A DNA stretch of 64,000 nucleotides from positions 124,001 to 188,000 of IMG/VR virus record IMGVR_UViG_3300029922_000001; one strand, written 5' to 3'. This document shows, one piece after another, positions 1 to 64,000 of the stretch. The number at the start of each line of letters is the position of its first letter. Within the stretch, counting starts at the first letter, position 1. Position numbers and translations under genes: made by a program. The notes under the pieces are model-generated. The model was not told the origin of the DNA. It searched no databases and was given only the letters and a program-made list of their open reading frames with translations.

Positions 1-3000
1 TTATCTCAAGCTGGAGCAACCGCATATATGGCAATTAATGCAGGTCCATTGCCTGGATTAAAGCAATTGGCGTATAGCATGAACGCTACACTAGATAACA
101 CGAATATTAATCCAATTTATGGATATGCAGTTAATTTAGACGCGGATAAGTTAGTTAATGATATTATCAGTTTTGATATTCAGCGCGGAACTGGTACTAC
201 AACTACTCCACCTACTACTTGGTCAGAACTTCCGCAACCTAATAATCCAGTGTCAGAAAGTGATACAAATTATCAGTTTAATGGACCAATGGTTAGTCGA
301 TATTTATATTTAGATACGTTACCTTTTAATGGCAAAACGCTCAATGATACATTTCAAACTAAAACGCCAATGTGGTATCGCATCAATCAAACATATAGCC
401 TTGGTTCTGCGTCAGGATCAAGATTAAGCCCTGCTTTTCAGCCTTCACGATATTCTGAGGGTAGTCCTATGCAAATGGCTCCTGGGAGCGAAGTAGGTAA
501 TTTGCCAACTACTGTTATTGCAAGAAGAATTAAAGATTATGTCTTGAGTGACCCTACTCAAGTTATGAACAGTTCACCGGTTGCTATTTTCATTGCTGAT
601 GATCCAAATCCTCCTGCTGGTAGTGCTACATTTACCTCTGGTGTATTTAATTTTAGTTTTGCCGCTCATACTGATGATGCCAATAATGTTGCTGAAACTT
701 ATTTAGTTGCAAGATTTTGGTTTCACCCAGTTGGCGTTACTTTTAATGCCCAAAATCCTCATCAATATAGAAGTGTTTCAGAGTTGATTTTTATTACAAA
801 TAGTGCTGGAGAACAGGTTATTAGCAGACAAAACCCTGCTGATGTTTCGCAATTAATGATTTCCCCAGCGTTGGGTACGGATGATGCCAATTACTCTATT
901 AACAAATACATTACTTCTGCTCAAGGAACGGGTGTTTCTAATAATGTGTGGACTTTCCCATCATCGTTTTCTCAACCTGGTAACACTTATAACCAAGGAA
1001 GATTAGTAATAGGTTTATATATTGTTACCGTTCCAAATCCTGGTGATACGACATTAAATTCAGTGAATTCAGCAACTTCTTCTGATTCATCTCCTAAAGT
1101 TTATATTACTGTTGATCCCACACGTATGAGTGTTACAACTACTATTGGTCAAACTATTACTGGTAACTTATTTCCAACTCAACCTAATTTATTTGGAACC
1201 GCAAATTATGAGTCCGTACCAGAACCTTTATATCTAAATGCTACTACATTAGCTGGCGCGACTTTAAACGCTACAAATAATTGGTACATTTACAATAATT
1301 CAGTTGCCACTCCTACTGTTAACAGCCCAGACACTGCTTTGAATAATTTAATGATAATGACATCTACAAATAACAATATTCAAGTTGCAATTCCGTACAA
1401 AAGTGTTCCTCTAACCTTTAGTTCTAATACAAGGGTGTATGCAGATTTTGTAACAAATAACCTTGTTCTCACTGATGGTAAAATAACTAACGGAACATGG
1501 ACTTTTAGTTTCACAGCAGATCAAGGTGCTGATACCGGATCTATTAGTTATAAATATCAATTTGAAGCATTTTTGTGTACAGCAGATGGCGTTTTAATCA
1601 ATTATATCTTGAAATCTCCTATTCAAGATTCAGCATCATATACGGTAGACTTAACATTACCTTATGCAATTGAATCTAATAATGTACAAATGGTAGTTAG
1701 AGTTTCAGGCTATCCATATTCCACAAATGGTACACCGATTGATTTATCAGTAATACAAACAGAATTAGGAAGTAAACCAGTTGGATTGAGAATTACAAAA
1801 TTCACAGTCTCAGCACACACATTAACCACAATGGATGTTAGTCAAACAGATAGTTTGTTATTGAGTATAGCCTCTTTTGAAGGTTTGCCAATGGTGCCAT
1901 CAGTGACATTTGGTGGTGAAAATTTTTGGGTTGATTTAGATCCAGACATGAATCAGCAAGTAGTTGTCACGTCCATTGGACCTATGTTACTATCTGCTAC
2001 CTTATTTAGTCCAACTTGGTTAGTTAATTTGCCTCAAGGTTGCGAAATAGAATACAATTCTTCAGTTTACACTGGAGATGTTGCAATTAGAACCGCTATT
2101 GGTAGTTCATCCACCAATGATACCACAGTAACAGCAGGTTATAACACTGATAGTCAACAAATTCATGTGGCACACTCCGTTGAACAATCTGCAATAACAG
2201 CAAGCACATTAGTTCAAACCGGTAAAGTTATTCAACTTATAAATATGAATAATCCTAATTTACAGGCTACCTCTACTGTAAATAACTCAGGGGCTGCTAT
2301 CTCTAAACTATCTAATCAATTTGTATCTGGATATAGATTGGCTACAGGTGGGGGTTACTCTCCATATCAATTACAAGGTGATAATCCATCTATTGTGCTA
2401 AATAATGGTAATAAGTATATTCAAATCGTTACTGAGGTTGATGAAGTTACTGGACCATCTAGTAGCATTGTTAGAAATAGAAATCTTGGGAATGTCAATT
2501 CTTGGGACAATAATAGCCCAATTGCTGCTGGTCAATTTGGAGATATCGCCAGGGTTGCCATTGATCTACAATATCCAACTGTAGTGGATTTGAATAATGG
2601 TTTTTTCTGTATAATCGGTTGGTTAGATAGTGGGTTTGCCGCTGCAAAATTTGTAAGTCCATACACTTCGAATCCACAAGGAATTGTTCCTCAAGGAATC
2701 CAGCTTATTATTGATGGTAATGGAACAACTCCACCTAACTGGGTTTTTACAAAAGGAGCAATGAATATACCCGTAGTTCAAACACCTTTAGGTTGTGCTT
2801 TAGGATCATCACAAAATATCATGGTGGTTTATCCTTTACTTGGAAATAATGGAATTTTATATTGCAAAGAGCTACAAGGTATGCAATCTGTAAAGCCTTC
2901 TAGGGAAATTGTATCTTTTCCTAAAATTATAAATAACAATTCTGACAGCTTAGCCATAAGATGCCCAAGTGTAGTATATGATGATTTAAGTGGGACTTAT

Positions 3001-3351
3001 ATATGTGCATTTTGGTGCAGTGGTAAAATATTTATTACTAGATTCTTTGATTTTATTGATACTTCCTTAAATCAATTGACACTTGTTGCTGGCAATAATG
3101 ATTTTACCAAGACTACTAATCCAGGTAATGCTTTCTTTTCAGTCGCCAATAAGAATTCTTATATTGTTAATAATGTAACATCTCCAGATGTTAGTGATGT
3201 TCTTTCTCAACGAGTTGGAATTACAATTACACCAAACTTACAAGATAAGAAAAATTCAATATTTGTATTTTATAAAAATAATTTAGATCAAGTATTTTGT
3301 AGAGAAGTTAGGCTTGGTATATCAGTTGGTGCCGCGATTCAAATTAATTAA
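1..3351 (+). CDS. Large putative virion structural protein, 5'-truncated by the window edge
   Basis: Frame is open from base 1 (first ATG at 28). N/T/S/P-rich, beta-rich composition; first gene of a run of giant co-oriented structural-type genes. No specific family recognised. Confidence 0.6.
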   Translation, partial: LSQAGATAYMAINAGPLPGLKQLAYSMNATLDNTNINPIYGYAVNLDADKLVNDIISFDIQRGTGTTTTPPTTWSELPQPNNPVSESDTNYQFNGPMVSRYLYLDTLPFNGKTLNDTFQTKTPMWYRINQTYSLGSASGSRLSPAFQPSRYSEGSPMQMAPGSEVGNLPTTVIARRIKDYVLSDPTQVMNSSPVAIFIADDPNPPAGSATFTSGVFNFSFAAHTDDANNVAETYLVARFWFHPVGVTFNAQNPHQYRSVSELIFITNSAGEQVISRQNPADVSQLMISPALGTDDANYSINKYITSAQGTGVSNNVWTFPSSFSQPGNTYNQGRLVIGLYIVTVPNPGDTTLNSVNSATSSDSSPKVYITVDPTRMSVTTTIGQTITGNLFPTQPNLFGTANYESVPEPLYLNATTLAGATLNATNNWYIYNNSVATPTVNSPDTALNNLMIMTSTNNNIQVAIPYKSVPLTFSSNTRVYADFVTNNLVLTDGKITNGTWTFSFTADQGADTGSISYKYQFEAFLCTADGVLINYILKSPIQDSASYTVDLTLPYAIESNNVQMVVRVSGYPYSTNGTPIDLSVIQTELGSKPVGLRITKFTVSAHTLTTMDVSQTDSLLLSIASFEGLPMVPSVTFGGENFWVDLDPDMNQQVVVTSIGPMLLSATLFSPTWLVNLPQGCEIEYNSSVYTGDVAIRTAIGSSSTNDTTVTAGYNTDSQQIHVAHSVEQSAITASTLVQTGKVIQLINMNNPNLQATSTVNNSGAAISKLSNQFVSGYRLATGGGYSPYQLQGDNPSIVLNNGNKYIQIVTEVDEVTGPSSSIVRNRNLGNVNSWDNNSPIAAGQFGDIARVAIDLQYPTVVDLNNGFFCIIGWLDSGFAAAKFVSPYTSNPQGIVPQGIQLIIDGNGTTPPNWVFTKGAMNIPVVQTPLGCALGSSQNIMVVYPLLGNNGILYCKELQGMQSVKPSREIVSFPKIINNNSDSLAIRCPSVVYDDLSGTYICAFWCSGKIFITRFFDFIDTSLNQLTLVAGNNDFTKTTNPGNAFFSVANKNSYIVNNVTSPDVSDVLSQRVGITITPNLQDKKNSIFVFYKNNLDQVFCREVRLGISVGAAIQIN

Positions 3352-3369
3352 AATCTGTATAAAACAATT

Positions 3370-6300
3370 ATGGATATTTTTGGTGCTTCATCAGATGATA
3401 CTGGCTTAGGTAATCAATACGTAGGCGAACCTCGAATTGCACGAGGATTATGTGTTATAGGTGGTTTAAATCAAAAAAGTACAGGCGGCATTCGAGGAAC
3501 TTTTGCTAAACTCACACCAGATGCAAAGGACGATTCAAGTGGTCAACAAATGAGTTTGAACTATTATATAGATAATCAAAATCGCCACAAAAACTCTAAA
3601 GAGACTACAACAATGGGACCAGAAGGTGGATATGGTTTATATGTTAATAATGCTTGTGGTGCGCCAATGTCCACTTTTGTATTTGGTGGAATATCTCCAG
3701 CAAGCATGGAGGCGAATCATCCTGTATTAAATCTTATTCAAGGACCACCATCTTCACAAAAATGTACATTTTCTGATGGCTCTATTCCCTATTATGATTC
3801 ACCTTATATAAATTTTAGTTATCAACCACAACAATATGGATCTACAGAGCAAGACATTGTGGACGATAGCGGTTTAGTAAACTTTAATGCATATTACATT
3901 AATAATAATCCACTTATTCCAACAATGCACAGTAATGGAATAACTTCTAATGGTGCTGCATTCGATTTATATTCGGCTTCTAAACCTTTAATGACTTATA
4001 ATATATGGCAGATAAATTATCCGTCAAGATTTCGAACATCAACCTTTGATATTAAAAATTATATTGAATATTCTCAAGATTTTGGTCCAATCATTAATAC
4101 GGCTACTGCATCCGCTACGGCATTAGCATATGATGGACCGATAATAAATCAATTTATATCAGAGAGGGGCGCTAAAGTTTCAGTATCTACACCTAAAGAT
4201 TTTGTTACCGTTGAAAGATTATATCCTATTAGTAATGATTTATTGTATTCTAATTTTCAAACAAACCCAGTGTTATCATATTACAGTTTAGTTAATTGTG
4301 ATGATGGTACACTAGATGCGCCATCTGCGATACCTGTTAGCATGACTGGCGCACAGAATTGCGGCTTTCAAATACACTTTGAGTGTTCTGGTATAGATTC
4401 TTCATATTCAGCATCAACAGGATCAGTTGCACCAAGTATCTCAATAAACTGGGGAGATCAAAATGTTCAATCAGCTACTTCTATTAATCAATTCCAACTT
4501 ATAATAAGTAGCCAAGGTACAGAATTAAGATATTTTAATCCTACCAAACAAATATATAACGTTGCGACTAATGAAGGCACACCAACTCCTGTGGACGCAA
4601 GATGGGTAAAGATTAAACTTCCAAATGGTAAATCTTTACTGCCTAATTCAGTAAGTTTTTCAGTATATGTTCATTATGCTGGACCTTATATGTTTGTTGG
4701 ATTTGGTGATTTAGGAAACTCTAGCGATGTTCAATGGTACTCACTAGGTCCTGTAGACAATGATGCTCAACAAAAAGGACAAAAGCTTAATTTAATGATC
4801 AGTGATCAGGCGACTATAGTTATTGGTATAGGGTACATGACTGCCCTTTTTCAATATGGTCCAATGACATTTAAGAATTATAATAAACAAAATATTACCA
4901 ACGCTACATCTATTGTCAATAAAGAATATTTAAATTATTTTGATTTTACGTTTACAGCCCCTGGAGACAAACAACAATATTTAGACACTAAGTTAATACA
5001 AAAAAACTTTTATAGTTTGGCATATACTGGGTTAACAAATACTACGAATGCAAAAGACACAAATATGAGTTATGCTCCAGACTGGAGAAATGCGACAAAT
5101 AATCAATTTTCTTTTGTTTGGAGAACGCCAATTACATTACTCCCAACTGGAGCAAGCCAGGTTGATCAAGTAGACCCATTGTATTATATTCAAGGAACAC
5201 TTCAATATAATACAACTTTTGAGGGACCTGTGTTTTACGAAATAACAAATAATATTACCCCATCTATACAGCCATTGCCGCCTTATATACCTTTAAATAT
5301 CAATGCTGGTAATAGGGTTATTGGTAGCACAACCAATGGAACAGATCAATATAATCCAAATTCATTAATAAATAATTTTTCATGGGGAGATATAAGCACT
5401 TATCTTACAAGGTGGAACATGTCTTATGCTTGTGAAGATAATGCAAATAGTTCATATTTATCAATGAGTGGGTCTGCTACATTTAAAGATATGGGATTAG
5501 ACATCCTTGGTAGAAAAATACTTACTGCTCTTGATGGTAACAGGATGACTATTTCTTTAGGTGCTGGTTATACTACTGATTATCCAGTTATATTTGGTCA
5601 AGGAGTAATAACTAAAGTTTCCACAGAAAGAGATGGAACTGGAACAATAACAACAATATCATTTGAAGATATTGGTACTTATTTACTAAGACACTGTAAA
5701 TTTAAAGATCCTTATATTTTTAGTGGTATGAAATATTGCCGTATTATACAAAGTATCTTAACTATACTTGGTTTTGATAAATATTATTCACAAAGACCAA
5801 ATTCCGTAAACAGTGCTTGGTCACAGGCTATGACATTAAGAGCTAATGCTTCTGGTTTACCTACTTCAATTAAGGGAGGTTCCATTCGTGTGGATTCTAA
5901 CACGGTGCCCTATAGTGTAATGAAAACTTTTTTACAGCTTATTATTGAAAAAGGTGCAACTCCTATATTTTGGTGGGACTGCGTTGATCAACTTTTCCGT
6001 ACTGAATGGAGGCAAGCTCCTGAATTTTTGGAAACTTTATATTTTGCCGGTTATAATAGTGGAAATAATAATGCATTATTACCCAACACTCAAAACACTC
6101 CAGACGATATTGTAAACAATTTAAATAGAGATTGGCAACACGGTGTGCTTGTTAAATCTTGGAAGTCAGACGTACAATATCAAAACTATATATATAAGCT
6201 TACCATTTGGGCTAAGGATTGTATTGGTAAATTAATGTCTTATAATTATTATGCTCCAAATGCTATTTCTCAAGACGTTTGGAATAAACTAAATAATTTA

Positions 6301-6669
6301 AAAAATATTCAAATGCAAGATATACCAACGGGTTATGTAGGTTATGAACATATAACTTTTGATGATGGTGGTAATCTTCCTGTTTTTGAAGATAAAAATG
6401 CTTTATATAAATATGGAGATGCGTTAAGGGATAGTTATACAGGAAAACCTTATGAGACTATTAATTTTGAAGTATACGTTACTCGCCCACTTTTACATTG
6501 GGGAAGATTCTCATTACAGACATTTATAGGGGATGGAAGTCCACAAACAGAACCTTATTTTTATAAAAAAGTAAATTATACTTATGAAAAAAATAAAAAT
6601 ATTATTATAGCCGATATAGAGGGTGAGTACATTCAACCGTTGAAAGCTATTGGTGGTGGTGAAATGTAA
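3370..6669 (+). CDS. Putative baseplate hub-like tail protein
   Basis: 1099 aa. The C-terminal half (ISLGAGY...IFGQGVITKVSTERDG...TISFEDIGTYLL...IIQSILTILG) has the pattern of GpD/gp27/gp44-type hub proteins; structural context. Judged by eye. Confidence 0.5.
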   Translation: MDIFGASSDDTGLGNQYVGEPRIARGLCVIGGLNQKSTGGIRGTFAKLTPDAKDDSSGQQMSLNYYIDNQNRHKNSKETTTMGPEGGYGLYVNNACGAPMSTFVFGGISPASMEANHPVLNLIQGPPSSQKCTFSDGSIPYYDSPYINFSYQPQQYGSTEQDIVDDSGLVNFNAYYINNNPLIPTMHSNGITSNGAAFDLYSASKPLMTYNIWQINYPSRFRTSTFDIKNYIEYSQDFGPIINTATASATALAYDGPIINQFISERGAKVSVSTPKDFVTVERLYPISNDLLYSNFQTNPVLSYYSLVNCDDGTLDAPSAIPVSMTGAQNCGFQIHFECSGIDSSYSASTGSVAPSISINWGDQNVQSATSINQFQLIISSQGTELRYFNPTKQIYNVATNEGTPTPVDARWVKIKLPNGKSLLPNSVSFSVYVHYAGPYMFVGFGDLGNSSDVQWYSLGPVDNDAQQKGQKLNLMISDQATIVIGIGYMTALFQYGPMTFKNYNKQNITNATSIVNKEYLNYFDFTFTAPGDKQQYLDTKLIQKNFYSLAYTGLTNTTNAKDTNMSYAPDWRNATNNQFSFVWRTPITLLPTGASQVDQVDPLYYIQGTLQYNTTFEGPVFYEITNNITPSIQPLPPYIPLNINAGNRVIGSTTNGTDQYNPNSLINNFSWGDISTYLTRWNMSYACEDNANSSYLSMSGSATFKDMGLDILGRKILTALDGNRMTISLGAGYTTDYPVIFGQGVITKVSTERDGTGTITTISFEDIGTYLLRHCKFKDPYIFSGMKYCRIIQSILTILGFDKYYSQRPNSVNSAWSQAMTLRANASGLPTSIKGGSIRVDSNTVPYSVMKTFLQLIIEKGATPIFWWDCVDQLFRTEWRQAPEFLETLYFAGYNSGNNNALLPNTQNTPDDIVNNLNRDWQHGVLVKSWKSDVQYQNYIYKLTIWAKDCIGKLMSYNYYAPNAISQDVWNKLNNLKNIQMQDIPTGYVGYEHITFDDGGNLPVFEDKNALYKYGDALRDSYTGKPYETINFEVYVTRPLLHWGRFSLQTFIGDGSPQTEPYFYKKVNYTYEKNKNIIIADIEGEYIQPLKAIGGGEM

Positions 6670-6935
6670 TGCGTTTTAATACTTTTGCAGATTTAGTGGA
6701 TTCAAAAATAAATGATTCACAATTAGTGGATTTGGTATCAATACAGTCTAGGGGTTCGATGTCTATTCAGTTTTCTGATGATAGCCTTGCTCCTAATGAA
6801 CTTCTGCCAGTAACAGGTGTAATGGCTTGTGATAATAATTCATATTGGGGAATTACACCAATAATTGACCAGGATTTTCCTGATTCATCAGGAATGAATG
6901 CCACACCAAGTGGCGGCACAACTGTTAACACATAA
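6669..6935 (+). CDS. Small hypothetical protein, translationally coupled to the hub-like gene
   Basis: TAATG stop/start overlap at 6667-6671; 88 aa. Confidence 0.6.
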   Translation: MRFNTFADLVDSKINDSQLVDLVSIQSRGSMSIQFSDDSLAPNELLPVTGVMACDNNSYWGITPIIDQDFPDSSGMNATPSGGTTVNT

Positions 6936-6999
6936 ATCAGAGAAATTTAGAACGGTCACTTGATGTAATTGTGTATAAATTAAAATACAGGAATAATTA

Positions 7000-9900
7000 A
7001 TGTCAGGATATACCAGCATATACAATTTGTTTTATTTACAAGCGGGGGATACTGTAGGTTCCTTAGCGTCTAATGATCAAAATCGTTTTACTGCAATTGA
7101 AACACAATTATTGAATTTGTACCAAATCATGAATAATGGTATTATTAATAATGCAGATGGTACTATTTCTTGGCAATTACAACCTGTTCCTGGTGATACC
7201 GCAGGACAATATGTAAATATTACTGCTGGTAATGGAAATATAAACTTTATGGCTTGTACTACAACAAGTACATATCAACTTACTTTAACTCAACCACCTG
7301 GAATTACATCTGGACAAATGATAGAGTATATCATCTATGCAACTACTGATGCTACCACTTCTTATACTGAAGATACTGTATTTTTGGCATCTTTACAAAC
7401 AGAAGCTGATACTAATTTGTTTGTATGTTTAGGAACAGTACAGGTTACATATAGTAATCCAGTACAATATGTGATAACCACTAATGGTAGAGTTGAAATT
7501 GATTTATTTTCAACCATTAGTGCGGCTGTAAAAAACCACATTCATATTGGCGGTCAAAATCCTTCACCTATTGATTTAGGTAAGCACGTTAGAGGATTTT
7601 TGAGTGCGGCTAATTTGTCAGATTTAGATATTAGCAAAGTGACTCAAGGCACCTTAAATCCTGATAGATTACCACAGATCAGTCATAATTCCTTAGCGGA
7701 CATTGGTTTAGTTCCTCACCCTCAATTAGAGTCTTTGATTGCATCTATTCTTAATCAAACTCAAGGTGCAATGAGTAGATTGTCTGATATTGGCTTATTA
7801 AACCTTATAGTCCTTATTCTTTCATTAAAAAGACAACTATTTTCTGGTGCTGATACTGACATAATGTATGATATTGATAATAGACTATACAATTCTATCT
7901 ATTATTTGCCCCATAAATGGTCTTATCAGTTAGAAGCCAATAACCTTCCTGGTACTCAAAATTATGCCACGATAGATAGGGTTAATCGTCAGATTGTAGG
8001 TACTGGATCTCAATTTTTTGGCAGTAATACATATGTTTGGAATTCCATTGCGCAATATGAAGTATCAGAAGCCTTATTGAATAACATTTCTACACCACCA
8101 ATTAATAATATAACCTTTGGAACAGAAGAATCAACTCAACAGTACTTTACAATTGATACACCTTTAAACTTTACCGCAATTAATGAACTTAATAGTACAA
8201 CATGGGTAGACGCTATTGACACTCAAGCTTTAGGAAATGGTACAAACATGAAGTTATTCTTTAGACGTTTGTATTATCGTATGTTTAATAGTACGGAAAC
8301 TACTGATTGGACTAATTTATCGACCTTAGTGCATGGATTCGCACTTCAATATTTAAATTCAGTAGGAACAAGCGAAGCATTTCCAGATGATGTTTATATG
8401 TTCTTCATTTTATCTAGTTCCAACTTAACATTATCAGGTGCAAATGCAAATGGAGCGGTTCAATTACAGGTTTCTACACCGTTTAAAATATATGACCATA
8501 CAGTTGACACTTTCCCTCTTCCATTAGAAGAATATCAGTTTGATGGTGGATTGCAAATGAATGGAAAGATTGTAGTTACAGATATTTCAACTATTTTAAC
8601 TGCTAGTCAAGTTGGTGGAGTCTTAGGATTTGGATATTTCTATCAGAATTTCTCTGGAATATCTGAACCAACTGAATCAACTGAAGTTAACGAAGTCCAA
8701 TTAGATACAGCGGTTAGTATTAGGTTATATCCTGTTAGTTCTAGTTATGTAGCTAGTAATTCAGATTTTAGTACATTCTCAGATACTGTTTTATCAGGTA
8801 TAGAAGCTGATCTTCCATCAATTGGTACCGATAATGGACATGGTTTGATTATTCCACCAGGCTCACCTTCTCCTATTTCATTCTTTGGTTTTAACACTGT
8901 ATATTGTGCCGAATCCGCAGTAATGATCTTCAGATTGGGTAACAATTTTCCTTCAACAGAATGGCAACAAGTATTTATTCAACTTACGACTAGTTCGTTA
9001 GGTGCTTCTACGCCTTTTGCTGTTAGTGGAGATCCTAGATTGTTAATTAAAACCCGCATTGCAAATAGTGCTGGTAATCTCAATAGTGAATCACAATTTG
9101 TTACAATCAATACAACACCTGGACAAACAGTATTTCCAATTCCAGCCCCAGATACTGGATCTGTAATAGATGTTGCGTTCTACCTGTTCCGTGATCCTGT
9201 AGATGCTTCATTAGCACCTAGAATTGATAGTGTTGCTTTGACTTATTCCGGTCCTGGCATGGCTAACTTTAATACGTGGGCAACGCAGCAAGATTGGGGT
9301 ACTACTAATGTTCCATTCCTTAACAAATTAAGTTATGTATTAACTCAAACACCCAATATTTATAGTGGTGTAGGTGTTGGATCTATTTCAAATACTCAAT
9401 ATGGATTACAATTAAGTGATACTGAAAACCTTGGTGCCTATTTGTTCTTTGATTCTGCATCTAATTCGTTTAAACAAGGAATAATCAACGCTGGAACTCA
9501 AACAGAAACACAAATTTTCACTCCTAGTGCATTGTATTTATCGCCTAGACAACAATGGCAAAGTTTAAATTCTGGATTTTTAGGTGCTATGGATGTTTTC
9601 TATCCTGTTGATGGAAGTATTGTGGTTGCCGATACAGTGAATGATAGAATTATTCAAATAGATTCAGATGGTAGTTTAATAAAATCATTACAGGGTAATA
9701 TTCGTTTATCACAAACCGCTAGAGATTTGGCAGTATTAAGTGCTATTTATAATCCAATATTGGGTTGCATTTATGTATTGTTCAGCCAAAATGTTATAAT
9801 TAAAAATAGCACGTTAATTTCAATTGTTATAAATAATGAATATTATCAATGTGGTACAGCCACATTGCCAGTGGTTCTATTTAGTCCAATACAGTCTGTT

Positions 9901-10896
9901 TCTAGTACAATACAGATTCAAATATTAGATAGTACATTTAATACATTTTTAAGTAGTGTTGGAACAGCAAATAGCAGCAATATTCAGGTAAATATCAATC
10001 AAGGATCGGTAGAATGGGTAGCACCTGTTGTTTTTGGTCCTGGTGGAACAGGTAGTTCTGGTGGAACATCTGGCGGTGGTACTGGTGGTACTGGTGGTAC
10101 TGGTGGTACTGGTGGTACTGGTGGTGGAGGAAGTGGTGGAGGAAGTGGTGGTGGTCCATCTGGACAATCTATTGGACCTGTTAGAATAATGTCCGTCCCA
10201 CCATTTTTTGTCAATTCTTATCCTGGTGGCACAGGCAATGATATACCTGGCTTAAATATTATTACCCCACCTGTGGCAGACCCTGTTTACTTCCCTACAA
10301 ATACAACAGGATCTCTTATTGAAAACAGTTTACTTGCGTATCAGACAAATAATGGAGTTTGTACTGTTAATGTTGATTCTGGTAATATCGTTATGGCTAA
10401 TATTATGGCACCCACTAGCATACAAGTGCTTCAAGATGGTAGTTGGTATATTGCTAACAGTGCGCCATATAGTGTACAGCTATTTAATCAATTTTTATCA
10501 CAGACATCACAAATATCTAGTTCTGTTGCGCCATTTATTTTAGGTCATGGTGGTTCTGTTTATCAGGTTGATGATACAGCTAATACGATATTAATGGCGT
10601 TACCAGCCCCGTCTGGTGGACAAGGACAATTAAATATCATTAAGGGAACTAATGGCTTTACTTTGTATTTCCCACAAGGTGATTGTGTTAAAGCGTTACC
10701 AGACGTTAATAACACTGGCTATTTTGTATTAATTAACGATTTAGGCGTTAATGCGGTATCACAATCACAACTTATTTATATATCCATTAATGGTGACTAT
10801 CTATGGACTTGGGGAGCAGGACAGGGAAGTAATACGTTGGTAAAACCAACAAATATGTCCATACTAACTAATGGAAATATTATAATATCGGAATAA
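7000..10896 (+). CDS. Putative tail/baseplate-associated protein with NHL-type repeat and Gly/Thr linker
   Basis: 1298 aa. NHL-like DGSIVVADTVNDRIIQIDSDG; GGT repeat linker; N-terminal motifs shared with 26418..35954. Confidence 0.6.
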   Translation: MSGYTSIYNLFYLQAGDTVGSLASNDQNRFTAIETQLLNLYQIMNNGIINNADGTISWQLQPVPGDTAGQYVNITAGNGNINFMACTTTSTYQLTLTQPPGITSGQMIEYIIYATTDATTSYTEDTVFLASLQTEADTNLFVCLGTVQVTYSNPVQYVITTNGRVEIDLFSTISAAVKNHIHIGGQNPSPIDLGKHVRGFLSAANLSDLDISKVTQGTLNPDRLPQISHNSLADIGLVPHPQLESLIASILNQTQGAMSRLSDIGLLNLIVLILSLKRQLFSGADTDIMYDIDNRLYNSIYYLPHKWSYQLEANNLPGTQNYATIDRVNRQIVGTGSQFFGSNTYVWNSIAQYEVSEALLNNISTPPINNITFGTEESTQQYFTIDTPLNFTAINELNSTTWVDAIDTQALGNGTNMKLFFRRLYYRMFNSTETTDWTNLSTLVHGFALQYLNSVGTSEAFPDDVYMFFILSSSNLTLSGANANGAVQLQVSTPFKIYDHTVDTFPLPLEEYQFDGGLQMNGKIVVTDISTILTASQVGGVLGFGYFYQNFSGISEPTESTEVNEVQLDTAVSIRLYPVSSSYVASNSDFSTFSDTVLSGIEADLPSIGTDNGHGLIIPPGSPSPISFFGFNTVYCAESAVMIFRLGNNFPSTEWQQVFIQLTTSSLGASTPFAVSGDPRLLIKTRIANSAGNLNSESQFVTINTTPGQTVFPIPAPDTGSVIDVAFYLFRDPVDASLAPRIDSVALTYSGPGMANFNTWATQQDWGTTNVPFLNKLSYVLTQTPNIYSGVGVGSISNTQYGLQLSDTENLGAYLFFDSASNSFKQGIINAGTQTETQIFTPSALYLSPRQQWQSLNSGFLGAMDVFYPVDGSIVVADTVNDRIIQIDSDGSLIKSLQGNIRLSQTARDLAVLSAIYNPILGCIYVLFSQNVIIKNSTLISIVINNEYYQCGTATLPVVLFSPIQSVSSTIQIQILDSTFNTFLSSVGTANSSNIQVNINQGSVEWVAPVVFGPGGTGSSGGTSGGGTGGTGGTGGTGGTGGGGSGGGSGGGPSGQSIGPVRIMSVPPFFVNSYPGGTGNDIPGLNIITPPVADPVYFPTNTTGSLIENSLLAYQTNNGVCTVNVDSGNIVMANIMAPTSIQVLQDGSWYIANSAPYSVQLFNQFLSQTSQISSSVAPFILGHGGSVYQVDDTANTILMALPAPSGGQGQLNIIKGTNGFTLYFPQGDCVKALPDVNNTGYFVLINDLGVNAVSQSQLIYISINGDYLWTWGAGQGSNTLVKPTNMSILTNGNIIISE
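10075..10125 (+). repeat. In-frame tandem repeat (GGTGGTACT)x5+, encoding (GGT)n
   Basis: Five perfect 9-nt units at 10075-10119 plus GGTGGT. Confidence 0.95.
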
Positions 10897-10898
10897 TC

Positions 10899-11840
10899 AT
10901 GGTAATAAAAATTTTAAAAGATGAACAAGAAATAGTATTCAATAATATCAAGGCTAATATAGTTGGTTGGTCTGATTTAATGATAGATACACCTGACTTT
11001 TATTTAGTTAAGTGTAATTTTGGTGTTTTATCTCTTTCTGATATTGATGGAACACACGTTATTGTTGCATCTGCTTCTGAATCAAATGACATTAATTCTT
11101 TTATTTTGAAATTTAATGATAATGATATTGAAGAATCTAGTAAAAAGTTGATTAAGTTAAAAAATGGATTGTACTTATCAGTTGAAGATGGTTATTTTGA
11201 ATTCAATAAGTTTAATTCAGAAGTTACTGTACATTTTATCAATACGGAATTAAAAATCCAAATTTATGAAGCAATGTCAATGCAATCTTTCACTGCATCG
11301 ACATATACAGAATTTAATGTGCCATCAATCAGTGCAATTCCTTCGATATCATTAGGTGCTTTTGATTATCGCCCTTTGAGCGATCCACAGTGTTGTTTAC
11401 TACAAAGACCTGTACGTTTTGGTATACCTGTAGTTTCCACAGTTCCTGTACCAACAGCATTAGCGACAGATGATAATTTCAATATACCTCAATCTATTGA
11501 AATTCAATTTAGAATTATACTAAATGATTACATTCCACCATCTTTAGACACTGAAATATTATTTCAGATTTTTCTACCAGGTGGAGAAGACATGTTGCAA
11601 CCACCTGTCAATATTCCTGTTACAAGAGTAACAGCCCCATCGCAGGTTAATTTAGGTTCAGATATTGTTTTAACAAACACAGATACGTCATTGATTACTC
11701 ATACAATTTATGTTTGTAATTATATATTCAATCAGGAAAACTCCAATCAATTTATAGATGGCTATATGTATTTTAATGTTTTTATACCTATGGTAATCAA
11801 TACTTCAATTTCTGGATATTGTCAAACAAATACCACATAA
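10899..11840 (+). CDS. Hypothetical protein
   Basis: 313-aa ORF starting 2 nt after the previous stop; no family recognised. Confidence 0.7.
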   Translation: MVIKILKDEQEIVFNNIKANIVGWSDLMIDTPDFYLVKCNFGVLSLSDIDGTHVIVASASESNDINSFILKFNDNDIEESSKKLIKLKNGLYLSVEDGYFEFNKFNSEVTVHFINTELKIQIYEAMSMQSFTASTYTEFNVPSISAIPSISLGAFDYRPLSDPQCCLLQRPVRFGIPVVSTVPVPTALATDDNFNIPQSIEIQFRIILNDYIPPSLDTEILFQIFLPGGEDMLQPPVNIPVTRVTAPSQVNLGSDIVLTNTDTSLITHTIYVCNYIFNQENSNQFIDGYMYFNVFIPMVINTSISGYCQTNTT

Positions 11841-11848
11841 TTAAGTGT

Positions 11849-13190
11849 TTGAAGTTAGTCTATAAATAGACTTTATGATATTAGCTCTATTTCAACTATA
11901 CTGACTCATTAACATGTGGCATTAGCCACATGACCCACTTCCAGGGTTCTACTACGTCCTACTTTGGTAGGTCGTAGATACTTTATTGAATTCACTTTTA
12001 TTTTTGAATACTGACCATATCTACTCTTTGAGCAAATATTAGCTGATCCATTAGCATCTCTATGAATTTTATATTTACAATTAGAACAACAATAATTTCT
12101 ATTTATAACATTGTTAACATGTCCACAATTGGAACAGGTTTTACTAGAATAACTCTCGTTAATAATTTTAGTAGTCATACCGAACATTTTACCTTTTTCT
12201 TTAACATATTTAGAGAATTGTCCATGTGTCCATTGACTTATTTTTTGATTAACTTTCTTTCCTAAATTAACATTATCAGAAATATTTCTAACATCTCCAA
12301 TAGCTATGTTAGCCACTTTGTTTTCTTGGCAGAAGTTGATTACTTGTCTACTAGCTTTATGAAGTATATCTCTTTGTTGTCTTTTAAGTTTAGAAGAAGC
12401 TTTATTTTTAAGATCAGTTAATTTTTTATATCTTTTACTACCTGATTTACATCTGCTCAAGAGTTCTTCTAATGATTTATGTCTTTTATTTCTTAATTGT
12501 TTTACTGACCTTAGTTGTCTTCCTGATATTCCTATAGTTTTCCCGTCTTCGACGGTACAATAGGCAATATGAATTTCTCCCATGTCTATTCCTATCGTTT
12601 TAATCTGTCTCAATACATCTGATGGAATAATACCAGTATCCACAACTATATGAAGATAAAAGACGTTAGAATCTAAAACTAATTCAGCTATGTTAATATT
12701 TTTATTAATGAATTTACAAGGTAAATCTAATATTAAAGGTTCTGTAATTTTACCATTAGATAAATGTATTTTATTATTTTTAATTTTAATACCTAATTTT
12801 TTCCAGGTAATTGAAAATAGTTTTTTAGATTTATAAGGATATTCTGTTTTAATTTTATTATTTTCTTTTAATTCTTTTTCCCTATTTGATCTTGCAGACT
12901 CGATATTACTTTCTATTTTTTCCGCTATTGCCTGAATTGATTGACTATGGATATCATATTTTCCTTTAAATTCAAATTGTAATTCTCCTTTAGATAACCA
13001 TTTATCTTTTCTAGATTCAACATGAGCAGAGATCATATCAGAATAACATTGCCCAGCAATTTTTAATAAATGAGAACATTGTTTGATTTGTTTATTGTTT
13101 AGTGATAACTTAATAATATCAACCTTGCATGTTGTTTCTGAAAATTTTCGACCCATAATGGCACTTACTGTAAGTGCCTTATTAATTCCT
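11849..13190 (-). mobile_element. Solo-TnpB (IS1341-like) element without TnpA
   Basis: Inserted antisense in the structural operon. Right-end-like hairpin AGTCTA-TTTA-TAGACT followed by TTCAA (- strand, ending ~11849); palindrome GGCACTTAC-T-GTAAGTGCC at 13160-13178. Ends are approximate. Confidence 0.6.
11909..13156 (-). CDS. tnpB: TnpB RNA-guided endonuclease (IS200/IS605 OrfB family)
   Basis: RuvC-I IGIDMGE, RDILHKASR, RuvC-II region IAIGDV, Zn finger CSNC..CSNC, RuvC-III HRDANGSANI; 415 aa, K-rich. Confidence 0.9.
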   Translation of the reverse strand: MGRKFSETTCKVDIIKLSLNNKQIKQCSHLLKIAGQCYSDMISAHVESRKDKWLSKGELQFEFKGKYDIHSQSIQAIAEKIESNIESARSNREKELKENNKIKTEYPYKSKKLFSITWKKLGIKIKNNKIHLSNGKITEPLILDLPCKFINKNINIAELVLDSNVFYLHIVVDTGIIPSDVLRQIKTIGIDMGEIHIAYCTVEDGKTIGISGRQLRSVKQLRNKRHKSLEELLSRCKSGSKRYKKLTDLKNKASSKLKRQQRDILHKASRQVINFCQENKVANIAIGDVRNISDNVNLGKKVNQKISQWTHGQFSKYVKEKGKMFGMTTKIINESYSSKTCSNCGHVNNVINRNYCCSNCKYKIHRDANGSANICSKSRYGQYSKIKVNSIKYLRPTKVGRSRTLEVGHVANATC

Positions 13191-13245
13191 GCAAGATTTT
13201 AAATAAAAATGAAAAAACACTAAAACTCTTGTATAAAAATCAATA

Positions 13246-16200
13246 ATGGGTTATGCAATCAAGGTTCTATTTGCTGATAATATCGGCAATCAATATTTAA
13301 AGCACGATTATTTAATTGATGGTGGTTCTAACTATGTCAAAGGTGATACCACTTTCTTTGGCGAAATTCCAGTAGTTGCCCCTGCTTATACGAAAAACAG
13401 CAATTTATTGCTATTTCAATTTTTAGTTGTTGATGTTGACACCCGCAGCTATGTTCCATTTATTGGTGTAGGTTCTTTATCTATTTCTAATGATCCCAAT
13501 TTTGCAACCGCCCAAACATTAGTTATTCAACCAGCTTCAAGCGGACCTTTTTCAGCTTGGTATCCTACAAATCCAAATGACCCAAATGCACATTATAACA
13601 GTAACAATCTATATGTTGTTAATGTAGGTGGTGGTGGAGGTTCTGGAGATGCACTATTTGATTCTATAGCATATACAGGAACTAGTTATAGTGGTGATTT
13701 TGCTGGATATAATGAAACAACTTTGCCACCAGGCTACTTTGGTGTAGATAATTGGCAATTGTCAGCAAATGGTGGTGTTTCAACAGTCTATTTTAAGGTA
13801 ACCCTCACTTTAGATCCTACTGTTTACGCATCTGGTATTACTACTTATAATACAGCCAACTGGGTTACAGTTAATTATCCTGATAGTGTAGGTGGATTTA
13901 GCCAAATTTTATGGCAGTCTGAAAGAACTCCAACTCCTGGTGTTCCAGAAATATATTCACTATCTAAGAATTTATTAATTCCACCCTATTTAGTCAATAA
14001 CAGTGATCCTAGAACTTATACTTTGTATACTGGTGCCACTACTGCTTGGAGATTTAGAGCTTCATTAGATAATCAAACTGGCGTATACCAAAATGGTATT
14101 TCAAAATACATTGGTGATATGTATTCGTTTAATGCAGTTTATGCTTTACAAAGTTCAGGAATAAATCAGCAACCCAACAATTGGTCCAGCAAATTGGGAA
14201 CAATAGATAGATATCGTGGCGTTTCTGATCCATACGATAATACTCTTGTTAATTATGATGAAAATGTTGCTATTTCCAGTCTTGGTACGGTCTTGGCAGG
14301 TAGAGTGTCTTATAGAACCGTAGCTCCTTTGTTAAGCGCCACTCAAGTAGCTTTTAATAACTCTGTACAGGTTACAGGGTTTTCTGGTGGAGAACCTTCT
14401 TATGGTAGTACTATTAGTAGTCCACCTACACCAACTACACAATCTACAGAATATAGATTTAATAGCTCCGTGCCATTCCCTGTAACATCTACAAATAAAG
14501 ATGCTGTAGTTCAGGCTGCATTTAAGTTTACAAATCTCCCAATTTCTTTACCCATTGAAACTTGGTGTATTTTGTCTTTGGCTGATCCACAAACAACTAG
14601 CATTTACTTTAAGACAACTTTGAGTCTTAATTCTGATGGTAGTTTAAATGTTACTATTGAAAGAGTTTCAATCACAACAGTTACAGATAGTATTAATTTT
14701 AGAATTAATGAAAATCTAACCAGTAAGTTAGCAACTGGATTCTTATTAGAAATGTATGTGCAACAATTAGGTAATGGTGAAGTGATTATTAAATCATACG
14801 CCACAGAAATGACGGTAGAAACACCTATTGGATCAGTTCAATATTGCAGAGAAAGTGTTTATTTAGGTGCTTTTGTTTGTACTGGTTGGGGAACTAATTT
14901 GTATACCGGAAATCTATACGCAGAGACTGGATTTTATCTTAATGGTTCTAGTGGTTCCTTACTAGACTGTGCTGTAGCAACTGGTAGTTTCGTTTTAGAT
15001 GCAGATTTAGGTGATTGTAGAAAGTATAATTACGTACCACACTCCTTCCCAAGCACTATTACAGACGGCAATTCTTGGGGTACCCAGTTAAATGGATGGA
15101 ATTGGTTTACATATGATGATTTAGGTAATCCATCAACAACAGCTAATCAATATGAAATTTTAGGTACTGGTATTGTGTTGAATTCGTGTGAATTGGTGGC
15201 TACAAATAGCACGTTCTCTAAAAAGTTTGAAGTTAATGTGCAAGCAACTTTTGTTGACGGCATCAATCCTCCAGCGCAAAATTTCTACATTGGTGTCAGT
15301 AATCAAACACCTAATGTTTATGCTGTAAATGGTGGTTTAAATGCCCAAGAAGAAATAAAGTTTATTGAACGATTGAATTTAGCACCTGGTGGATTGGGTC
15401 TTACTGGTATACCAGACACATTAGCTGTTGTGTTTGATCAGGTTCAACAAATTATCTATATTCAACAGATGTTACCAACAGGTTATGTTGATACACAAAC
15501 TATTGCACCATTTAATCCTAAAAATGACGGTGAAACATGGTCTGTTGAATTTGATTTCTTAGATAATCAAGAAGCTGCCCCACAACTTCAAATCATTTTA
15601 AGAAGAAAACAAATACCACTATATGGTGGTTCTTCAGAAGTTGTTGAACAAGAGGGATTTAAATTTATTGGAAATTATATGACCCCAGCACCTGGTGGAT
15701 TGGGTTATTATGTTGCGGTTGGATCAACAACAAATGTCACTTTAAATTGCGTAAAAGTTCAAGGTTTACCACAAGTTGAACCTTATGGTACAGATTCATC
15801 TGCTTTATCCTGTCAATTCATTCAAGGTTCATACACTGAACAAGAATTCAAATCTATTGTAGGACAAGGTTGTTATTCTTCACTTAATGATGAAGATGAT
15901 TATTTATTTGCTAATCCGGTGGATCAAGATAATCCTTCTAACTGGTTAAGAATGACTCTAACAGATATAGTAGCCACTGATCCAACAGTTACAACAGCTA
16001 ATATTGGTGAAAAATTCTTTATTGGATCTGCTGGACCCACCAATTCTGGTACGTTAAAGGTGGTTGGACCATTGGGTACGTTGGTTATATTTACTATACC
16101 AGTAAATACTAATTATTATGTTCAAGTTCCAACTGGTTCGCATCAAGGTGTTTATAAACTATTTAACCAGAGTGGTACTGTTAGTATCTGTTCGGTTGAA

Positions 16201-19200
16201 GATTATCAATTGTCTAATTTACCAACATATGCAGTAGATCATAACATTGCTAATTTCACCATACCCGGATCTGGTGACCCACACCCAACATATACGGATG
16301 GAAGTGATACTTTTAATATTGGAGACGTTGTATTAGTCACCAATCAATCTGATAGTACTCAAAATGGAGTTTATACTTTGTCTTTGAAGTCATCCCATAC
16401 ATTTTATGTTAACAAACTAAGCGCCGTCAATGCAAAAGAGGCAATTCAAGTTACAAATGTTACTCAATTTGCACAAGATACCAATAGTAATGTTTGGGTT
16501 AATATTGCTTCATTTGCGGGTTATACAAATGGTGATACTGTTGTTATTACATCAATGGTATCAGGTGGATGGGCTGCTGACACAAGTGGACATACAGGTG
16601 GAATAACATATGCAGATGATGCTTTAACTCCTGGTATTTATGTTTACAATTCAACAGGATACGTTATTGACGCAGTTACGTATTATCTTCAAAAATTAGA
16701 TACTATGTTTGTTGAGTCAGCAACCTCAGCAGATAATGCTAATATCTTTGAATCAAATAACGTTCTATATTTACAAAATGCAACAAATAGTAGTGATAAC
16801 CCTAATTTAGATGGTTCAGCATTGACAATTGGAAGTACTTGTTTATTGTATGGTGGTACCGTCAACACTACAAGGCGCGGCGTTTATGTACTAATTGAAA
16901 CTAATGATTTTGAGACTCTAAATGCCTTAGTTCTCCAACCAGTTACTGTTTTTGAAGAATTAATACGTAATGACAATTTATCTACTGATTTATTGGTGGC
17001 TGACACTAGTGATAACGAATACTTCCAATTAAGTCTTAAAGATTCAAAAACAGCTAGTGTAAATTTTTATGGATACTATTCTCCTTATGTGGCTAGTACA
17101 GGTACGATTTCGCAAAGGGCACCCAGAACATTCAATTCTCTAAGTACAGTAACCACATGGATTAGTATTGCTGATCTTGCAACAACTACAGATATTGATA
17201 TTACCGCAAATATATCAACTGTTGATAACATGCCAGTGTATGACAAAATGATTATCTTGGTCAAAGATCAAACTAATTCCGCTGAAAATGATCTTTATCA
17301 AGTTACAGGATCGGAAAATGCATATACACTTAATAGATTAAATTATTTTGGTAGCAACAACTATACTGGACGCACTATTACAGTTAATCATCGTATGTTT
17401 AAGGCTGACATTAATGCCGGTGGATATATCAATAATATGAGTATGTGGTATTATAAACCATTAACCAATACTTTCAAGAGAAACGGTATAGTAATTTGTC
17501 AAAGAGTAGCATTAATACAAAATGCAATCAGTAGTGTACTTAATGTTGATTTACGTCTACTTGAAGTTAAGGCAAGATTTAATAATCCAATTCAAAGAGC
17601 GGGTGTTATTAAGGCAAGATTCTATTCCGATAACAATAACAATATTAATGCACCATTATCAGCTTGGTCTACTGCTGGAACATTAGAAATAGGTAGATTT
17701 AATTCCAATTTTAATCAAACTCAATATACCAGATCCAATACCGCTAACTTTAGACTTGGTTCATTAGTTGCTAATAATAATTTAATACAATTTAATTTTG
17801 ATAATCTAATTTACAATACAATTTCGAACTCTAATGACTATATTTGGGTTGCAATAGACGTACCGGAAGGTGCTGATTTACTATCCGCTTATGCAAATAT
17901 TGAAGGCATTTTAGGTCCAGCTTATCCAGATCCTGTTAATAGCTCAAACTTTAATAGCACACCATCACATTCTTGGTGCAACACTCAAAGCTTGTGGCAC
18001 AATCTTTATAGACATTATTCTGTTATGTCTTCAAACAGTGTTAATGGCGCAGATATTCAAACAAGAATTTTAGCCGAATCACAAGCTAGATATCGCTCAT
18101 TTGCATCTAATATTTCTAATGATGCTTTGGTTGATTTGAATGCTCCAGCAATAGTAGGTGACGCACCATTACTTCAAGAATGTAATGGTGAAGTCGAAAT
18201 AGCTATTAATGTTTCCGCAACTCAATTATTGATTACTGCGCAAAAGGCTACAGGTTCCCCAATATTAGCCTTTAGAGTAATCAAACAGATAGATGATGGT
18301 ATTAATATCACTGGACCTTGGATGCCTTGGGTAGACTATTTAACCACGGAATCAAATGTTGCCCAATATAGTGTTTTCCACAATGGGACATGGAATAAAA
18401 CCAAATTAGGTATAGAAGACACTTCTATCTTAAATCAAAATTTTGGATTCGATAATGCCAGAAGTGTTAAGGTTCAAATAATAGACTATGTTGGTAATGT
18501 AACCACAAGCAATAAAATCATCATTCACACTGGACATTATGCGTTATTAGATACTAATCCACCTGTGATTACTGGTGTTCAATTTATTGATCAAAACAGC
18601 GTATCCGTTCCATATTACAGCGGTAATTATAATCCTCATATGGTTTTGAATGCCTATGATGTAGTTAGTGATATTAAAGACTTCAGAATAAGACCTTACA
18701 ATAACGAAAACCCACCTTGGTCTAATTGGCAACCTATTGTTCAACTAGTAGCTTTAACAGAGGACTATTTAGCTCAAGATGGTATTTCAAGAGTGGAAAT
18801 ACAACTTAGAGATTATGGAAATAATATAACCCAAAAGACAACTAATGTTGATATGATTACCGACGCTGCACAACAGTCAAATGTTGTCAGTGGTACTAAC
18901 TTCATTAAATTGTTATTTAATAAACTAACCAGATACACTTATTTAAATAATGATTACGTGTATATTGCTGGTATTCAAAGTCAAACATATACTATTGCTA
19001 GTTTATTGTCTGCATCAACTAATAGTTTGGAATATACTGCATATGATATTAATAGCCAACCTGTACTATTCAGAACTACTGACTATTTTAATACAGTAAC
19101 ATTCAATAGTGTAGCTTGGACTAGATCCAGTAGTAGTACACTAGATCCATCTAGTACTACATTCTATATTGATAATACAACTGGTAATATTTTACTATCT

Positions 19201-21777
19201 CAAGCGTTAACTTCAGGAACTATTTTAACCGGTGGATTGTTAAACAACACTTCTACCATTAACTTAATTAGAGATTCAGCAGTTATTTATCAGTGGAATA
19301 ATCAACAATTAGTTAAGGTGATTGATTTAGGTTCACAAGGTGAAAGATGTGTGCTTTCATTGTTAGCTATTAATGGTACGCTGTTTATTGGTGGAAGCAC
19401 TGGATGTGTTTGGACATACGATACACGTAGACTTTCCGCTCCTGTCTTTATAGAACCTAATGGTTTACCTATTACAGTGTTGTGGTTACATCAATTCCAG
19501 CACGAACCTCAATCATATGTTTATATTGGAACCGCATGTGATACGCCAAATTCTATCAACGCAAGACTATATAGAAGCCCTATACAATTAGCTGCTTTCA
19601 ATTACGGTTGGACACCAGTCACGTTTGTTAATGGTAATGCTAGTTTACCAGCTAATGTTGATTACACCTGTGCTGTGTCTGCTTATAACTATTTATTCTT
19701 GGGAACAAGTAATCAATGGATTTTAAGATACGCAAGGAATCAAATTGGTTCTGCTGGTTTTGTGGAACAAGAATACTTATTTGGTTCACAAATAACAAAC
19801 GCAAACATTGGTTACAATATTTTCGCAGGAGACGCTGAAACACCTGATGCTACATTACCAATCTATGATATGAAAACTGCTGGTAATATGGTGTTGGCAA
19901 CTATTGAAAATAAGCCAGAAATATGGGCATATAGTCAAGAGTTTAGGAAAAATGTTCTATATAACGAATTATGGAGCAAGGTTAACTTTAATCGTGACTT
20001 TATTTATGATCCAGCCCCTTGGCAATTTTATGGTACTGCTGTTCCTTTGAACCTACCAGCCAACACACAAACGCTTTATTATCACTCTAATACACGTAAT
20101 AATGCTAATATTAATTGGGCAAGTATTAGTGATTCTAATGCTGTTAATGGATATAGAGAGGCTATGATTGTTAATGGTGTAGCTAATCAATATGCAATAT
20201 TTATTTTGGGTACAGGAAGTGATTGGGAGCAAGTTATGCGCCCTGTTAATAACGTTTCTCCTTCTAAATACACATTAGATTTAGAGATTATGCAAGTTAC
20301 TGGTAATGGATATCAAGGAATTGAAATTAGTGATGGTAATTATAATTACAATATTCAATTCTCAAGCAGTAACTTAGTATTAACAAGTGGTAGTAATGTT
20401 AGAACTATCAACTTAGATACACCTAATTTATTAGGTGGTGTATCTAACACTAATACTACTGTAAGTATGCTTTCTCTAGAACCTAATCTTCAGTATCCAC
20501 AGAATGGAACTCAATATCTTTGGAACTTCGCTAAGGGTACAGACAGAGAAGATAGAGGACCTTATTGGATAGGTGGACCTTCCACCACAGGAAATAGCAC
20601 CGATGTTTGGTTGGTCACTAATGAGGCTACTTTAGGTACTATTATTGAAACAGAAACTACAGACACAATGATAGAAGATAGTAATTCTTTGTTATTGAAT
20701 TATGCTTCTGCGACATTAGGAGTTAATCCTATTTTGTATACTGATTTTAATATAGCAAACTCAGCACTGAATACCACACAAAATCCACTACTTAATACAG
20801 TATTAGATCAGAGTATATTACAGTATGGTATGCAAATTGACACCCAATCTAAGGTTCTAATTAGAGTTAAGGTTCCACAAAATGTTGCAGGTAATCTTAA
20901 TAATCAACCGCAACTTAGAATGACTTGGAGCCATGAAGACACCGTAGACGTTCAAGGAATGTCTTGGGTTGAACAAGACTTAGAATTAGATGGTCAATAC
21001 CATACTTACGTATTTGCTCCTGCCTGGAGTCGTGGTGTTAAATTCCTCGCTTTTGAATTTGTTAACTGTCCACAAGGAACATTTGTAGACGCACAAGCAA
21101 ATCCTCATACCGGTTTTGCGGCTGTTGATTATATAGCTGTAACAAGTAGAGTTAATTTCTTAGCTAATCCTAATTTTGCAAGTGTTGATGGTCAAACTTT
21201 GAGAAATTATCATGAATCCTTGACTTCATTAAGAATTGCTAGAGACGGCGCAAGACTAAGAGTATGGCTTGGACAGTCAGAAAGACCATTAATAGATGAA
21301 AATAATTTACTAGTTAATCCGACTGCAAATATTGAAATCAAGATTGGAAAGACATATGTAGATCCAAATGAATCTAATGTGTCTTTGGCATCTAATTACA
21401 GTTCTGCTTGGATGTATGGTACTCTAAAATTCATCCAAGGTTATAGCATCCCACCTATCACAAGAGATATTTATGATTTCAAATTAGCTTGGAGACTACC
21501 ATCGGTTGCCGCTGCAAAATCATTTGCTTATCAAGGTGGAACCATATGCGTAATGACAGACGGAATGGGCATTACAAATGATAGATTTATGAATCCTGAC
21601 GACAATATGGTGAAAAGCTTCTTGTATCAAGCAGATAAACAAGCTTGGATACCACAGCCAGTTCCACAAAGTCGATTATTAGAGAATGGACTAAGTATAG
21701 TTGCTGTTTATGACGCTATTGGATATCAAAATAGTGTTATTTTCGTGGGTGAACAAGGCAATATTTCTTATGCTTAA
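13246..21777 (+). CDS. Giant virion structural / tail fibre-like protein (2843 aa)
   Basis: Repeated fibre-type motif GDVVLVTNQSDSTQNGVY / ILVKDQTNSAENDLY; beta-propeller-like LFIGGSTG and LFLGTSN segments; structural context. Confidence 0.65.
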   Translation: MGYAIKVLFADNIGNQYLKHDYLIDGGSNYVKGDTTFFGEIPVVAPAYTKNSNLLLFQFLVVDVDTRSYVPFIGVGSLSISNDPNFATAQTLVIQPASSGPFSAWYPTNPNDPNAHYNSNNLYVVNVGGGGGSGDALFDSIAYTGTSYSGDFAGYNETTLPPGYFGVDNWQLSANGGVSTVYFKVTLTLDPTVYASGITTYNTANWVTVNYPDSVGGFSQILWQSERTPTPGVPEIYSLSKNLLIPPYLVNNSDPRTYTLYTGATTAWRFRASLDNQTGVYQNGISKYIGDMYSFNAVYALQSSGINQQPNNWSSKLGTIDRYRGVSDPYDNTLVNYDENVAISSLGTVLAGRVSYRTVAPLLSATQVAFNNSVQVTGFSGGEPSYGSTISSPPTPTTQSTEYRFNSSVPFPVTSTNKDAVVQAAFKFTNLPISLPIETWCILSLADPQTTSIYFKTTLSLNSDGSLNVTIERVSITTVTDSINFRINENLTSKLATGFLLEMYVQQLGNGEVIIKSYATEMTVETPIGSVQYCRESVYLGAFVCTGWGTNLYTGNLYAETGFYLNGSSGSLLDCAVATGSFVLDADLGDCRKYNYVPHSFPSTITDGNSWGTQLNGWNWFTYDDLGNPSTTANQYEILGTGIVLNSCELVATNSTFSKKFEVNVQATFVDGINPPAQNFYIGVSNQTPNVYAVNGGLNAQEEIKFIERLNLAPGGLGLTGIPDTLAVVFDQVQQIIYIQQMLPTGYVDTQTIAPFNPKNDGETWSVEFDFLDNQEAAPQLQIILRRKQIPLYGGSSEVVEQEGFKFIGNYMTPAPGGLGYYVAVGSTTNVTLNCVKVQGLPQVEPYGTDSSALSCQFIQGSYTEQEFKSIVGQGCYSSLNDEDDYLFANPVDQDNPSNWLRMTLTDIVATDPTVTTANIGEKFFIGSAGPTNSGTLKVVGPLGTLVIFTIPVNTNYYVQVPTGSHQGVYKLFNQSGTVSICSVEDYQLSNLPTYAVDHNIANFTIPGSGDPHPTYTDGSDTFNIGDVVLVTNQSDSTQNGVYTLSLKSSHTFYVNKLSAVNAKEAIQVTNVTQFAQDTNSNVWVNIASFAGYTNGDTVVITSMVSGGWAADTSGHTGGITYADDALTPGIYVYNSTGYVIDAVTYYLQKLDTMFVESATSADNANIFESNNVLYLQNATNSSDNPNLDGSALTIGSTCLLYGGTVNTTRRGVYVLIETNDFETLNALVLQPVTVFEELIRNDNLSTDLLVADTSDNEYFQLSLKDSKTASVNFYGYYSPYVASTGTISQRAPRTFNSLSTVTTWISIADLATTTDIDITANISTVDNMPVYDKMIILVKDQTNSAENDLYQVTGSENAYTLNRLNYFGSNNYTGRTITVNHRMFKADINAGGYINNMSMWYYKPLTNTFKRNGIVICQRVALIQNAISSVLNVDLRLLEVKARFNNPIQRAGVIKARFYSDNNNNINAPLSAWSTAGTLEIGRFNSNFNQTQYTRSNTANFRLGSLVANNNLIQFNFDNLIYNTISNSNDYIWVAIDVPEGADLLSAYANIEGILGPAYPDPVNSSNFNSTPSHSWCNTQSLWHNLYRHYSVMSSNSVNGADIQTRILAESQARYRSFASNISNDALVDLNAPAIVGDAPLLQECNGEVEIAINVSATQLLITAQKATGSPILAFRVIKQIDDGINITGPWMPWVDYLTTESNVAQYSVFHNGTWNKTKLGIEDTSILNQNFGFDNARSVKVQIIDYVGNVTTSNKIIIHTGHYALLDTNPPVITGVQFIDQNSVSVPYYSGNYNPHMVLNAYDVVSDIKDFRIRPYNNENPPWSNWQPIVQLVALTEDYLAQDGISRVEIQLRDYGNNITQKTTNVDMITDAAQQSNVVSGTNFIKLLFNKLTRYTYLNNDYVYIAGIQSQTYTIASLLSASTNSLEYTAYDINSQPVLFRTTDYFNTVTFNSVAWTRSSSSTLDPSSTTFYIDNTTGNILLSQALTSGTILTGGLLNNTSTINLIRDSAVIYQWNNQQLVKVIDLGSQGERCVLSLLAINGTLFIGGSTGCVWTYDTRRLSAPVFIEPNGLPITVLWLHQFQHEPQSYVYIGTACDTPNSINARLYRSPIQLAAFNYGWTPVTFVNGNASLPANVDYTCAVSAYNYLFLGTSNQWILRYARNQIGSAGFVEQEYLFGSQITNANIGYNIFAGDAETPDATLPIYDMKTAGNMVLATIENKPEIWAYSQEFRKNVLYNELWSKVNFNRDFIYDPAPWQFYGTAVPLNLPANTQTLYYHSNTRNNANINWASISDSNAVNGYREAMIVNGVANQYAIFILGTGSDWEQVMRPVNNVSPSKYTLDLEIMQVTGNGYQGIEISDGNYNYNIQFSSSNLVLTSGSNVRTINLDTPNLLGGVSNTNTTVSMLSLEPNLQYPQNGTQYLWNFAKGTDREDRGPYWIGGPSTTGNSTDVWLVTNEATLGTIIETETTDTMIEDSNSLLLNYASATLGVNPILYTDFNIANSALNTTQNPLLNTVLDQSILQYGMQIDTQSKVLIRVKVPQNVAGNLNNQPQLRMTWSHEDTVDVQGMSWVEQDLELDGQYHTYVFAPAWSRGVKFLAFEFVNCPQGTFVDAQANPHTGFAAVDYIAVTSRVNFLANPNFASVDGQTLRNYHESLTSLRIARDGARLRVWLGQSERPLIDENNLLVNPTANIEIKIGKTYVDPNESNVSLASNYSSAWMYGTLKFIQGYSIPPITRDIYDFKLAWRLPSVAAAKSFAYQGGTICVMTDGMGITNDRFMNPDDNMVKSFLYQADKQAWIPQPVPQSRLLENGLSIVAVYDAIGYQNSVIFVGEQGNISYA

Positions 21778-21822
21778 TGATAAGCTAGGTTTTCACTTCA
21801 ATCAATCTGTATAAAGAAATAT

Positions 21823-24800
21823 ATGAGCGTTTTTTACCCCCTTAAATGGATTAAAAGCATTAAAGCTGGCAGTTATTCAACCATAACTACAGGTAATGCA
21901 TATGAAATTATTTACGGGGTGCCAACTTATGGTTTTACCGTTGATAACACTCCACCACAAGGCGAATGTATTATCAACGCAAGCTTAGGAAAGGGCGGTA
22001 TTGAAATTCATGCATTTGACGTATTTAGTGATTCAACTATCACCAATACGACTGACATTCCACATATTGACTCTGTTACTGCTTATACTCCGTATATTGG
22101 TTCTCAATTTTCCGTCCTAAATAATATCAATATCAATACAGTTACTCTTTCTTTTGATGTGTTGTCAGCCGCAATTGATAATGGTGTAGATTGTAATTTA
22201 CAATTATTTATTTATGATGATTTGAATTTTCTTCCAAATAATAGACTCAGTGAATCTACCAATAATGAACCAGTTGCTTCTTTATCAACATCCAAGGTAA
22301 CTAATTTTACTTTTAACTTTCCAACATTAACTCTTAATGCAAATCAATTATATTGGTTTGTACTCTATCAAACTGAAGAGTCTACTGATGTTAATGGAAA
22401 TCCTGTTATCGTGCAAGTAGTCTCGGTTCTTAATGCCAATAGTTTACATGCTTATTCTAGTGTTGCGGCAACTTTGCAACCATCTAATTCAACCTGGTCT
22501 GCTAAGACAGGATCATCGTTCATTTATTCATTGAGTGCGGCTGTACCTGGTGCTGATGCCCTTCCTGGTGTTAATGAATTAGCAGATGATTTAGGTAATT
22601 ATCTGAGAGATGCAGCAACATTAGGTGGAGCAAGTAATGAATTTGAATATGAAGTTATTGGTGATAATCAAGCCTTAATTTTCCAAAAATATTTAATGCA
22701 ATCATCCCCAGCATTACCTGTGAAAACAATTATTGTGGGATGTACATCAACTCAGCCAAAAGGTTATGTCATTGAAGTGTTACCAACAGGAAACAGCACT
22801 TGGATTGCGGCATTTACTATGCAATCTAGTTCTATCTATAGAGATTATGTTGAATATACATTTGGTACATCTTTATTGTTAGACGCAGTAAGAATTAGAT
22901 ATCTAGGTGATTATTACGCCAAGGTAAATGCTGGTACTATTACTATTTTTGCTCAAGATTCAGTAAGTGGTTGTTCCGCATTACAAGCGTCTCATTTTTC
23001 AGACTATAGAGATGTTAATGATATGCCAGGTTCAGATATTAATGGTTGGGTAACATTCTTTGGTGGTACTTATTTTAATAATTGGAATATGGTTAATGAA
23101 CAGTGGTATTGGGAGACTATTCCAGGTATTGCTAATGGATTTTTTACCCCCGATCCTCTTTTATCTATTGTGAATGCCCCTACTACGTTAGTCGCTGTTG
23201 GTACATCAAGTTTATCATCTCCAGGTACTAGAATTTACCAAATAAATACAGTTAGTGGTGACTTAATTCAAGCTAATACTGTAGTGGGATTTGATAGTAG
23301 TAGTCCAATACCAACTGTCAATTGTTCTGTTGTACATAATGGATATTTATATTTTGGTATGTCAGATGGAAGTGTTTATAGTACACTTGATGGCACCGCT
23401 TTGAATCTAGTGTGTACATTACCACAAGTTAACAGCACTAATACACCAGTCACAGTATTGGGTTCCTATTTAAACTATTTATATATTGGAACTTCAAGAG
23501 TTGGTAACCAAAGTTACATTTATAAATACAATACGAATCCAAACATTTTATCTCCATTGTCTTTTCAAAATACATTCCAAAATGTTGATTTATCGAACAT
23601 GTCAGTAGTTGGTAATAACATATATATAGGTACAAGTGGCGATATTGGTCAGAAAAATGGTACTATTGAAGTATATTCTGGTGGTGCTTGGAGTCAAAGT
23701 TATATCACTAATAGAGATGGTGTAGATTTCCTTGTATATTCTAGTTCTGTTAATCAGTTAGTTGCAGGTTTATCTTCTGGTCAATTAGTTTCTTTGCCAT
23801 TTAGTTCCAGTTTAGTTCCTGCATCTTGGGGCGCTCAATCTGCTCAGCCTTATACTGGATATACATCTTGTGTTGTAAATAATACAGGTGATAGATTGTT
23901 TATAGTAGCAACTACAGGGTCAGAAAATCAACTAGCATCCTATAAAATAGCTACGGGTCAGATGACATCTTTGGCTATACCTTACTTCTATAAATATGGC
24001 TTACAAAAACTAAGATTTACTGGTTCTACTAATCCTCTGGATTCAAATTACTATAGGAATCTAGCCTATGTTGGAACACCAGATGATTTAAATGTGCAAC
24101 CAACTGCTGAGCAAAGTTTATTTACATATGTTTCTGGTGATATTAACAACATAACTAGTGTTCAGCAATACTTTATGTGGAAAGGATGGATTAGATCCAA
24201 TTATAGTGATACATTTACATTTGATTTAACCAATAACGGTGGAGCTATTCTAACAATTGGTGAACAAATGGTTATTGATAATAGGGTTGATTCAGTTATT
24301 GCAAGTACTAAATCTTACAGTATGCCAATGGTTGCTGGTCAGTGGATTCCATTCCAATTAGCACAATATGCTGCGAATCCAAGCACTGAAGATCAAACAC
24401 AAATCATCCTCTCATTACAATGGTCTAGTTCTTCATTAGCTTTACAAAATATTCTAGTTGATAATACTGCTCCATTTATTTTAACTAACACTGCTGCAAC
24501 GACTCCAGCCTTATCTAATACCACTTATGAACCTACCAGTGTTCAAAATGATGGTAATTTAATATATACTTCCTTTACAGATGGAAAAGTTTATAGTTTT
24601 GATTATGCACACTTAGACACAACACAAAGAATTGCATACGTAAGATTTAAAGACAATGCTAATAATATATCTGCTGCAACTCAGTGTATTGATGACATTA
24701 TTCAAGATCCAACACAAGGTGGTAATACGCTAACTACTGGAGGTACTTTATTTCATATTGAAGCATATAACAACACTCCGTTGAACGTATATGATACTGC

Positions 24801-26400
24801 TGATAATTCTCCCGCTTTAACTGGCACAAGACTTATTAGAAACACAGCTAATTATGATTCCTTACCATATTATGTAGCTAATCTAACTCAGTGGGATTGT
24901 ATTGGTGTTCAGGCTGTCACTCCAACTGGAGTAGCTATTTCTGGATCTGGATTAGAATATGGTACTGAAATAGAAATTTACATCCGTAACGCAGATAATC
25001 AAGCCGATCTCAATGCTGCCCCCTGGACATTATTAACCCCAACGTTTAACGCGCTTAATACGTCAGATGTAACCACTCCTTCTTCAGTAACTATTGCGTA
25101 TTACGATACTGATACTAGTGAAGATGTTACCGTAGAAACACTACCGGGATATGACTTAACGGTATATAATCAGTTGTGGATGCAATATCGTATTGTATTC
25201 ATTTCTGCAACCGATAATTTAACTCCAACGGCTTATAGAGTTAGATTAAGTTATAAAGAAACTTCATCGTCATATTTCTTCACAGAGATGTTTAATTTTG
25301 CTGACTATATAACTAGTGGAACTGTACCATCAGCAGTTAGAGGATTTGTTAGTGCGGATTACTTATCTAACAACGGTAGAGTCGAATTTGGATATACTAC
25401 AGATGATAGTTATTTAAACACATTTGACTTTACGCAGTATATACCAATCAACCTTAATACAACATTCAATATACCATCTGGTACAAATCAAATTAGAATT
25501 GGTGCAATGTTATCATCTACAACAAGTACACCAGCCGAAATAGATGACTTTGGATTTATGCTTGATTTTGGTAATACAGATATTAAGATGATGAATTTCT
25601 GGAAACCATTTGACGTGTTACCTACAGGATCATTTACCCTTTGGTTAGATGCTACTCGTATTAATAGTAATGTAGTTTATATAACCCAAAGCGCAACTAA
25701 CTATTGGGTTGATCAATCACAGCCAGCATCTACAATTTCAGCAACTGACGTTTATGGAAATATTTATCTAAACAGACCAGGATATGACAGTGTTTCTAAT
25801 GTGGTTGATAATGGTAATTTTGGAATTAAGTTATTAGACGAACCTAATGTAAGACCTAATGCTAATAGACAAAAAGTGAATTTACCAGCATTGTCAACAC
25901 TGAACGGAAGTGCATTTACATATTCATTCGTGTTTTCACCTGATAATCTAGATAATGATAAATTCTATACATTGTTATGTAATGATACTGGAAATGATAT
26001 AATAATTGCTCTTAAAGTTTCTGACACGAATTCTTCCAACATTCTCAGAGTCGTTTCTAATGGTGTGAATTACGATACCGTCCTTATAGGAACTGGATAC
26101 AACTATGCATTCTTACCAAACACTCTTTATCAACTTACTATTACCTTGAGTAGCAGTGGAGTGTTAACAATTTATCAAAATGGTAGTCAAATTGGCTCAG
26201 CAACTGGAGTTGAATTGTACACAGGTAATCCAATCTTACATATCGGAACTGTTAATGACACCTTATATACCGCTGGAACAAGTGTATATTATAATTTCTT
26301 TGGTAGAATTCAGGAAGTTTTGGTCTTTGATACGGTTCTTGGAACTAATGATTTAAATAGCATGACAAATTATGCTTTACAAAAATATAATCTAACTTAA
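21823..26400 (+). CDS. Virion protein with beta-propeller, PA14 and C-terminal LamG/ConA-like domains
   Basis: PA14 signature WKGWIRSNYSDTFTFDLTNNGGAILTIGEQMVIDN (~24180-24280); LamG-like end FFGRIQEVLVFDTVL; repeated LY(F/I)G(M/T)S blades. Confidence 0.7.
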   Translation: MSVFYPLKWIKSIKAGSYSTITTGNAYEIIYGVPTYGFTVDNTPPQGECIINASLGKGGIEIHAFDVFSDSTITNTTDIPHIDSVTAYTPYIGSQFSVLNNININTVTLSFDVLSAAIDNGVDCNLQLFIYDDLNFLPNNRLSESTNNEPVASLSTSKVTNFTFNFPTLTLNANQLYWFVLYQTEESTDVNGNPVIVQVVSVLNANSLHAYSSVAATLQPSNSTWSAKTGSSFIYSLSAAVPGADALPGVNELADDLGNYLRDAATLGGASNEFEYEVIGDNQALIFQKYLMQSSPALPVKTIIVGCTSTQPKGYVIEVLPTGNSTWIAAFTMQSSSIYRDYVEYTFGTSLLLDAVRIRYLGDYYAKVNAGTITIFAQDSVSGCSALQASHFSDYRDVNDMPGSDINGWVTFFGGTYFNNWNMVNEQWYWETIPGIANGFFTPDPLLSIVNAPTTLVAVGTSSLSSPGTRIYQINTVSGDLIQANTVVGFDSSSPIPTVNCSVVHNGYLYFGMSDGSVYSTLDGTALNLVCTLPQVNSTNTPVTVLGSYLNYLYIGTSRVGNQSYIYKYNTNPNILSPLSFQNTFQNVDLSNMSVVGNNIYIGTSGDIGQKNGTIEVYSGGAWSQSYITNRDGVDFLVYSSSVNQLVAGLSSGQLVSLPFSSSLVPASWGAQSAQPYTGYTSCVVNNTGDRLFIVATTGSENQLASYKIATGQMTSLAIPYFYKYGLQKLRFTGSTNPLDSNYYRNLAYVGTPDDLNVQPTAEQSLFTYVSGDINNITSVQQYFMWKGWIRSNYSDTFTFDLTNNGGAILTIGEQMVIDNRVDSVIASTKSYSMPMVAGQWIPFQLAQYAANPSTEDQTQIILSLQWSSSSLALQNILVDNTAPFILTNTAATTPALSNTTYEPTSVQNDGNLIYTSFTDGKVYSFDYAHLDTTQRIAYVRFKDNANNISAATQCIDDIIQDPTQGGNTLTTGGTLFHIEAYNNTPLNVYDTADNSPALTGTRLIRNTANYDSLPYYVANLTQWDCIGVQAVTPTGVAISGSGLEYGTEIEIYIRNADNQADLNAAPWTLLTPTFNALNTSDVTTPSSVTIAYYDTDTSEDVTVETLPGYDLTVYNQLWMQYRIVFISATDNLTPTAYRVRLSYKETSSSYFFTEMFNFADYITSGTVPSAVRGFVSADYLSNNGRVEFGYTTDDSYLNTFDFTQYIPINLNTTFNIPSGTNQIRIGAMLSSTTSTPAEIDDFGFMLDFGNTDIKMMNFWKPFDVLPTGSFTLWLDATRINSNVVYITQSATNYWVDQSQPASTISATDVYGNIYLNRPGYDSVSNVVDNGNFGIKLLDEPNVRPNANRQKVNLPALSTLNGSAFTYSFVFSPDNLDNDKFYTLLCNDTGNDIIIALKVSDTNSSNILRVVSNGVNYDTVLIGTGYNYAFLPNTLYQLTITLSSSGVLTIYQNGSQIGSATGVELYTGNPILHIGTVNDTLYTAGTSVYYNFFGRIQEVLVFDTVLGTNDLNSMTNYALQKYNLT

Positions 26401-26417
26401 TTGTATAATTATCATTA

Positions 26418-29400
26418 ATGAATTCCACGGAACACTACCAGTATACATACGTAGAAGCCAATGACATCCTATATCCGGGTTATGATCAAAGAAATATGCA
26501 AATAACTGAAAATCAGCTTGCACAGCTTGCTTATTTTATTGGTTCAGGTGTTTTAACAGGGTGGGTAGTGACACCAATTGTATCAACCGATCCTCAACAA
26601 GAAGTAATTTATCAGGGTGAAAGATTAAGTCTTTATAGCAGTTACTTAACAAAATCTAATATAAACTTGGCGCAACAATATCTAAATATGGGTAAGCCAG
26701 CGGATACTTATGCACCTTGTTTAGTTTGTGTTACTGCAAATATATCTAATTTTAGCAGTGTTAATATTTCTTATTTTGATGGCTTAGGAAGTTCTGATTT
26801 AGTGGCTAATTCTAGAGTTTTAGTTACCAATCAAACAATTATAGCTCATAATGGTATTTACACCACAACTGTCAATTTAGATGGAACATATACCTTAACC
26901 CCATCAACGGTATCTAATGAGGTTGTAGGGCAGACCATTCTAAATCCAAGCAAGATTCAAATATTAAAGGGTGTTAATTATGGTAATACCATTTTTACCT
27001 TCATGAAGCCAACAGGTTATACTTACACTTTTGGCGGTTCATTACCAAGTGGTTTATCTAATGTGCTTTATAGTATGAATTGGATTTTAGACTCACAAGC
27101 TACCAATGTGAGTTGGAATCAAGTTATCAGAGTAACACCAGGTACAGGAATTTTAGGTTCTTATAGAGCATATACCGAAGATACAGCTTATTTTGCTTAC
27201 ACTCAAGGTGGAACTTACTATGTGTGGCTTCAAGCTGGTCCATGTTTAATAACTCAAGGTATTGCTCAAGTTGTTGCACCATTAGACCAAGACTATAATT
27301 ATGATCAAACTAATTTAGCTACATTTTTAGCTACAGTAGATGTTTTGCCCAATACAGAAGCTGGTTATGGTTTTTATATTGATCCAATACGAATTACACC
27401 AGATAAAAGAGTAACTATTGCTGGATTTGCTACAGCACTTCAAAATGCACTTAAAATCTTATTACGTGGTCACGTTCATACTGGCGTAGGTCAAATGCCT
27501 ACTAAGATCAATTTAAGCACAGTTATTGTGTATTTTGCTTATCCAAGTACAACATATCCCGATGCCACTAGTTTCCAAATAGGTACAGGTAGTGGGTCTA
27601 GTTTTGTGCCAGCAACTAATTTACCTACCACATTAGGTAAACCAGTAGTAACGCTTAATGATGTAGTATTATTAGCCGATCAATATTATTTAAATTATAG
27701 TACTGGAATTATTTATTTGCAAAATAGTATTCCAGCTAATTCAGTTATAGAACTAGAATTTCCAGCAGCACCACAAATTAACTTGACTCCAACAAACACT
27801 ACTGCATATGGATTAGATGTTCCTATTTATTTAACTGATGGAACAACAGACTTAGGTGGCAGTGGTAATCAGGGAACATTTAGGTGGAATCCTGACAATT
27901 ACATGACTCCACAAGTGTACTTTAATGGTAACTTAATTGTTTTAAATGTAACACAACCTCAATATTTGGTTGATCCTACTAATGGATGTATCACGGTTTA
28001 TAGTAGCTCTGGATTAACACTACCAACAACAGAATCTCAATTGGTTGTTGTATTAGTGGAACGTGTATATCAAATTACCAATACATTATCTTCTAAGAGA
28101 ATTGGAAGCATAGATGCTAGTACATTTATTACTGGAACAATAGATCCAACTAGATTAGGGCAGATTAGTCACGTTGGAGAAACTAGATTAAATGAGATTG
28201 CATTATTACAACCAACTCAAAGAGTATTTGCTGAAGATGATCATGTAACATTCTTGCCAGAAATACCAAATTCTCCATTCCAATATGGAACTGAAGTTTA
28301 TTTCACCTATAAATCTATTAATTTACCATCTAATTCCACATTATTAGGTACTAAAAGAGGTTTAATGGCAACTGATGATATGATTAATATCATTAATCAA
28401 TCTAGTTGGAATGTTGATTATGGTCAACCGGTACAAGCAATTGATAATTTGATGCCAGAAACTCCGTTAGATCCTAATGCCGTACAACCAAATAATAATG
28501 TATTCAAAACATTGTATGTAAGAACTGAACAAGGGCAAATCTTTGAAACAACAAATGAAGGTGCTTCATGGAAAACATTAAGAATGCCTCAGTTTACAAA
28601 TTTTGAAGGTATTACCTCCCCATTATCTGCCACTGCGTTTTGGTGTTACACAGATATGGAGTTGACATCAGGTGATTTACAGACTACCACTTATAGTTAT
28701 TTTACTAGATTGTATGTAGGTACAGCACAAGGTTTATTTACAACAGTAATTTATCCCGCCGCGCCCACTGATTGGGCATGGACACCAAGCTCAAATCAAG
28801 GTGAGTCGATTAATGATGTAGTCGTTATTGCAACTTTAAATAGCACTATCACTTATAGTGGTTCTTCATTAGCTATTACTAATCAATCTTATGACGCTAC
28901 AGTATATACAGCAACAGATAATGGAATTTTTGTTAATGGAGCGCAATTTAATTATCCAGGCATGGATTTAAGTATTAATGGTGTTAAGTGGGTTAATTTT
29001 GGAACTGAAAATGTCAATAAAAACAGCTTACTATATTACAGTGATCAAAAACTATGTCTAACGCACTCCGCAGTATGTACAGATTACACTGTATCTGGTG
29101 ATAACGATACGGTAACTGCTTATTATTCATGGGTACATCCTCTAACACAAGTTCCAAATATTTTTGAGTACCCAAATGGTCAACCAGGTGTTAAAGCCGC
29201 TACCACTACTAACATTAGTATTACTCCAAGCAGTTCCAACTTTATATTACCAATACAGATAGATACTGTATCTATGACATGGGCGGTAAATGATTTAATT
29301 TTAGTTAAACAACAAAATAATTCTTATGAAAATGGAATTTATAAAGTTATAACTGTTAATAACGATATTATAGACGGTATAAATACAGGAACTTTAGTAT

Positions 29401-32400
29401 GTTCTCAACTTGCAGTCACTAACAATGTTCAGGTTCAAGTTATTCAAAATTCTCCAGCAACAGAAGTTACAAATAGTCAACAGTATGGTTCACAATGGTT
29501 CTTGCCAAATGGTCCAGATCCAACCAACCCTAATACAACTTCTTGGAATTTATATTTTTATCTATATGATCGTACTGATAATCCTAATTATGGTCAAGAA
29601 GATTTTCAATATACTAATGCCTCTTTGATTCAATTAACTCAACAGTACTTTTTAGGTTGTTTACCGGCACCTTTGATTATTACTGATCAAAATATTGGTA
29701 TAATGCCAATATTTACTCCAATAATATATTGGAATAATAGACAATATTTACCACAAAGTGCTTTTTACCTTGATATTTCCATAAATAATGTATCTACTAA
29801 TGTTTTTATTGCCCTTGGCACTCGTGGAGCGTGGTATACTGAGGATTTTGTAGGCTGGGGTAGTTGGATGCGCTTAAATCCACAATTTACAGTATTAGAT
29901 ACTGTGAGAGTTCCAACCTTATGGGTTGGTGAAAAGTATTATTTATCTCAAGCAATGCCTGTAAGTGTTTTTGAAGCAGTTCCAACAGCGTATCCTTCTA
30001 CAAGTAATATTCCATTGGTTTTATATTACAATGAAGATTTACAAATATTTGAATTTTCTAATCAACAGCCAATATATGATAATTACCTATATCTAGATAG
30101 CTATACTGAATACTTTGTAAAACCTTGGAATCCTTTAGCAACTGTTATTGTTAAAGTTAACAACGTTTTAGCCGCTCCTACTTACGTACCTCAAAATGGA
30201 CAAATTATATTTAGTAATTCATTAGGTCCAAATGATATTGTGACATTTACGGCTATTCTTGCTGGTGCATTTATTAGCAATGTTGGTACAATACCACACG
30301 AAGAACAACCTAGTGTTTTTGTAGTACAAAATGGTCCAACTTCACCAAATATTACATTAGCGGCACAATTCCCATCTGCAAATGCTAGTTTAGCAAATCA
30401 AATTCAGGTAACTACACCTTCTTTGATTCCTAGTGGTTATTCTTTGATAGAAGTTAGCCAATCAATAGGTAGTACAGTTAACGAAGTTCTCTATATTTAT
30501 AAAGATCCTATTACTTCCAATATAGAATTGGCAAAACCAAGAGTTCAACAAACGGTTATGCCAACCTACGCTGCTGGATCACCTGTTTATCTAGTTGTTC
30601 TGCAAAGCGTACCAGGATTACAAGATTATGTATCTCAATTCATGTCAGGTCAAATGTATAATCAAAATTCTTCTTTCTTAAATAACATAATTTCACTTAA
30701 TCTTAGTTGTTTAGAATTGACAAAATCAGATTCCACATTAATGTTCCCTAACTTATTACATAATTATGCGACAATGCCATTAGAAGGTACTCTTGACACT
30801 CGTGGTCCTCAAAATGCCGCATACTACACTAATGAGAACCAATTTGAAGATGTTTCTTCAGCTAACTCTTTAGCTATTGAATATAATCCACCAATATCAC
30901 AGTTACCAACCGCACCACAAGCTGTTTACAACTTAGATTTAAGTTCATCAACTTCCATTGTTGGTACTGATCAAGGAATTTGGCAATTTAGCTCTGGAGA
31001 TAATATGTGGACGCAAATAAGCCAATTAAATTCTTCCAGAAGAACATATTTCATCTACCCAGTTGATAACCCAAGTGGCGCACAATTGGTAGGTACTGAA
31101 CTTGGTTTATTTGAAGTTGAAGGTAATAATTGGGTAGCAAATCCTACATTTTATGAAGCTGTATTTGATTACTGGAGTGGTTCATGGAATACTTCATACA
31201 CAGGAACTTTTTATGCTAAAAATGACGGTTTAAGCTTTACTCAATTTGATCCATCAACTAACACCTTTGTATCTGATAATTTTGATCCACTTTACGGTGA
31301 AAAACTTTATACTCTTTATAAAGATCAATGGTTAAGGGCTGGCACAGATACTCCACCTACTTTTACTGCTGTAGACGCAATGTATATTGGTTCGGCATTA
31401 GGATTATGGGCGGTTACACCAGGTGGTAGAGTTGGAATTAATCACCCTACATATTTGGCAGGTAGAAATATGATTCCAGCATCTGAATTAACCAGGGTTG
31501 GTATCAATAATCCATTATGGGTTTATAAGATTGCTTTAATGCCAAATAATAGCACGGCAAATCCTCCTAGCGCACCAATGATGGTTTTAAGTAATCAAGG
31601 AATATTAATCATTCAAAATTGGAGATATTGTGATCCAGATCCAACAGATACTAGTGCTTTAAATTTCTATATTGAGAAGGTTGTACTTCCTGGTTATACT
31701 TGTAATTGTGTTACTAGTTTAGTAACATCTACTTCACCTTATGCTTCTGTGGTTTACGCTGGTACCAACGTTGGAGTGTTTAAATCTATAAATAATGGTT
31801 GGGACTTCCAAAGATGCGAATGGATTAATGATGAACCTACTCCTGTTTATGATTTACAAATAATGGATTCAGCAGGTTTAGTTGTTATCGCTGCTACAGA
31901 AACTGGATTATGGATGACTACTGATGGTGGTTATACTTGGATTAGACCTTCTTTGTCAAGTGGATTGTCACCTAATAATTTCTTCCCAGGAGAAATTACT
32001 AGTTCATATTCATTCTCTTATCCAAAATTAGGACAAACTTTTACAACTCCAAGCACACCAAGTACAATTGATATTACTAAATTTGGTGCTTATCTTACAA
32101 GAAGAACCTTAGTAAATCCAAATACGGGAGTTGTTGATGATGCTATGAATCAAGCCGCTGCTAACAATAAATTAATGTTGGCACTATACGCCACAGATGG
32201 TAGTGGTAATCCTACTGGTTCTGCATTAAGCTTAACAAGTTTTGAAAGTTATATAAACTGGGGTGTTGGTTATGAAGTTACACCTTCTGGAACGAATTTG
32301 TTTGATGGTTCTCAAGTTATGGATAACGAACCTAATGATATTAGCACATATTATCAAGTGGTTGGTGGCAGTACAAATAATTCAGCTATGACGTTGTTAT

Positions 32401-35400
32401 ATAAATTTGATAATGCAGTTGAAGTTGATGCAGTTGATTTTACAGTTATGAGTACTCAAGTGTTAAATGTCAATATTGAGCATTCAAGCGATGGTTCTAC
32501 ATGGACAACTGCTATTGCCACTAGTCCAACCGTATATGCCCCACAAAATGCAGGTGGTGTACCATTGTGGCGTACTGCTGAATTGTTAACTAATACATCA
32601 ACACCATATCAATATTGGAGAATATCCTTTACTGATATTCATTCTTCATATCCAACATTATTAAGAGTAGGTGACTGTAGATTATACGCTATTAATGGTG
32701 GAACTTATACATTACAAACTCTATATTCCGCAATTAATGCATATGAAGTTAATTACCCATCTTTCTGGTACATGGATGCCGTTCCAAGTTCTTCAGGATC
32801 TTTAACGCTAACAGCAAATACCCAATATATTTTAGTTGGATCTGAATTACTCAGTGAACAAATTATATCAGTTATGAATGGTTATAGCGTTAGTTCTGGT
32901 AACTATTTAGAATACGGTTCTGTATTTGAATGGGCGATTTCTTCTGATGATGAATTTGTAGGGGGAGACGCAGAATATTCAAGTGATGGTTCTACTTGGA
33001 CCGCATTACCACAAGACTTTTTGTTTGCGGTATTTTACGCTTCTCCACCAGTGCCAACTAATACTATTGTTGTTGTTGGACAATATGATGGAACCAGTGA
33101 ATTTGATCAAGGTGATATGTATGGTGCAATTATCAATGATGCTGGTGGACTTACTACTGACTTTAAGGTTGCTACTTCTATTGTTGTAGATGATTCTAAA
33201 TCTATTTCTTGGGCTGATGATCTTAAACAACGTGGACCTATGATTTACGATCTATATTCTAAGATTTATTCTCAGTGTAATGGAAGATCACAGTTGGACT
33301 ACTGGCAATTTGGTGTTAACGAACTTGAATTAACACCTGGGTTTGTTTATGATAATAGTATTGTTGACCTAGAAAATACAATTAATAATTTCATAACAAG
33401 AGGTACAAATAGTAACTTAGTAGACACTTGTTTTATTGCGTTTATGGGATTAAGTCCACAATCTATCATAGATTCTATTTTGCCTGTTCCTAATTTACCA
33501 AACCAAGTTTATAATCAAGCTCTTGTTGAACCAATCATTACTTACATGGAAAGTAAAGGATTATTGAGATTATCTTGGTTACAAACACAATATGCAACAG
33601 AATTAGGAGCGCATACGCTAGTTGCTTCCGATTTATATACTCCTAATGGGTCTGATCAATTACCTTACCTAGATATAACTACTGCTGTTATAACAGCGTG
33701 GGCTAATAGCTTTGTTCCTTTGGCAATTGTTCTAGCAGATGGTGATGATAGTAATAGTCTAAACGCTCCTACAGATGTTGCTTCTGTGGCACTTACTGGT
33801 TGGAATAATTATGGTTTTAGTATATATAGTGGTGGTTTAGGAACTGGAAGTAATCAACCAAATCTAAGAAGTATGTCTGAATTATCCAATGGTAATCATT
33901 CGATTTTGGTTACAGGAATGGATGAAAATGGATTATTAATACCAGGTTCAGATTGGGATAATTTCGGTAATTCATTCTTGCCACAAGGTACAAATAATAT
34001 TTTCCAATCCACTTGGGCTAGGGAGTACGATTTTGAAACACCTACATTTATAAGTAATATTATTGCTACTGTTAATGTAATACCAAATGGTCAGGCTTTT
34101 GGTCCAAATTCAGCAAAATGTAATATTGAGTTCATGTACACCTTAGATAGAACCAATTGGACTTCATGGATTAATATTGCTTCACAATTAAACGATAATA
34201 GCGGAACATATACTTATCAATTGAATATGCAAGTTTTAGCTATTAAATATAACATTGTCATGTCAGAAGCTTTAGCCGGGGGTCAACAACCTGTAATCTC
34301 TGAACTATATCATATAGTGGTTACTCCAGCAGTTAAATATTTAGTTACTCCTAAAACACAAGTAAATGGATTATTATTTGAATATTTGTTAGATGCAGAC
34401 ATTACAGTTCCACAATCTTGCCAAGTCAATTGGGGAATTGCTAGAGGTGATTCAATCAATTGGAACGATTTTGAAAGTATTTACACAAGGAGAAAAGGTG
34501 CTTTATCTAATAGACAAAACAGCATTACCTTCTCTCAGCCTGTTAATTTACGTGACTTACCACACACAATTAATGCAGCTAATGACTATGTTCAAGTATA
34601 CACCGATCAGGCAGAAACCATAACAGCTTCATGGTCACTATTAGATACAGTTCAAATTTGGATTCAAATTACAACGTCTCTAAATGGAAACTATGAAACA
34701 GACGGTAGTGCTATTCTTATGCAACAAAATGTAGGTGGTGTCCAAGTTTATCAGCTTGATGGAGTAAATGGAACTATAGCATTTAGTCCTCCACTACCTA
34801 CAGGTACTATATTTCATATAGATATTAATGCGCCATCCCAGGTTTCAAACAGTGTTGGTGAAAGCACCATAACCAAAGACAATAGAACGTATTTTTCTGT
34901 TAATGGTAGTTGGGTATATGATTCTACAGTTTATGTCATCTTACAAACATCTTTTGGTGGTACACCACAATTAATTCGTGGAGGTTATTGGTTGAACCCA
35001 TCTGAAGGTTCTGTTACTTTTAGTCAAGAAAGGCTAGTTACTGATATAATAAAACTGTTTATTGTTTCAGATGGTTATTTTAGAATAGGCGCACAAGTTT
35101 TAAATTACACATCTCAAGATGTGTCTATTAATGATTTTGGTATGTATTATAGTGTGGCTCAAAATGAATCTATTGGCGCATTATTATCCACTAATTCATC
35201 TATTTCTTTAATGAACAATCAAGTTGTATTAAGTCCTCAGCCAGCTAGTGTTGGACAAAATATTTTAGATATTAATTACGTTGTAGTTACTAATGATGGT
35301 AGCACAGAGCAAGGGTCTATTATTACATGGTGGGTTGGAAGACCTGGTTTTACTGGTTCAAGTACTACACCTTATTCTGAGTTTGATGCAGCTAACCAAT

Positions 35401-35954
35401 TATGGTTTAAGAGGATACATGTTAATAATATTGCGTCTTTCACTGGTACTACTTATAATTCTGGTACATTCCCAGTGTATGATGGCAGAATATTGTCATT
35501 GCCAGCAGATCAAACTTCTGGATTATTCCAAAATGGGGACATTGTATATGTCAAAGTAGTTCCAAGTAATGGTATAGTTTATGGTACATTAACAAAATCA
35601 AATATTATTAAATTCTTAGGATATTCAATTCCTGTGATTACAAACTTAGCTATTAATAATGTGGTTATTAAGACAGTTAATAACACAACGCAATATCAAA
35701 TTCTAAAAACACAAGATTTGGTACCAACTATCACGATGTCACCATCTTATAGTCCACCAAATGTCACATATTCTATTAATTGGTATTTAACTACAAATAA
35801 TACGCCAGTAAATACTAATGGTAATGCAATTCTACCATCTAGCCAAACAGTGCTTGGTTCAACATACTATTGTGTAGCGCAACCTTTTAACAATGGTGTG
35901 CCTGGTCCAATGGTATTTAGCGAACCAATTACAATTGTGACATTAACTTCATAA
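26418..35954 (+). CDS. Giant (3178 aa) virion protein with BNR/Asp-box propellers, discoidin-like and VWA domains
   Basis: Asp-box-like FETTNEGASW, FKSINNGWDF and MTTDGGYTW; F5/8-like IEHSSDGSTWT..YQYWRI; VWA MIDAS IVVDDSKS plus IVLADG. Confidence 0.7.
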   Translation: MNSTEHYQYTYVEANDILYPGYDQRNMQITENQLAQLAYFIGSGVLTGWVVTPIVSTDPQQEVIYQGERLSLYSSYLTKSNINLAQQYLNMGKPADTYAPCLVCVTANISNFSSVNISYFDGLGSSDLVANSRVLVTNQTIIAHNGIYTTTVNLDGTYTLTPSTVSNEVVGQTILNPSKIQILKGVNYGNTIFTFMKPTGYTYTFGGSLPSGLSNVLYSMNWILDSQATNVSWNQVIRVTPGTGILGSYRAYTEDTAYFAYTQGGTYYVWLQAGPCLITQGIAQVVAPLDQDYNYDQTNLATFLATVDVLPNTEAGYGFYIDPIRITPDKRVTIAGFATALQNALKILLRGHVHTGVGQMPTKINLSTVIVYFAYPSTTYPDATSFQIGTGSGSSFVPATNLPTTLGKPVVTLNDVVLLADQYYLNYSTGIIYLQNSIPANSVIELEFPAAPQINLTPTNTTAYGLDVPIYLTDGTTDLGGSGNQGTFRWNPDNYMTPQVYFNGNLIVLNVTQPQYLVDPTNGCITVYSSSGLTLPTTESQLVVVLVERVYQITNTLSSKRIGSIDASTFITGTIDPTRLGQISHVGETRLNEIALLQPTQRVFAEDDHVTFLPEIPNSPFQYGTEVYFTYKSINLPSNSTLLGTKRGLMATDDMINIINQSSWNVDYGQPVQAIDNLMPETPLDPNAVQPNNNVFKTLYVRTEQGQIFETTNEGASWKTLRMPQFTNFEGITSPLSATAFWCYTDMELTSGDLQTTTYSYFTRLYVGTAQGLFTTVIYPAAPTDWAWTPSSNQGESINDVVVIATLNSTITYSGSSLAITNQSYDATVYTATDNGIFVNGAQFNYPGMDLSINGVKWVNFGTENVNKNSLLYYSDQKLCLTHSAVCTDYTVSGDNDTVTAYYSWVHPLTQVPNIFEYPNGQPGVKAATTTNISITPSSSNFILPIQIDTVSMTWAVNDLILVKQQNNSYENGIYKVITVNNDIIDGINTGTLVCSQLAVTNNVQVQVIQNSPATEVTNSQQYGSQWFLPNGPDPTNPNTTSWNLYFYLYDRTDNPNYGQEDFQYTNASLIQLTQQYFLGCLPAPLIITDQNIGIMPIFTPIIYWNNRQYLPQSAFYLDISINNVSTNVFIALGTRGAWYTEDFVGWGSWMRLNPQFTVLDTVRVPTLWVGEKYYLSQAMPVSVFEAVPTAYPSTSNIPLVLYYNEDLQIFEFSNQQPIYDNYLYLDSYTEYFVKPWNPLATVIVKVNNVLAAPTYVPQNGQIIFSNSLGPNDIVTFTAILAGAFISNVGTIPHEEQPSVFVVQNGPTSPNITLAAQFPSANASLANQIQVTTPSLIPSGYSLIEVSQSIGSTVNEVLYIYKDPITSNIELAKPRVQQTVMPTYAAGSPVYLVVLQSVPGLQDYVSQFMSGQMYNQNSSFLNNIISLNLSCLELTKSDSTLMFPNLLHNYATMPLEGTLDTRGPQNAAYYTNENQFEDVSSANSLAIEYNPPISQLPTAPQAVYNLDLSSSTSIVGTDQGIWQFSSGDNMWTQISQLNSSRRTYFIYPVDNPSGAQLVGTELGLFEVEGNNWVANPTFYEAVFDYWSGSWNTSYTGTFYAKNDGLSFTQFDPSTNTFVSDNFDPLYGEKLYTLYKDQWLRAGTDTPPTFTAVDAMYIGSALGLWAVTPGGRVGINHPTYLAGRNMIPASELTRVGINNPLWVYKIALMPNNSTANPPSAPMMVLSNQGILIIQNWRYCDPDPTDTSALNFYIEKVVLPGYTCNCVTSLVTSTSPYASVVYAGTNVGVFKSINNGWDFQRCEWINDEPTPVYDLQIMDSAGLVVIAATETGLWMTTDGGYTWIRPSLSSGLSPNNFFPGEITSSYSFSYPKLGQTFTTPSTPSTIDITKFGAYLTRRTLVNPNTGVVDDAMNQAAANNKLMLALYATDGSGNPTGSALSLTSFESYINWGVGYEVTPSGTNLFDGSQVMDNEPNDISTYYQVVGGSTNNSAMTLLYKFDNAVEVDAVDFTVMSTQVLNVNIEHSSDGSTWTTAIATSPTVYAPQNAGGVPLWRTAELLTNTSTPYQYWRISFTDIHSSYPTLLRVGDCRLYAINGGTYTLQTLYSAINAYEVNYPSFWYMDAVPSSSGSLTLTANTQYILVGSELLSEQIISVMNGYSVSSGNYLEYGSVFEWAISSDDEFVGGDAEYSSDGSTWTALPQDFLFAVFYASPPVPTNTIVVVGQYDGTSEFDQGDMYGAIINDAGGLTTDFKVATSIVVDDSKSISWADDLKQRGPMIYDLYSKIYSQCNGRSQLDYWQFGVNELELTPGFVYDNSIVDLENTINNFITRGTNSNLVDTCFIAFMGLSPQSIIDSILPVPNLPNQVYNQALVEPIITYMESKGLLRLSWLQTQYATELGAHTLVASDLYTPNGSDQLPYLDITTAVITAWANSFVPLAIVLADGDDSNSLNAPTDVASVALTGWNNYGFSIYSGGLGTGSNQPNLRSMSELSNGNHSILVTGMDENGLLIPGSDWDNFGNSFLPQGTNNIFQSTWAREYDFETPTFISNIIATVNVIPNGQAFGPNSAKCNIEFMYTLDRTNWTSWINIASQLNDNSGTYTYQLNMQVLAIKYNIVMSEALAGGQQPVISELYHIVVTPAVKYLVTPKTQVNGLLFEYLLDADITVPQSCQVNWGIARGDSINWNDFESIYTRRKGALSNRQNSITFSQPVNLRDLPHTINAANDYVQVYTDQAETITASWSLLDTVQIWIQITTSLNGNYETDGSAILMQQNVGGVQVYQLDGVNGTIAFSPPLPTGTIFHIDINAPSQVSNSVGESTITKDNRTYFSVNGSWVYDSTVYVILQTSFGGTPQLIRGGYWLNPSEGSVTFSQERLVTDIIKLFIVSDGYFRIGAQVLNYTSQDVSINDFGMYYSVAQNESIGALLSTNSSISLMNNQVVLSPQPASVGQNILDINYVVVTNDGSTEQGSIITWWVGRPGFTGSSTTPYSEFDAANQLWFKRIHVNNIASFTGTTYNSGTFPVYDGRILSLPADQTSGLFQNGDIVYVKVVPSNGIVYGTLTKSNIIKFLGYSIPVITNLAINNVVIKTVNNTTQYQILKTQDLVPTITMSPSYSPPNVTYSINWYLTTNNTPVNTNGNAILPSSQTVLGSTYYCVAQPFNNGVPGPMVFSEPITIVTLTS

Positions 35955-35987
35955 TTATAGAGGAATTACGGTTTTTAATTTGAACGA

Positions 35988-37022
35988 ATGAATATGGAAG
36001 AGTTAATTCAATTTTTGCCACCTGAAGCTTTAATGGCTGAATATATTGTATCTGCTTTATCTGAGGTAGTTGATTGGGGACATACGTTTTTAAACGTAGA
36101 AATCGCCCAAAAGCATTCAGAGGGCGAAGACATTGTTGTTGCTGTACTTGATACAGGAATGCCTAATCACATTGACTTAAATGGTAATTTGTTACCAGGT
36201 TTAAGTACTATAGGAACAGACATCTATGATCATCAGGGACATGGAACCCACGTTTCTGGAACCATTGCTGCTTTGCAGAACGGTTTTGGTGTTATTGGTG
36301 TTGCTCCTAAGTGTAAAATCTTAGCTATTAAGGTTTTAGATGATAGTGGAAGTGGTAGCTACCAAAGTATTACCGATGGTATTAATTTAGCCGTAGAAAA
36401 CAAGGTAGATATCATCAGCATGAGCTTAGGGTGTCCCCAGCCCAGCCAACAGCTTCAAGATGCTATTCAAAGAGCTTTTAATGCTGGAGTTATCATCGTT
36501 GCTGCTGCTGGAAACAGTCATGGTGCTGTTGACTATCCTGCTGCTTATCCTGAAGTTATTGCAGTATCTGCTATTGACAAAAATGGTCAAATTGCGGATT
36601 TTTCTTGTCGTGGTGATGCTATTAAAGCGGCTGCTCCTGGTGTGGATTGTTATTCAACCTATACCAATAATCAATATGCCTTACTATCAGGAACATCACA
36701 AGCTACACCTTATATTTCTGGTGTATGTGCTTTGTTATTAGCTTGGGCTAGAAAAACTCCTACAGCAGAACAAATTCACAATTGTCAAGATATGCTTAAA
36801 GTTCTTTCTGAAGTATGTAATTCTAATAATGTTTTAGTTAAACAGGATTACGGTTTTGGAATCCCTGATTTTGCCAACTATATGCCTTGGAAGACAGTTA
36901 TATCAACAACTACAGTAATTACTACCACACCAACGTCTTCCTCTACTACCACAACTACAGTAACTACTACTGTACCACCATTAACATCAACAACACCTGT
37001 AATACCAACAACAAATGCTTAA
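35988..37022 (+). CDS. Subtilisin-family (S8) serine protease with Thr-rich tail
   Basis: Catalytic motifs VAVLDTG, HGTHVSG, AAAGN and GTSQATP. The start may be the ATG at 35994. Confidence 0.95.
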   Translation: MNMEELIQFLPPEALMAEYIVSALSEVVDWGHTFLNVEIAQKHSEGEDIVVAVLDTGMPNHIDLNGNLLPGLSTIGTDIYDHQGHGTHVSGTIAALQNGFGVIGVAPKCKILAIKVLDDSGSGSYQSITDGINLAVENKVDIISMSLGCPQPSQQLQDAIQRAFNAGVIIVAAAGNSHGAVDYPAAYPEVIAVSAIDKNGQIADFSCRGDAIKAAAPGVDCYSTYTNNQYALLSGTSQATPYISGVCALLLAWARKTPTAEQIHNCQDMLKVLSEVCNSNNVLVKQDYGFGIPDFANYMPWKTVISTTTVITTTPTSSSTTTTTVTTTVPPLTSTTPVIPTTNA

Positions 37023-37695
37023 TCAAAATCCATATCCTTTAAATCTAGGATATATAGAGGCAGAATTGAATCGTCTTGCTCAGAAAAAAGACGATTCAAT
37101 GAAAATTATAGTGCAAAAAGCAATTAAATCTTCTTGCACTATAATTGTTTTTGCTGATAATACAAAATGGACAGGATCAGGATATCATGTTGGTAATGGA
37201 TACGTTATAACTGATAGTCACGTTGCACCACCTGAATTAAATAACAAACCTCATGAATTAAACATAACTTTTGATGGTGTTAACTTAATAAAAGCTGTTG
37301 TTAAAAAATCAATACAAGATATTGATGGAGCGTTATTATTTTGTCAGAACATGCCAAAAAACATACCATTTGTACAAATGGCAAATAGTGATACTGTTGA
37401 AATTGGAGATCAAATTGCAGTTATTGGCTCTCCTGAAGGTTGGCATGATACGGTAACTTTTGGAAGGGTTAGTAATGTTGAACAGGATTTAGGGCAATTT
37501 GCCCCAAATAAAGCTTGGCATAATGTAATCTTCATAGATGCGGATATTTTAGAAGGTAGTTCTGGGGGAATGGTTATTAATGAAGATGGCTTAGTAATAG
37601 GTAGTGTTATTGGAGTGACAGGTAAACATGCAGAATTAGGAATTGGTCAGAGAGCAATTGAGCCTTCTAATAAATTGTTAAAACTGTTATCCTGA
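37015..37695 (+). CDS. Trypsin-like (S1, HtrA-type without PDZ) serine protease
   Basis: TGSG, VITDSHV (His), DGALL (Asp), GSSGG (Ser), VIGSPEG. Confidence 0.9.
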   Translation: MLNQNPYPLNLGYIEAELNRLAQKKDDSMKIIVQKAIKSSCTIIVFADNTKWTGSGYHVGNGYVITDSHVAPPELNNKPHELNITFDGVNLIKAVVKKSIQDIDGALLFCQNMPKNIPFVQMANSDTVEIGDQIAVIGSPEGWHDTVTFGRVSNVEQDLGQFAPNKAWHNVIFIDADILEGSSGGMVINEDGLVIGSVIGVTGKHAELGIGQRAIEPSNKLLKLLS

Positions 37696-37715
37696 TTTTC
37701 AGTATAATAACAGAT

Positions 37716-38657
37716 ATGTTGGATTATTATACAATACTGGGTGTGGATAAAAAAGCCTCACAACAAGAAATCAAAAAAGCATACCGAAGCTTAGCAAAAG
37801 AAAAACATCCTGATGTCAATCCAGCGACTGGAGAAGAATTTAAAAACATAACAGCGGCTTATAGTGTACTTTCCGATCCTACTACTAGACAAGAATATGA
37901 CAACCCGCAATTAGCTCAACAAAATGCTAGACCAAATACCGACATTTTAATAAGGGTGAGTTTAAGACCACAAGATACTTTTAAGGCAACCAAAATCACA
38001 CAAACAATTCAGCGTAGTGTTTGTTGTTCAACGTGTTTTGGTATTGGTGGAGAAGGTAACACTTTGTGTGATAAATGTATGGGTCATGGATTAGTTCAAA
38101 GTTTTGTCAATCAAAATGGACGTTTAGTAATTACTGCTCAACATTGTAGTCAATGCTTTGGAAGAGGTCAATGCTTTGTAAATCCATGTAAGACCTGTCA
38201 TGGTCAAGGTGGTAGCACCATTACAGAAAAATTAATAATTGATATTCCACTAGGCTCAATGGGTAAAAAAGTACGTGTTGCAAGTAAGGGTAATCAAGAA
38301 AATTTAAGTAAGCCACCTGGTGATCTTTATGTTCAATTACAATATGATATGTCAAATTGCCCTAATTTTAAGATAGATCAAAACATGAATTTACATCATA
38401 GTATTGATATTTCTGTAATTGATGCAATATTAGGTGCAGAAAAGAAGGTTTTTCTACTGGATGGTTCCGAAATAAATATTAATATACCAGAAGGCACAGA
38501 TTTAAATGATATTATAACTGTGAAAGGAAAAGGTATGTATAAAAATGTTATAGACAAGTCGAACTTATTAATTCACGTTAATCAGTTTAATGTCCCTAAG
38601 AATTTAACTGAAGGACAAAAGGCATGTTTGAATGCATTCAAAAGAGAGGAAAAATAA
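37716..38657 (+). CDS. dnaJ: DnaJ chaperone (J domain, Zn-finger, C-terminal domain)
   Basis: DYYTILGV, HPD, four CxxCxGxG motifs, PGDLYV, DAILG. Confidence 0.93.
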   Translation: MLDYYTILGVDKKASQQEIKKAYRSLAKEKHPDVNPATGEEFKNITAAYSVLSDPTTRQEYDNPQLAQQNARPNTDILIRVSLRPQDTFKATKITQTIQRSVCCSTCFGIGGEGNTLCDKCMGHGLVQSFVNQNGRLVITAQHCSQCFGRGQCFVNPCKTCHGQGGSTITEKLIIDIPLGSMGKKVRVASKGNQENLSKPPGDLYVQLQYDMSNCPNFKIDQNMNLHHSIDISVIDAILGAEKKVFLLDGSEININIPEGTDLNDIITVKGKGMYKNVIDKSNLLIHVNQFNVPKNLTEGQKACLNAFKREEK

Positions 38658-38658
38658 A

Positions 38659-38820
38659 ATGATGATTCGTAGAGGTACAACAACTGGCAAAATCGTTGAT
38701 AAAACAGAGGACGAAAAAGAACCTAAGAGATTAGGCGACATTCCCCGTTCTGTAGCTGATTTACTCAATGATGATGAAGATACCAAAAACCAATTTGGCA
38801 ATTCTCACAAAGAAAAATAA
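38659..38820 (+). CDS. Small hypothetical protein
   Basis: ATG at 38659 right after the dnaJ stop, with GAGGA upstream; charged 53-aa product. Confidence 0.55.
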   Translation: MMIRRGTTTGKIVDKTEDEKEPKRLGDIPRSVADLLNDDEDTKNQFGNSHKEK

Positions 38821-38830
38821 TTAGACTATT

Positions 38831-39256
38831 ATGGATACTAAAACTTTTTTAATAGAAACTAGTCCCACTTGGATTCCTTGGTTAGTAGGAATTGCAAGTG
38901 TGATTGGTGCTGTATTTGCTCAGAAATTGAACAAACAAAAAATAGCACAAGTGGAAGCTTGTGTTAAATTTGTTGAAGAAAAATTTGGTAAAAATTTAGG
39001 AACAAAAGCTGATGCACTTTTACTAGTTTGGGTTGCTGCATTAGATGAAATCAATACTAACGGCAAAATGACTCCAGGGCAGATGTATGATATGTTCATG
39101 GAAATTGTCAATAAAAAATTAGCCTTAAAATCCATTACACTCAGTTCTACAGAACAATCTGTAGTTCACGAAGCTGCATCTGAAACAGTAAAAATGCTCA
39201 GTGTAGATCCAAAGAGAACAGTAAAGGCTTTTCAGGTGTCTAGCATACAAAGATAA
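38831..39256 (+). CDS. Membrane protein with one N-terminal TM helix (holin-like possible)
   Basis: Hydrophobic WIPWLVGIASVIGAVFA followed by a basic helical region. Confidence 0.55.
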   Translation: MDTKTFLIETSPTWIPWLVGIASVIGAVFAQKLNKQKIAQVEACVKFVEEKFGKNLGTKADALLLVWVAALDEINTNGKMTPGQMYDMFMEIVNKKLALKSITLSSTEQSVVHEAASETVKMLSVDPKRTVKAFQVSSIQR

Positions 39257-39267
39257 GGAGAAAAATT

Positions 39268-39810
39268 ATGGCAAAAAATGTAAAAGAAGGCGTAGTTGCT
39301 GAAGTTGAAGGTGTGGTTGAAGAAGGTGTAAAAGCCGTTGAAACTGAAGTTAAAGACCTAAAAACAGAACTAGTTGCTGATGTTGAAAAACTTAAAGAAG
39401 AATTAGGTTCTGATGTTGCCCAAGTTGAGGGTGATGTTAAAACTGGAGACGTAACTAAGGTTAAAGGCGATGTTAAAACTGACGTTGCTCAAGTTGAAGC
39501 TAATGTCAAAACCGATGTTGCTCAAGTTGAAACACAGGTTGATGCTGATGTTAAAAGTGAAGAAGGCGTAGTGACTAAATCTGATTTAAATGAAGTTGAA
39601 TCTGCTAAATTAGCCGCAGAAAAAACCGCCGCAGAAGCTGAAGCAAATAAAAACGTTGCTGATGCTGCCGCAGCCAAAGCTGAAGCAAAGAGAATTGCCG
39701 CTGAAAAGGCTGCTGCTGACGCTGAAACCGCTGCACAATTAGCTGCTGCTGAAGAAGCTAAAAAGAAAACAGTACATTCTGAATGGAATGCCCGTATGGG
39801 ATTTTTTTAA
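39268..39810 (+). CDS. Low-complexity V/E/K/A-rich repeat and coiled-coil protein
   Basis: SD AGGAG; 11-aa repeats DVAQVE(G/A)(D/N)VKT; Ala-rich helical tail. Confidence 0.75.
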   Translation: MAKNVKEGVVAEVEGVVEEGVKAVETEVKDLKTELVADVEKLKEELGSDVAQVEGDVKTGDVTKVKGDVKTDVAQVEANVKTDVAQVETQVDADVKSEEGVVTKSDLNEVESAKLAAEKTAAEAEANKNVADAAAAKAEAKRIAAEKAAADAETAAQLAAAEEAKKKTVHSEWNARMGFF

Positions 39811-39815
39811 GAATT

Positions 39816-39853
39816 AATAAAATAGCGATGATTAATGTCATCGCTATTTTATT
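39816..39853. terminator. Rho-independent terminator (symmetric)
   Basis: AATAAAATAGCGATGA-TTAATG-TCATCGCTATTTTATT, a perfect 16-bp inverted repeat. Confidence 0.85.
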
Positions 39854-39892
39854 TTAACCTTGATATTTAGTTTGAACTATAATAAAAGGCGC

Positions 39893-41647
39893 ATGTTAAC
39901 TATTGAATACGATAACGCAACGGCTTATATTAAAGGTGATTTTACTCAAACCAAACCAGGTTATGAGTTGCATAATATATTACGAGAACGCTTAGGCTAT
40001 CATAATACCGCTGCTGAATGGAGTGATAAATTTAAAACAGGTATGTGGGATGGTGTTGTTAGCTTGTATTCTAAGAGAACACAAAGTTTTCCAACTGGTT
40101 TAGTTGTTAGGTGTGGTGAAATTTTTGATGAATTAGATATTGATTATATCATTAAGGATATAAGACCTAAACCTAAAAAGAACTTTAAAGTTGTTAATAA
40201 TCAAGAGAAGCATAATAGAGAAATTAGAGATTATCAAGAACATGCTGTTGTGAAAGCTCTTGAAATTAAGAGTGAGGAAGAATTAGAAGGTAGAGGAATT
40301 ATAGCTTCATCTGTTGGTTCTGGCAAAACTACAATTGCTTGTGAGATATTTGCCAGAACCCAATGTGCCCCTGTTATATTCGTTGTTCCCACTAAATCAT
40401 TACTTAAACAAGCTAAAAGAGAATTTGAGAAATTCTTAGAACTTAATAATTTACCTATTGAGGTTGGAATGGTTGGTGATGGTGTGTGCGATGTCAAGTT
40501 AGACGGTATTACTGTTATTACATGGCAATCTTGTCTATCTGCTTTTAATGAAAAATTCGTCCCATCTAAAAATAAGATTGTTGAAGAAGATTTTATTGGT
40601 GAACGTGTTAAAAAGACTAATAAACAGCTTCAAAATGAATATAATGAGGCTAAAACTAAGTTAGAACAAGCTGAATTTCTCTTAGGTAATCAATATAAAG
40701 AATTAGATACTAAAGCCAAAGAAAAGAAAATTAAAACAGAATGCAAGGTTTTGCAACAGAATTTTGTTAAGGCTAAAAATGCGCTCAAAAGACGTATTGA
40801 TAACTTAAATAATAAGAAGGTCATCAAAGAACTTATTGAAAACGCACAATTGCTTATGGTTGACGAAGCACATATTGCAGCCATTGTTATTGAACAGGTT
40901 TCAAAACATGCTAAGAACGCATATTATAAGCTAGGACTCTCAGCGACCCCATATCGAGAAGATAATCAAGAAATTAGAATTGAGGGTGCATTTGGACGTA
41001 TTCTAGTTTACATAAGTGCTTCAGATTTAATTGAAATGGGTTATCTAAGTGATACTTATGTTTATTTCATTAAATTGTCTGAAAGTGAAGAAGGTGAAGA
41101 TTATGCAGATGATTATTCGTTGAATATTGTTAATCACTGGGAAAAGAATTATCGCACTAAACAGTTTGCGGAAGGTTTTAAGGAAATGGGTAAACCTGTT
41201 TTGATCTTAGTGGAGCAAATAGAACATGGTAAACTATTAGAAAGCCTTATTAAAGATGCTGTATTTGTTGCGGGTAGTGATAAGGGCGATGATGTAGATG
41301 AAGAATCAGACGAACATGAAGATTATCGTTTCAGAATGTTAGATGCTTGTCAAAGAAATGAAATTGTTCTCATAGCAACTTCATGGGCGTATACCGGTGT
41401 TGATGCTCCTGATTTGGGCGTATTAATCTTGGCTGGCTCTAATTCTTCGGCATCAACAACTATGCAGCAAATTGGTAGAGTGCTTCGTAAAACAAAGATT
41501 AAAACAGAAGCAATTGTTATAGACTTCTTCCATCCACACGCAACTTTCAGAAAACACTCCAATGCTAGACTTAAAGTTTCAAAAAATGAGAGAGCTTTTA
41601 AAATATTAAATATTTCTACAGGAAACAAGGCTAAGAAAGTTCAATAA
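39893..41647 (+). CDS. SF2 DExH helicase (UvsW/ResIII-like)
   Basis: Q-motif IRDYQ, Walker A GSGKT, DEAH, SAT, QQIGRVLR. Start moved to the ATG at 39893 downstream of TATAAT. Confidence 0.9.
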   Translation: MLTIEYDNATAYIKGDFTQTKPGYELHNILRERLGYHNTAAEWSDKFKTGMWDGVVSLYSKRTQSFPTGLVVRCGEIFDELDIDYIIKDIRPKPKKNFKVVNNQEKHNREIRDYQEHAVVKALEIKSEEELEGRGIIASSVGSGKTTIACEIFARTQCAPVIFVVPTKSLLKQAKREFEKFLELNNLPIEVGMVGDGVCDVKLDGITVITWQSCLSAFNEKFVPSKNKIVEEDFIGERVKKTNKQLQNEYNEAKTKLEQAEFLLGNQYKELDTKAKEKKIKTECKVLQQNFVKAKNALKRRIDNLNNKKVIKELIENAQLLMVDEAHIAAIVIEQVSKHAKNAYYKLGLSATPYREDNQEIRIEGAFGRILVYISASDLIEMGYLSDTYVYFIKLSESEEGEDYADDYSLNIVNHWEKNYRTKQFAEGFKEMGKPVLILVEQIEHGKLLESLIKDAVFVAGSDKGDDVDEESDEHEDYRFRMLDACQRNEIVLIATSWAYTGVDAPDLGVLILAGSNSSASTTMQQIGRVLRKTKIKTEAIVIDFFHPHATFRKHSNARLKVSKNERAFKILNISTGNKAKKVQ

Positions 41648-41654
41648 TAAAGTG

Positions 41655-41981
41655 ATGTACAATCAAACATTACACGGAATCCATACTTATTGCGGTAATC
41701 GTCAATGTAAACATCCGTTTACAAAAGATAGTTTTTTGGGTTATCTACCCAAAAGCGAAACCACAGTGTATGTTGTTATGAAATGTGCTAAATGTAATGA
41801 TGTTTTCGCTATCAGTATGGCAACCTCATATGCAAAAACTTATTATATGCACCTACCCAGACGTAATAAGTCCGATAATGGACCAATTACACTACAAGAA
41901 ATTTATAACGTCAAAAAGAAATTGCATAGTTTAAACGGTTTCGATGATTTTAATGGTATTAGCGTCAAAGACGCAGTTTAA
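41655..41981 (+). CDS. Small Zn-ribbon protein
   Basis: CGNRQC ... CAKC. Confidence 0.65.
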   Translation: MYNQTLHGIHTYCGNRQCKHPFTKDSFLGYLPKSETTVYVVMKCAKCNDVFAISMATSYAKTYYMHLPRRNKSDNGPITLQEIYNVKKKLHSLNGFDDFNGISVKDAV

Positions 41982-43405
41982 AGATGTAATCTCAATTGGC
42001 TTACAGGAACCTCAATGGCAATTGGGGTTCTTTCCCCTACAACATAATAATCGAACTTTACCTTTTTGAAATTATTCCAAAAAGGTCCTTTTACTTTTAC
42101 TTGAAAACCGTTTTTTTGTTTTTTGTCAATGTAAAGACTGTAATTGCCATATTCAGTTAATCCACAAACACTATATTGATTACATAGTTTATGCCAATAG
42201 TCAGGTAACTCAACAAATACACAACCTGTACCTTCAGCAGTACCACGATGATATATTCCGTGTTCTGGACCTTCAAGACATCCATAAATAAGATAGTAAT
42301 CTTCTTTAGTGGGGTGAGGTATACAGAAAGACTTATATGGAGATAGGAAAGAACCGTTTACGTAAATATATTCCCCATTGATTTCTTCTAAAATTGAATC
42401 AACTAATGCGGTTCCATTACTTGAAAATTTTGCTAAGTAGTTAGGCGTACCATTTGAACCGCTTAATCCTTGAGAAAAGATGATTTCGCCAGTAACACCA
42501 GAAGCATTAAGAGTGGTAAAACCATAATTACTCATACACCAAATACTATTTGCATTTGCTGTACCTTGTTCTATGAAAATAATGGCATCTGGATATATTA
42601 AAGAACTTGAATTGTAATCATTATCTCTGGTAAGTTTCCAAGTACCAGACGTGCTACCATCTTGAGTAACAACATAAATACCATTTTGAGATAAGTCGCT
42701 GCTAGTATAATCTTTGATTAAAATTCTATCAGCTACTAGATTAAAATTCGGTGTACCAGTTGGATTGATATTACCATTAATATTTACACCGTCAATAGTT
42801 AAAGTAGTTGTACTGACTATTGTTATAGTTCCTGAATTTGTACTACTCCAAGACCAATTGCTATTAAATGTAGAAGATGTAGTTGCAGCACGACAAGGTT
42901 TTTTGATTACATTAGTGTCTGCTCCTTTCCTTCCAACATAACGATATCCAGTAATGGTAATTGCGCCACCAGAGTAATATGAACTTGGTGGATTAGTTGC
43001 AAAAGTTAAAATGCCTGTTTCGTAATCAAATAACCAATTGCAGCCATCATCACCAACGGGAATAATCGTTCCATCATACCCTTTAACCACAACTTGATAT
43101 GCAGAAAGAGATACGTTATCGTATTTATCAGGAATCCAATCTTTTAATCTATTTCCACCAGTTTCCGCGTACCAAGTGTTATTGCTAGGAACAGTAGTAT
43201 CTATAGTTAAAGCAAAATTAGTATATAATTCAATTGAGCCAAAAGTTCCATTGGGTTGAACAGGAATAGGATCTATCCACACTTCGCCTATGTGAATATT
43301 TTGTGTTAAATCAGAAACTTCATTAAAATAATACTTATTTGCACTATCTGTTAATCTCTTGTATACACTCTTATTAAAACTTCTACTTTCTTGTGTCCAA
43401 CTCAT
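41978..43405 (-). CDS. Tail fibre-like protein
   Basis: DRILIKD..SQNGIYVV fibre motif; C-terminal KSFCIPHP..YGCLEGPE.GIYHRG..VELPDYW domain typical of phage fibre C-termini. Confidence 0.75.
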   Translation of the reverse strand: MSWTQESRSFNKSVYKRLTDSANKYYFNEVSDLTQNIHIGEVWIDPIPVQPNGTFGSIELYTNFALTIDTTVPSNNTWYAETGGNRLKDWIPDKYDNVSLSAYQVVVKGYDGTIIPVGDDGCNWLFDYETGILTFATNPPSSYYSGGAITITGYRYVGRKGADTNVIKKPCRAATTSSTFNSNWSWSSTNSGTITIVSTTTLTIDGVNINGNINPTGTPNFNLVADRILIKDYTSSDLSQNGIYVVTQDGSTSGTWKLTRDNDYNSSSLIYPDAIIFIEQGTANANSIWCMSNYGFTTLNASGVTGEIIFSQGLSGSNGTPNYLAKFSSNGTALVDSILEEINGEYIYVNGSFLSPYKSFCIPHPTKEDYYLIYGCLEGPEHGIYHRGTAEGTGCVFVELPDYWHKLCNQYSVCGLTEYGNYSLYIDKKQKNGFQVKVKGPFWNNFKKVKFDYYVVGERTPIAIEVPVSQLRLHL

Positions 43406-43416
43406 TTATTTATCCA

Positions 43417-46203
43417 TTAAGATATGCTTCTATCACTTTGTATTGATGTAATACCAATATTTGCTGTATTAAAAAATAATATTACATAAAATACACCAGA
43501 ACTTCCAGTGCTATTAGTTCCAATCGACCAATGAACTACATTATTGTTTATACTGATTCTTGCACCATATGCTGTAGACAAAGTAGTACCATCTGTACCT
43601 GATTCATTAAAATTTTTCGCCAAATCATAATAAACACCGTTAACATATAACATAGCATTGTAATCACCGCTACTGTATGTGCTAATTGTTGTTTGTAATT
43701 CAGTAGCTAAATTAGTGGTGATATTAAATGGTGAAATTGTGAGATATCCAGTTGAGGCGCTAACCAAAGTAAAACTACGGCAATATGTTTTAGATCCACT
43801 AGCTCCACTATATGCAGAATAATCTGAAGAAACTGGATATCTTACAATGCCATTACGAACTTGTGCTTCTGTAGCACCTATACCAGCTATTAAACTAGTC
43901 AAACTTGAAGTCCATGCACTAGTATAAGGGGAAGTGGCAATAACCCTATAATATTCATCAGTAAAGTTTTCATATCCCCTTTCTGAATACAATGTACCCG
44001 TTAAAGCGATTGGATTGGCATATGTATTTGATTGAGTGCTAATACATGCTATTGCATCAGTTGGTGTACTGCCAAATGTACAAAAAGCTAATGCATTAGT
44101 ATTCGTCAAGTCTAGAGCAGTGGCTGTTGATGGTGTGGTGGCTCCTGTAGCCTTATATATGCTTGTGGTGATATAATTAAGCATAGAGCTTTGATTAGGG
44201 ACGCTAAGGCGAATTCTGACCTTTTGTGTGCCACCTGAACCAGTTCTTGTATATGGTGCATTATAATTAGGTGGTGTTACTGGTGGTAGACATATATTTT
44301 CACTAGCATCTAGATTAACACCTTGATTTGGAATACTTACATTGTCCAAGCCAGCAGGAGCAAACATTTTTGCTATAAATTGACTATTGTAGCATCTATT
44401 AAAAATAGCTGATGCTCCAGTACCACCAGATGCTTCAAAAGCAACATCAAATACGCTTTGGTATCCGTGATACTCTAATCCGCTAAGAAATTTTTGCATT
44501 GCCCCATTTCTAATTTTAACAATACTAGAAGCTATTGAAAATGTAGGTGTAGAACTTGCAGCAGTAACTGGATCACGCCAAAGTGGTAAGTAATTAGAAG
44601 TTCCAGCTTCTGGATGTATGAATTGATAAGCACTATAACCATCTAAGCTAGAACTATTAATACTAGCTACCGCAGATCCTTCTGCCCAAGCTAATCCATA
44701 TTTATTAACACTTGGCACGTTAAGAGTGTAAATGCCAGTTGATATAGGGCTATTCAAAGTAGAAGTCATGTCATAATCTAATTGAACTGTAGAAGTAAGT
44801 GTATTATCCTGTGTTTTAAGCTGAAGATCACCGTAGGTATATGGTCTAAAAGCTTTACCACAACGGAATGTATTAACTGGTGAATTCAAGTTAAAGCTTG
44901 TAACATCAGATGTATAGTAAGTGTTTATAATTGTTCCAGCGGGATATGATGTATTAGTCCAAGTACTTGATAAACCAGCCGATAATGTAGCGGTAAACAT
45001 GTAACTTGGGTTGATATTGTCAGTTAAGTTATTACCAGTTAATAAACCAGCTTGAGATCCAGATAATAACCATAAAGTTTGGTTGACATCATCAAAAGCG
45101 TTTGCTGCTAATGTACTAGATATCCATTCATTACCTACTCCATTAGCCCATTGATTACTTCCATCTGGATTTATTGGATATCCACCAAAATATCCATCAT
45201 CATAGTTGCTAGATCCAATATGTGGACTGCTTGGTGAGCCAATGGTTACTACATCACCGCTTGAATTAGTCCAAGCTGGAATACCACTAACAACAACAAG
45301 TGATTGACCGTTAGTGCCTATTGCTAATCGTTTATAAGTTGAAGTACCACTATCAAAATAGATAATATCGCCAGGTTGATCAAGTGAGGAACTTAAACTC
45401 GTTACAAGGTCTGCAATTAATAGCTTTTGACTACTACTAAATACAATTGGTTGGGTAAAAGTGTGGACACCAGTCCACGTTGGACTATAAGTTAAATCTA
45501 GTGATATAGTTCCAGTAGTGCTAATTGGTCCACCTGTAATACCATTACTAGTATTAATTAATGTTACAGACCCGCTACCTGTTCCAACCCATGATGTACC
45601 ATTGTAATATTGAAGCTGTTTAACTCCAGTATTACTGTTAAAATAAACACTACCTGGTGCTGTTGTAGCTGGTGGAGTAGTACTATTATATAGTGTTATA
45701 ACACTTGAACTAGACATAATAATAGATCCAGTCATAGTTCCACCAGATAATTGCAAATATCTAGCGTCTCCTGTGGTTTGAGTTAAAGAATCTAAATTGA
45801 TATTGTGCCATCCAGATCCATTAAAAATTCTAATAGAATCAGTAGATGTATTAAAGTATATTGCTCCAGTAATTTGATTTGATATAGAGGATTCATTAAG
45901 AGTGTTGGTAGACCATAATCCTAAACCAAATTCATTAGTGGTTAATCCTTGAAAAATCAAGTTGCCGCTCATGTAATCGCCAGATTTTAGAACGTAAAGA
46001 CCACCTGATATTGTCGCCAATGAAATTGTGATTTGATTAGTATCGGAATTTACTGCAACAACAATTCCGTCACCTTCTGCAACATTAACAGCACCAGTTA
46101 GTCCATTTAAAGATGCAACATACCCACCAGAAGACATTCCTCCAATATTGGCAACTATTCTTCTTTCTGGAACAATATATGCACCATCGTTAAAATTACT
46201 CAT
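43417..46203 (-). CDS. Tail fibre / virion structural protein
   Basis: YVLKSGDYMSGNL and YLQLSGGTMTGSI fibre repeats; GAIYFNTST..YNGTSW repeats; S/T/G-rich. Confidence 0.7.
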   Translation of the reverse strand: MSNFNDGAYIVPERRIVANIGGMSSGGYVASLNGLTGAVNVAEGDGIVVAVNSDTNQITISLATISGGLYVLKSGDYMSGNLIFQGLTTNEFGLGLWSTNTLNESSISNQITGAIYFNTSTDSIRIFNGSGWHNINLDSLTQTTGDARYLQLSGGTMTGSIIMSSSSVITLYNSTTPPATTAPGSVYFNSNTGVKQLQYYNGTSWVGTGSGSVTLINTSNGITGGPISTTGTISLDLTYSPTWTGVHTFTQPIVFSSSQKLLIADLVTSLSSSLDQPGDIIYFDSGTSTYKRLAIGTNGQSLVVVSGIPAWTNSSGDVVTIGSPSSPHIGSSNYDDGYFGGYPINPDGSNQWANGVGNEWISSTLAANAFDDVNQTLWLLSGSQAGLLTGNNLTDNINPSYMFTATLSAGLSSTWTNTSYPAGTIINTYYTSDVTSFNLNSPVNTFRCGKAFRPYTYGDLQLKTQDNTLTSTVQLDYDMTSTLNSPISTGIYTLNVPSVNKYGLAWAEGSAVASINSSSLDGYSAYQFIHPEAGTSNYLPLWRDPVTAASSTPTFSIASSIVKIRNGAMQKFLSGLEYHGYQSVFDVAFEASGGTGASAIFNRCYNSQFIAKMFAPAGLDNVSIPNQGVNLDASENICLPPVTPPNYNAPYTRTGSGGTQKVRIRLSVPNQSSMLNYITTSIYKATGATTPSTATALDLTNTNALAFCTFGSTPTDAIACISTQSNTYANPIALTGTLYSERGYENFTDEYYRVIATSPYTSAWTSSLTSLIAGIGATEAQVRNGIVRYPVSSDYSAYSGASGSKTYCRSFTLVSASTGYLTISPFNITTNLATELQTTISTYSSGDYNAMLYVNGVYYDLAKNFNESGTDGTTLSTAYGARISINNNVVHWSIGTNSTGSSGVFYVILFFNTANIGITSIQSDRSIS

Positions 46204-46344
46204 TATCTACTAATTCCAAATCATTAAGCTATAAACCTTAACCCAGTGTTTTGTACATTTTTTTTATAATAAGCAGGAAAAAAAATGCCAATACTGGAAC
46301 ATATTAACAGTGCTTGAGAAACAGCATAATAAACAGGAGTTACA

Positions 46345-46824
46345 ATGTCAAGATACCCAGAAAATTATTACGATACCGAATCAGGTTTACCTACTACAGT
46401 AAATAACGTTACAACCGATAAAATTTGGTTTAACGACTTGAAAGCACCAGTACAAGATATGTATGGTGATTTTCATATCGACCAAAATGTTGCAGAAAAC
46501 TTCTCCAACTGGCAAGCTTTATCAGCAGTTTTAACTACAACCGACTCTCTTATCAACAACTCAACTGGTATTTTAAGCCAAATGACTAATGGTGAATTCA
46601 CTGTTCCTAATCAAGAATGGTTCCTTTCAGTTAATCATATTACAGTTAATAGACTAGTGCGTAGACTTGGATTTATCAATAAATTATTATATAGATTCCA
46701 ACAACAAACTACAGCTTACATTGCCGACAGTATCAATGCTCCTGCAATTGGTCGTTACCCAGAAGGTTACAACGAACTTTGGGATACTCAACAGAAGTTT
46801 GGTACTCCAGAAAACGCAGAATAA
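46345..46824 (+). CDS. Hypothetical protein
   Basis: SD AGGAG; 159 aa; RYPE(N/G)Y motif near both termini. Confidence 0.75.
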   Translation: MSRYPENYYDTESGLPTTVNNVTTDKIWFNDLKAPVQDMYGDFHIDQNVAENFSNWQALSAVLTTTDSLINNSTGILSQMTNGEFTVPNQEWFLSVNHITVNRLVRRLGFINKLLYRFQQQTTAYIADSINAPAIGRYPEGYNELWDTQQKFGTPENAE

Positions 46825-46843
46825 TAACTATCGTTTCTCAAGC

Positions 46844-46880
46844 AACAAAAAAGAGGGATTCTATTCCCTCTTTTTTTGTT
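46844..46880. terminator. Bidirectional terminator between convergent genes
   Basis: AACAAAAAAGAGGGA...TCCCTCTTTTTTTGTT inverted repeat with A and T tails. Confidence 0.85.
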
Positions 46881-47287
46881 TATTTATTTTTCTTCTTAGT
46901 TTTCTTTTCTTCTTTTGGAGTTTCGTATCCCAAAGCTGCCATTTCCTTTTCAGTATTACGATTAATTGCTGCTTCAACTGAGAACTTCTCACCGTATCTA
47001 GCTTTTAGCTTGGCAATATTCGCATCTAAGATTTTATCAAAATCAAAATTAGAAGCATCGCATAAAATAGCGGTATACCACATTAAGTCTCCGACTTCCT
47101 CAAAAAGATTTTCGTAATCTAGTGGTTTTTTGTAATAAATATGCTTTTTCATTTGATCTAAGAGTTCCGCAGATTCGGTACATAGACCAATGACAGCATG
47201 AAGTTGACGAATAGATGTTTTGTCATCAATCAAATCAGGTACACTTTCTGTACGCTTACAATTTTCGATATAGGTTTTAAATTCCAT
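46880..47287 (-). CDS. MazG-like all-alpha NTP pyrophosphohydrolase
   Basis: GLCTESAELLD..KK, EEVGDLMWY, NIAKLKARY. Confidence 0.88.
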   Translation of the reverse strand: MEFKTYIENCKRTESVPDLIDDKTSIRQLHAVIGLCTESAELLDQMKKHIYYKKPLDYENLFEEVGDLMWYTAILCDASNFDFDKILDANIAKLKARYGEKFSVEAAINRNTEKEMAALGYETPKEEKKTKKKNK

Positions 47288-47320
47288 AGCTTATTGTAGG
47301 TTTTTTTGTATAAAAAGAGC

Positions 47321-47839
47321 ATGAGTGTGTATTTTGTTGATTCGGAATTTTACGAAGACGGAGAAATAATAGATTTATTATCCATTGCTATCGTGGCAAA
47401 TGATAATAAACAATATTACGCTGTGAATTCTGATTTTAACTTCACTAGAGCCAATAAAAATAAATGGCTCAAGGAAAACGTCTTGAAACATATTGATTTG
47501 GAGGATAAAACAAATCAAAGAAGTAAAAAACAAATTAAATCAGATATTTTAAAATTTATTGGTGATGATAAATCCCCGAAATTTGTGTCAGATTATTGCA
47601 GCTATGATTATATTGTGTTATGTCAAATATTTGGTAAAATGATTGATCTGCCTGATAATTTTCCTATGTATTGTAATGATCTACAAATGTTAAAGAAGAT
47701 AGTTGGTGCTAAGGATTCTGAATTGCCAACTTTGCCAAACGAACATCATGCACTTAATGATGCCTGTCAAGTACGCGAACAATGGTTATTCTTAGAAAAG
47801 CGTTTTCAGGAAAAATTCAAACAAAAACTGGTTTTTTAA
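47321..47839 (+). CDS. DEDDh 3'-5' exoribonuclease (Rv2179c/RNase AS-like)
   Basis: YFVDSEFYEDG, WLKENVL, YDYIVLCQIFGKMIDLP, HHALNDA. Start at ATG 47321, 6 nt after TATAAA. Confidence 0.85.
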   Translation: MSVYFVDSEFYEDGEIIDLLSIAIVANDNKQYYAVNSDFNFTRANKNKWLKENVLKHIDLEDKTNQRSKKQIKSDILKFIGDDKSPKFVSDYCSYDYIVLCQIFGKMIDLPDNFPMYCNDLQMLKKIVGAKDSELPTLPNEHHALNDACQVREQWLFLEKRFQEKFKQKLVF

Positions 47840-47847
47840 GAATACCC

Positions 47848-47877
47848 TTGACAAACTTCAGAGATTGTGGATATAAT
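47848..47877 (+). promoter_or_regulatory. Consensus sigma70 promoter of the RNA array
   Basis: TTGACA (47848-47853), 18-nt spacer, TATAAT (47872-47877). Confidence 0.8.
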
Positions 47878-47886
47878 ATCAGTGTT

Positions 47887-47925
47887 ATGAAAACTATGGA
47901 CTTGAAACTTAAACGTAAGCGTTAA
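47887..47925 (+). CDS. Putative leader peptide MKTMDLKLKRKR
   Basis: 12 codons starting 9 nt after the -10 box; 4 Lys codons (3 AAA, 1 AAG); followed by alternative hairpins. Confidence 0.5.
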   Translation: MKTMDLKLKRKR

Positions 47926-48039
47926 TTTCTTCTCTCCCAAATTTTGCGGAGTGGAAGAATTCCTCTGCAAAAAGTCCATAATATTTTCCATCTTATTTAC
48001 TTATGTAGAGGTCATCGTGTGTAGTGATCTTTAATTTTT
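47895..48039 (+). promoter_or_regulatory. Attenuator-like structured leader
   Basis: TATGGACTT(47895)/AAGTCCATA(47972). TTTTGCGGAG(47942)/CTCTGCAAAA(47963) competes with CTTCTCTCC/GGAGTGGAAG. Hairpin TAGAGGTCAT/GTGATCTTTA plus ATTTTT at 48006-48039. Confidence 0.45.
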
Positions 48040-48046
48040 AGTATAT

Positions 48047-48117
48047 GGGGATGTAGCTCGACGGTCGAGTTAGAGCCTTTTAAGCTCAAGGCGTGGGTTC
48101 GATTCCCTCCGTCCTCA
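48047..48117 (+). tRNA. tRNA-Lys(TTT), atypical D arm
   Basis: Acceptor GGGGATG/CGTCCTC; anticodon arm GAGC-CTTTTAA-GCTC; T loop TTCGATT; no encoded CCA. Confidence 0.85.
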
Positions 48118-48127
48118 CCGAGAATAT

Positions 48128-48198
48128 GGGAAGTTAGTTCAATGGTAGAGCGGGAGAATCTAAATCTCCTAATGAGGGTTCGATTCCCTCACTTCCCA
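48128..48198 (+). tRNA. Amber suppressor-type tRNA (anticodon CTA)
   Basis: Acceptor GGGAAGT/ACTTCCC; D arm GTTC/GAGC; anticodon arm GGAGA-ATCTAAA-TCTCC; T arm GAGGG-TTCGATT-CCCTC. Confidence 0.88.
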
Positions 48199-48211
48199 CC
48201 GAGATAAATAT

Positions 48212-48284
48212 GGGAATAAAGCATAAAGGGTGATGCAGTTGGCTCTTAACCTTCAGAACCTGGGCTCGACCCCCGGTGTTCCCA
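48212..48284 (+). tRNA. Degenerate tRNA-Lys(CTT)
   Basis: Acceptor GGGAATA/TGTTCCC; loop CTCTTAA; anticodon stem with two T-T mismatches, A8 and T loop CTCGACC. Confidence 0.65.
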
Positions 48285-48294
48285 CGAGAAATAT

Positions 48295-48367
48295 GGGGAT
48301 ATAACTCAATTGGTAGAGTGGCAGACTCTTAATCTGTAAGTTTGGGGTTCAAGTCCCCATGTCCCTA
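48295..48367 (+). tRNA. tRNA-Lys(CTT)
   Basis: GGGGATA/TGTCCCT; ACTC/GAGT; GCAGA-CTCTTAA-TCTGT; TGGGG-TTCAAGT-CCCCA. Confidence 0.92.
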
Positions 48368-48376
48368 CGAGAGCAA

Positions 48377-48701
48377 TTTGAATTTTGGGAAGTTGGCTTA
48401 GAAACAGCTATCTTATAATGAGTGTCAAGTGGAATGCATCAGGACGAATATAGGTATGAGAAATCTGAATAATCTATCGTGCGCGGTAGATTAATACTGA
48501 AATTCGGTTGGTACTGATGTCGTGTCTCAGCTATCCCAGCATGAGGACGTAGAACCACAGGGGAAGGACAAGTGCAGTATTAATAATATGTTTGGTAGGC
48601 GAAGCTACCGAACTAAGTAGAGGAAGGTAAGGGATAGGATATTCTACAATGTTATTAATGACCCTTAGAGACTTTGGCGTAGTAGCACACCAAAATTCAA
48701 A
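48377..48701 (+). ncRNA. ~325-nt structured RNA containing a split mimic of 23S rRNA H43/H44 (GTPase-associated centre)
   Basis: Perfect 12-bp terminal helix TTTGAATTTTGG/CCAAAATTCAAA. 48387-48423 joined to 48677-48691 aligns without gaps to 23S nt 1054-1105 (reference recalled from memory). Several internal helices; same CGAGA trailer as the tRNAs. Confidence 0.8.
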
Positions 48702-48712
48702 ACGAGATGTAA

Positions 48713-48808
48713 GGGGGTATAGCTTAGTGGTTAAAGCTGGAGACTTTTGGAGTATTTCATGGAATATTGCAAAATCTCTAGACTAGGGTTCGATTCCCTG
48801 TGCCCCTA
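48713..48808 (+). tRNA. tRNA-Lys(TTT)-like with a 24-nt insert in the anticodon loop
   Basis: GGGGGTA/TGCCCCT; GCTT/AAGC; GGAGA-CTTTT-[48749-48772]-AA-TCTCT; TAGGG-TTCGATT-CCCTG. Confidence 0.75.
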
Positions 48809-48846
48809 CCGAGATTAAGACAAGTTTTATATGTATAAACACAAGT

Positions 48847-49176
48847 ATGTGCTGTAATAATTTTGAATATAATATACATCTAGGTCACCCTGTAGACTTA
48901 GAAATTGCCAAATACAAAACAATTAAACTTCTTCCTCGTCACCGAAAAATAAGTCCCTTAATTACGTGGATTATTAGAGATGATGATGGAACAGTACTGG
49001 GCACTACAGAAACTCATGGTTTAGAAATGAATGATCCAGAAATTAAGGGGATTTTACAAGAAGCTAAAGAAGCTTATCAATATAGAAATAGACTTTATGT
49101 TAAGTATGATACATGTAAAGATGAGTACGATAAGCTTGCCGTATTAACTACAATAAGATATGATTATCATACTTGA
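48847..49176 (+). CDS. Hypothetical protein
   Basis: 109 aa; TGTATAAA-7nt-ATG start. Confidence 0.65.
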   Translation: MCCNNFEYNIHLGHPVDLEIAKYKTIKLLPRHRKISPLITWIIRDDDGTVLGTTETHGLEMNDPEIKGILQEAKEAYQYRNRLYVKYDTCKDEYDKLAVLTTIRYDYHT

Positions 49177-50020
49177 CGATGCTGCAAACCAAGATATTAA
49201 TGATACAGTATCAATGATCGCTAGTAGAATGGGAATGAATAACGTATATCATATTCCAGATCGTGACGATTTAACATACGATGAACTTCTATGGCATATT
49301 CCCACAAAAGATGATCCTGAAAAGGCAATTTGGATCGGTTACATTCCTTTACAAGACAAATACGATGATCTTTATCAAGAATTGAAGAATAAAAACATTT
49401 ATTTAGTTAATGATCCTAAACAACATCAAAAAGCTATGGAATTTGACTTGTTTTATCCTATTATCAGAGAATACACACCACAAAGCGTAACTATAACTAA
49501 TATTGTGTCTTGTAAAACTGTTGCTAAAATTTTAGGATTTCCCATATTTGTAAAAGGTGCAATAAAATCAGAAAAAGAAAAAGGTATTAAAGCTTGTAAA
49601 GCAGACAATTTAGAAGAACTCAAAACTTTAGTAGATCCAATTTTGAAACAAACTTATAGGTCTAGAAATAAAGCTGTTTGCCGTAAATATGTCCCATTAA
49701 AATATGTTAAAAAAACTCCTGGTGATTTTCCTATAGGTAGAGAATATCGTTATTTGATGTATTGTAATAAAATTATAACAAGTGGCTATTATTGGGGCGT
49801 AGAAGATGAGTTATCTAAATTAAGTCATTCTGAAAAACAAGAAGTTGATAATTTAGCTATTATGATTTCTAAAAAATTACAAATACCTTTAATTGCTATA
49901 GATATTGGACAGCTTGATTCTGGAGAATGGATTGTAATTGAAGTTGGCGATCCCCAATGTTGTGGAGTATCACATTCGATGGCTTTTGAATTTTGGAATA
50001 AAATAGTTGTATATGAATAA
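49160..50020 (+). CDS. ATP-grasp domain protein (R2K/DUF4343-like)
   Basis: FPIFVKGAIKS, REYRY, IAIDIGQLDSGEWIVIEVGDPQCCG. Confidence 0.8.
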   Translation: MIIILDDAANQDINDTVSMIASRMGMNNVYHIPDRDDLTYDELLWHIPTKDDPEKAIWIGYIPLQDKYDDLYQELKNKNIYLVNDPKQHQKAMEFDLFYPIIREYTPQSVTITNIVSCKTVAKILGFPIFVKGAIKSEKEKGIKACKADNLEELKTLVDPILKQTYRSRNKAVCRKYVPLKYVKKTPGDFPIGREYRYLMYCNKIITSGYYWGVEDELSKLSHSEKQEVDNLAIMISKKLQIPLIAIDIGQLDSGEWIVIEVGDPQCCGVSHSMAFEFWNKIVVYE

Positions 50021-50021
50021 C

Positions 50022-50369
50022 ATGTCTAAAAAGAAAACCAATACAGAAAAATATAAAGAATTTCATAAAAAGCTTTCTAAAGTTAATAAAATTGAATTAT
50101 GGTCTTTAGATTACACTATTGGTGTTTTCTTATATCATAGGATCAAAGCATATCGTCAATTAGCCATTGTAAGATGGGGCGGTATTACTGAAGATAAGCA
50201 TTACTACGAAAGATACAGTAAGCTTCTTAAAGATTTGGAAAAAATGGAAGAAGGATTTGGAATTATAGCTAATGAAGAAACTTATTTTAATGATAGACCT
50301 GAAGATGTTAAAAAAGTTGATAAAGCATTAAAGTTATTAAAGAAGAATTTTAGGCAATTATGGTATTAA
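50022..50369 (+). CDS. Phage hypothetical protein
   Basis: ELWSLDYTI...KALKLLKKNFRQLWY; start may be 50013 or 50022. Confidence 0.7.
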   Translation: MSKKKTNTEKYKEFHKKLSKVNKIELWSLDYTIGVFLYHRIKAYRQLAIVRWGGITEDKHYYERYSKLLKDLEKMEEGFGIIANEETYFNDRPEDVKKVDKALKLLKKNFRQLWY

Positions 50370-50531
50370 TCACATGCAGTGGATTTTTAACTTTGTAAAA
50401 TAAAATAGTTACTGTATAAATAAAACTGAGTACTATCCAAGCAAAATATTATCAAAAACAATGTCGTAGATCCTACGCGGAATCGGTTGTTTTTAAATAA
50501 TATTAGTCAACGCAGAAAACTCAGGAAATAT

Positions 50532-51458
50532 ATGAGTAAAAACTTAAATATAATTAAAACAAGCATTCCTTATATACCAATTGGAAGGAAATTACTATTT
50601 GTTGATCATACAACAAAAGGGGACACGAAATATTATTCTCGGGATATATCTTGTAAAGCCTGGAGAAAAAAATGTAGGGAGGGAGTCCCTACTATGATAG
50701 TCGAACATGAATCTTTATTTATACAAACTATAACAATAGGAACTGTTGCAACAGCGACTAGGCAAGAAGTTTATAGTTGTGAATATGATTTAGAAGAAAG
50801 AATAGATGCGCAAGCTCGCCAAGGTATCAATATAGAAGAAGATACGCTAATATTTGAAGTACTAGAAACTGGTGCTAGAAAAACATTAACAAGAGAAACA
50901 TTAACTTGTTCTGATTTAATGACTGCTATTGGTCTTTTATGGAATCATTTAGTTCCGCCAAATAAAATAGTAATGTCACCTAAAAAGTTTTATGAACTAT
51001 TAGATGATCCACGTCTTAGATTCTTTACGGAAATATCCGAAGAAGAAAAGAAAACTAATCCAGTATGGGGAACTTTTAAAGAATTCCCTATATATGTATC
51101 TGCTCTTTTGGGTAATAAAGTTTTTGTGTTAAGCAATCCTGAATTAGTTGGTGTTATACCAATTGACAAAGATGTTGATGTAATAACCGAATTTGAAATT
51201 AGAAAAATTCGTGATGAAAATCTTTATTATGAAATTCTTGGGGCAGGAGTAATTAATGATTACTCTATTGTTGTGATTAATGTTATTGGTGCAGACAAAG
51301 ATATAGAAACTGTTAATACTTTTGGCGCAACTCTTACTCCTTTAGGTGCTGCTAAGACATTATCAGGAGACACAAAGAAAAAACAAATAATCTCTGATCA
51401 AACATGTACTAAGGACACGCAAGAAGGAGAATCACTAGATAAAATAAAGGGAAATTAA
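50532..51458 (+). CDS. HK97-fold major-capsid-like paralog
   Basis: YDLEERIDAQARQGINIEEDTLIF (spine-helix-like), KIVMSPKKFYEL, GTFKEFPIYVS, NPELVGVIPIDKDVDV and YEILGAGVIN resemble large-phage MCP/encapsulin-fold motifs. Judged by eye. Confidence 0.6.
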   Translation: MSKNLNIIKTSIPYIPIGRKLLFVDHTTKGDTKYYSRDISCKAWRKKCREGVPTMIVEHESLFIQTITIGTVATATRQEVYSCEYDLEERIDAQARQGINIEEDTLIFEVLETGARKTLTRETLTCSDLMTAIGLLWNHLVPPNKIVMSPKKFYELLDDPRLRFFTEISEEEKKTNPVWGTFKEFPIYVSALLGNKVFVLSNPELVGVIPIDKDVDVITEFEIRKIRDENLYYEILGAGVINDYSIVVINVIGADKDIETVNTFGATLTPLGAAKTLSGDTKKKQIISDQTCTKDTQEGESLDKIKGN

Positions 51459-51501
51459 TCTATCTCGACACTATTCCCATTATTTTATTGGGAACCGAGT
51501 A

Positions 51502-51882
51502 TTAAATGTCATCCAACGTCATTTGCCTTGTTTTAGGCGTTATTTTGGCTTTTCTGACGCTCTTATGTACTTTTACGGGTAATTCATCACCTTCGTACTT
51601 TAAGTCCTCTATAGCGATATAATATTTATCGGGAAGATACTCAGCATACCCAACATACTTCTTTTGCCAGTAGATTTTTAAATAATCAGGCGTGGTTCTG
51701 TATTCAATATAATAAACCTTATCAATCCAATCCGAAGTGAGTCTATATTTTTGTTCATCAGGGATATAAATTAAATCCCAGTTCAAATGTTTTTTATCAA
51801 ACTCATAATATGCTCCACGTCCACCATGAACTATGCAATTTGCAGCGGTAGCTATAGCAACTCCTGAATGAGATTGAAACAT
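51502..51882 (-). CDS. Hypothetical protein
   Basis: 126 aa; IVHGGRGAYYEF; TATAAT-5nt-ATG start. Confidence 0.7.
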   Translation of the reverse strand: MFQSHSGVAIATAANCIVHGGRGAYYEFDKKHLNWDLIYIPDEQKYRLTSDWIDKVYYIEYRTTPDYLKIYWQKKYVGYAEYLPDKYYIAIEDLKYEGDELPVKVHKSVRKAKITPKTRQMTLDDI

Positions 51883-51908
51883 AACTTATTATATGCTATA
51901 ATAATCCC

Positions 51909-52703
51909 ATGAAACAAGATAAAGATGCTTTAGGCAACAGAATGAAGGATCATGAACACCGAACACGGATTTTACTTCCGCGTAGAACAAATACAATGAT
52001 TAGGCTTGATGGAAAAGCTTTTCATACCTTTACAAAAGGATTCAAACGTCCTTTTGATACGGATTTAATGAATATCATGAATCAAACAGCATTAGAAACA
52101 TGTTCTACAATTCAAGGTGCCAAGTTTGCTTATGTTCAATCTGATGAAATTACTATTTTGGTTACAGATTACGAAACTGATGCATGGTTTGATGGTAATA
52201 TCCAGAAGATGACATCAATTTCAGCTTCTTATGCAACATCTGCGTTCAATGCTCATTATGGTAAATACATTTACGATCAAAATCCTAGCGAGTTTGACCC
52301 CTTAAAGGTTAAAAAAGCTAATTTTGATAGCCGTGTATGGACTTTAGCTGATCCTAATGAAGTTATTAATGTTTTAATTTGGAGACAACAAGATTGTGTA
52401 AAAAATAGTATTTCTATGGCAGCACAATCAATGTTCTCTCAGAAAGAATTGCAAAATAAGCATTCTGACGACATGCAAGAGATGATGTGGCAAAAAGGCG
52501 TCAATTGGAATGATTATACTGTTGGCGAAAAGCGTGGTCGTTTTATCGAAAAGATTTCCACACAAAAGGATATCGAATACATAGATAAGCGAACTGGTGA
52601 AAAACATATCAAAGAAGGTGTTATTCGATCTAAATGGAAAGTCGTAGAACCACCAACTTTTTCAACAGACAAAGACTTTATTCGTCGTTTCATGCCCATT
52701 TAA
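51909..52703 (+). CDS. Thg1-like tRNA(His) guanylyltransferase / 3'-5' polymerase
   Basis: IRLDGKAFHTFT, AYVQSDEIT, WFDGNIQKM, FDSRV, WRQQDCVKNSI. Confidence 0.93.
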   Translation: MKQDKDALGNRMKDHEHRTRILLPRRTNTMIRLDGKAFHTFTKGFKRPFDTDLMNIMNQTALETCSTIQGAKFAYVQSDEITILVTDYETDAWFDGNIQKMTSISASYATSAFNAHYGKYIYDQNPSEFDPLKVKKANFDSRVWTLADPNEVINVLIWRQQDCVKNSISMAAQSMFSQKELQNKHSDDMQEMMWQKGVNWNDYTVGEKRGRFIEKISTQKDIEYIDKRTGEKHIKEGVIRSKWKVVEPPTFSTDKDFIRRFMPI

Positions 52704-53065
52704 TGGTAAAATGGCTTATTGAATGCAGTATTGTAGTTAGTAAGATCCTTTAAGTGCTTGATGGCTATTTTATCTAGATCATAGTAATTTATTTTACCAG
52801 TATGTTCGATTAAAATAGCCTTCATAAGCTTAGTCACTGGACAATATATGTTAGAAAATATAATATAGTGACATAAATCGGAATATTTTTTAGCCAACGC
52901 GATAGCTTCATTAGCATTATAGAATGCTTTACTATTACACCAACAATAACAAGATTCGGTAGGTGGTTGTGTGTCACAGTAATATACTAAATCTTGAGTA
53001 GAAGAAATTGTAAAATTATCTTCTTGGAATAAATGTTTTGCTATATGATCGTCACCGATAATCAT
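52700..53065 (-). CDS. Hypothetical protein
   Basis: Start moved to the ATG at 53065 (TGTATAAT-6nt-ATG). Confidence 0.6.
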   Translation of the reverse strand: MIIGDDHIAKHLFQEDNFTISSTQDLVYYCDTQPPTESCYCWCNSKAFYNANEAIALAKKYSDLCHYIIFSNIYCPVTKLMKAILIEHTGKINYYDLDKIAIKHLKDLTNYNTAFNKPFYH

Positions 53066-53099
53066 ATAGCAATTATACAAAATATTTTTAAATTAATGC

Positions 53100-54268
53100 A
53101 GGAATCTTAATATATACATAAGAATTTATATTTATGCTTATAAATAGATCTATTCAATATAGATTATATCCTAACAATAAACAAATTAAATTATTATCTA
53201 ATAATTTGGAAGGTTGTAGACTACTTTATAATCAAATGTTGAATCAAAGAAAAGAAGGATGGGAACAAGATAAGCAATCCTTTTCTTGTTATGATCAGCA
53301 AAAATATTTTAAAGATTATCTAGATAAACTAGAATATAATATTCATGCTCAAGTTAAACAAAATGTTGCCGTTAGAGTTGACTTAGCTTTTAAGGCTTTC
53401 TTTCGTAGAATTAAAAATAAAGAAAATCCAGGTTATCCTAGATTTAAATCTTTTGGTAGATATGATTCATTCACTTATCCTCAAACTGATTACGGATATA
53501 AAATTAAAGATAAACAAATATATTTATGTAAGATAGGTAATGTTAAAGTTGTTATTCATAAACAAATCACTGGATTTATCAAAACATGTACTATCAAGAA
53601 AGAAAGTGATAGATGGTTTGTTATTTTTACTTATGAAGCAGAATCAACATCTTATGAATCTTCTACTAATTTAGAGATTGGTATTGATGTAGGTTTAAAA
53701 TCTTTTGCAGTGTTCTCAGATAATACAACTATTGATAATCCTAGATTCTTTAAACAAGAAGAAAAGAATATTGGAAGATTACAAAGACGAAAAGAAAAAG
53801 CTAATGGTAATCAAAAACAAAAATTAAAGAAAGCTATTCAAAAACGTCATGCTAAAGTTAAAAATAAGAGAAAAGATTTTTGTCATAAGCTTTCGAGATC
53901 AATCGTCAATAAATATAAAATTATTTGCATTGAAGATTTAAACATTAATCAAATGAAAGAAAACATGAGATATTTATCAAAAAGTATTCATGATGCTTCT
54001 TGGAAACTATTCTTGAACTATCTAATCTATAAAGCGGAAGAAGCTGGTAGATTATTAATTCAAGTCAATCCTGCGTATACTACCCAGGATTGTAGTAAAT
54101 GTGGTTATAGAGTTAAAAAGAAGCTTTCAGATCGTATTCATAATTGTCCTAATTGTGGACTCTCTATGGATCGTGATCTAAATGCTTCCCTAAACATTTT
54201 GAGAATAGGATTATATTCTCTTGGTATTAAATCCATAGAAGATTCTTTTAATTAAGAATAGTAATCAC
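53100..54268 (+). mobile_element. Solo-TnpB (IS1341-like) element
   Basis: No TnpA. The 3' end AGAAG-ATTCTT-TTAATT-AAGAAT-AGTAATCAC resembles an IS605 right-end hairpin ending in TCAC (54265-54268). Left end not defined. Confidence 0.6.
53134..54255 (+). CDS. tnpB: TnpB RNA-guided endonuclease (IS200/IS605 OrfB), intact D-E-D triad
   Basis: HTH YRLYPN, GYPRFKS, IGIDVGL, ICIEDL, CSKC..CPNC, DRDLNASLNI. Confidence 0.95.
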   Translation: MLINRSIQYRLYPNNKQIKLLSNNLEGCRLLYNQMLNQRKEGWEQDKQSFSCYDQQKYFKDYLDKLEYNIHAQVKQNVAVRVDLAFKAFFRRIKNKENPGYPRFKSFGRYDSFTYPQTDYGYKIKDKQIYLCKIGNVKVVIHKQITGFIKTCTIKKESDRWFVIFTYEAESTSYESSTNLEIGIDVGLKSFAVFSDNTTIDNPRFFKQEEKNIGRLQRRKEKANGNQKQKLKKAIQKRHAKVKNKRKDFCHKLSRSIVNKYKIICIEDLNINQMKENMRYLSKSIHDASWKLFLNYLIYKAEEAGRLLIQVNPAYTTQDCSKCGYRVKKKLSDRIHNCPNCGLSMDRDLNASLNILRIGLYSLGIKSIEDSFN

Positions 54269-54271
54269 ATT

Positions 54272-54937
54272 TTAATGACCAAAGAAGCTCATTTTGAGAA
54301 CACCAAACTGAGACAGACCTTCGAGTACTAAGATTAAGAAGAGAATTCCACCACCCCAAACTGCAATATTCTTAAATACTTTTTGAAAATGAGGTAATTT
54401 TTCATTAATAGCATTAATATTACTAATCATAGGTTTCAATGTAGCAATTTCTTGAAAAATCTTCTTTTGATTTTCGTCTATTTCTTCAAATAAAGTTGCA
54501 TGATATTTGTCGCTTGAATCATTGTAATCTTCCAATAGTCTTTCGTTGGTTTGGCTAAGGTGCAATACCTTTTCCATTTTTTCTTCAACTTTAGCCATAA
54601 TAGATACATTAGAATCAAGTTTACTTGCGCTAACATGCAATAAACCTTCTGTTTTATCTTGTTTTTGCAAAATTTGCTTAACAGTATCAAACATGTCTGT
54701 AAGAATTTTATTAGAAACTTCCCTATAAACAGATAGCTCAGTATTTATATCATTTAACTCATTTGTAAGATGGAAAAATTGTTCTTTTTCATCACCGTGG
54801 TTTTCTTTAATAAGAACCTGTAATCTGTTTAGGATTTCAAGCACCTTGGTTAATGCTTCAGCGAATTTTTCGTGAGCCTCAATTTGTGCGGCTATCTTCT
54901 CATATGTAATTAAATTAAGATTTTCTTCATTATTCAT
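54272..54937 (-). CDS. Coiled-coil protein with C-terminal TM helix
   Basis: Long heptad-rich region, then IAVWGGGILFLILVLEGL; overlaps the stop of the upstream gene. Confidence 0.7.
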   Translation of the reverse strand: MNNEENLNLITYEKIAAQIEAHEKFAEALTKVLEILNRLQVLIKENHGDEKEQFFHLTNELNDINTELSVYREVSNKILTDMFDTVKQILQKQDKTEGLLHVSASKLDSNVSIMAKVEEKMEKVLHLSQTNERLLEDYNDSSDKYHATLFEEIDENQKKIFQEIATLKPMISNINAINEKLPHFQKVFKNIAVWGGGILFLILVLEGLSQFGVLKMSFFGH

Positions 54938-55283
54938 TAACCTTTCCCCCAATCTTTTGCAGCATCTGTTCTAGTTTTTGTGTACTAGTTTTAAGTCTAT
55001 CTATGGACTCGTCATAAGGAATGAGTTCAATCATTAAACACTTAGTACCGTGATTGAGGTATTGTCTGTTTACTTTATATTTTTGATTATTTATGGTAAT
55101 GGGTCTATCTGAATATATAGTGTCTAAATTCTTAAATTTTTGAATATGTTCACTCCATTTGTCATTGAATAAACATTCGCGTGATTGTACATCAATAACA
55201 GCGGCTGGATGTTGCTTTACGTCAAGTAAGCCTCTAATGATTTCCACTGTTTGTTTAGTAAATTCGATTTCTTTTGTTAGCAT
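54930..55283 (-). CDS. Small protein, possible PAS-like fold
   Basis: LLDVKQHPAAVIDVQSRECLFNDKW resembles a PAS N-terminus; SD AGAGG before the ATG at 55283. Confidence 0.5.
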   Translation of the reverse strand: MLTKEIEFTKQTVEIIRGLLDVKQHPAAVIDVQSRECLFNDKWSEHIQKFKNLDTIYSDRPITINNQKYKVNRQYLNHGTKCLMIELIPYDESIDRLKTSTQKLEQMLQKIGGKVNE

Positions 55284-55337
55284 GGTTCCTCTGATGGTCA
55301 ATAGTTTTATTCAACTATTAGAGGAACCATACCTCTT

Positions 55338-56279
55338 TTACTCTTCGTCGGTAACATATTTTTTATGAGCAGGGTTCTCTTTTTTAAAGATTCTAGCGTA
55401 ATATTCTTCATAAGTATTAAAAACTTCTCTTGTAGTTACAACAAAGTAAATCTTTTCAATTTGAGATTCTTGGTTTTCTTCAAAATATCTTAATACAGCA
55501 GAAATTTGAGCTAAAGCACCTTGATAAACATTAAGAGTTCCGCAATCCATAGGGGTAATAACTAAACTCTTGCATTGTATACTGTCAGCTAACAATAATG
55601 AACGGTTAGTTGCAGTAGAAATGTATTTTTCTTCTGTTAATCCTCCACCACCTGATACAATAGCGTGGGCAACACTCTTGAAAGGTAATTCTGGAATATT
55701 AGATGCATCAGTGTTGTAAACATGACCCATTTTAATAGGAACACCATTTTCATTAATTCTATTAAGTTGATTTTGTAGTTTAAAACCACTTAAAGTTTGC
55801 AATACTGGATCAAGAATTTCTAATAGGTTGTTATTTGGATATACAAGCATATCAGCTTTAACCTTATAGGGAGAAGGGACTAAATGAACAGAAATTTTCA
55901 CATTGTCAATACTAGGCTTGTAGGCTTGTGGTTTTTCATCATCATTTTTACGATAAGGTTGATAATCTTCAACGACTTCATTACCAATCACAACGTCTTC
56001 TTCGGAATTCCAATCGTACATGCTGTGTAAGAAAACACAGTTCTCATATTTACCGCGACAATTTTCATCCCACTTTTCATTATTGATATAATGTTGTTTA
56101 TTTGGGACAATATCATTAAAAACACCAATTAGAGGATTGACAAACTTTTTATTGTCTTCATCAAATTCTTCTTCCACCATGTTTTTAAAAACACAATCAT
56201 ATTGTGAATTGTCAAATATTACATAAAATGGACATTCTGCACATGCCTGTTGTATAGAAAGTATTTTTATTTTTTTCAT
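55338..56279 (-). CDS. Protein with C-terminal divergent macrodomain
   Basis: KADMLVYPNNNL, GHVYNTDA, KSVAHAIV, KSLVITPMDCG and IEKIYFVV follow macrodomain motif order; the canonical NAAN and GGG are altered. Confidence 0.75.
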   Translation of the reverse strand: MKKIKILSIQQACAECPFYVIFDNSQYDCVFKNMVEEEFDEDNKKFVNPLIGVFNDIVPNKQHYINNEKWDENCRGKYENCVFLHSMYDWNSEEDVVIGNEVVEDYQPYRKNDDEKPQAYKPSIDNVKISVHLVPSPYKVKADMLVYPNNNLLEILDPVLQTLSGFKLQNQLNRINENGVPIKMGHVYNTDASNIPELPFKSVAHAIVSGGGGLTEEKYISTATNRSLLLADSIQCKSLVITPMDCGTLNVYQGALAQISAVLRYFEENQESQIEKIYFVVTTREVFNTYEEYYARIFKKENPAHKKYVTDEE

Positions 56280-56327
56280 ATTAAAATTATACAGTAAAAA
56301 CGGTTGATCTTAAACCGTTCAAGGTGT

Positions 56328-57023
56328 TTAATAATTGTAATTATTTGTCAACCATGTATTTGGTGAATTAATTTCATCGTTTATGTTTTCTTGATATGCC
56401 TCATTAGATGTATTTTGTGTGGATTTTGTGAATTTATCATATTGAGCTTGATAACTGCTAACAAGATACTGAACTATATCATTTCTAGAGTCAGTTTCTG
56501 CTTTTATAATAGCCTGTTGTTTAGTAATTGGCTTAGTGGTGTCAGTAAGTAAATCTTGATAATATGTAATTCTAAGTGAGTTCTCAGGCATATTGTTATA
56601 TTTTTGTTTTGCGGCATTTAGAGTGTATTGTAACTGATAGGCTTTTTCTTGCTTAGCTCTTTCTAGCATTGGGCTACCTTGTTCCATCGCTTGATTTCTT
56701 AAAGCAACTTCCTGTGGAGTCATACCTTCCATATATTTTTGTTGTTTAATGGGACCATAATCAGGTGTACTATTATCATGATAACCACCACCTGGAATAT
56801 GATCAGTTTTATCAACCATTAATTGAGAACCATAGCTAGTATCATATGCATTTTGGAATGGATTAACAGGGGCTTTTAGTCCATTTTCGCCTTGCCATAA
56901 ATTATCAAAAATAGCTAATCTTTCCATTACTCTAGTTATTCCATCAGCTTCAACGTCTAGATTTTTACGATCTAATTTATATGCAAATCTTTCTAAAAAT
57001 TCTAATGATTCTTTTTTATCCAT
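56328..57023 (-). CDS. Hypothetical protein
   Basis: 231 aa; coupled to the upstream gene; SD-like GGTGG. Confidence 0.7.
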   Translation of the reverse strand: MDKKESLEFLERFAYKLDRKNLDVEADGITRVMERLAIFDNLWQGENGLKAPVNPFQNAYDTSYGSQLMVDKTDHIPGGGYHDNSTPDYGPIKQQKYMEGMTPQEVALRNQAMEQGSPMLERAKQEKAYQLQYTLNAAKQKYNNMPENSLRITYYQDLLTDTTKPITKQQAIIKAETDSRNDIVQYLVSSYQAQYDKFTKSTQNTSNEAYQENINDEINSPNTWLTNNYNY

Positions 57024-59079
57024 TCATACCACCCTGTTCCATCTTGGACGCAAAACCTTGTTGACTTCTCATTTCGTCAATTAAATTAGGAGACATATCT
57101 GTAATAGAAGATTTTTCTCTTATTTGATTGTAAATAGGTTGAATTTGAGATAATACTTTTTGGTTTAATTGAGCCATAGCCTGTTGAAGTGCCTGTGGAT
57201 TTTTACCATATTGTTGTAAAATCTGTTGAATTTCTTGTGTTGTTTGTTGTTCCAATGAATTTAATGGATCAAGTTGACTAACACGCACATTTTCCTTCTT
57301 TTTAGATGCACCAGTAAATGGAGCAGTTGAAACAGGAGGAACAGGTGGTGTTGGTGGGGCTGGAATTGTATTTACAGGCTGAAACATACCAGGTGAGTGT
57401 AAATTAGGCTGTACGCCCATTCCAGCGGCATGAGCGCCAGCAGCAATACCTAAACTACCTAAAATAAACATTCCAACCTTACCCATCGTTTTAAGTTTAT
57501 CAGTAGCCAATTTAGCGTAATGGTGTGAAAGACTATTAACATCAGAAAGATGATTAATGTGCTTTTTAGCTCTAAATCCTAATCTTTCAATCATGAAAGC
57601 AATTGTTTGATATTTAGAATTCTCAATAACGCCTTGGAAATTTTTAGTGTAAGAACCACGAGGGAAAGTTTTTCTAGTTTCCACTGTTCTGTCAGCAATA
57701 TACGCTTGCTTGAGAGCATTTAAATAATCTCTAAATTTACCTTCAATAGCCAACATAATACTTTGAGCCATACCAGCATGTCTTTTACCTTCGTTTGCTA
57801 AAGCAAATTTAGTGTAAAGGTGGTGTCCAGCAAATTCATTCAAAGCATTCTCAACCAATATGTCTCTACCAACACGAGTGGCTTCGTCTAAACCTACTCC
57901 AAAAAGACTATAAAAATCTTCACTAGCATTAGCATCAGCAATGATATTATTTTTACTAGCTTCTCTAATAAAAGCGTTATTTTCACTCATGATTTTCTTT
58001 AACGCTTCGTCCCCTTGTTGTTTGATGTAAGTGGCGGGATAAGGATGTTCTGTTAAAGTAGCAGGTAAACCTTCGGATGGGTTTTCATAAATGCTTCTTG
58101 CAACACTTCTTGCTACTGAAGGTCCGTGTTGTGGATGGGTGTCTATAAAGTGCTGAAAGGCTCTATAGTAATCATGAATATAAGGTGTTCCGGTTTCAGT
58201 CATATTGCCCACAAAAGGTCTAGATAAAGGTTTCACTACTTCTTGTACTGATAATGGTTGTGTTTTTTTATCAGAAGGTGCAACTTTTTCTATATATTTA
58301 ATTGCGGTAGTTTTATTGAATAAACCTGTAGAAACAAGTTCGTTTATAAATTTATTTTTGATAAAAAGTTTTTCTTCTGGATTTTTGTTAGCTAATTCTG
58401 GTAACATTTGATTCAAAGCCTCTTCTAACGCAATCATTTTTGATTTAGCTTTTTCCATCTTTGCTTCTACTTGTTCATCTTGGTATTTAGGAACAAAGGT
58501 AGGAGTAATGTTGTTTAACATACGAATAGCATCATTAACAGTCATCATTTGATTTTTTGTAGGATCAAAACGACTAGCCATTTGATTAGCTTCGTTAGCA
58601 GGGATTCCAACTTGTGTAAATGTGCTTGCTAATGAAGCGGTATCTGCAAATTTGCCCTTACTACCAATAAAACTATTTAATGTTTTAGTTAAAACACTGC
58701 GGACATTAGGATCAGACAATAAATTAGTATGACCATTTAGCATTTTAGACAAAAACCAATAAGGTGCTTTATTACCATCTTGATCGGTCAGAACTTCATT
58801 GAGAATTTCAGAAGATTCAACGTCTTGAGACTTTCCAAATGTGGAAAACAAAGAATAAACTAAGCTTCTGAATTTAGGAGATTTGTGGAATAACTCTCTC
58901 CACATTTTATAATCAAGTGGTCCTTTTGCAAAACGATATATTGTATCGTTATGTTTATAGCCAACAATAACCCTACCACTGTCTGTAACAATGGTAGGTC
59001 TTGCCAATTTAATAAATTCTTCTAATTGATTTTCTGGTAAATCGCATAAATTTTGTGTATTAGCTACAACATACTTCAT
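57016..59079 (-). CDS. Hypothetical protein with hydrophobic, Pro-rich and Gln-rich C-terminal segments
   Basis: 687 aa helical; VGMFILGSLGIAAGAHAAG, PAPPTPPVPP, Q-rich tail. Confidence 0.7.
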   Translation of the reverse strand: MKYVVANTQNLCDLPENQLEEFIKLARPTIVTDSGRVIVGYKHNDTIYRFAKGPLDYKMWRELFHKSPKFRSLVYSLFSTFGKSQDVESSEILNEVLTDQDGNKAPYWFLSKMLNGHTNLLSDPNVRSVLTKTLNSFIGSKGKFADTASLASTFTQVGIPANEANQMASRFDPTKNQMMTVNDAIRMLNNITPTFVPKYQDEQVEAKMEKAKSKMIALEEALNQMLPELANKNPEEKLFIKNKFINELVSTGLFNKTTAIKYIEKVAPSDKKTQPLSVQEVVKPLSRPFVGNMTETGTPYIHDYYRAFQHFIDTHPQHGPSVARSVARSIYENPSEGLPATLTEHPYPATYIKQQGDEALKKIMSENNAFIREASKNNIIADANASEDFYSLFGVGLDEATRVGRDILVENALNEFAGHHLYTKFALANEGKRHAGMAQSIMLAIEGKFRDYLNALKQAYIADRTVETRKTFPRGSYTKNFQGVIENSKYQTIAFMIERLGFRAKKHINHLSDVNSLSHHYAKLATDKLKTMGKVGMFILGSLGIAAGAHAAGMGVQPNLHSPGMFQPVNTIPAPPTPPVPPVSTAPFTGASKKKENVRVSQLDPLNSLEQQTTQEIQQILQQYGKNPQALQQAMAQLNQKVLSQIQPIYNQIREKSSITDMSPNLIDEMRSQQGFASKMEQGGMNG

Positions 59080-59102
59080 GCTTTTATTTTCAAATAATCT
59101 GG

Positions 59103-59435
59103 TTAAATATCCTTTGCGTTTGTGAAGGCAATTGCTTCCTTTCTTCTTCTATTAACATCCTTGCGGTGTAATAGATAACCATACACGAGGAAAAACAACA
59201 CAGGCAAAGCATAAAGTGCATTAGGACTATGAGTGATTAAAGCATTGTCACTAGCAAAAAGAACCCAAATCGTACTCCAACAGCCGCACAAGGTGATCAT
59301 GAAAAACATGAACTTGCCAAAACCGTTGATAATCGTATCTAAAAGACCGAATGTAATGACCTTGCCGCTCTTGTAGGCGTTGTCGAAGTCCTGTACGATT
59401 TCCAATCTTTGATTGTTCTGATTATAGTTGCTCAT
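59103..59435 (-). CDS. Two-TM membrane protein
   Basis: Two hydrophobic stretches; TGGTACAAT-6nt-ATG start. Confidence 0.7.
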   Translation of the reverse strand: MSNYNQNNQRLEIVQDFDNAYKSGKVITFGLLDTIINGFGKFMFFMITLCGCWSTIWVLFASDNALITHSPNALYALPVLFFLVYGYLLHRKDVNRRRKEAIAFTNAKDI

Positions 59436-59466
59436 GTTTTAATTGTACCAGCATTAAAGCTATTTG

Positions 59467-61689
59467 TCAAGTCTTGAATGGTAAATTTTTAAAAACTGGA
59501 ACTTCATTATACATTTCGTACATGAGAGCATTCAAATTAGTAGAACGTTGTTGTTGTCTATCATTGGTTACAGCCGCATCAATAGCAGATTGTGTGCCCA
59601 TGACAATGCAAAGTTTTTTAGCTCTAGTGACACCAGTATAAAACAAATTTCTCTGTAACATATTAGCATGAGAAGGATGTAAAATCATAATTACAGCGTT
59701 ATATTCACTACCTTGAACTTTGTGTACAGTACAACAGAATGAGTGAACAATATCTATGACATCACTTTTATCATAGGAAATTGGGTGTGGAATATCAGGG
59801 TATTGGACCTTGATATCTACATTATCATTACCTACTTTAACAATATCTGCAATTACACCAGTGTCGCCATTAAAAATTTCTTTATTATAGTCATTTCTGA
59901 TTTGCATAACACGATCCCCAACCCTAAGAACCCTAAAATCATTCTTGTATTCATTTTTGGATATGCTGGGTGGATTTAATGCTTGCTGTAAGACTGGATT
60001 TAAGTCTTCTACGCCTAATCCTCTCTTGTTCATGGGGCTAAGAATTTGAATTTCCGACGTTGGAATACCAAGCTTAGGAATTTGTTCAGTAATCATAGTT
60101 ATTAAATATTTTTTAAGTAATTCCATGTCGGAAACAGATACGAACATACAACTTTGCCCCTTGCTTTCTTTAGGTGAAGGCAAAGTTGGGACTCTTCCAT
60201 GAATAATATCGTGTGCAACGCTAATAATAGACGAACCAGCTTCTTGACGGTAAATTCGTTCTAATTTAGTCTTAGAAATAAAACCACCATCAATAAGATC
60301 CTTAAAAACATTACCAGGACCAACAGGAGGTAACTGATCTGAGTCACCAATAAAAATAATACGAGTATTAGTTTGTAGTGCCTCAAATAATTTAGCAGCT
60401 AAGACAACATCAATCATAGAGGATTCATCAATGATTAAACATTGAGTTGGCAATGGATTAAATTTATTAAACTCTGCCTTACCACTCTTGTCATATTTCA
60501 AAAGTCTATGAATTGTACTAGCGGGATAGCCTGAAGCACTACGTAGCTTTTTGGCAGCTTTACCAGTTGGTGAACATAGACTAAAACTCACACCATAATG
60601 TTCAAAAGCACGGCATAGTGTTCTTGTGATTGTTGATTTACCCGTACCTGGTCCTCCACGTAGAATTTTAACACGCTCAACCATTGCTTCAAAAAGTGCT
60701 TGAAACTGTTCATCATCCAATGTAATTCCCTCAGTAACTAATTGGTATTTTTCAACTGCTGCTTTAAATTCCTCAACAGAATTGACCAATGGAACATTAG
60801 GATAGTGATCATTTTCAAAAATACGTTCAGCAATAGTTTTTTCAGCGTAGTACAATTCAGCTAAGAAAATCTTATATTTGTCAAAGACGAAATCGCCTTT
60901 ATCAATACCTTTAGTAAGAGCAGAGCTAAACTCAGACACCGTAATATCGTAATCTAGAAGTTTTATAACGCTATCTGCAAGAGCATCTTGCATCATATAA
61001 CAGTGTCCTTGCTTACTGTGAGCCTCTAGCGTGTGTTCTGTAGCGGCAACGATTCTTTCTAGGGAATTATATTTTACACCCCGCGATAAGGCAAATTTAT
61101 CAACCCTATCAAAACCCAACATTCTAACCTTGATAAGATCGTAAGGGAAATTTTCAATTGTAGAAATAGGATCAGGGAATCGTTCAATAATACGCTTAGC
61201 GATAGTTGCAGACCATCCTAATGCCATAATTTTACCAAGTATTTGATTTTCATTACGCTTGTCTTCCCAATTTTCAGCAACAGAATCGGCACGATGCTTT
61301 TGGATGTCAGGAACCTCATAGACTCGTTTAGGGTCATGGTCCAAAACTTCCAACGTTTTATCGCCAAAATGGGCAACAATAGCATTTGCTGTAACAATTC
61401 CAACATCTGCAAACAGGTGAACTAGATAGTTGGTAATACCTTCTAGTGTGGAAAAACCATTTTCTTGATACGATAATGATTTGTATTGCTTTCCATATTT
61501 AGGGTGTTGAACTTCTTCAACCTGAAAAGTGATTTGTGCGCCATTGGTTAGGTTCGATAATTCGCCAACAACTTTAACAGTGCCTTTTTTGGTTTGTAAA
61601 GTTACGATAGCGTATCCGCTATCAAATCGAATTACATTGATAACTTCACCTTTAACGGTCTTAGATGGAGATTGTGTTTCTACACTCAT
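59467..61689 (-). CDS. recD2: RecD2-like SF1B helicase
   Basis: HPKYGKQY, HhH region, GGPGTGKS, IIDESSM, GDSDQLPPVGPG, IFNGDTG, TVHKVQGSEY, YTGVTRAK. Likely start 61689. Confidence 0.93.
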   Translation of the reverse strand: MSVETQSPSKTVKGEVINVIRFDSGYAIVTLQTKKGTVKVVGELSNLTNGAQITFQVEEVQHPKYGKQYKSLSYQENGFSTLEGITNYLVHLFADVGIVTANAIVAHFGDKTLEVLDHDPKRVYEVPDIQKHRADSVAENWEDKRNENQILGKIMALGWSATIAKRIIERFPDPISTIENFPYDLIKVRMLGFDRVDKFALSRGVKYNSLERIVAATEHTLEAHSKQGHCYMMQDALADSVIKLLDYDITVSEFSSALTKGIDKGDFVFDKYKIFLAELYYAEKTIAERIFENDHYPNVPLVNSVEEFKAAVEKYQLVTEGITLDDEQFQALFEAMVERVKILRGGPGTGKSTITRTLCRAFEHYGVSFSLCSPTGKAAKKLRSASGYPASTIHRLLKYDKSGKAEFNKFNPLPTQCLIIDESSMIDVVLAAKLFEALQTNTRIIFIGDSDQLPPVGPGNVFKDLIDGGFISKTKLERIYRQEAGSSIISVAHDIIHGRVPTLPSPKESKGQSCMFVSVSDMELLKKYLITMITEQIPKLGIPTSEIQILSPMNKRGLGVEDLNPVLQQALNPPSISKNEYKNDFRVLRVGDRVMQIRNDYNKEIFNGDTGVIADIVKVGNDNVDIKVQYPDIPHPISYDKSDVIDIVHSFCCTVHKVQGSEYNAVIMILHPSHANMLQRNLFYTGVTRAKKLCIVMGTQSAIDAAVTNDRQQQRSTNLNALMYEMYNEVPVFKNLPFKT

Positions 61690-61860
61690 TAGGTTCATTA
61701 TAAACGATTTGAAGCCTCTAAGTCAACCTAAAAGACATTCTCTTTTTTGGCGTACATAATAAGGCATATAATAAATTAAGCTAGATTTAATATCTAAGAG
61801 GAATTTAAAAAACATTTTTGAATGAAATATTGTATTCTAAAAAACAAAAAGGAGAATAAA

Positions 61861-62145
61861 ATGCAAAAAGAATTCAATAATAATAATGTAGACGAAAGTG
61901 CCGGTCAAGGTCATTGGAAATTCATACTTTATAAGCCCGAAGATGGTAATGCGCTTCCAAATTTCATTGGCTATTTAAGAACAAACACTAATTTCCACAC
62001 AGTAGGTGTTAAACTCGAAAATGGTAGTCTTAAAACGATTGCCAGTATACCTAGTGGAAATGTTGCCGCTGTTTATGACGTAAATATTGTCGAAAGGATA
62101 GACGAAAAATTAAAGGAAAAAGCCACAGCATCCAGTAAAAAATAA
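61861..62145 (+). CDS. Hypothetical protein
   Basis: SD AAGGAG before the ATG at 61861. Confidence 0.7.
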   Translation: MQKEFNNNNVDESAGQGHWKFILYKPEDGNALPNFIGYLRTNTNFHTVGVKLENGSLKTIASIPSGNVAAVYDVNIVERIDEKLKEKATASSKK

Positions 62146-62147
62146 TT

Positions 62148-62429
62148 ATGTGGTATTCGCCTGATGAAACTAATAAGATAAAGAAAGTAGAGGAACAAAA
62201 AGGACCCAATGGGACTTTACTTTCTTTATTAACTAAAAAAATTGTTAAAAGAATTTTGTTTAGTAAGGGTGAGTATCGTATCTATGACGAAGACGTAGAA
62301 GTTTTCACACGTAAAATCTTGAATCAAATTCAGAAAAGCTATGGTGACATTGAGAAAATTCGATATAAAATTCCTAATACCGAATTGTTACCCATTATAG
62401 AAAAGATAGCCAAACAAATTGTAAAGTAA
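62148..62429 (+). CDS. Hypothetical protein
   Basis: 93 aa, 2 nt after the previous stop. Confidence 0.65.
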   Translation: MWYSPDETNKIKKVEEQKGPNGTLLSLLTKKIVKRILFSKGEYRIYDEDVEVFTRKILNQIQKSYGDIEKIRYKIPNTELLPIIEKIAKQIVK

Positions 62430-62445
62430 ATTGTATAATTTAAGT

Positions 62446-63456
62446 ATGCAAAATAGAAAATTTGATCCAGATAGAATTATTGATTATAATGTAGACTATT
62501 ACACTATATTAGGCTTGAAGAGAGATGACTTTCCTAAAGACACAAGCCCAAATTCTAAGAGAAAAATTGCCGATTTGCTTGATCGTGCCTACAGAGAAAG
62601 TGCAATCATTTGTCATCCTGATAATGGTGGCACAGAAGAAGACTTTAAGAGACTTATTAGGGCACACACCGTTCTTAGTGACCATTTAATGCGTAAAATG
62701 TATGATAGTGGCGGTACATATAGACCAAGAACGATAGAAGATGGTACCAGTGATTGGGAAATTGACTGGGATAAGTTAGGAAACTATAGAAAAGGTACTA
62801 CAGCAGATACTATTGGATATGGTTTATTTGCCATCGTATGTGACATCATTGACGAATTGAATTTAATTCCAGCATTTTACCCATCTGAGCCTTATCACTC
62901 TTATAATTGGGATTTTGTTATTCTTAAAAAAGAAATTAAAGCAATTATCAATGGTAATCTCGTTAAATCTCCTGAAATTCCCAAATTAGCTATTGCTGTC
63001 GTACCAGATGAAGAAGAAGTTTTACGACTTACAGATAGTAGTAAAATTGCAACATCATTGCCATTTAAAATTTATATATATATCCCTCGTAAAAGTATTC
63101 AGCCATTGAGAGCAAATGACGAAGAAATTAAAGGAAATAGTCGCTCATACACTATGAAAGGTCATATGAAAGCTATTACATATTCTGATATAGATTTAGT
63201 AGAAACAACGCAACTTTCAGTTGCTGAAGATTATCTTCGTAATAATTTGATTCATGATTTGGAAAAGTATCGTAATGGAACGCTTGAAAAAGAACAACAA
63301 AAGAAAGATACTGAAGCTAAACGTACCACTTGGATGGACACTGAGCAAATCAAACAAATGGATCAGAACTTATTGAAGGCAATTTTACAGACAAAGGTTT
63401 ACACATTTAAACCTGATCCTACTAAATCTGAGTTTTTACAAAAAATTCCAGATTAA
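62446..63456 (+). CDS. J-domain protein with unknown C-terminal domain
   Basis: DYYTILGL, AYRESAIICHPDNGG, FKRLIRAHTVLSD..RKMYD; start at ATG 62446 (TGTATAAT-6nt). Confidence 0.85.
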   Translation: MQNRKFDPDRIIDYNVDYYTILGLKRDDFPKDTSPNSKRKIADLLDRAYRESAIICHPDNGGTEEDFKRLIRAHTVLSDHLMRKMYDSGGTYRPRTIEDGTSDWEIDWDKLGNYRKGTTADTIGYGLFAIVCDIIDELNLIPAFYPSEPYHSYNWDFVILKKEIKAIINGNLVKSPEIPKLAIAVVPDEEEVLRLTDSSKIATSLPFKIYIYIPRKSIQPLRANDEEIKGNSRSYTMKGHMKAITYSDIDLVETTQLSVAEDYLRNNLIHDLEKYRNGTLEKEQQKKDTEAKRTTWMDTEQIKQMDQNLLKAILQTKVYTFKPDPTKSEFLQKIPD

Positions 63457-63538
63457 TCATCATGTGGTTGTTAAAAGGGATAAAAAACATATTCTTATTA
63501 ATGACTGGTAATCGTCCCGTCCACCAGGAGGAATTATA

Positions 63539-64000
63539 TTGGCACAACGACATATATATATTTTAGACACTTGTGTATTGCTACACGATCCTAAATCTTT
63601 ATTCAAATTCCAGAACAATGATGTTTATTTACCTTTAGCCGTCATTGATGATCTTGACGACCAAAAGGCTCGTAAAGAAGCTGTTGCTGCGTCCGCAAGA
63701 GAGGTTTTTAGACAACTAAAACCTTTGAATTTGGATCAAATAGGAGATGAAGGCATACCCCTTAATAAAGAAGGTGGTAAATTGTTTATCTATAATCATG
63801 ATAAACAAAGCGAAACCCCTAACATTACACGCATGAATTCAGATAATGCATTAATTGTCTGCTGTCTTGTGTTGCAAGCTAAATTCCCAGATCAAAAGGT
63901 AACTATTGTTACAAAAGATACAGGATTGAGAGTCAGAGCAGCAGCTTATGGTTGTCTTACTGAAAACTATCGTTCCGATCTAATTGAAGATGGAATATAT
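63539..64000 (+). CDS. PIN-domain protein of the PIN-PhoH (PhoH2/YlaK) type, 3'-truncated; not in the ORF track
   Basis: SD AGGAGG, TTG start; MAQRHIYILDTCVLLHDP...VIDDLD...SDNALI...IVTKDTGLRVRA; open to the window end. The PhoH domain is inferred, not seen. Confidence 0.85.
   Translation, partial: MAQRHIYILDTCVLLHDPKSLFKFQNNDVYLPLAVIDDLDDQKARKEAVAASAREVFRQLKPLNLDQIGDEGIPLNKEGGKLFIYNHDKQSETPNITRMNSDNALIVCCLVLQAKFPDQKVTIVTKDTGLRVRAAAYGCLTENYRSDLIEDGIY

What the first reader, a model, noticed from the sequence alone, without database searches (positions are those of the whole stretch)
3356..62448. Pervasive leaderless gene starts: TA(T/C)AA(A/T) 5-9 nt before ATG, without SD
Seen (spacer in nt): 3370(6), 13246(8), 21823(7), 26418(8), 37716(7), 39893(9), 47321(6), 48847(7), 51909(6), 62446(6); on the - strand 47287(5), 51882(5), 53065(6), 56279(6), 59435(6), 61689(7). 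The motif is often TGTATAA, usually with no -35 box or SD. Inference: transcription starts at or beside the ATG, so even giant structural genes are individually promoted leaderless mRNAs. This corrects several ORF-track starts and may hint at the host or at bypassing normal initiation.
Basis: partly seen in the sequence, partly recalled or inferred. Interest (0 to 1): 0.6.

Follow-up and report, generated by a model that had tools for sequence, protein, structure and literature searches.

The report
Leaderless promoters across a giant phage
In this roughly 520-kb phage from peat, a third to a half of the genes have a promoter -10 box placed so that transcription should start on the A of the ATG; this known way of expressing genes without a leader is used here on an unusually large scale.

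Summary
All 16 listed sites have TA(T/C)AA(A/T) at the stated 5-9 nt before an ATG that opens a long ORF.

The loose pattern is not more frequent than chance in this AT-rich DNA (31 found, 32 expected). What is non-random is where it lies: 13-17 hits sit on gene starts, against 0.4-0.7 expected.

Across the 441-kb contig, 32-46% of about 594 ORFs have a -10-like hexamer 5-7 nt before the start, against 2.3% of internal start codons (ATG/GTG/TTG). There are three classes:
- (G)GTATAAT.

These are promoters, not ribosome signals:
- The hexamer occupies -12 to -7 relative to the A of ATG.
- Position -1 is a pyrimidine in about 95% of cases.
- The start is almost always ATG.
- Divergent genes lie only 26-38 nt apart.
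- The same motifs sit 8 nt before two tRNA genes, and sometimes before leaders that carry an SD.
- The phage encodes two sigma factors.
- Two relatives keep the layout.

No transcript 5' ends could be read, so the start at ATG is inferred. The mechanism is known from Thermus phages and Deinococcota, so this is a new member of a known kind.

The parts
3356..3372 (+). TG + TATAAA (3358-3363), 6-nt spacer, ATG 3370 of a 1099-aa ORF
   Evidence: first ATG of the ORF; T at -1
13230..13248 (+). TG + TATAAA (13232-13237), 8-nt spacer, ATG 13246 of the 2843-aa ORF; predicted leader of 1-2 nt
21808..21825 (+). TG + TATAAA (21810-21815), 7-nt spacer, ATG 21823 of the 1525-aa ORF
26402..26420 (+). TG + TATAAT (26404-26409), 8-nt spacer, ATG 26418 of the 3178-aa ORF; only 17 nt after the previous stop codon
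37703..37718 (+). TATAAT, 7-nt spacer, ATG 37716 of DnaJ
   Evidence: The Pfam J domain begins at residue 3. The L008 orthologue has the same hexamer and spacing with diverged flanks
39878..39895 (+). TATAAT, 9-nt spacer, ATG 39893 of the UvsW-like helicase; replaces the TTG at 39860
   Evidence: An identical 584-aa product was called independently (P0001). The L008 orthologue has TATAAT with a 10-nt spacer
47293..47298 (-). TACAAT, 5-nt spacer, ATG 47287 (135-aa ORF); half of a back-to-back pair with 47321, with 33 nt between the two ATGs
47307..47323 (+). TG + TATAAA (47309-47314), 6-nt spacer, ATG 47321; replaces the TTG at 47306
   Evidence: The L008 orthologue instead has an SD and a TTG start
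47848..47877 (+). Perfect TTGACA-18-TATAAT promoter about 170 nt upstream of the tRNA cluster (48047-48810); shows that a canonical sigma-70-type consensus is in use
   Evidence: tRNAs
48832..48849 (+). TG + TATAAA (48834-48839), 7-nt spacer, ATG 48847
49149..49162 (+).
51888..51893 (-). TATAAT, 5-nt spacer, ATG 51882; back-to-back with 51909, with 26 nt between the two ATGs
   Evidence: the L008 orthologue has TATAAT with a 6-nt spacer
51897..51911 (+). TATAAT, 6-nt spacer, ATG 51909; TTGAAA lies 17 bp upstream
   Evidence: the L008 orthologue uses an SD and a GTG start
53072..53079 (-). TG + TATAAT (53077-53072), 6-nt spacer, ATG 53065; replaces the TTG at 53080
56286..56293 (-). TG + TATAAT (56291-56286), 6-nt spacer, ATG 56279 (macro-domain protein); preceded by a hairpin and a T-run
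59442..59470 (-). TTGACA-17-TACAAT, 6-nt spacer, ATG 59435
61697..61726 (-). TTGACT-18-TATAAT, 7-nt spacer, ATG 61689 (RecD2-like helicase); replaces the ATG at 61698
62432..62448 (+). TG + TATAAT (62434-62439), 6-nt spacer, ATG 62446; replaces the TTG at 62431
6966..7002 (+). Counter-example: TGTATAAA followed by a 20-nt leader with a weak SD-like CAGGA before ATG 7000 (1298-aa ORF). Same promoter type, not leaderless

Best explanation
The hexamers are -10 elements of sigma-dependent bacterial-type promoters. They occupy -12 to -7 relative to the A of the start codon, so RNA polymerase begins transcription on, or within 1-3 nt of, the ATG. The resulting mRNAs have no 5' UTR or SD. They would be translated through the leaderless pathway, in which the ribosome recognises a 5'-terminal AUG.

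The phage uses at least three promoter classes built this way:
- TGTATAA(A/T): -10 only; on the giant ORFs and others between 20 and 200 kb.
- (G)GTATAAT: -10 only.
- TCCCCAA, 15 nt, TATACT, preceded by RAGG: about 100 copies on the 441-kb contig and more on the adjoining 78-kb contig; mostly small ORFs on one strand.

Shown: the geometry, the statistics, that the motif can be separated from translation, and its conservation in relatives. Inferred: the transcription start itself, that the classes are temporal, and that the bipartite class is read by one of the two phage sigma factors.
For: 1. Geometry. The modal spacer is 6 nt, which is the canonical -12 to -7 position. GGTATACT occurs 143 times (10.7 in simulations), 99 of them with ATG exactly 6 nt downstream (0.1 in simulations), and 92 of those open ORFs of at least 50 aa.

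2. Bipartite class. TCCCCA lies 16 bp upstream of TATACT, within the 16-18 bp window for a -35/-10 pair. In 42 of 97 tandem cases it lies inside the upstream ORF.

3. Start-site signature. Position -1 is a pyrimidine in 229 of 257 motif-linked ATGs overall and in 94-96% of those with 5- or 6-nt spacers. The figure is 34% for SD-led starts and 52% for internal ATGs (p = 3e-22 and 1e-32). This matches the known preference of bacterial RNA polymerase for a pyrimidine at -1 and a purine at +1.

4. Start codon. For the main motif and spacer combinations, the starts are 203 ATG against 7 GTG or TTG. SD-led starts are 145 against 15 (odds ratio 3, p = 0.024).

5. Not a translation signal. A full TCCCCAA/GGTATACT unit ends 8 nt before tRNA-Arg (G000 413604). 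GGTATAAT ends 8 nt before a tRNA with anticodon CTA (353602). At least four complete units are followed by 22-39-nt leaders, three of them with an SD-like sequence.

6. Divergent pairs. Ten divergent gene pairs with the motif on both sides have only 26-38 nt between their ATGs, with back-to-back hexamers, which leaves no room for leaders.

7. Sigma factors. Two sigma-70-family genes with regions 2 and 4 score above the TIGR02937 cut-off.

8. Conservation. Relatives L008 (47% GC) and L010 keep the hexamer and spacing at orthologous starts while the flanks diverge. Where L008 has an SD instead, its start codon is TTG or GTG.

9. Calibration. A region of Thermus phage phiYS40, a phage whose transcripts are reported in the literature to be mostly leaderless, shows the same signature more weakly: 9 of 48 genes, under a looser pattern than used elsewhere (TAnnnT at 5-8 nt). 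The distant relative L009 is mostly SD-led (2 of 24).
Against: No transcript 5' ends were available. The single metatranscriptome that holds the phage gave only assembled contigs at 48377-48599 and 50428-50617.

The host is unknown, so its ability to translate leaderless mRNA is assumed.

Many of these genes are 17-45 nt from the preceding gene with no terminator. Read-through transcripts must therefore also exist, and the share of protein made from the leaderless form is unknown.

The 274/594 figure uses a crude ORF caller and a start choice that favours the motif. The unbiased figure, using the first start codon only, is 191/594.

The start-codon contrast is only modestly significant.
Confidence: 0.8

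Rival explanations
1. The hexamer is a translation-initiation element on a longer mRNA: an AU-rich, non-SD ribosome-binding or enhancer site. Transcription would start far upstream.
For: It occupies the place where an SD would sit. Intergenic gaps are short and lack terminators, so polycistronic RNAs are likely. In the large class, RAGG just upstream of TATACT resembles an SD core placed 12 nt from the ATG.
Against: The same motifs precede tRNA genes at the same distance and precede separate SD-containing leaders. A conserved second box lies 16 bp upstream, inside the preceding ORF. The pyrimidine at -1 is specific to these starts and opposite to SD-led starts. Back-to-back hexamers occur between divergent ATGs 26-38 nt apart.
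Confidence: 0.05
2. Dual use. The units are leaderless promoters, and on read-through transcripts the conserved RAGG of the large class also serves as a long-spaced SD, so that internal cistrons are still translated.
For: AGG is nearly invariant in the large class (70-79 copies at fixed positions). This is more than the G at -14 of an extended -10 needs. Genes are packed 12-60 nt apart without terminators.
Against: A 12-nt spacing is beyond the usual optimum of 5-10 nt. GG also precedes TATAAT in a class with no other SD resemblance, which suggests that the polymerase or sigma factor contacts these bases.
Confidence: 0.1
3. The motif marks an RNA-processing site. An endonuclease would cut just before the ATG and create leaderless mRNAs after transcription.
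For: Leaderless mRNAs can in principle arise by cleavage. Some variants with a 9-nt spacer read ACA before the ATG.
Against: No MazF/PemK family gene was found on the contig. The motif has promoter-like anatomy: two boxes, a 16-bp gap, and tolerance of 5-7 nt spacers. Divergent pairs with overlapping hexamers on opposite strands fit promoters, not cleavage sites.
Confidence: 0.03
4. Chance in AT-rich DNA combined with start codons chosen to fit.
For: The loose pattern is no more frequent than in shuffles. TGTATAAW as a word is not enriched (89 observed, 107 simulated).
Against: Placement at ORF starts has p = 1e-17 to 1e-21. Eleven of the 16 sites are the unbiased first start codon. The rate at first starts is 32% genome-wide against 2.3% at internal starts. 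The layout is conserved in relatives.
Confidence: 0.02

Closest known systems
Thermus phages phiYS40 and Lalka27a (and the extended -10 middle/late promoters of P23-45)
   Same: They are large, AT-rich phages, and most of their transcripts are reported to start on the A or G of the initiator codon (bioRxiv 10.64898/2026.04.20.719267, citing the phiYS40 work). P23-45 middle and late promoters are of the extended -10 class without a -35 (PMC7403470). A phiYS40 region shows the same sequence signature, including one TGTATAAT.
   Different: No detectable protein homology was found in the one pair compared, the 1525-aa ORF against YS40_076. This phage is about 3.4 times larger and comes from peat, not a hot spring. 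It encodes its own sigma factors and IF3. It has a bipartite class of more than 100 copies with a TCCCCAA box that is not described for those phages. The fraction of such genes appears higher (32-46%, against 9 of 48 in the sampled phiYS40 region, which was scanned with a looser pattern).
ORF-adjacent -10 motif of Deinococcus-Thermus bacteria (TANNNT 6-7 bp before the ORF)
   Same: Same geometry, and a similar share of genes (about 30%). An RBS motif coexists on the other genes. A -10 alone is sufficient as a promoter, and a -35 at 17 bp enhances it. This was validated experimentally as the promoter of leaderless genes (PMC12340547). The commonest form there is TACACT; here it is TATACT.
   Different: That is a property of cellular genomes in one phylum. 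Here it is a phage with class-specific upstream elements. Whether the host belongs to that phylum is unknown.
Phage T4 late promoters (TATAAATA at -10, no -35, read by the sigma-like gp55)
   Same: The TGTATAAA class is a -10-only element with a similar core, and it sits on large genes that are probably late.
   Different: From general knowledge, T4 late mRNAs have leaders with an SD. No gp55 homologue was sought here. The phage's sigma-70-family proteins carry region 4, which gp55 lacks.
Leaderless transcriptomes of mycobacteria and other Actinobacteria, and lambda cI from PRM
   Same: The transcription start coincides with the start codon, there is no SD, and a 5'-terminal AUG or GUG is needed (PMC4633059 is listed among search hits; lambda cI is from general knowledge).
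   Different: Those are GC-rich hosts or a single gene. Here it is a genome-wide design in a 34% GC phage.

Membership tests
Leaderless genes with an ORF-adjacent -10 promoter | A -10-like hexamer (TANNNT) ends 5-8 nt before the start codon | tested here: met
   All 16 sites. 191-274 of 594 ORFs genome-wide, against 2.3% of controls
Leaderless genes with an ORF-adjacent -10 promoter | No Shine-Dalgarno sequence between promoter and start codon | tested here: met
   1 of 274 motif-linked starts has GGAG or GAGG at 4-11 nt. This is partly forced by lack of space
Leaderless genes with an ORF-adjacent -10 promoter | The primary transcript 5' end maps on the first base of the start codon | not testable with these tools
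   Only assembled metatranscriptome contigs were available, and none lay at a predicted start
Leaderless genes with an ORF-adjacent -10 promoter | The start codon begins with a purine, AUG or GUG, and TTG is avoided | tested here: met
   203 ATG against 7 others after the motif (2 GTG, 4 TTG and 1 further TTG from the TGTATAAW class); SD-led starts include 14 TTG
Leaderless genes with an ORF-adjacent -10 promoter | The protein is made from the leaderless mRNA | not testable with these tools
   Needs proteomics or a reporter in the unknown host
Sigma-70-type bacterial promoter | -10 hexamer with T at 1, A at 2 and T at 6, and the start site about 7 nt after it with a pyrimidine at -1 and a purine at +1 | tested here: met
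   Consensus TATAAT, TATACT or TATAAA. The A of ATG is the 6th-8th nt after the hexamer. Pyrimidine at -1 in 94-96%
Sigma-70-type bacterial promoter | -35 element 16-18 bp upstream | tested here: inconclusive
   The large class has an invariant non-canonical TCCCCA at 16 bp. The TATAAT and TGTATAAW classes show no enrichment of TTGACA. A few sites have it (the PARP orthologue pair)
Sigma-70-type bacterial promoter | A sigma factor is available to read non-host consensus elements | tested here: met
   Two phage sigma-70-family genes score above the NCBIfam cut-off. Which promoters they read was not tested
T4-type late promoter | TATAAATA octamer at -10, read by a gp55-like factor without region 4 | tested here: not met
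   The core is TGTATAA(A/T) with a variable continuation. The sigma-70-family proteins found have region 4. No gp55 family search was run
Archaeal TATA-box promoter with leaderless mRNA | TATA box centred about 26 nt before the start site | tested here: not met
   The hexamer lies at -12 to -7. The genome carries bacterial sigma factors, IF3 and a tmRNA

The most novel reading that the evidence does not exclude
The phage runs a partly orthogonal expression system. More than 100 phage-specific bipartite promoters would be read by its own sigma factor, and about 40% of its genes, plus some tRNAs, would be made as RNAs with no 5' leader. Combined with its own IF3, this would let phage messages be translated while SD-dependent host initiation is shut down or outcompeted. 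That would be a genome-wide takeover of translation in a megaphage, not merely a reflection of host habits.
Probability: 0.15. Interest if true: 0.8.

Novelty: new member of a known kind. Interest (0 to 1): 0.55.

Why it matters
It gives a sequence-only rule for calling starts and promoters in this lineage of very large phages, and standard gene callers mis-place several of those starts.

It also shows that leaderless expression, so far documented experimentally for Thermus phages and a few bacterial phyla, can be the main design of a roughly 520-kb phage from a cold, acidic soil habitat.

The promoter of more than 100 copies with a non-canonical upstream box, next to two phage sigma genes and a phage IF3, is a ready-made system for asking how a phage redirects both transcription and translation initiation. 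The 'leaderless' tRNAs suggest that the same logic extends to non-coding genes.

Tried and rejected
1. RNA evidence. One run search and one read lay found the phage in many peat DNA runs but in only one metatranscriptome. That run was held as contigs, so it carries no start-site information.

2. Close relatives in the viral collection. The 1525-aa protein and the bipartite promoter pattern gave nothing beyond two single chance hits.

3. Host identification.
   - A pattern scan of prokaryote genomes gave only single chance hits.
   - Relatives cannot be drawn for a virus record.
   - The closest bacterial IF3 homologues are scattered, at 37-43% identity (Micavibrio, Acetobacter, Kofleriaceae).
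   - Sigma-factor look-alikes are mostly viral, with some Bacillota.
   - One distant helicase homologue is labelled as a Bacteroidota MAG.
   None of this is enough to name a host.

4. Own RNA polymerase. There is no Pfam hit for the multisubunit (Rpb1 domain 2) family. The T7-like search found nothing either, but its control genomes also gave no hits, so that absence is weak.

5. Other translation genes. S21, IF1, S1 and MazF families were not found.

6. Homology of the 1525-aa ORF to the equal-length phiYS40 ORF: none.

7. TAG recoding as an explanation for the two tRNAs with anticodon CTA: no excess of open frames when TAG is read as sense.

8. The phiYS40 and P23-45 primary papers are not in the held library. 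They are cited only through papers that describe them.

Full report
**What the window is.** The window is bases 124001-188000 of a 441,498-bp single contig at 33.9% GC, held as a virus record. It comes from a peat metagenome and recurs in many peat samples.

It is a very large tailed-phage-like genome. It carries DnaJ, a UvsW-like and a RecD2-like helicase, an S8 protease, TnpB, 25 tRNA/tmRNA genes, and giant ORFs of up to 3178 aa without confident family matches.

The contig ends inside a promoter unit. A 78,352-bp contig from the same sample overlaps its last 127 nt at 100% identity. The genome is therefore about 520 kb, consistent with a 521,591-bp contig that carries an identical helicase.

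**Checking the observation.** All 16 sites have TA(T/C)AA(A/T) at exactly the stated spacer before an ATG. Nine carry TG directly in front of the hexamer. One further site (49160) belongs with them.

The loose pattern by itself is not enriched: there are 31 copies of TATAAW-N5-9-ATG, and shuffles give 32 +/- 5. The signal lies in placement. Seventeen of the 48 matching ATGs are gene starts where 0.7 is expected (p = 1e-21). Nine of the 10 TGTATAAW hits are gene starts. Eleven of the 16 sites are the first start codon of the longest ORF in the mechanical ORF list, so the result does not rest on choosing starts to fit.

**The genome-wide picture.** I made a crude codon-usage-based call of 594 ORFs covering 91.5% of the contig.
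- Using the first start codon only, 191 ORFs have TAnAnT or TATAAA 5-7 nt upstream.
- Allowing any start within 50 codons, 274 do.
- The rate at internal in-frame start codons (ATG/GTG/TTG) is 2.3%.
- About 20 more ORFs have TATAAT at 8-9 nt.

The strongest signal is a bipartite unit: TCCCCAA, 15 nt, TATACT, 6 nt, ATG, with RAGG directly before TATACT.
- GGTATACT occurs 143 times against 10.7 in simulated sequence.
- 99 copies have ATG exactly 6 nt downstream, against 0.1 simulated.
- 92 of those open ORFs of at least 50 aa.
- These units are concentrated at 340-441 kb on the + strand before small ORFs (median 115 aa). They continue on the 78-kb contig.

Two further classes are (G)GTATAAT (about 100 copies at 5-7 nt) and TGTATAA(A/T) (about 28 copies). 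It is spread over 20-200 kb and includes four of the five largest ORFs in the window.

**Promoter or ribosome signal?** Eight lines of sequence evidence point to transcription.

1. *Geometry.* A 6-nt spacer puts the hexamer at -12 to -7 relative to the A of ATG, which is the textbook position of a -10 element. Tolerance of 5-7 nt matches the flexibility of start-site selection.

2. *Second box.* The large class has a second invariant box 16 bp upstream of the hexamer. In 42 of 97 tandem cases it lies inside the preceding ORF. No ribosome-binding model predicts this.

3. *Base at -1.* The base before the ATG is a pyrimidine in 94-96% of starts with 5-6-nt spacers, against 34% of SD-led starts and 52% of internal ATGs (p = 3e-22 and 1e-32). 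This is the known initiation preference of bacterial RNA polymerase for a pyrimidine at -1 and a purine at +1.

4. *Start codon.* The codon after the motif is almost always ATG (203 against 7). SD-led starts include 14 TTG. In two orthologue pairs, the gene that has the -10 box and ATG in this phage has an SD and TTG or GTG in relative L008.

5. *Non-coding targets.* A complete bipartite unit ends 8 nt before tRNA-Arg (G000 413604), and GGTATAAT ends 8 nt before a tRNA with anticodon CTA (353602). At least four complete units are followed by 22-39-nt leaders, three with an SD-like sequence. The motif therefore works apart from any start codon.

6. *Divergent pairs.* Ten divergent gene pairs with the motif on both sides have only 26-38 nt between their two ATGs, in a stereotyped arrangement with hexamers back to back. 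Two of these pairs are in the window (47287/47321 and 51882/51909). There is no room for leaders.

7. *Sigma factors.* The phage encodes two sigma-70-family proteins with regions 2 and 4. No multisubunit polymerase family hit was found. The T7-like search also found nothing, but its controls gave no hits either, so it says little.

8. *Relatives.* L008 (helicase 71% identical, syntenic, 47% GC) has the layout at 6 of 18 genes. L010 (IF3 73% identical) has it at 7 of 17. Hexamer and spacing are kept at orthologous starts while the flanks diverge, for example at DnaJ, the helicase, and a PARP-like gene with TTGACA-17-hexamer. A more distant relative, L009, is mostly SD-led.

**What is not shown.** No transcript 5' end was observed. 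The one metatranscriptome holding this phage is available only as contigs, at 48377-48599 and 50428-50617. Starts with 8-9-nt spacers would carry leaders of 1-3 nt. One giant ORF (ATG 7000) has the same promoter type with a 20-nt leader.

SD-led genes coexist: 66-88 of the 320 genes without the motif, against a 2.5% background. The host ribosome therefore uses SD, and normal initiation is not bypassed wholesale.

Short gaps without terminators mean that read-through RNAs also exist. Whether the conserved AGG doubles as a long-spaced SD on them is open.

The host could not be named.

**Comparison with what is known.** The ORF-adjacent -10 motif is established in Deinococcus-Thermus bacteria: TANNNT, often TACACT, 6-7 bp before about 30% of ORFs, and validated experimentally as the promoter of leaderless genes (PMC12340547).

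Most transcripts of Thermus phages phiYS40 and Lalka27a are reported to begin on the initiator codon (bioRxiv 10.64898/2026.04.20.719267). P23-45 middle and late promoters are of the extended -10 class (PMC7403470).

A 50-kb region of phiYS40 served as a positive control. Under a looser pattern (TAnnnT at 5-8 nt), it shows the same signature at 9 of 48 genes. In the one protein pair compared, this phage shows no homology to phiYS40.

I found no paper that links leaderless expression to very large phages.

**Verdict.** The phenomenon is larger than reported: three promoter classes, a third to a half of all genes, and even tRNAs. It is a new and unusually extensive instance of a known mechanism, not a new mechanism.

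The phage's own sigma factors and a bona fide IF3 (136 bits against the infC model) leave room for a more interesting reading in which the phage redirects initiation. I rate that reading at about 15%.

Noticed in passing
G000 340000-441498 and contig Ga0302280_1000099 (loci L021, L023, L037, L044): About 100 near-identical bipartite units (TCCCCAA, 15 nt, TATACT, 6 nt, ATG) stand before small ORFs on one strand. The 441-kb contig stops inside one. A 78-kb contig overlaps its last 127 nt, so the genome is about 520 kb although it is rated complete.
   Followed up: yes
window 48047-48810: A tRNA cluster: Lys(ttt), a tRNA with anticodon CTA (amber suppressor type), a fifth tRNA at 48212-48284 found only by Rfam, Lys(ctt), and an unusually long (98-nt) tRNA-Gln. 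A second CTA tRNA lies at G000 353602. TAG is the rarest stop codon (54 of 594), and no sign of TAG recoding was found.
   Followed up: partly
window 48377-48599: An exact 223-nt contig from a peat metatranscriptome lies between two tRNAs where no ORF, tRNA or Rfam family is found. It may be an unannotated RNA or a stable piece of the tRNA precursor. The phage is transcribed in situ.
   Followed up: partly
G000 254486-255016 (- strand; locus L005): The phage encodes a full-length IF3 (infC model, 136 bits). Its own promoter (GGTATAAT) is followed by a short leader. A 73%-identical copy occurs in relative L010. S21, IF1 and S1 were not found.
   Followed up: partly
G000 59271-59876 (+) and 229402-229983 (-): Two phage sigma-70-family genes, one ECF-like and one SigB/F/G-like. 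The first itself starts 6 nt after TGTATAAA.
   Followed up: partly
G000 293574-293927: A phage-encoded tmRNA (ARAGORN tag GKSYAYVG), preceded by TTGACT and GGTATAAT with a leader of about 20 nt.
   Followed up: no
window 11909-13156 (-) and 53134-54255 (+): Two IS605/TnpB-type transposase genes. One is inserted between the giant ORFs on the opposite strand.
   Followed up: no
window 35988-37022 versus L008 5204-7309: The S8 protease is 344 aa here. Its orthologue in relative L008 is 701 aa and carries an intein with a LAGLIDADG endonuclease.
   Followed up: no
G000 about 257593 (- strand) and L010 3778-5070: A PARP/WGR-domain gene is conserved in both phages, with a conserved TTGACA-17-hexamer leaderless-type promoter.
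   Followed up: no
window 55338-56279 (-), 49160-50020 (+): A macro-domain protein and an R2K-type ATP-grasp protein. Both have leaderless-type starts.
   Followed up: no

What the first reader, a model, noticed from the sequence alone, without database searches (positions are those of the whole stretch)
47848..48046. Lys-rich leader peptide and attenuator-like structure in front of a tRNA-Lys array
Seen: consensus promoter, then a near-leaderless 12-codon ORF MKTMDLKLKRKR (4 Lys codons of both types, three of them near the 3' end). It is followed by mutually exclusive helices, one pairing into the ORF itself (TATGGACTT/AAGTCCATA), and a hairpin plus T tract (48006-48039) just before the first tRNA. 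Established: amino-acid attenuators use this layout. Inference: ribosome stalling on Lys codons, as when host anticodon nucleases deplete tRNA-Lys, could switch on the phage's replacement tRNA-Lys array. This would be an inducible counter-defence circuit. Lys codons are common in AT-rich DNA and the terminator stem is GU-rich, so caution is needed.
Basis: partly seen in the sequence, partly recalled or inferred. Interest (0 to 1): 0.85.

Follow-up and report, generated by a model that had tools for sequence, protein, structure and literature searches.

The report
Lysine-codon attenuator before phage tRNA-Lys genes
A huge peat-bog phage places a conserved 12-codon, lysine-rich mini-gene and a switchable terminator in front of its lysine-tRNA genes, which looks like a classical attenuator re-used so that the phage makes its own tRNA-Lys when lysine codons are read slowly; this is supported by computation only.

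Summary
The window's only perfect sigma-70 promoter (47848-47877) is followed after 9 nt by the ORF MKTMDLKLKRKR (47887-47925). A helix pairs the ORF with 47972-47980, and a hairpin plus U tract (48006-48039) ends 7 nt before the first tRNA. The element is conserved in the two other lineages I could find: the ORF is 87-95% identical against 61-70% for the neighbouring gene. Start, stop, length and Lys 7, 9 and 11 are kept.

I found a second fold. A CU tract just after the stop pairs with the 5' arm of hairpin P3, which frees CCUCUGCA to pair with the terminator's 5' arm. Modelling a ribosome as a 5' mask gives three states in the window and L005:
- no ribosome: terminator
- ribosome on codons 2 to about 10: antiterminator
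- ribosome at the stop: terminator

This pattern appeared in at most 1 of 200 shuffles. About a third of this phage's genes have a -10 box 4-10 nt before ATG, so leaderless translation is plausible. All downstream tRNAs are Lys-type or amber suppressors.

Best reading: a ribosome-mediated attenuator of a tRNA-Lys operon (confidence about 0.5).

Weaknesses: only three lineages, no significant covariation, a weak terminator that barely works in L007, and no transcript or translation data.

The parts
47848..47853 (+). -35 hexamer TTGACA
   Evidence: 12/12 with 18-nt spacer. Invariant in the window, L002, L005 and L007. Only perfect consensus promoter in the window.
47872..47877 (+). -10 hexamer TATAAT
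   Evidence: TATAAT in L002 and L005, CATAAT in L007. The 9-nt distance to the ATG is the same in all lineages.
47884..47884 (+). Inferred transcription start (G, 7 nt after the -10 box). Not mapped.
   Evidence: Inference from promoter geometry. This G and the following UUAUGA are invariant in all lineages.
47887..47925 (+). Leader ORF MKTMDLKLKRKR with stop TAA. Lys codons at 2 (AAA), 7 (AAA), 9 (AAA) and 11 (AAG); Arg CGU at 10 and 12.
   Evidence: Orthologues are MRTMDLKLKRKR (L005) and MRTMGLKLKRKR (L007), with no indels and 4 of 6 substitutions synonymous.
47895..47903 (+). P1 5' strand (codons 3-6 of the ORF). Pairs with 47972-47980.
   Evidence: (I3). Nine pairs; two positions change only to G-U or U-G.
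47904..47929 (+). P2 hairpin, formed by codons 6-12, the stop codon and 4 nt beyond it.
   Evidence: One compensatory change (A-U to G-C at columns 24/43). One pair is broken by a synonymous Leu change in L007.
47927..47937 (+). Segment 0: a CU-rich tract starting 2 nt after the stop. In the alternative fold it pairs with 47948-47959.
   Evidence: An 11-bp uninterrupted helix in L007, in a different register.
47944..47970 (+). P3 hairpin. The 5' arm and loop form segment 1 (47948-47959). The 3' arm CCUCUGCA forms segment 2 (47962-47969).
   Evidence: U-A to A-U and G-U to A-U changes.
47972..47980 (+). P1 3' strand AAGUCCAUA. It closes the three-way junction and blocks the antiterminator.
   Evidence: Invariant in all lineages.
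48004..48011 (+). Segment 3, UGUAGAGG. It pairs with segment 2 to form the antiterminator and overlaps the terminator's 5' arm by 6 nt.
   Evidence: 97% of cells paired. Extended to 9 bp in L007.
48006..48033 (+). P4 terminator-like hairpin: 10-bp stem, 8-nt loop.
   Evidence: Hairpin energy is -9.1 kcal/mol in the window, -9.3 in L005 and -5.8 in L007.
48034..48039 (+). U tract (AUUUUU), 7 nt before the first tRNA.
   Evidence: L005 has AUUUUUU and L007 has AUUUUUU.
48047..48119 (+). tRNA-Lys (UUU)
48128..48200 (+). tRNA with anticodon CUA (amber suppressor; ARAGORN labels it 'Pyl').
48212..48284 (+). Atypical tRNA with anticodon loop CUCUUAA (CUU, Lys). Two U-U mismatches in the anticodon stem and an unusual T loop.
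   Evidence: Rfam tRNA, 45 bits; missed by ARAGORN. The loop was read.
48295..48368 (+). tRNA-Lys (CUU)
48377..48701 (+). Stable RNA of unknown family inside the array, closed by a 12-bp stem. Its 5' part copies the 23S rRNA region around positions 1050-1085.
   Evidence: (I4).
48713..48810 (+). tRNA with a 24-nt hairpin insertion in the anticodon loop. Most likely Lys (UUU), not Gln as ARAGORN labels it.
   Evidence: Its anticodon stem GGAGA/UCUCU and loop halves CUUUU..AA match those of tRNA-Lys(UUU) in L002 and L005.

Best explanation
This is a ribosome-mediated (leader-peptide) transcription attenuator that controls an operon of tRNA-Lys genes, an amber-suppressor tRNA and a stable RNA in a 441-kb phage.

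A strong early-type promoter starts a transcript whose first codons, from about nucleotide 4, encode M(K/R)TM(D/G)LKLKRKR. The RNA can adopt two folds.

- OFF fold: P1 pairs ORF codons 3-6 with 47972-47980 and locks a three-way junction with P2 and P3. The hairpin 48006-48033 plus U tract is then free to terminate transcription 7 nt before the first tRNA.
- ON fold: the CU tract just after the stop (47927-37) pairs with the 5' arm of P3. This frees CCUCUGCA (47962-69) to pair with UGUAGAGG (48004-11), which is the 5' arm of the terminator.

The ribosome's position chooses between them.
- A ribosome on the ORF melts P1 and P2. If it is still at codons 2 to about 10 when the polymerase reaches the terminator, for example because Lys codons 7 and 9 (and possibly 11, which sits on the boundary) are decoded slowly, the ON fold forms and the tRNA genes are transcribed.
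- A ribosome that has reached the stop covers the CU tract, so P3 and the terminator form.
- With no ribosome, P1 forms and the terminator forms.

Because the operon's products decode the leader's Lys codons, the loop is self-limiting.

Shown: the sequence features, their conservation, the two alternative folds and the dependence on the mask in the energy model.
Inferred: the transcription start, translation of the ORF, termination at the hairpin, and lysine as the sensed signal.
For: 1. The element is conserved well above its surroundings. The ORF is 37/39 (L005) and 34/39 (L007) identical. The rest of the leader is 92/114 and 78/114. The adjacent exonuclease gene is 365/519 and 324/534 (alignment).

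2. ORF integrity is kept. AUG, UAA, the length, the -10 to AUG spacing and Lys 7, 9 and 11 are invariant. There are no indels in the ORF, while the rest of the leader has several. Four of 6 substitutions are synonymous (P = 0.04), including CUU to UUG, which breaks a P2 pair.

3. The three-state switch appears at equilibrium in the window and L005. P(terminator) is 0.8 when free, 0.03-0.15 with nt 1-15 to 1-45 masked, and 0.75-0.98 with nt 1-48 to 1-60 masked. It holds from 15 to 37 C. It appeared in 1 of 200 and 0 of 200 dinucleotide shuffles of the segment between stop and terminator.

4. A positive control worked. The truncated-transcript version of the scan reproduces E. coli trpL: 0 when free, 0.69 at the Trp codons, 0.03-0.3 at the stop. 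It gives the same shape for the window leader: 0.2 when free, about 1.0 at codons 1-11, and 0.98/0.19/0.04 at the stop for leading edges of +9/+12/+15.

5. Leaderless starts are normal in this phage. TATAAT or TATAAA ends 4-10 nt before the ATG in 13 of 37 long ORFs, against 1.2% of control ATGs. Shine-Dalgarno motifs are rare. A leaderless leader-peptide attenuator is documented in Corynebacterium ilvB (PMC5784534).

6. The cargo is cognate. Every tRNA behind the leader in all lineages is Lys-type (UUU or CUU) or an amber suppressor.

7. There is no other promoter between the terminator and the tRNAs; the gap is 7 nt.
Against: - Only three independent lineages were found. Counts on both folds show conserved pairing (92% of cells against about 50% in slid controls) but no statistically significant covariation.
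- The terminator is weak and G-U rich. The consensus scan did not call it.
- In L007 it is only -5.8 kcal/mol. The model predicts read-through in nearly every state there, with only partial terminator formation when the ribosome is at the stop at 15 C.
- In L005 the truncated-transcript scan keeps the antiterminator even with the ribosome at the stop.
- The equilibrium scan failed on the trpL control, so these scans are indicative, not validated predictors.
- The 9-nt gap from the -10 box to the ATG is at the long end for this phage, where the mode is 6. The mRNA may therefore carry about 3 extra 5' nucleotides.
- The Lys codons are interleaved rather than tandem. Codon 2 is Arg in the relatives. 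The last five codons are identical at nucleotide level, as an RNA-structure constraint (P2) would also predict.
- The metatranscriptome contigs that were laid show no leader RNA, which is uninformative at that depth.
Confidence: 0.5

Rival explanations
1. The same terminator/antiterminator switch operates without translation. The P1-P2-P3 three-way junction would be an aptamer or binding site for a small molecule, a protein or a tRNA. The 12-codon ORF would be a by-product of constrained RNA sequence.
For: - P1, P2 and P3 are conserved, with wobble-compatible changes and two compensatory changes.
- The non-synonymous D-to-G change keeps P1 paired as G-U.
- The last five codons show no synonymous variation, as expected for the P2 stem-loop.
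- The free RNA lies close to the balance point between folds: P(antiterminator) is 0.2 in the window, 0 in L005 and 1.0 in L007.
Against: - No Rfam family matches, including T-box and the lysine riboswitch, even at E up to 5.
- The unpaired 5' tail GUUAUGA(A/G)AAC is almost invariant, while other unpaired stretches vary and carry indels.
- The CU tract sits exactly where a terminating ribosome would cover it, and the switch boundary falls between codon 10-11 and the stop.
- A synonymous CUU to UUG change breaks a P2 pair.
Confidence: 0.2
2. There is no regulation. The segment would be either a small RNA gene of about 155 nt with its own promoter and leaky terminator, or a fixed 5' leader. It would insulate the tRNA array from upstream transcription and set a constant read-through level or guide processing.
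For: - It has its own promoter and hairpin plus U tract.
- The weak terminators (-6 to -9 kcal/mol) would leak in any case.
- In L002 and L005 a 41-codon ORF lies between the hairpin and the tRNAs, so the hairpin is not always next to a tRNA.
- tRNA clusters in other phages also carry stable RNAs of unknown function (own knowledge of the phage T4 tRNA region).
Against: - It does not explain the conserved alternative pairing that overlaps the terminator arm.
- It does not explain a three-state dependence on the mask that shuffles almost never show.
- It does not explain the conserved ORF.
- No leader RNA was seen in RNA-seq contigs that do show the neighbouring 344-nt RNA. This is weak evidence.
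Confidence: 0.17
3. It is a translation-coupled attenuator that senses general translation capacity, or Arg or Leu decoding, and not lysine specifically. Examples would be host shut-off, ribosome-targeting toxins or starvation.
For: - In the model, a ribosome anywhere on codons 1-11 gives the antiterminator.
- The ORF has two CGU Arg codons, although CGU is only 0.5% of codons in this phage, and two Leu codons.
- The operon also carries a suppressor tRNA and an rRNA-like RNA, not only tRNA-Lys.
Against: - Lys 7, 9 and 11 are the conserved enriched residue (P = 0.001-0.012).
- The array holds Lys isoacceptors in every lineage and no Arg or Leu tRNA.
Confidence: 0.13

Closest known systems
Leader-peptide transcription attenuators of amino-acid operons (E. 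coli trpL, hisL, leuL, thrL, pheL) and of the pheST aminoacyl-tRNA synthetase operon (pheM)
   Same: - A short ORF enriched in codons cognate to the operon's product.
- An intrinsic terminator before the first gene.
- An antiterminator that overlaps the terminator's 5' arm.
- Ribosome position selects the fold; the trpL control behaves like the phage leader in the truncated-transcript scan.
   Different: - The regulated genes are tRNAs, not enzymes.
- The ORF is near-leaderless and has no Shine-Dalgarno sequence.
- The Lys codons are interleaved rather than tandem.
- An extra lock helix (P1) pairs the ORF itself with the region after P3, so five segments take part rather than four.
- It is phage-encoded.
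- My literature searches found no leader-peptide attenuator in front of tRNA genes. The pheM comparison is from my own knowledge.
Leaderless leader-peptide attenuators of Corynebacterium (ilvB leader MNIIRLVVITTRRLP)
   Same: The leader peptide is translated from a transcript that starts at its start codon (PMC5784534).
   Different: The Corynebacterium case is in a host chromosome and controls amino-acid biosynthesis. Here the inferred start is about 3 nt before the AUG and has not been mapped.
T-box riboswitches
   Same: They couple the state of a specific tRNA to read-through of a terminator before translation-apparatus genes, through competing terminator and antiterminator helices.
   Different: T-box leaders bind uncharged tRNA directly through a specifier loop and the conserved T-box sequence. 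There is no Rfam T-box match here, and the leader is smaller and contains an ORF.
Phage tRNA-Lys as counter-defence (T5 tRNA-Lys against PARIS AriB; T4 repair of PrrC-cleaved tRNA-Lys)
   Same: The phage supplies or restores tRNA-Lys, a recurrent target of anticodon nucleases (PMC11464382, PMC10264068, PMC11555353).
   Different: Those systems are not known to be induced by the depletion itself. Neither the host nor any nuclease is identified here.

Membership tests
Ribosome-mediated (leader-peptide) transcription attenuator | Short ORF between the promoter and the first regulated gene, conserved as an ORF | tested here: met
   A 12-codon ORF with the same start, stop and length in three lineages. 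No indels inside it. Four of 6 substitutions are synonymous.
Ribosome-mediated (leader-peptide) transcription attenuator | ORF enriched in codons cognate to the regulated product | tested here: met
   Three to four Lys codons in 12, against 4.6% Lys in the phage ORFs (P = 0.001-0.012). The cargo is Lys tRNAs. The codons are not a tandem run.
Ribosome-mediated (leader-peptide) transcription attenuator | Intrinsic terminator (hairpin plus U tract) before the first regulated gene | tested here: inconclusive
   The hairpin and U tract are present in all lineages, but the hairpin is weak: -9.1, -9.3 and -5.8 kcal/mol. The consensus scan did not call it. No 3'-end data.
Ribosome-mediated (leader-peptide) transcription attenuator | Antiterminator helix mutually exclusive with the terminator | tested here: met
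   47962-69 pairs with 48004-11 and overlaps the terminator's 5' arm. The pairing is conserved (97% of cells paired) and extended in L007.
Ribosome-mediated (leader-peptide) transcription attenuator | A ribosome stalled at the regulatory codons favours the antiterminator; a ribosome at the stop, or no ribosome, favours the terminator | tested here: inconclusive
   Met in silico for the window by both scans. Met for L005 at equilibrium only. Mostly not met for L007. The shuffle control gave at most 1 of 200. This rests on an energy model only.
Ribosome-mediated (leader-peptide) transcription attenuator | The leader ORF is translated, and read-through responds to the supply of charged cognate tRNA | not testable with these tools
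   The leaderless architecture is common in this phage, which makes translation plausible only.
T-box riboswitch | Stem I specifier loop and the conserved T-box sequence in the antiterminator (Rfam RF00230) | tested here: not met
   No T-box match at E up to 5 in 47700-48950.
Lysine (L-box) riboswitch | Five-helix junction matching Rfam RF00168 | tested here: not met
   No match at E up to 5. The leader is a three-way junction of about 100 nt.

The most novel reading that the evidence does not exclude
The leader is a depletion-sensing counter-defence switch. When a host anticodon nuclease of the PrrC or PARIS type removes tRNA-Lys, ribosomes stall on Lys codons 7, 9 and 11 of the leaderless 12-codon ORF. 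The antiterminator forms, and the phage transcribes replacement tRNA-Lys species, including variants with altered or interrupted anticodon loops, together with an amber suppressor and an rRNA-mimicking RNA. Once Lys decoding recovers, the operon shuts itself off again.
Probability: 0.3. Interest if true: 0.9.

Novelty: new variant of a known kind. Interest (0 to 1): 0.8.

Why it matters
Leader-peptide attenuation is a textbook mechanism, but I found no report of it controlling tRNA genes or acting in a phage. If confirmed, three things follow.

- A virus would be monitoring decoding of one codon family through its own ribosome sensor and answering by making the missing tRNA. That would be an inducible, self-limiting counter to tRNA-cleaving immunity, not a constitutive one.
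- It would give a simple sequence signature for finding similar circuits in other phages: a leaderless mini-ORF with cognate codons, a terminator, then a tRNA array.
- It would provide a compact natural sensor of tRNA-Lys availability.

Tried and rejected
**Searches for more relatives of the leader**
- An exact or degenerate ORF pattern and an RNA-level pattern in IMG/VR returned only the source contig or chance hits.
- The ORF pattern in JGI metagenomes returned only the source contig.
- Two patterns in GTDB genomes returned nothing.
- A tRNA-Lys core pattern in IMG/VR returned nothing.
- The INPHARED phage collection by blastn gave no relative.

**Protein routes to relatives**
- Exonuclease homologues gave the three lineages used here. 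Hits at or below 48% identity lack the synteny.
- ATP-grasp homologues led to cellular or unrelated contigs.
- A profile of the 928-aa protein in IMG/VR found no relatives.
- The 41-aa ORF has no homologues.

**Alternative explanations checked and dropped**
- An antisense 51-aa ORF (47836-47991) as the reason for conservation: rejected, because it is absent in L007 and its frame is not kept.
- Rfam families for the leader: none.
- TAG recoding as the purpose of the suppressor within this window: no in-frame TAG in any long gene and no TAG stops, so this is unresolved.

**Method checks**
- The equilibrium mask scan failed on E. coli trpL as a positive control, because that terminator is too stable. 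I replaced it with a truncated-transcript scan, which works.
- Covariation statistics on four sequences were not significant.

Full report
**Source and setting.** The window is part of a 441,498-bp viral contig from a peat metagenome, IMGVR_UViG_3300029922_000001 (also Ga0302280_1000004). The fetched locus is base-for-base identical to the window. GC content is about 34%. The leader lies between a Rv2179c-like 3'-5' exoribonuclease gene (47306-47839) and a tRNA array. Nearby genes are a MazG, an R2K ATP-grasp protein, a Thg1-like protein, a Macro-domain protein and a TnpB.

- The scan finds TTGACA-18-TATAAT at 47848-47877, 12 of 12. It is the only perfect match on either strand of the 64 kb.
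- Nine nucleotides after the -10 box begins ATG AAA ACT ATG GAC TTG AAA CTT AAA CGT AAG CGT TAA (47887-47925), which encodes MKTMDLKLKRKR.
- The 163-nt leader folds at -37.5 kcal/mol, z = -2.9 against shuffles.
- P1 (47895-47903 with 47972-47980) closes a three-way junction with P2 (47904-47929, which contains the end of the ORF and its stop) and P3 (47944-47970).
- After a linker comes P4, a 10-bp hairpin (48006-48033), followed by AUUUUU to 48039.
- The first tRNA starts at 48047.
- P4 is weak, with 2 G-C, 3 G-U and 5 A-U pairs. The consensus terminator scan did not report it.

**The cargo.** ARAGORN and Rfam together give five tRNAs and one unknown RNA:
- Lys(UUU) at 48047-48119
- a CUA amber suppressor at 48128-48200
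- an atypical tRNA with anticodon loop CUCUUAA at 48212-48284 (found by Rfam only)
- Lys(CUU) at 48295-48368
- a 344-nt insert with no Rfam family
- a 98-nt tRNA at 48713-48810 that ARAGORN labels Gln

The last tRNA has the same anticodon stem (GGAGA/UCUCU) and loop halves (CUUUU..AA) as the tRNA-Lys(UUU) of L002 and L005, with 24 nt inserted after U36. I therefore read it as Lys(UUU) with an insertion.

**Relatives.** The exonuclease led to three further contexts.
- L002 and L003: 98% protein identity.
- L005: 59%.
- L007: 55%.

All of them carry the leader. Their arrays contain only Lys-type tRNAs and amber suppressors, although the order and number differ even between the window and L002. 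Leader ORFs are MRTMDLKLKRKR in L005 and MRTMGLKLKRKR in L007.

Identity to the window:

| Region | L005 | L007 |
|---|---|---|
| ORF | 37/39 | 34/39 |
| Rest of the leader | 92/114 | 78/114 |
| Exonuclease gene | 365/519 | 324/534 |

There are no indels in the ORF, while the remainder of the leader has several. Of six substitution events, four are synonymous (P = 0.04). CUU to UUG breaks a P2 pair, whereas the non-synonymous GAC to GGC keeps P1 as a G-U pair. Both a coding constraint and a structural constraint therefore seem to act. An antisense ORF (47836-47991) does not explain the conservation, because it is missing in L007.

**The second fold.** When I masked the 5' end as a ribosome would, the minimum-free-energy structure changed. 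The CU tract 47927-47937, which starts 2 nt after the stop, pairs with 47948-47959 (the P3 5' arm and loop). This releases CCUCUGCA (47962-47969) to pair with UGUAGAGG (48004-48011), which overlaps the terminator's 5' arm by 6 nt. The same two helices form in L002, L005 and L007. In L007 the first is an uninterrupted 11-bp helix in a different register, and the second is extended to 9 bp by changes on both strands. On the alignment, 92% of cells pair, against about 50% when partners are slid. With four sequences no measure is significant. The same is true of the consensus OFF fold, which has two compensatory pairs.

**Dependence on ribosome position.** At equilibrium on the full leader, P(terminator) in the window is:
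- 0.8-0.97 with 0-12 nt masked
- 0.05-0.15 with 15-45 nt masked
- 0.95-0.98 with 48-60 nt masked

L005 behaves the same way, and the pattern holds from 15 to 37 C. With a leading edge 9-15 nt beyond the A-site codon, stalls at codons 2 to about 10 give the antiterminator. That range includes Lys 7 and Lys 9. Lys 11 sits on the boundary, and the stop codon gives the terminator. Dinucleotide shuffles of the segment between stop and terminator reproduced the three-state pattern in 1 of 200 (window) and 0 of 200 (L005).

As a control I fetched the E. coli trp leader. The equilibrium scan failed there, because the terminator always wins. A scan on the transcript truncated before the terminator's 3' arm did reproduce the textbook behaviour: 0 when free, 0.69 at the Trp codons, 0.03-0.3 at the stop. 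The same scan on the window leader gives 0.2 when free, about 1.0 at codons 1-11, and 0.98/0.19/0.04 at the stop for leading edges of +9/+12/+15. L005 keeps the antiterminator at the stop in this version. L007 is mostly ON in both versions, with partial terminator formation at 15 C.

**Is translation plausible?** The ORF has no Shine-Dalgarno sequence, but nor do most genes in this phage. TATAAT or TATAAA ends 4-10 nt before the ATG in 13 of 37 long ORFs, against 1.2% of other ATGs, with a mode of 6 nt. The leader ORF has the same layout with a 9-nt gap. A leaderless leader-peptide gene is documented for Corynebacterium ilvB (PMC5784534). Lys is rare in this window's genes (4.6%), which gives P = 0.001 for four Lys in 11 codons and P = 0.012 for three. 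That rarity also makes simple codon supplementation a weak reason to carry three to five Lys tRNAs.

**Interpretation.** The best-supported reading is a ribosome-mediated attenuator of a tRNA-Lys operon. It works like the trp attenuator, with an added lock helix that includes the ORF. It differs in what it regulates (tRNAs), in the leaderless ORF and in being phage-borne. The link to anticodon nucleases is an analogy. PrrC and PARIS AriB cleave tRNA-Lys, and T5 escapes PARIS with its own tRNA-Lys (PMC10264068, PMC11464382). Neither the host nor a nuclease is known here. Literature searches found no leader-peptide attenuator in front of tRNA genes.

**Limits.**
- Three lineages only.
- A weak terminator, and one lineage that the model calls constitutively ON.
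- No mapped transcript ends.
- No evidence of translation.
- RNA-seq contigs from four metatranscriptomes do not cover the leader. This is uninformative, because only the very stable neighbouring RNA is seen, at a depth of 3-15.

**Side findings.**
- The 344-nt insert is present in RNA libraries from four studies, while the flanking genes are absent.
- Its 5' part is 91-92% identical over 35 nt to E. coli 23S rRNA around positions 1049-1084. From my own knowledge, this is the L11-binding GTPase-associated centre.
- The 24-nt anticodon-loop insertion recurs in L007 with compensatory changes in its hairpin.

Noticed in passing
window 48377-48701 (also L002:5195-5520): A stable RNA of about 325 nt, of no known family, sits inside the tRNA array and is closed by a perfect 12-bp stem. 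Contigs from four independent metatranscriptome runs cover 48419-48662 and 48377-48599 without mismatch, while the leader and flanking genes have zero depth. Its 5' part (48384-48418) copies 23S rRNA around positions 1049-1084 (helix 43, the L11-binding GTPase centre): 91-92% identity to E. coli over 35 nt in the L002 version.
   Followed up: partly
window 48713-48810; L007:5733-5831: Two tRNAs carry a 24-nt hairpin inserted right after anticodon position 36 (CU-UUU|24 nt|AA and CU-CUU|24 nt|AA). The hairpin keeps 7 pairs through compensatory changes (U-A to C-G). ARAGORN labels the window copy Gln(UUG), but the stem and loop halves match tRNA-Lys(UUU). No bacterial-type splicing mechanism for such a short insert is apparent.
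   Followed up: partly
window 48128-48200, and the whole window: An amber-suppressor tRNA (CUA) sits in the Lys array; it is also present in L002 and L005. Among 31 long ORFs the stops are TAA 29, TGA 2 and TAG 0. No long gene in the window has an in-frame TAG, so TAG is avoided both as stop and as sense here. The inserted amino acid is unknown.
   Followed up: partly
whole window (for example the starts of the long ORFs listed): About a third of the genes have TATAAT or TATAAA, often as TGTATAAT, ending 4-10 nt (mode 6) before the ATG. Shine-Dalgarno motifs are rare. Leaderless mRNAs appear to be a main expression mode of this huge phage.
   Followed up: partly
window 48212-48284: An atypical tRNA found only by Rfam (45 bits). 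It has a CUU anticodon, two U-U mismatches in the anticodon stem and a CUCGACC T loop. The L002 copy has a normal T loop.
   Followed up: no
L002:4731-4856; L005 about 2883-3006: A 41-codon ORF (MKLIKIPLDKDNRML...) lies between the leader hairpin and the first tRNA in L002. It is frameshifted by a 1-nt deletion in L005 and absent from the window and L007. No homologue was found in the protein database.
   Followed up: partly
window 47306-47839, 46880-47287, 49160-50020, 51909-52703, 55338-56279, 53134-54255: RNA-related neighbourhood around the array: a Rv2179c-like 3'-5' exoribonuclease, MazG, an R2K ATP-grasp protein (its closest cellular homologues, 42-45% identical, are in Nostocales cyanobacteria), a Thg1-like tRNA 5'-end repair enzyme, a Macro-domain protein and a TnpB (IS605 OrfB) insertion.
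   Followed up: partly
window 48047-48810 against L002:4860-5606: The array is reshuffled between strains whose flanking genes are 98-99% identical. They differ in the number of Lys(UUU) genes and in the position of the suppressor. The 109-aa ORF 48847-49176 is present only in the window.
   Followed up: no

What the first reader, a model, noticed from the sequence alone, without database searches (positions are those of the whole stretch)
48117..48815. Shared CGAGA 3' trailer after all six RNAs, including the non-tRNA
Seen: A-CCGAGA (48117, 48198, 48808), A-CGAGA (48284, 48367) and AA-CGAGA directly after the ncRNA terminal helix (48701). ATAT precedes the 5' G of the first four tRNAs, and none encodes a full CCA. 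Inference: a common 3'-processing signal, implying that the rRNA-like RNA is cut out as a dedicated array unit like a tRNA.
Basis: seen in the sequence. Interest (0 to 1): 0.6.

Follow-up and report, generated by a model that had tools for sequence, protein, structure and literature searches.

The report
Shared CGAGA tag after phage tRNAs
In a 441-kb uncultivated phage, nearly every tRNA, tRNA-like RNA and neighbouring non-coding RNA gene is followed at once by the five bases CGAGA, most likely a lineage-specific "cut here" mark for releasing RNAs from long precursor transcripts.

Summary
All six RNA units in window 48047-48814 are followed by A-(C)CGAGA. These are six of only nine CGAGA copies on the + strand of the 64-kb window. 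The window lies in a 441,498-bp phage contig. Two more RNA arrays from that contig hold 16 further units: 12 are followed by CGAGA, 3 by CGAGT and 1 by nothing. A 98% relative keeps the tag on 6 of 6 units. A 59% relative keeps it on 3 of 4, with CGAGT on the fourth. This holds although whole tRNAs have been swapped between them. Unrelated phage arrays and 185,579 cellular genomes show no systematic use.

The tag starts -1 to +4 bases after the acceptor stem. In three tRNAs it follows a fully encoded CCA. It is therefore a 3' flank element, not a degenerate CCA.

The 326-nt non-tRNA matches no Rfam family, so "rRNA-like" is unsupported. It is a genuine structured RNA, with three compensatory pairs against the relative. 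Its 12-bp terminal helix is followed by an unpaired A and CGAGA.

A role in 3' processing is the best reading, but no RNA ends are available. The enzyme is unknown. An RNase AS-like 3' exoribonuclease gene lies directly upstream.

The parts
47848..47877 (+). Sigma-70-type promoter (TTGACA, 18 nt, TATAAT; 12 of 12) for the RNA operon
   Evidence: Identical in L017 and L018 and nearly identical in L020.
47879..48039 (+). Conserved structured leader RNA ending in a terminator-like hairpin with a U-run (48007-48039). It carries no CGAGA tag.
   Evidence: Conserved in the 59% relative L020. No Rfam match.
48047..48117 (+). tRNA-Lys(UUU), unit 1
   Evidence: Rfam tRNA 54.5 bits, ARAGORN
48118..48123 (+). 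Trailer CCGAGA of unit 1, followed by ATAT
48128..48198 (+). tRNA with anticodon CUA (amber suppressor), unit 2
   Evidence: Rfam 66.7 bits, ARAGORN
48199..48204 (+). Trailer CCGAGA of unit 2, followed by TAAATAT
48212..48284 (+). tRNA(CUU) with a weak anticodon stem and an atypical T-loop, unit 3
   Evidence: Rfam 45 bits; missed by ARAGORN. The T-loop is canonical in L017.
48285..48289 (+). Trailer CGAGA of unit 3, followed by AATAT
48295..48367 (+). tRNA-Lys(CUU), unit 4
   Evidence: Rfam 68.9 bits
48368..48372 (+). Trailer CGAGA of unit 4, followed by GCAA
48377..48702 (+). 326-nt structured non-coding RNA of no known family, unit 5. It has a 12-bp terminal helix (48377-48388 with 48690-48701) and an unpaired A at 48702.
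   Evidence: No Rfam match at E<=10. Against L017, 26 columns differ; three pairs are compensated on both sides and no predicted pair is broken. Fold z = -2.4. No paralogue in the fetched loci.
48703..48707 (+). Trailer CGAGA of the ncRNA, followed by TGTAA
48713..48808 (+). tRNA-like unit 6. It is a cloverleaf in which a 24-27 nt insertion turns the anticodon arm into a 17-bp rod. It could be an intron-bearing tRNA-Lys(UUU).
   Evidence: Rfam 55.4 bits with a 27-nt insert; fold
48809..48814 (+). Trailer CCGAGA of the last unit, kept although no RNA unit follows
47300..47839 (+). DEDDh 3'-5' exoribonuclease of the Rv2179c / RNase AS family, directly upstream of the operon promoter. It is a candidate trimming enzyme (inference).
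   Evidence: Pfam PF16473 36 bits, above the cut-off of 27. PDB 4oke/4hec E 1e-21 to 3e-22, with D-x-E, YD and H...D motifs aligned. NCBIfam RNase_AS 122 bits, below the cut-off of 200.
51885..52703 (+). Thg1-like protein (3'-5' nucleotidyl transferase family, tRNA 5'-end repair); context only
   Evidence: Pfam PF04446 E 1e-30

Best explanation
CGAG(A/U) is a lineage-specific RNA punctuation element. It defines or assists 3'-end formation of every product of this phage's polycistronic tRNA/ncRNA operons.

Proposed path:
- One sigma-70-type promoter drives a precursor (promoter shown by consensus only).
- RNase P cuts at the AU|G junction in front of each unit (inferred from the A/U-rich leaders ending in U).
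- The upstream unit is left with a trailer of about 9-13 nt that starts with CGAGA, within -1 to +4 nt of the acceptor helix.
- An endonuclease that recognises CGAG next to a helix end cuts at or beside the tag, and/or 3' exonucleases trim back to it. The candidate exonuclease is the RNase AS-like DEDDh enzyme encoded directly upstream.
- A CCA-adding enzyme then completes ends that carry only N73 or N73-C. The three tRNAs that encode CCA would be mature after a cut at the 5' edge of the tag.

The 326-nt ncRNA presents the same end geometry as a tRNA. Its 12-bp terminal helix has the length of the acceptor and T-arm stack (an inference), and it is followed by an unpaired A and then CGAGA. It would therefore be released by the same route.

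Shown here: the motif, its anchoring to 3' ends, its conservation, and the RNA structure of the ncRNA. Inferred: every enzymatic step.
For: - Six of six units in the window carry the tag.
- Sixteen further units lie in two other arrays of the same contig: 12 have CGAGA, 3 CGAGT, 1 none. In L103 the tag occurs 11 times on the array strand and 0 times on the other strand.
- The tag is conserved in L017 (6 of 6) and in L020 (3 CGAGA plus 1 CGAGT), although tRNA cassettes differ and the A/T part of the spacers varies in length and sequence.
- Orthologous tRNAs differ in C versus CC before GAGA (L017 unit 2 against L020 unit 2), so the pentamer is the constrained part, not the partial CCA.
- In long spacers the tag stays beside the upstream 3' end: 10 nt in L017, 11 and 51 nt in L020, 104 nt in L103. 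Terminal units keep it.
- Three tRNAs read N73-CCA-CGAG.
- Controls: of 72 tRNAs in unrelated phage arrays, only the 3 that the search pattern itself selected carry it. No other IMG/VR phage uses it systematically. The genome scan gave 63 scattered single hits and no clade.
- The ncRNA helix is maintained by an A-U to G-C double change and by G-U wobbles in L017.
- A 3' exoribonuclease gene adjoins the operon in the window, L017 and L020. A homologue in L022 lies two genes from a PolyA_pol/CCA-adding family gene.
Against: - There are no transcript data, so no mature end is known.
- The register relative to the acceptor stem varies from -1 to +4. A single fixed cut therefore cannot give correct ends for all units, and extra trimming must be assumed.
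- No nuclease with this specificity is identified.
- The founder of the exonuclease family is poly(A)-specific (name of the NCBIfam model), which does not obviously fit these trailers.
- CGAGA is not specifically avoided in mRNAs. There are 8 copies outside the array against 29 expected from dinucleotides, but 10.2 expected from a third-order model, and all CGAGN words are rare. Sense and antisense counts are about equal.
- Two copies precede first tRNAs with no obvious upstream RNA (L006 1003; L103 reverse strand 6215).
- One unit (L006 about 1450-1612) lacks the tag.
- The second and third arrays are known from one genome only.
Confidence: 0.55

Rival explanations
1. The tag is a brake or binding site rather than a cleavage site. 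It stops or paces 3'-5' exonucleases, with a C next to a helix as in the RNase T 'C effect', or it binds a protein that protects the 3' end until CCA is added.
For: The tag always lies within 4 nt of a helix end. A DEDDh exoribonuclease is encoded next to the operon. The variable register is easier to accept for a brake than for a precise cut.
Against: After an encoded CCA, a stop at the C of the tag would leave CCA-C, which is not a functional end. The RNase T rule would constrain only the C, yet GAG is invariant as well. The C effect is recalled from the literature, not tested here.
Confidence: 0.15
2. The tag belongs to the 5' leader of the next unit. It would be part of an optimised RNase P leader (CGAGA plus a 4-7 nt A/U stretch ending in U) and not of the upstream trailer.
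For: Most copies lie 4-7 nt upstream of the next +1 G. Two copies precede the first tRNA or RNA of an array without an upstream RNA unit: L006 1003-1007 and L103 reverse strand 6215.
Against: With spacers of 10, 11, 51 and 104 nt the tag stays at the upstream 3' end and not near the next +1. The last units of arrays keep it with nothing downstream. The first tRNAs of the window, L017, L020 and the first L103 array lack it.
Confidence: 0.12
3. The tag is a DNA-level joint. It would be the boundary of mobile RNA-gene cassettes, or a recombination or target site through which units are gained, lost and exchanged. The ncRNA would be an inserted element flanked by ACGAGA.
For: The window, L017 and L020 differ by whole units with breakpoints in the spacers. 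ACGAGA flanks the ncRNA on both sides (48367-48372 and 48702-48707), and the ncRNA is absent from L020. Two TnpB genes lie in the window.
Against: The left ACGAGA is separated from the terminal helix by GCAA, so it is not a clean target-site duplication. In L017 the terminal helix holds G-U pairs and an A-U to G-C change, as expected for RNA pairing and not for transposase-bound inverted repeats. No transposase or integrase of a cassette type lies next to any array. The tag is strand-specific, tied to RNA 3' ends, and retained between orthologous neighbours whose spacers diverged.
Confidence: 0.12
4. The tag has no function and is a relic of tandem duplication of one ancestral tRNA plus spacer, or a chance match.
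For: tRNA arrays often grow by duplication. Tandem tRNA-Glu copies in Butyricimonas carry identical CCGAGA trailers for that reason.
Against: The tRNA bodies are only 55-73% identical while the tag is identical. The tag follows unrelated non-tRNA units. It is kept at 59% protein divergence while neighbouring spacer bases changed. The chance probability is about 7e-25.
Confidence: 0.02

Closest known systems
Phage T4 tRNA gene cluster (eight tRNAs plus two small stable RNAs; some tRNAs lack encoded CCA; processed by RNase P, RNase BN/Z, exonucleases and the CCA-adding enzyme). Recalled from the literature, not tested here.
   Same: A phage operon mixes tRNAs with non-tRNA stable RNAs. The CCA is incomplete or absent, so 3' trimming and CCA addition are needed. 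Spacers are very short.
   Different: No shared trailer word is known for T4. Here one pentamer follows almost every unit genome-wide, including units that do encode CCA.
Theta ribozymes: minimal HDV-like self-cleaving ribozymes directly 3' of phage tRNAs, often suppressor tRNAs (bioRxiv 10.1101/2023.06.13.544163)
   Same: A phage-specific device sits within a few nucleotides of the tRNA 3' end, is proposed to remove the 3' trailer, and is associated with CUA suppressor tRNAs.
   Different: A ribozyme fold needs tens of nucleotides downstream of the cut. Here the whole spacer is 9-13 nt and is followed at once by the next tRNA. Rfam finds no HDV-like or other ribozyme on the + strand. The environment here appears to be non-gut, whereas most theta ribozymes come from gut viromes.
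RNase E-dependent maturation of polycistronic tRNA transcripts in E. coli, including one-step cleavage right after CCA of the proline tRNAs (PMC5291269, abstract seen)
   Same: An endonuclease cuts in the short spacer next to the 3' end and can produce the mature terminus directly.
   Different: RNase E sites are loosely defined A/U-rich stretches, not an invariant G/C-containing pentamer. Nothing similar was found in 185,579 cellular genomes.
tRNA punctuation and tRNA-like 't-elements' in mitochondrial transcripts (PMC3790967, PMC1920247; abstracts seen)
   Same: tRNA or tRNA-like structures serve as processing marks that also release neighbouring non-tRNA RNAs.
   Different: There the structure is the signal. 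Here a sequence word is added to the structure, and it also follows non-tRNA-like units.
Sequence-specific phage endoribonuclease RegB of T4, which cuts GGAG (recalled from the literature)
   Same: It is a precedent for a phage enzyme that recognises a 4-5 nt purine-rich word in RNA.
   Different: RegB acts on early mRNAs at Shine-Dalgarno sites, not on tRNA trailers. No RegB-like gene was identified here.

Membership tests
tRNA (Rfam RF00005) | Cloverleaf covariance-model score at or above the gathering threshold of 29 bits | tested here: met
   The five units score 45-68.9 bits.
tRNA (decoding-competent) | A 7-nt anticodon loop on a 5-bp stem | tested here: not met
   This applies to unit 48713-48808 only. 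A 27-nt insert gives a 17-bp rod capped by a 4-nt loop. The other four units meet the feature.
Any described RNA family for the 326-nt unit (rRNA, RNase P RNA, tmRNA, group I/II intron, 6S, GOLLD/ROOL, Y RNA and others) | A match to an Rfam 15 covariance model | tested here: not met
   No match overlaps 48369-48712 even at E<=10 with permissive filters. 'rRNA-like' is therefore unsupported.
Structured functional RNA (generic) | Base pairs maintained by compensatory change between relatives | tested here: met
   Three double compensations occur, and 0 of 26 differing columns breaks a predicted pair. This rests on only two sequences.
Theta / HDV-like ribozyme 3' of a tRNA | A nested double-pseudoknot fold of about 50 nt or more, starting at the cleavage site within 5 nt of the tRNA end | tested here: not met
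   Spacers are 9-13 nt. The only drz hit is 11.3 bits, E 4, on the opposite strand.
RNase Z substrate of the Bacillus type (rule recalled from the literature) | No C at positions 74/75; U soon after the discriminator | tested here: not met
   All six units have C at the first trailer position, and three have CC. The host and its RNase Z are unknown, so this does not exclude RNase Z.
Miniature inverted-repeat element (for the ncRNA) | Terminal inverted repeats directly flanked by a target-site duplication | tested here: not met
   There is a 12-bp inverted repeat, but the left ACGAGA is 4 nt away from it. The L017 copy has G-U 'mismatches' that fit RNA pairing.
Rv2179c / RNase AS 3'-5' exoribonuclease family (ORF 47300-47839) | A Pfam PF16473 match above the cut-off, with the DEDDh catalytic residues | tested here: met
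   36 bits against a cut-off of 27. PDB 4oke E 1e-21, with D-x-E, YD and H..D aligned.
RNase AS equivalog (poly(A)-specific) | NCBIfam NF033638 score at or above 200 | tested here: not met
   122 bits. The protein is a family member, but the same specificity cannot be assumed.
Genome-wide RNA processing signal | Present at the 3' ends of most stable RNAs of the genome and conserved in relatives | tested here: met
   21 of 22 units in three arrays carry it. In relatives the counts are 6 of 6 and 4 of 4, counting CGAGT.
Genome-wide RNA processing signal | The word is avoided in mRNAs | tested here: inconclusive
   There are 8 copies against 29 expected from dinucleotides, but 10.2 from a third-order model, and there is no sense/antisense bias.
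Genome-wide RNA processing signal | Mature RNA ends map at the word | not testable with these tools
   No transcript data are available.

The most novel reading that the evidence does not exclude
The phage carries its own CGAG-specific endoribonuclease activity. This could be a protein, or an RNA such as the 326-nt array RNA or the conserved leader RNA. Together with the phage-encoded RNase AS-like exonuclease, Thg1-like enzyme, RNA ligase and Tpt1, it would form a self-contained tRNA maturation, splicing and repair system. That system would be independent of host RNase Z/E and would also release a set of new non-coding RNAs from tRNA-like scaffolds.
Probability: 0.2. Interest if true: 0.8.

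Novelty: new variant of a known kind. Interest (0 to 1): 0.6.

Why it matters
Bacterial and phage tRNA 3' ends are thought to be defined by structure-measuring enzymes (RNase Z, exonucleases) and by loosely specified RNase E sites. An invariant sequence word at nearly every stable-RNA 3' end of a genome would be a different logic. It would be closer to repeat-guided processing, and it points to an unknown sequence-specific RNase or an unknown determinant of a known one.

The tag is also practical. It marks where stable RNAs end in this lineage, and it already flags several unannotated non-tRNA and tRNA-like RNAs. It gives a simple handle (mutate five bases) for asking how huge phages mature their own tRNAs, including a CUA suppressor and several tRNA-Lys genes that may matter in conflicts with host anticodon nucleases.

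Tried and rejected
- **Annotated phages:** blastn of the array and tblastn of a neighbouring protein against 50,697 records gave no match.
- **Exact-word scans:** scans of IMG/VR with leader and ncRNA words, and of JGI metagenomes with a leader word, returned only the source contig and chance hits.
- **Synteny walks from the exoribonuclease:** homologues at 37-48% identity (L022, L025, L032, L033) had no RNA array nearby.
- **Second array:** its flanking protein led only to an identical strain (L036) and to a 50% relative without the array (L034). The second array therefore has no comparative support.
- **R2K protein:** its homologues gave only another copy of the L017 array (L106) and an unrelated context (L107).
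- **Host mimicry:** the genome scan gave 63 scattered single hits, mostly in high-GC taxa, and duplicated tRNA-Glu genes in Butyricimonas. Rejected.
- **Avoidance of CGAGA in mRNAs:** the apparent depletion is explained by a general rarity of CGAG words. Inconclusive.
- **A guide for the tag:** by eye, no complementary stretch (UCUCG or wobble variants) was seen outside helices in the ncRNA or the leader. This was not scanned by a tool.
- **The conserved 163-aa ORF upstream (46333-46824) as a nuclease candidate:** it has no Pfam, PHROG or NCBIfam match and only a weak lectin-repeat similarity in the PDB. Dropped.
- **Covariance model of the ncRNA:** not built. Two near-identical sequences of 335 columns would be uninformative and too slow to calibrate.
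- **TAG recoding in the window:** there are no in-frame TAG read-through candidates.
Full report
**What is there**

The window is part of IMG/VR contig IMGVR_UViG_3300029922_000001, which is 441,498 bp. The gene at 47300-47839 maps to contig position 171,300. It is an uncultivated huge phage with about 34% G+C. It has very large ORFs, a major-head-like protein, helicases, DnaJ-like proteins and two TnpB genes. No annotated phage record is similar.

Downstream of a perfect sigma-70-type promoter (47848-47877) lies a conserved structured leader. It is followed by six tightly packed RNA units on the + strand. Rfam recognises five as tRNA:
- 48047-48117, Lys UUU
- 48128-48198, CUA suppressor
- 48212-48284, CUU, degenerate
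- 48295-48367, Lys CUU
- 48713-48808, with a 27-nt insert in the anticodon arm

ARAGORN finds four of these. Between the fourth and fifth tRNA lies a 326-nt RNA (48377-48702) that matches no Rfam family, even at E<=10.

**The observation**

Each unit ends with an unpaired A, followed by CCGAGA (units 1, 2, 6) or CGAGA (units 3, 4 and the ncRNA).

The + strand of the whole 64-kb window holds nine CGAGA copies, and six are these trailers. Given the background frequency, six of six in one of two registers has a probability near 7e-25.

The tRNA bodies are only 55-73% identical to one another, and the ncRNA is unrelated to them. Recent duplication therefore does not explain the identical trailers.

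**Other tRNAs of the same genome**

Pattern scans of IMG/VR brought in two further loci of the same contig.

L006 (contig 388,306-399,400) has a promoter followed by units that end in ACGAGA four times, CCGAGA once and CTCCGAGT once. Three of these units are not tRNA-like at all.

L103 (contig 243,102-257,836, arrays on the minus strand) has ten tRNA or tRNA-like units. Eight are followed by CGAGA and two by CGAGT. One more CGAGA plus TAAATAT stands in front of a tRNA-Cys. In L103 the pentamer occurs 11 times on the array strand and never on the other strand.

In all, 21 of 22 units in three arrays carry CGAG(A/T).

The distance from the last acceptor pair to the C of the tag ranges from -1 to +4. 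Three tRNAs read N73-CCA and then CGAG. The tag is therefore not a decayed CCA. It follows whatever part of the CCA is encoded: none, C, or CCA.

**Relatives**

The exoribonuclease gene upstream served as the handle.

L017 (Logan ERR11443616, 98% protein identity; L106 is the same array) has five tRNAs plus the ncRNA. All are followed by A-(C)CGAGA. The tRNAs at positions 1, 2 and 6 are different cassettes from those in the window. For example, its last unit is an insert-free CUA suppressor.

L020 (ENA ERZ12293048, 59% identity) has four tRNAs with trailers CCGAGA, CGAGA, CGAGT and CGAGA. It lacks the ncRNA, and a 51-nt hairpin spacer stands in its place.

The A/T part of the spacers varies (ATAT, TAAATAT, a 10-nt and an 11-nt version), while the pentamer does not.

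One orthologous tRNA has CC before GAGA in L017 and C in L020. The constrained element is therefore the pentamer itself.

Where spacers are long (10, 11, 51 and 104 nt), the tag stays at the upstream 3' end. The last units of arrays keep it, and the first tRNAs of three arrays lack an upstream copy. This anchors the tag to 3' ends rather than to the next unit's leader.

**Controls**

- Of 72 tRNAs in unrelated phage arrays, only the three that the search pattern itself had selected carry the tag.
- A stricter two-tag pattern found no other IMG/VR phage with systematic use.
- The same pattern in one genome per 185,579 species gave 63 scattered hits. These were mostly in high-GC taxa, plus duplicated tRNA-Glu genes in Butyricimonas, with no clade using it.

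The feature is therefore specific to this phage lineage, and host mimicry is not supported.

**The non-tRNA unit**

Its ends form a perfect 12-bp helix, then one unpaired A, then CGAGA.

Against L017, 26 alignment columns differ. Three predicted pairs changed on both sides and stayed paired, including A-U to G-C in the terminal helix. Several others switched between G-C and G-U, and none broke a predicted pair.

This supports a functional structured RNA. It argues against a transposon-like inverted repeat, since the L017 helix contains G-U pairs.

The 12-bp length equals the stacked acceptor and T arms of a tRNA, the 'minihelix' that RNase P, RNase Z and CCA-adding enzymes are known to accept. 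That is my inference from general knowledge, not a test.

'rRNA-like' has no support. No paralogue exists in the fetched loci.

**Mechanism**

The most likely reading is a 3'-end processing mark on a polycistronic precursor.
- RNase P would cut at the AU|G junctions.
- The remaining 9-13-nt trailer, which begins with the tag, would be removed by a cut at or beside CGAG and/or by exonucleolytic trimming.
- A CCA-adding enzyme would finish ends that carry only N73 or N73-C.

A cut at the 5' edge of the tag would directly yield mature ends for the three CCA-encoding tRNAs. It would also yield CCA-adding-competent ends for most of the others.

The variable register means that some units would still need trimming: offset 0 or -1, or the UUA before the tag in one unit.

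The enzyme is unknown. The gene immediately upstream of the promoter belongs to the Rv2179c / RNase AS family of DEDDh 3'-5' exoribonucleases. The support is Pfam above the cut-off, PDB 4oke at E 1e-21, and aligned catalytic motifs. It scores below the NCBIfam equivalog cut-off. Its synteny with the operon holds in L017 and L020. A homologue in L022 sits two genes from a PolyA_pol/CCA-adding family gene. That makes it a candidate trimming enzyme, no more.

I found no specific avoidance of the word in mRNAs. The apparent depletion reflects a general rarity of CGAG. This is neutral to mildly negative for a potent endonuclease model.

**Rivals**

I considered four rivals: an exonuclease brake or protein-binding tag, part of the RNase P leader of the next unit, a DNA-level cassette joint, and a duplication relic. 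Each is weighed in its own section. None fits the anchoring to 3' ends, the conservation across cassette replacement and the presence after encoded CCA as well as the processing reading does. None of the first three is excluded.

**Comparison with known systems**

The T4 tRNA cluster, recalled from the literature, also mixes tRNAs with two stable RNAs and has CCA-less tRNAs. No shared trailer word is known there.

Theta ribozymes are minimal HDV-like ribozymes placed within a few nucleotides of phage tRNA 3' ends and are proposed to process trailers (bioRxiv 10.1101/2023.06.13.544163). They are the closest idea. The spacers here are far too short for a ribozyme, and Rfam sees none.

RNase E can generate mature CCA ends in one step for the E. 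coli proline tRNAs (PMC5291269, abstract seen), but it has no invariant pentamer.

I therefore rate this as a new variant of a known kind: polycistronic tRNA operon processing with an added sequence tag.

**Verdict**

A common 3' signal shared by tRNAs and non-tRNAs is well supported by comparative and genome-wide evidence. Processing itself is not shown, and the 'rRNA-like' label is rejected.
- Interest is 0.6.

Noticed in passing
window 48713-48808; L006 1287-1375; L103 10195-10293(-), 8332-8423(-), 2787-2892(-): Five tRNA-like genes of this genome carry 17-31 nt insertions. Each insertion turns the anticodon arm into a long rod: the normal 5-7 bp stem, a one-base bulge on the 5' side, then more helix. 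All five fold far better than shuffles (z -3.4 to -5.2). For the window copy, removing 24 nt would leave the loop CUUUUAA of tRNA-Lys(UUU). They may be non-group-I tRNA introns or non-decoding tRNA mimics.
   Followed up: partly
L103 10802-11362(-); L035 1-37; window 51885-52703 and 55338-56309; L103 5840-6352(-): The genome encodes Tpt1/KptA RNA 2'-phosphotransferase directly upstream of the third tRNA array. It also encodes an RNA ligase (PF09414) with NUDIX near the second array, a Thg1-like enzyme, a Macro-domain protein and NADAR. Together with the insert-bearing tRNAs, this looks like a phage-borne tRNA splicing or repair set.
   Followed up: partly
window 47879-48039: The leader RNA between the promoter and the first tRNA is almost unchanged in the 59% relative L020. 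It folds into a Y shape followed by a terminator-like hairpin and a U-run, matches no Rfam family and has no CGAGA tag. It could be an attenuator or a separate small RNA.
   Followed up: partly
L017 4730-4860 and L020 2885-3005, against window 48040: A 41-codon ORF lies between the leader hairpin and the first tRNA in both relatives. It is cleanly deleted in the window.
   Followed up: no
window 48128-48198 and all ORFs: The array encodes a CUA (amber) suppressor tRNA. None of 37 window ORFs ends in TAG (34 TAA, 3 TGA). No in-frame TAG read-through candidate exists in the window. TAG may be recoded, or merely avoided, elsewhere in the genome.
   Followed up: partly
window 48047-48808: Three, possibly four, of the five tRNAs are tRNA-Lys (UUU, CUU, CUU, and perhaps the insert-bearing unit). 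L017 and L020 are likewise rich in Lys tRNAs. This may be a supply or decoy against host nucleases that cut the tRNA-Lys anticodon (speculation from the literature).
   Followed up: no
window 11909-13198(-) and 53122-54255(+): There are two TnpB (OrfB_IS605 / Cas12f-like TNB) genes in the phage genome. No TnpA was seen next to them.
   Followed up: no
L006 1008-1182 and 1384-1449: Three short non-tRNA units (about 55, 100 and 60 nt) lie between CGAGA tags in the second array and are predicted to form hairpins. They are unannotated small RNAs of unknown function.
   Followed up: partly
L103 reverse-strand position 2734: A CGAGA copy lies a few bases after an intrinsic-terminator-like hairpin and T-run. 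This suggests the tag may also occur at some mRNA 3' ends.
   Followed up: no
window 49157-50020: The nearest cellular homologues of the R2K-clade ATP-grasp protein just downstream of the array are in Nostocales cyanobacteria (44-46% identity). This is a weak hint about the host.
   Followed up: no
window 48815-49156: About 330 bp between the last tRNA-like unit and the ATP-grasp gene is absent from L017. It holds a 129-codon ORF with no family match.
   Followed up: no
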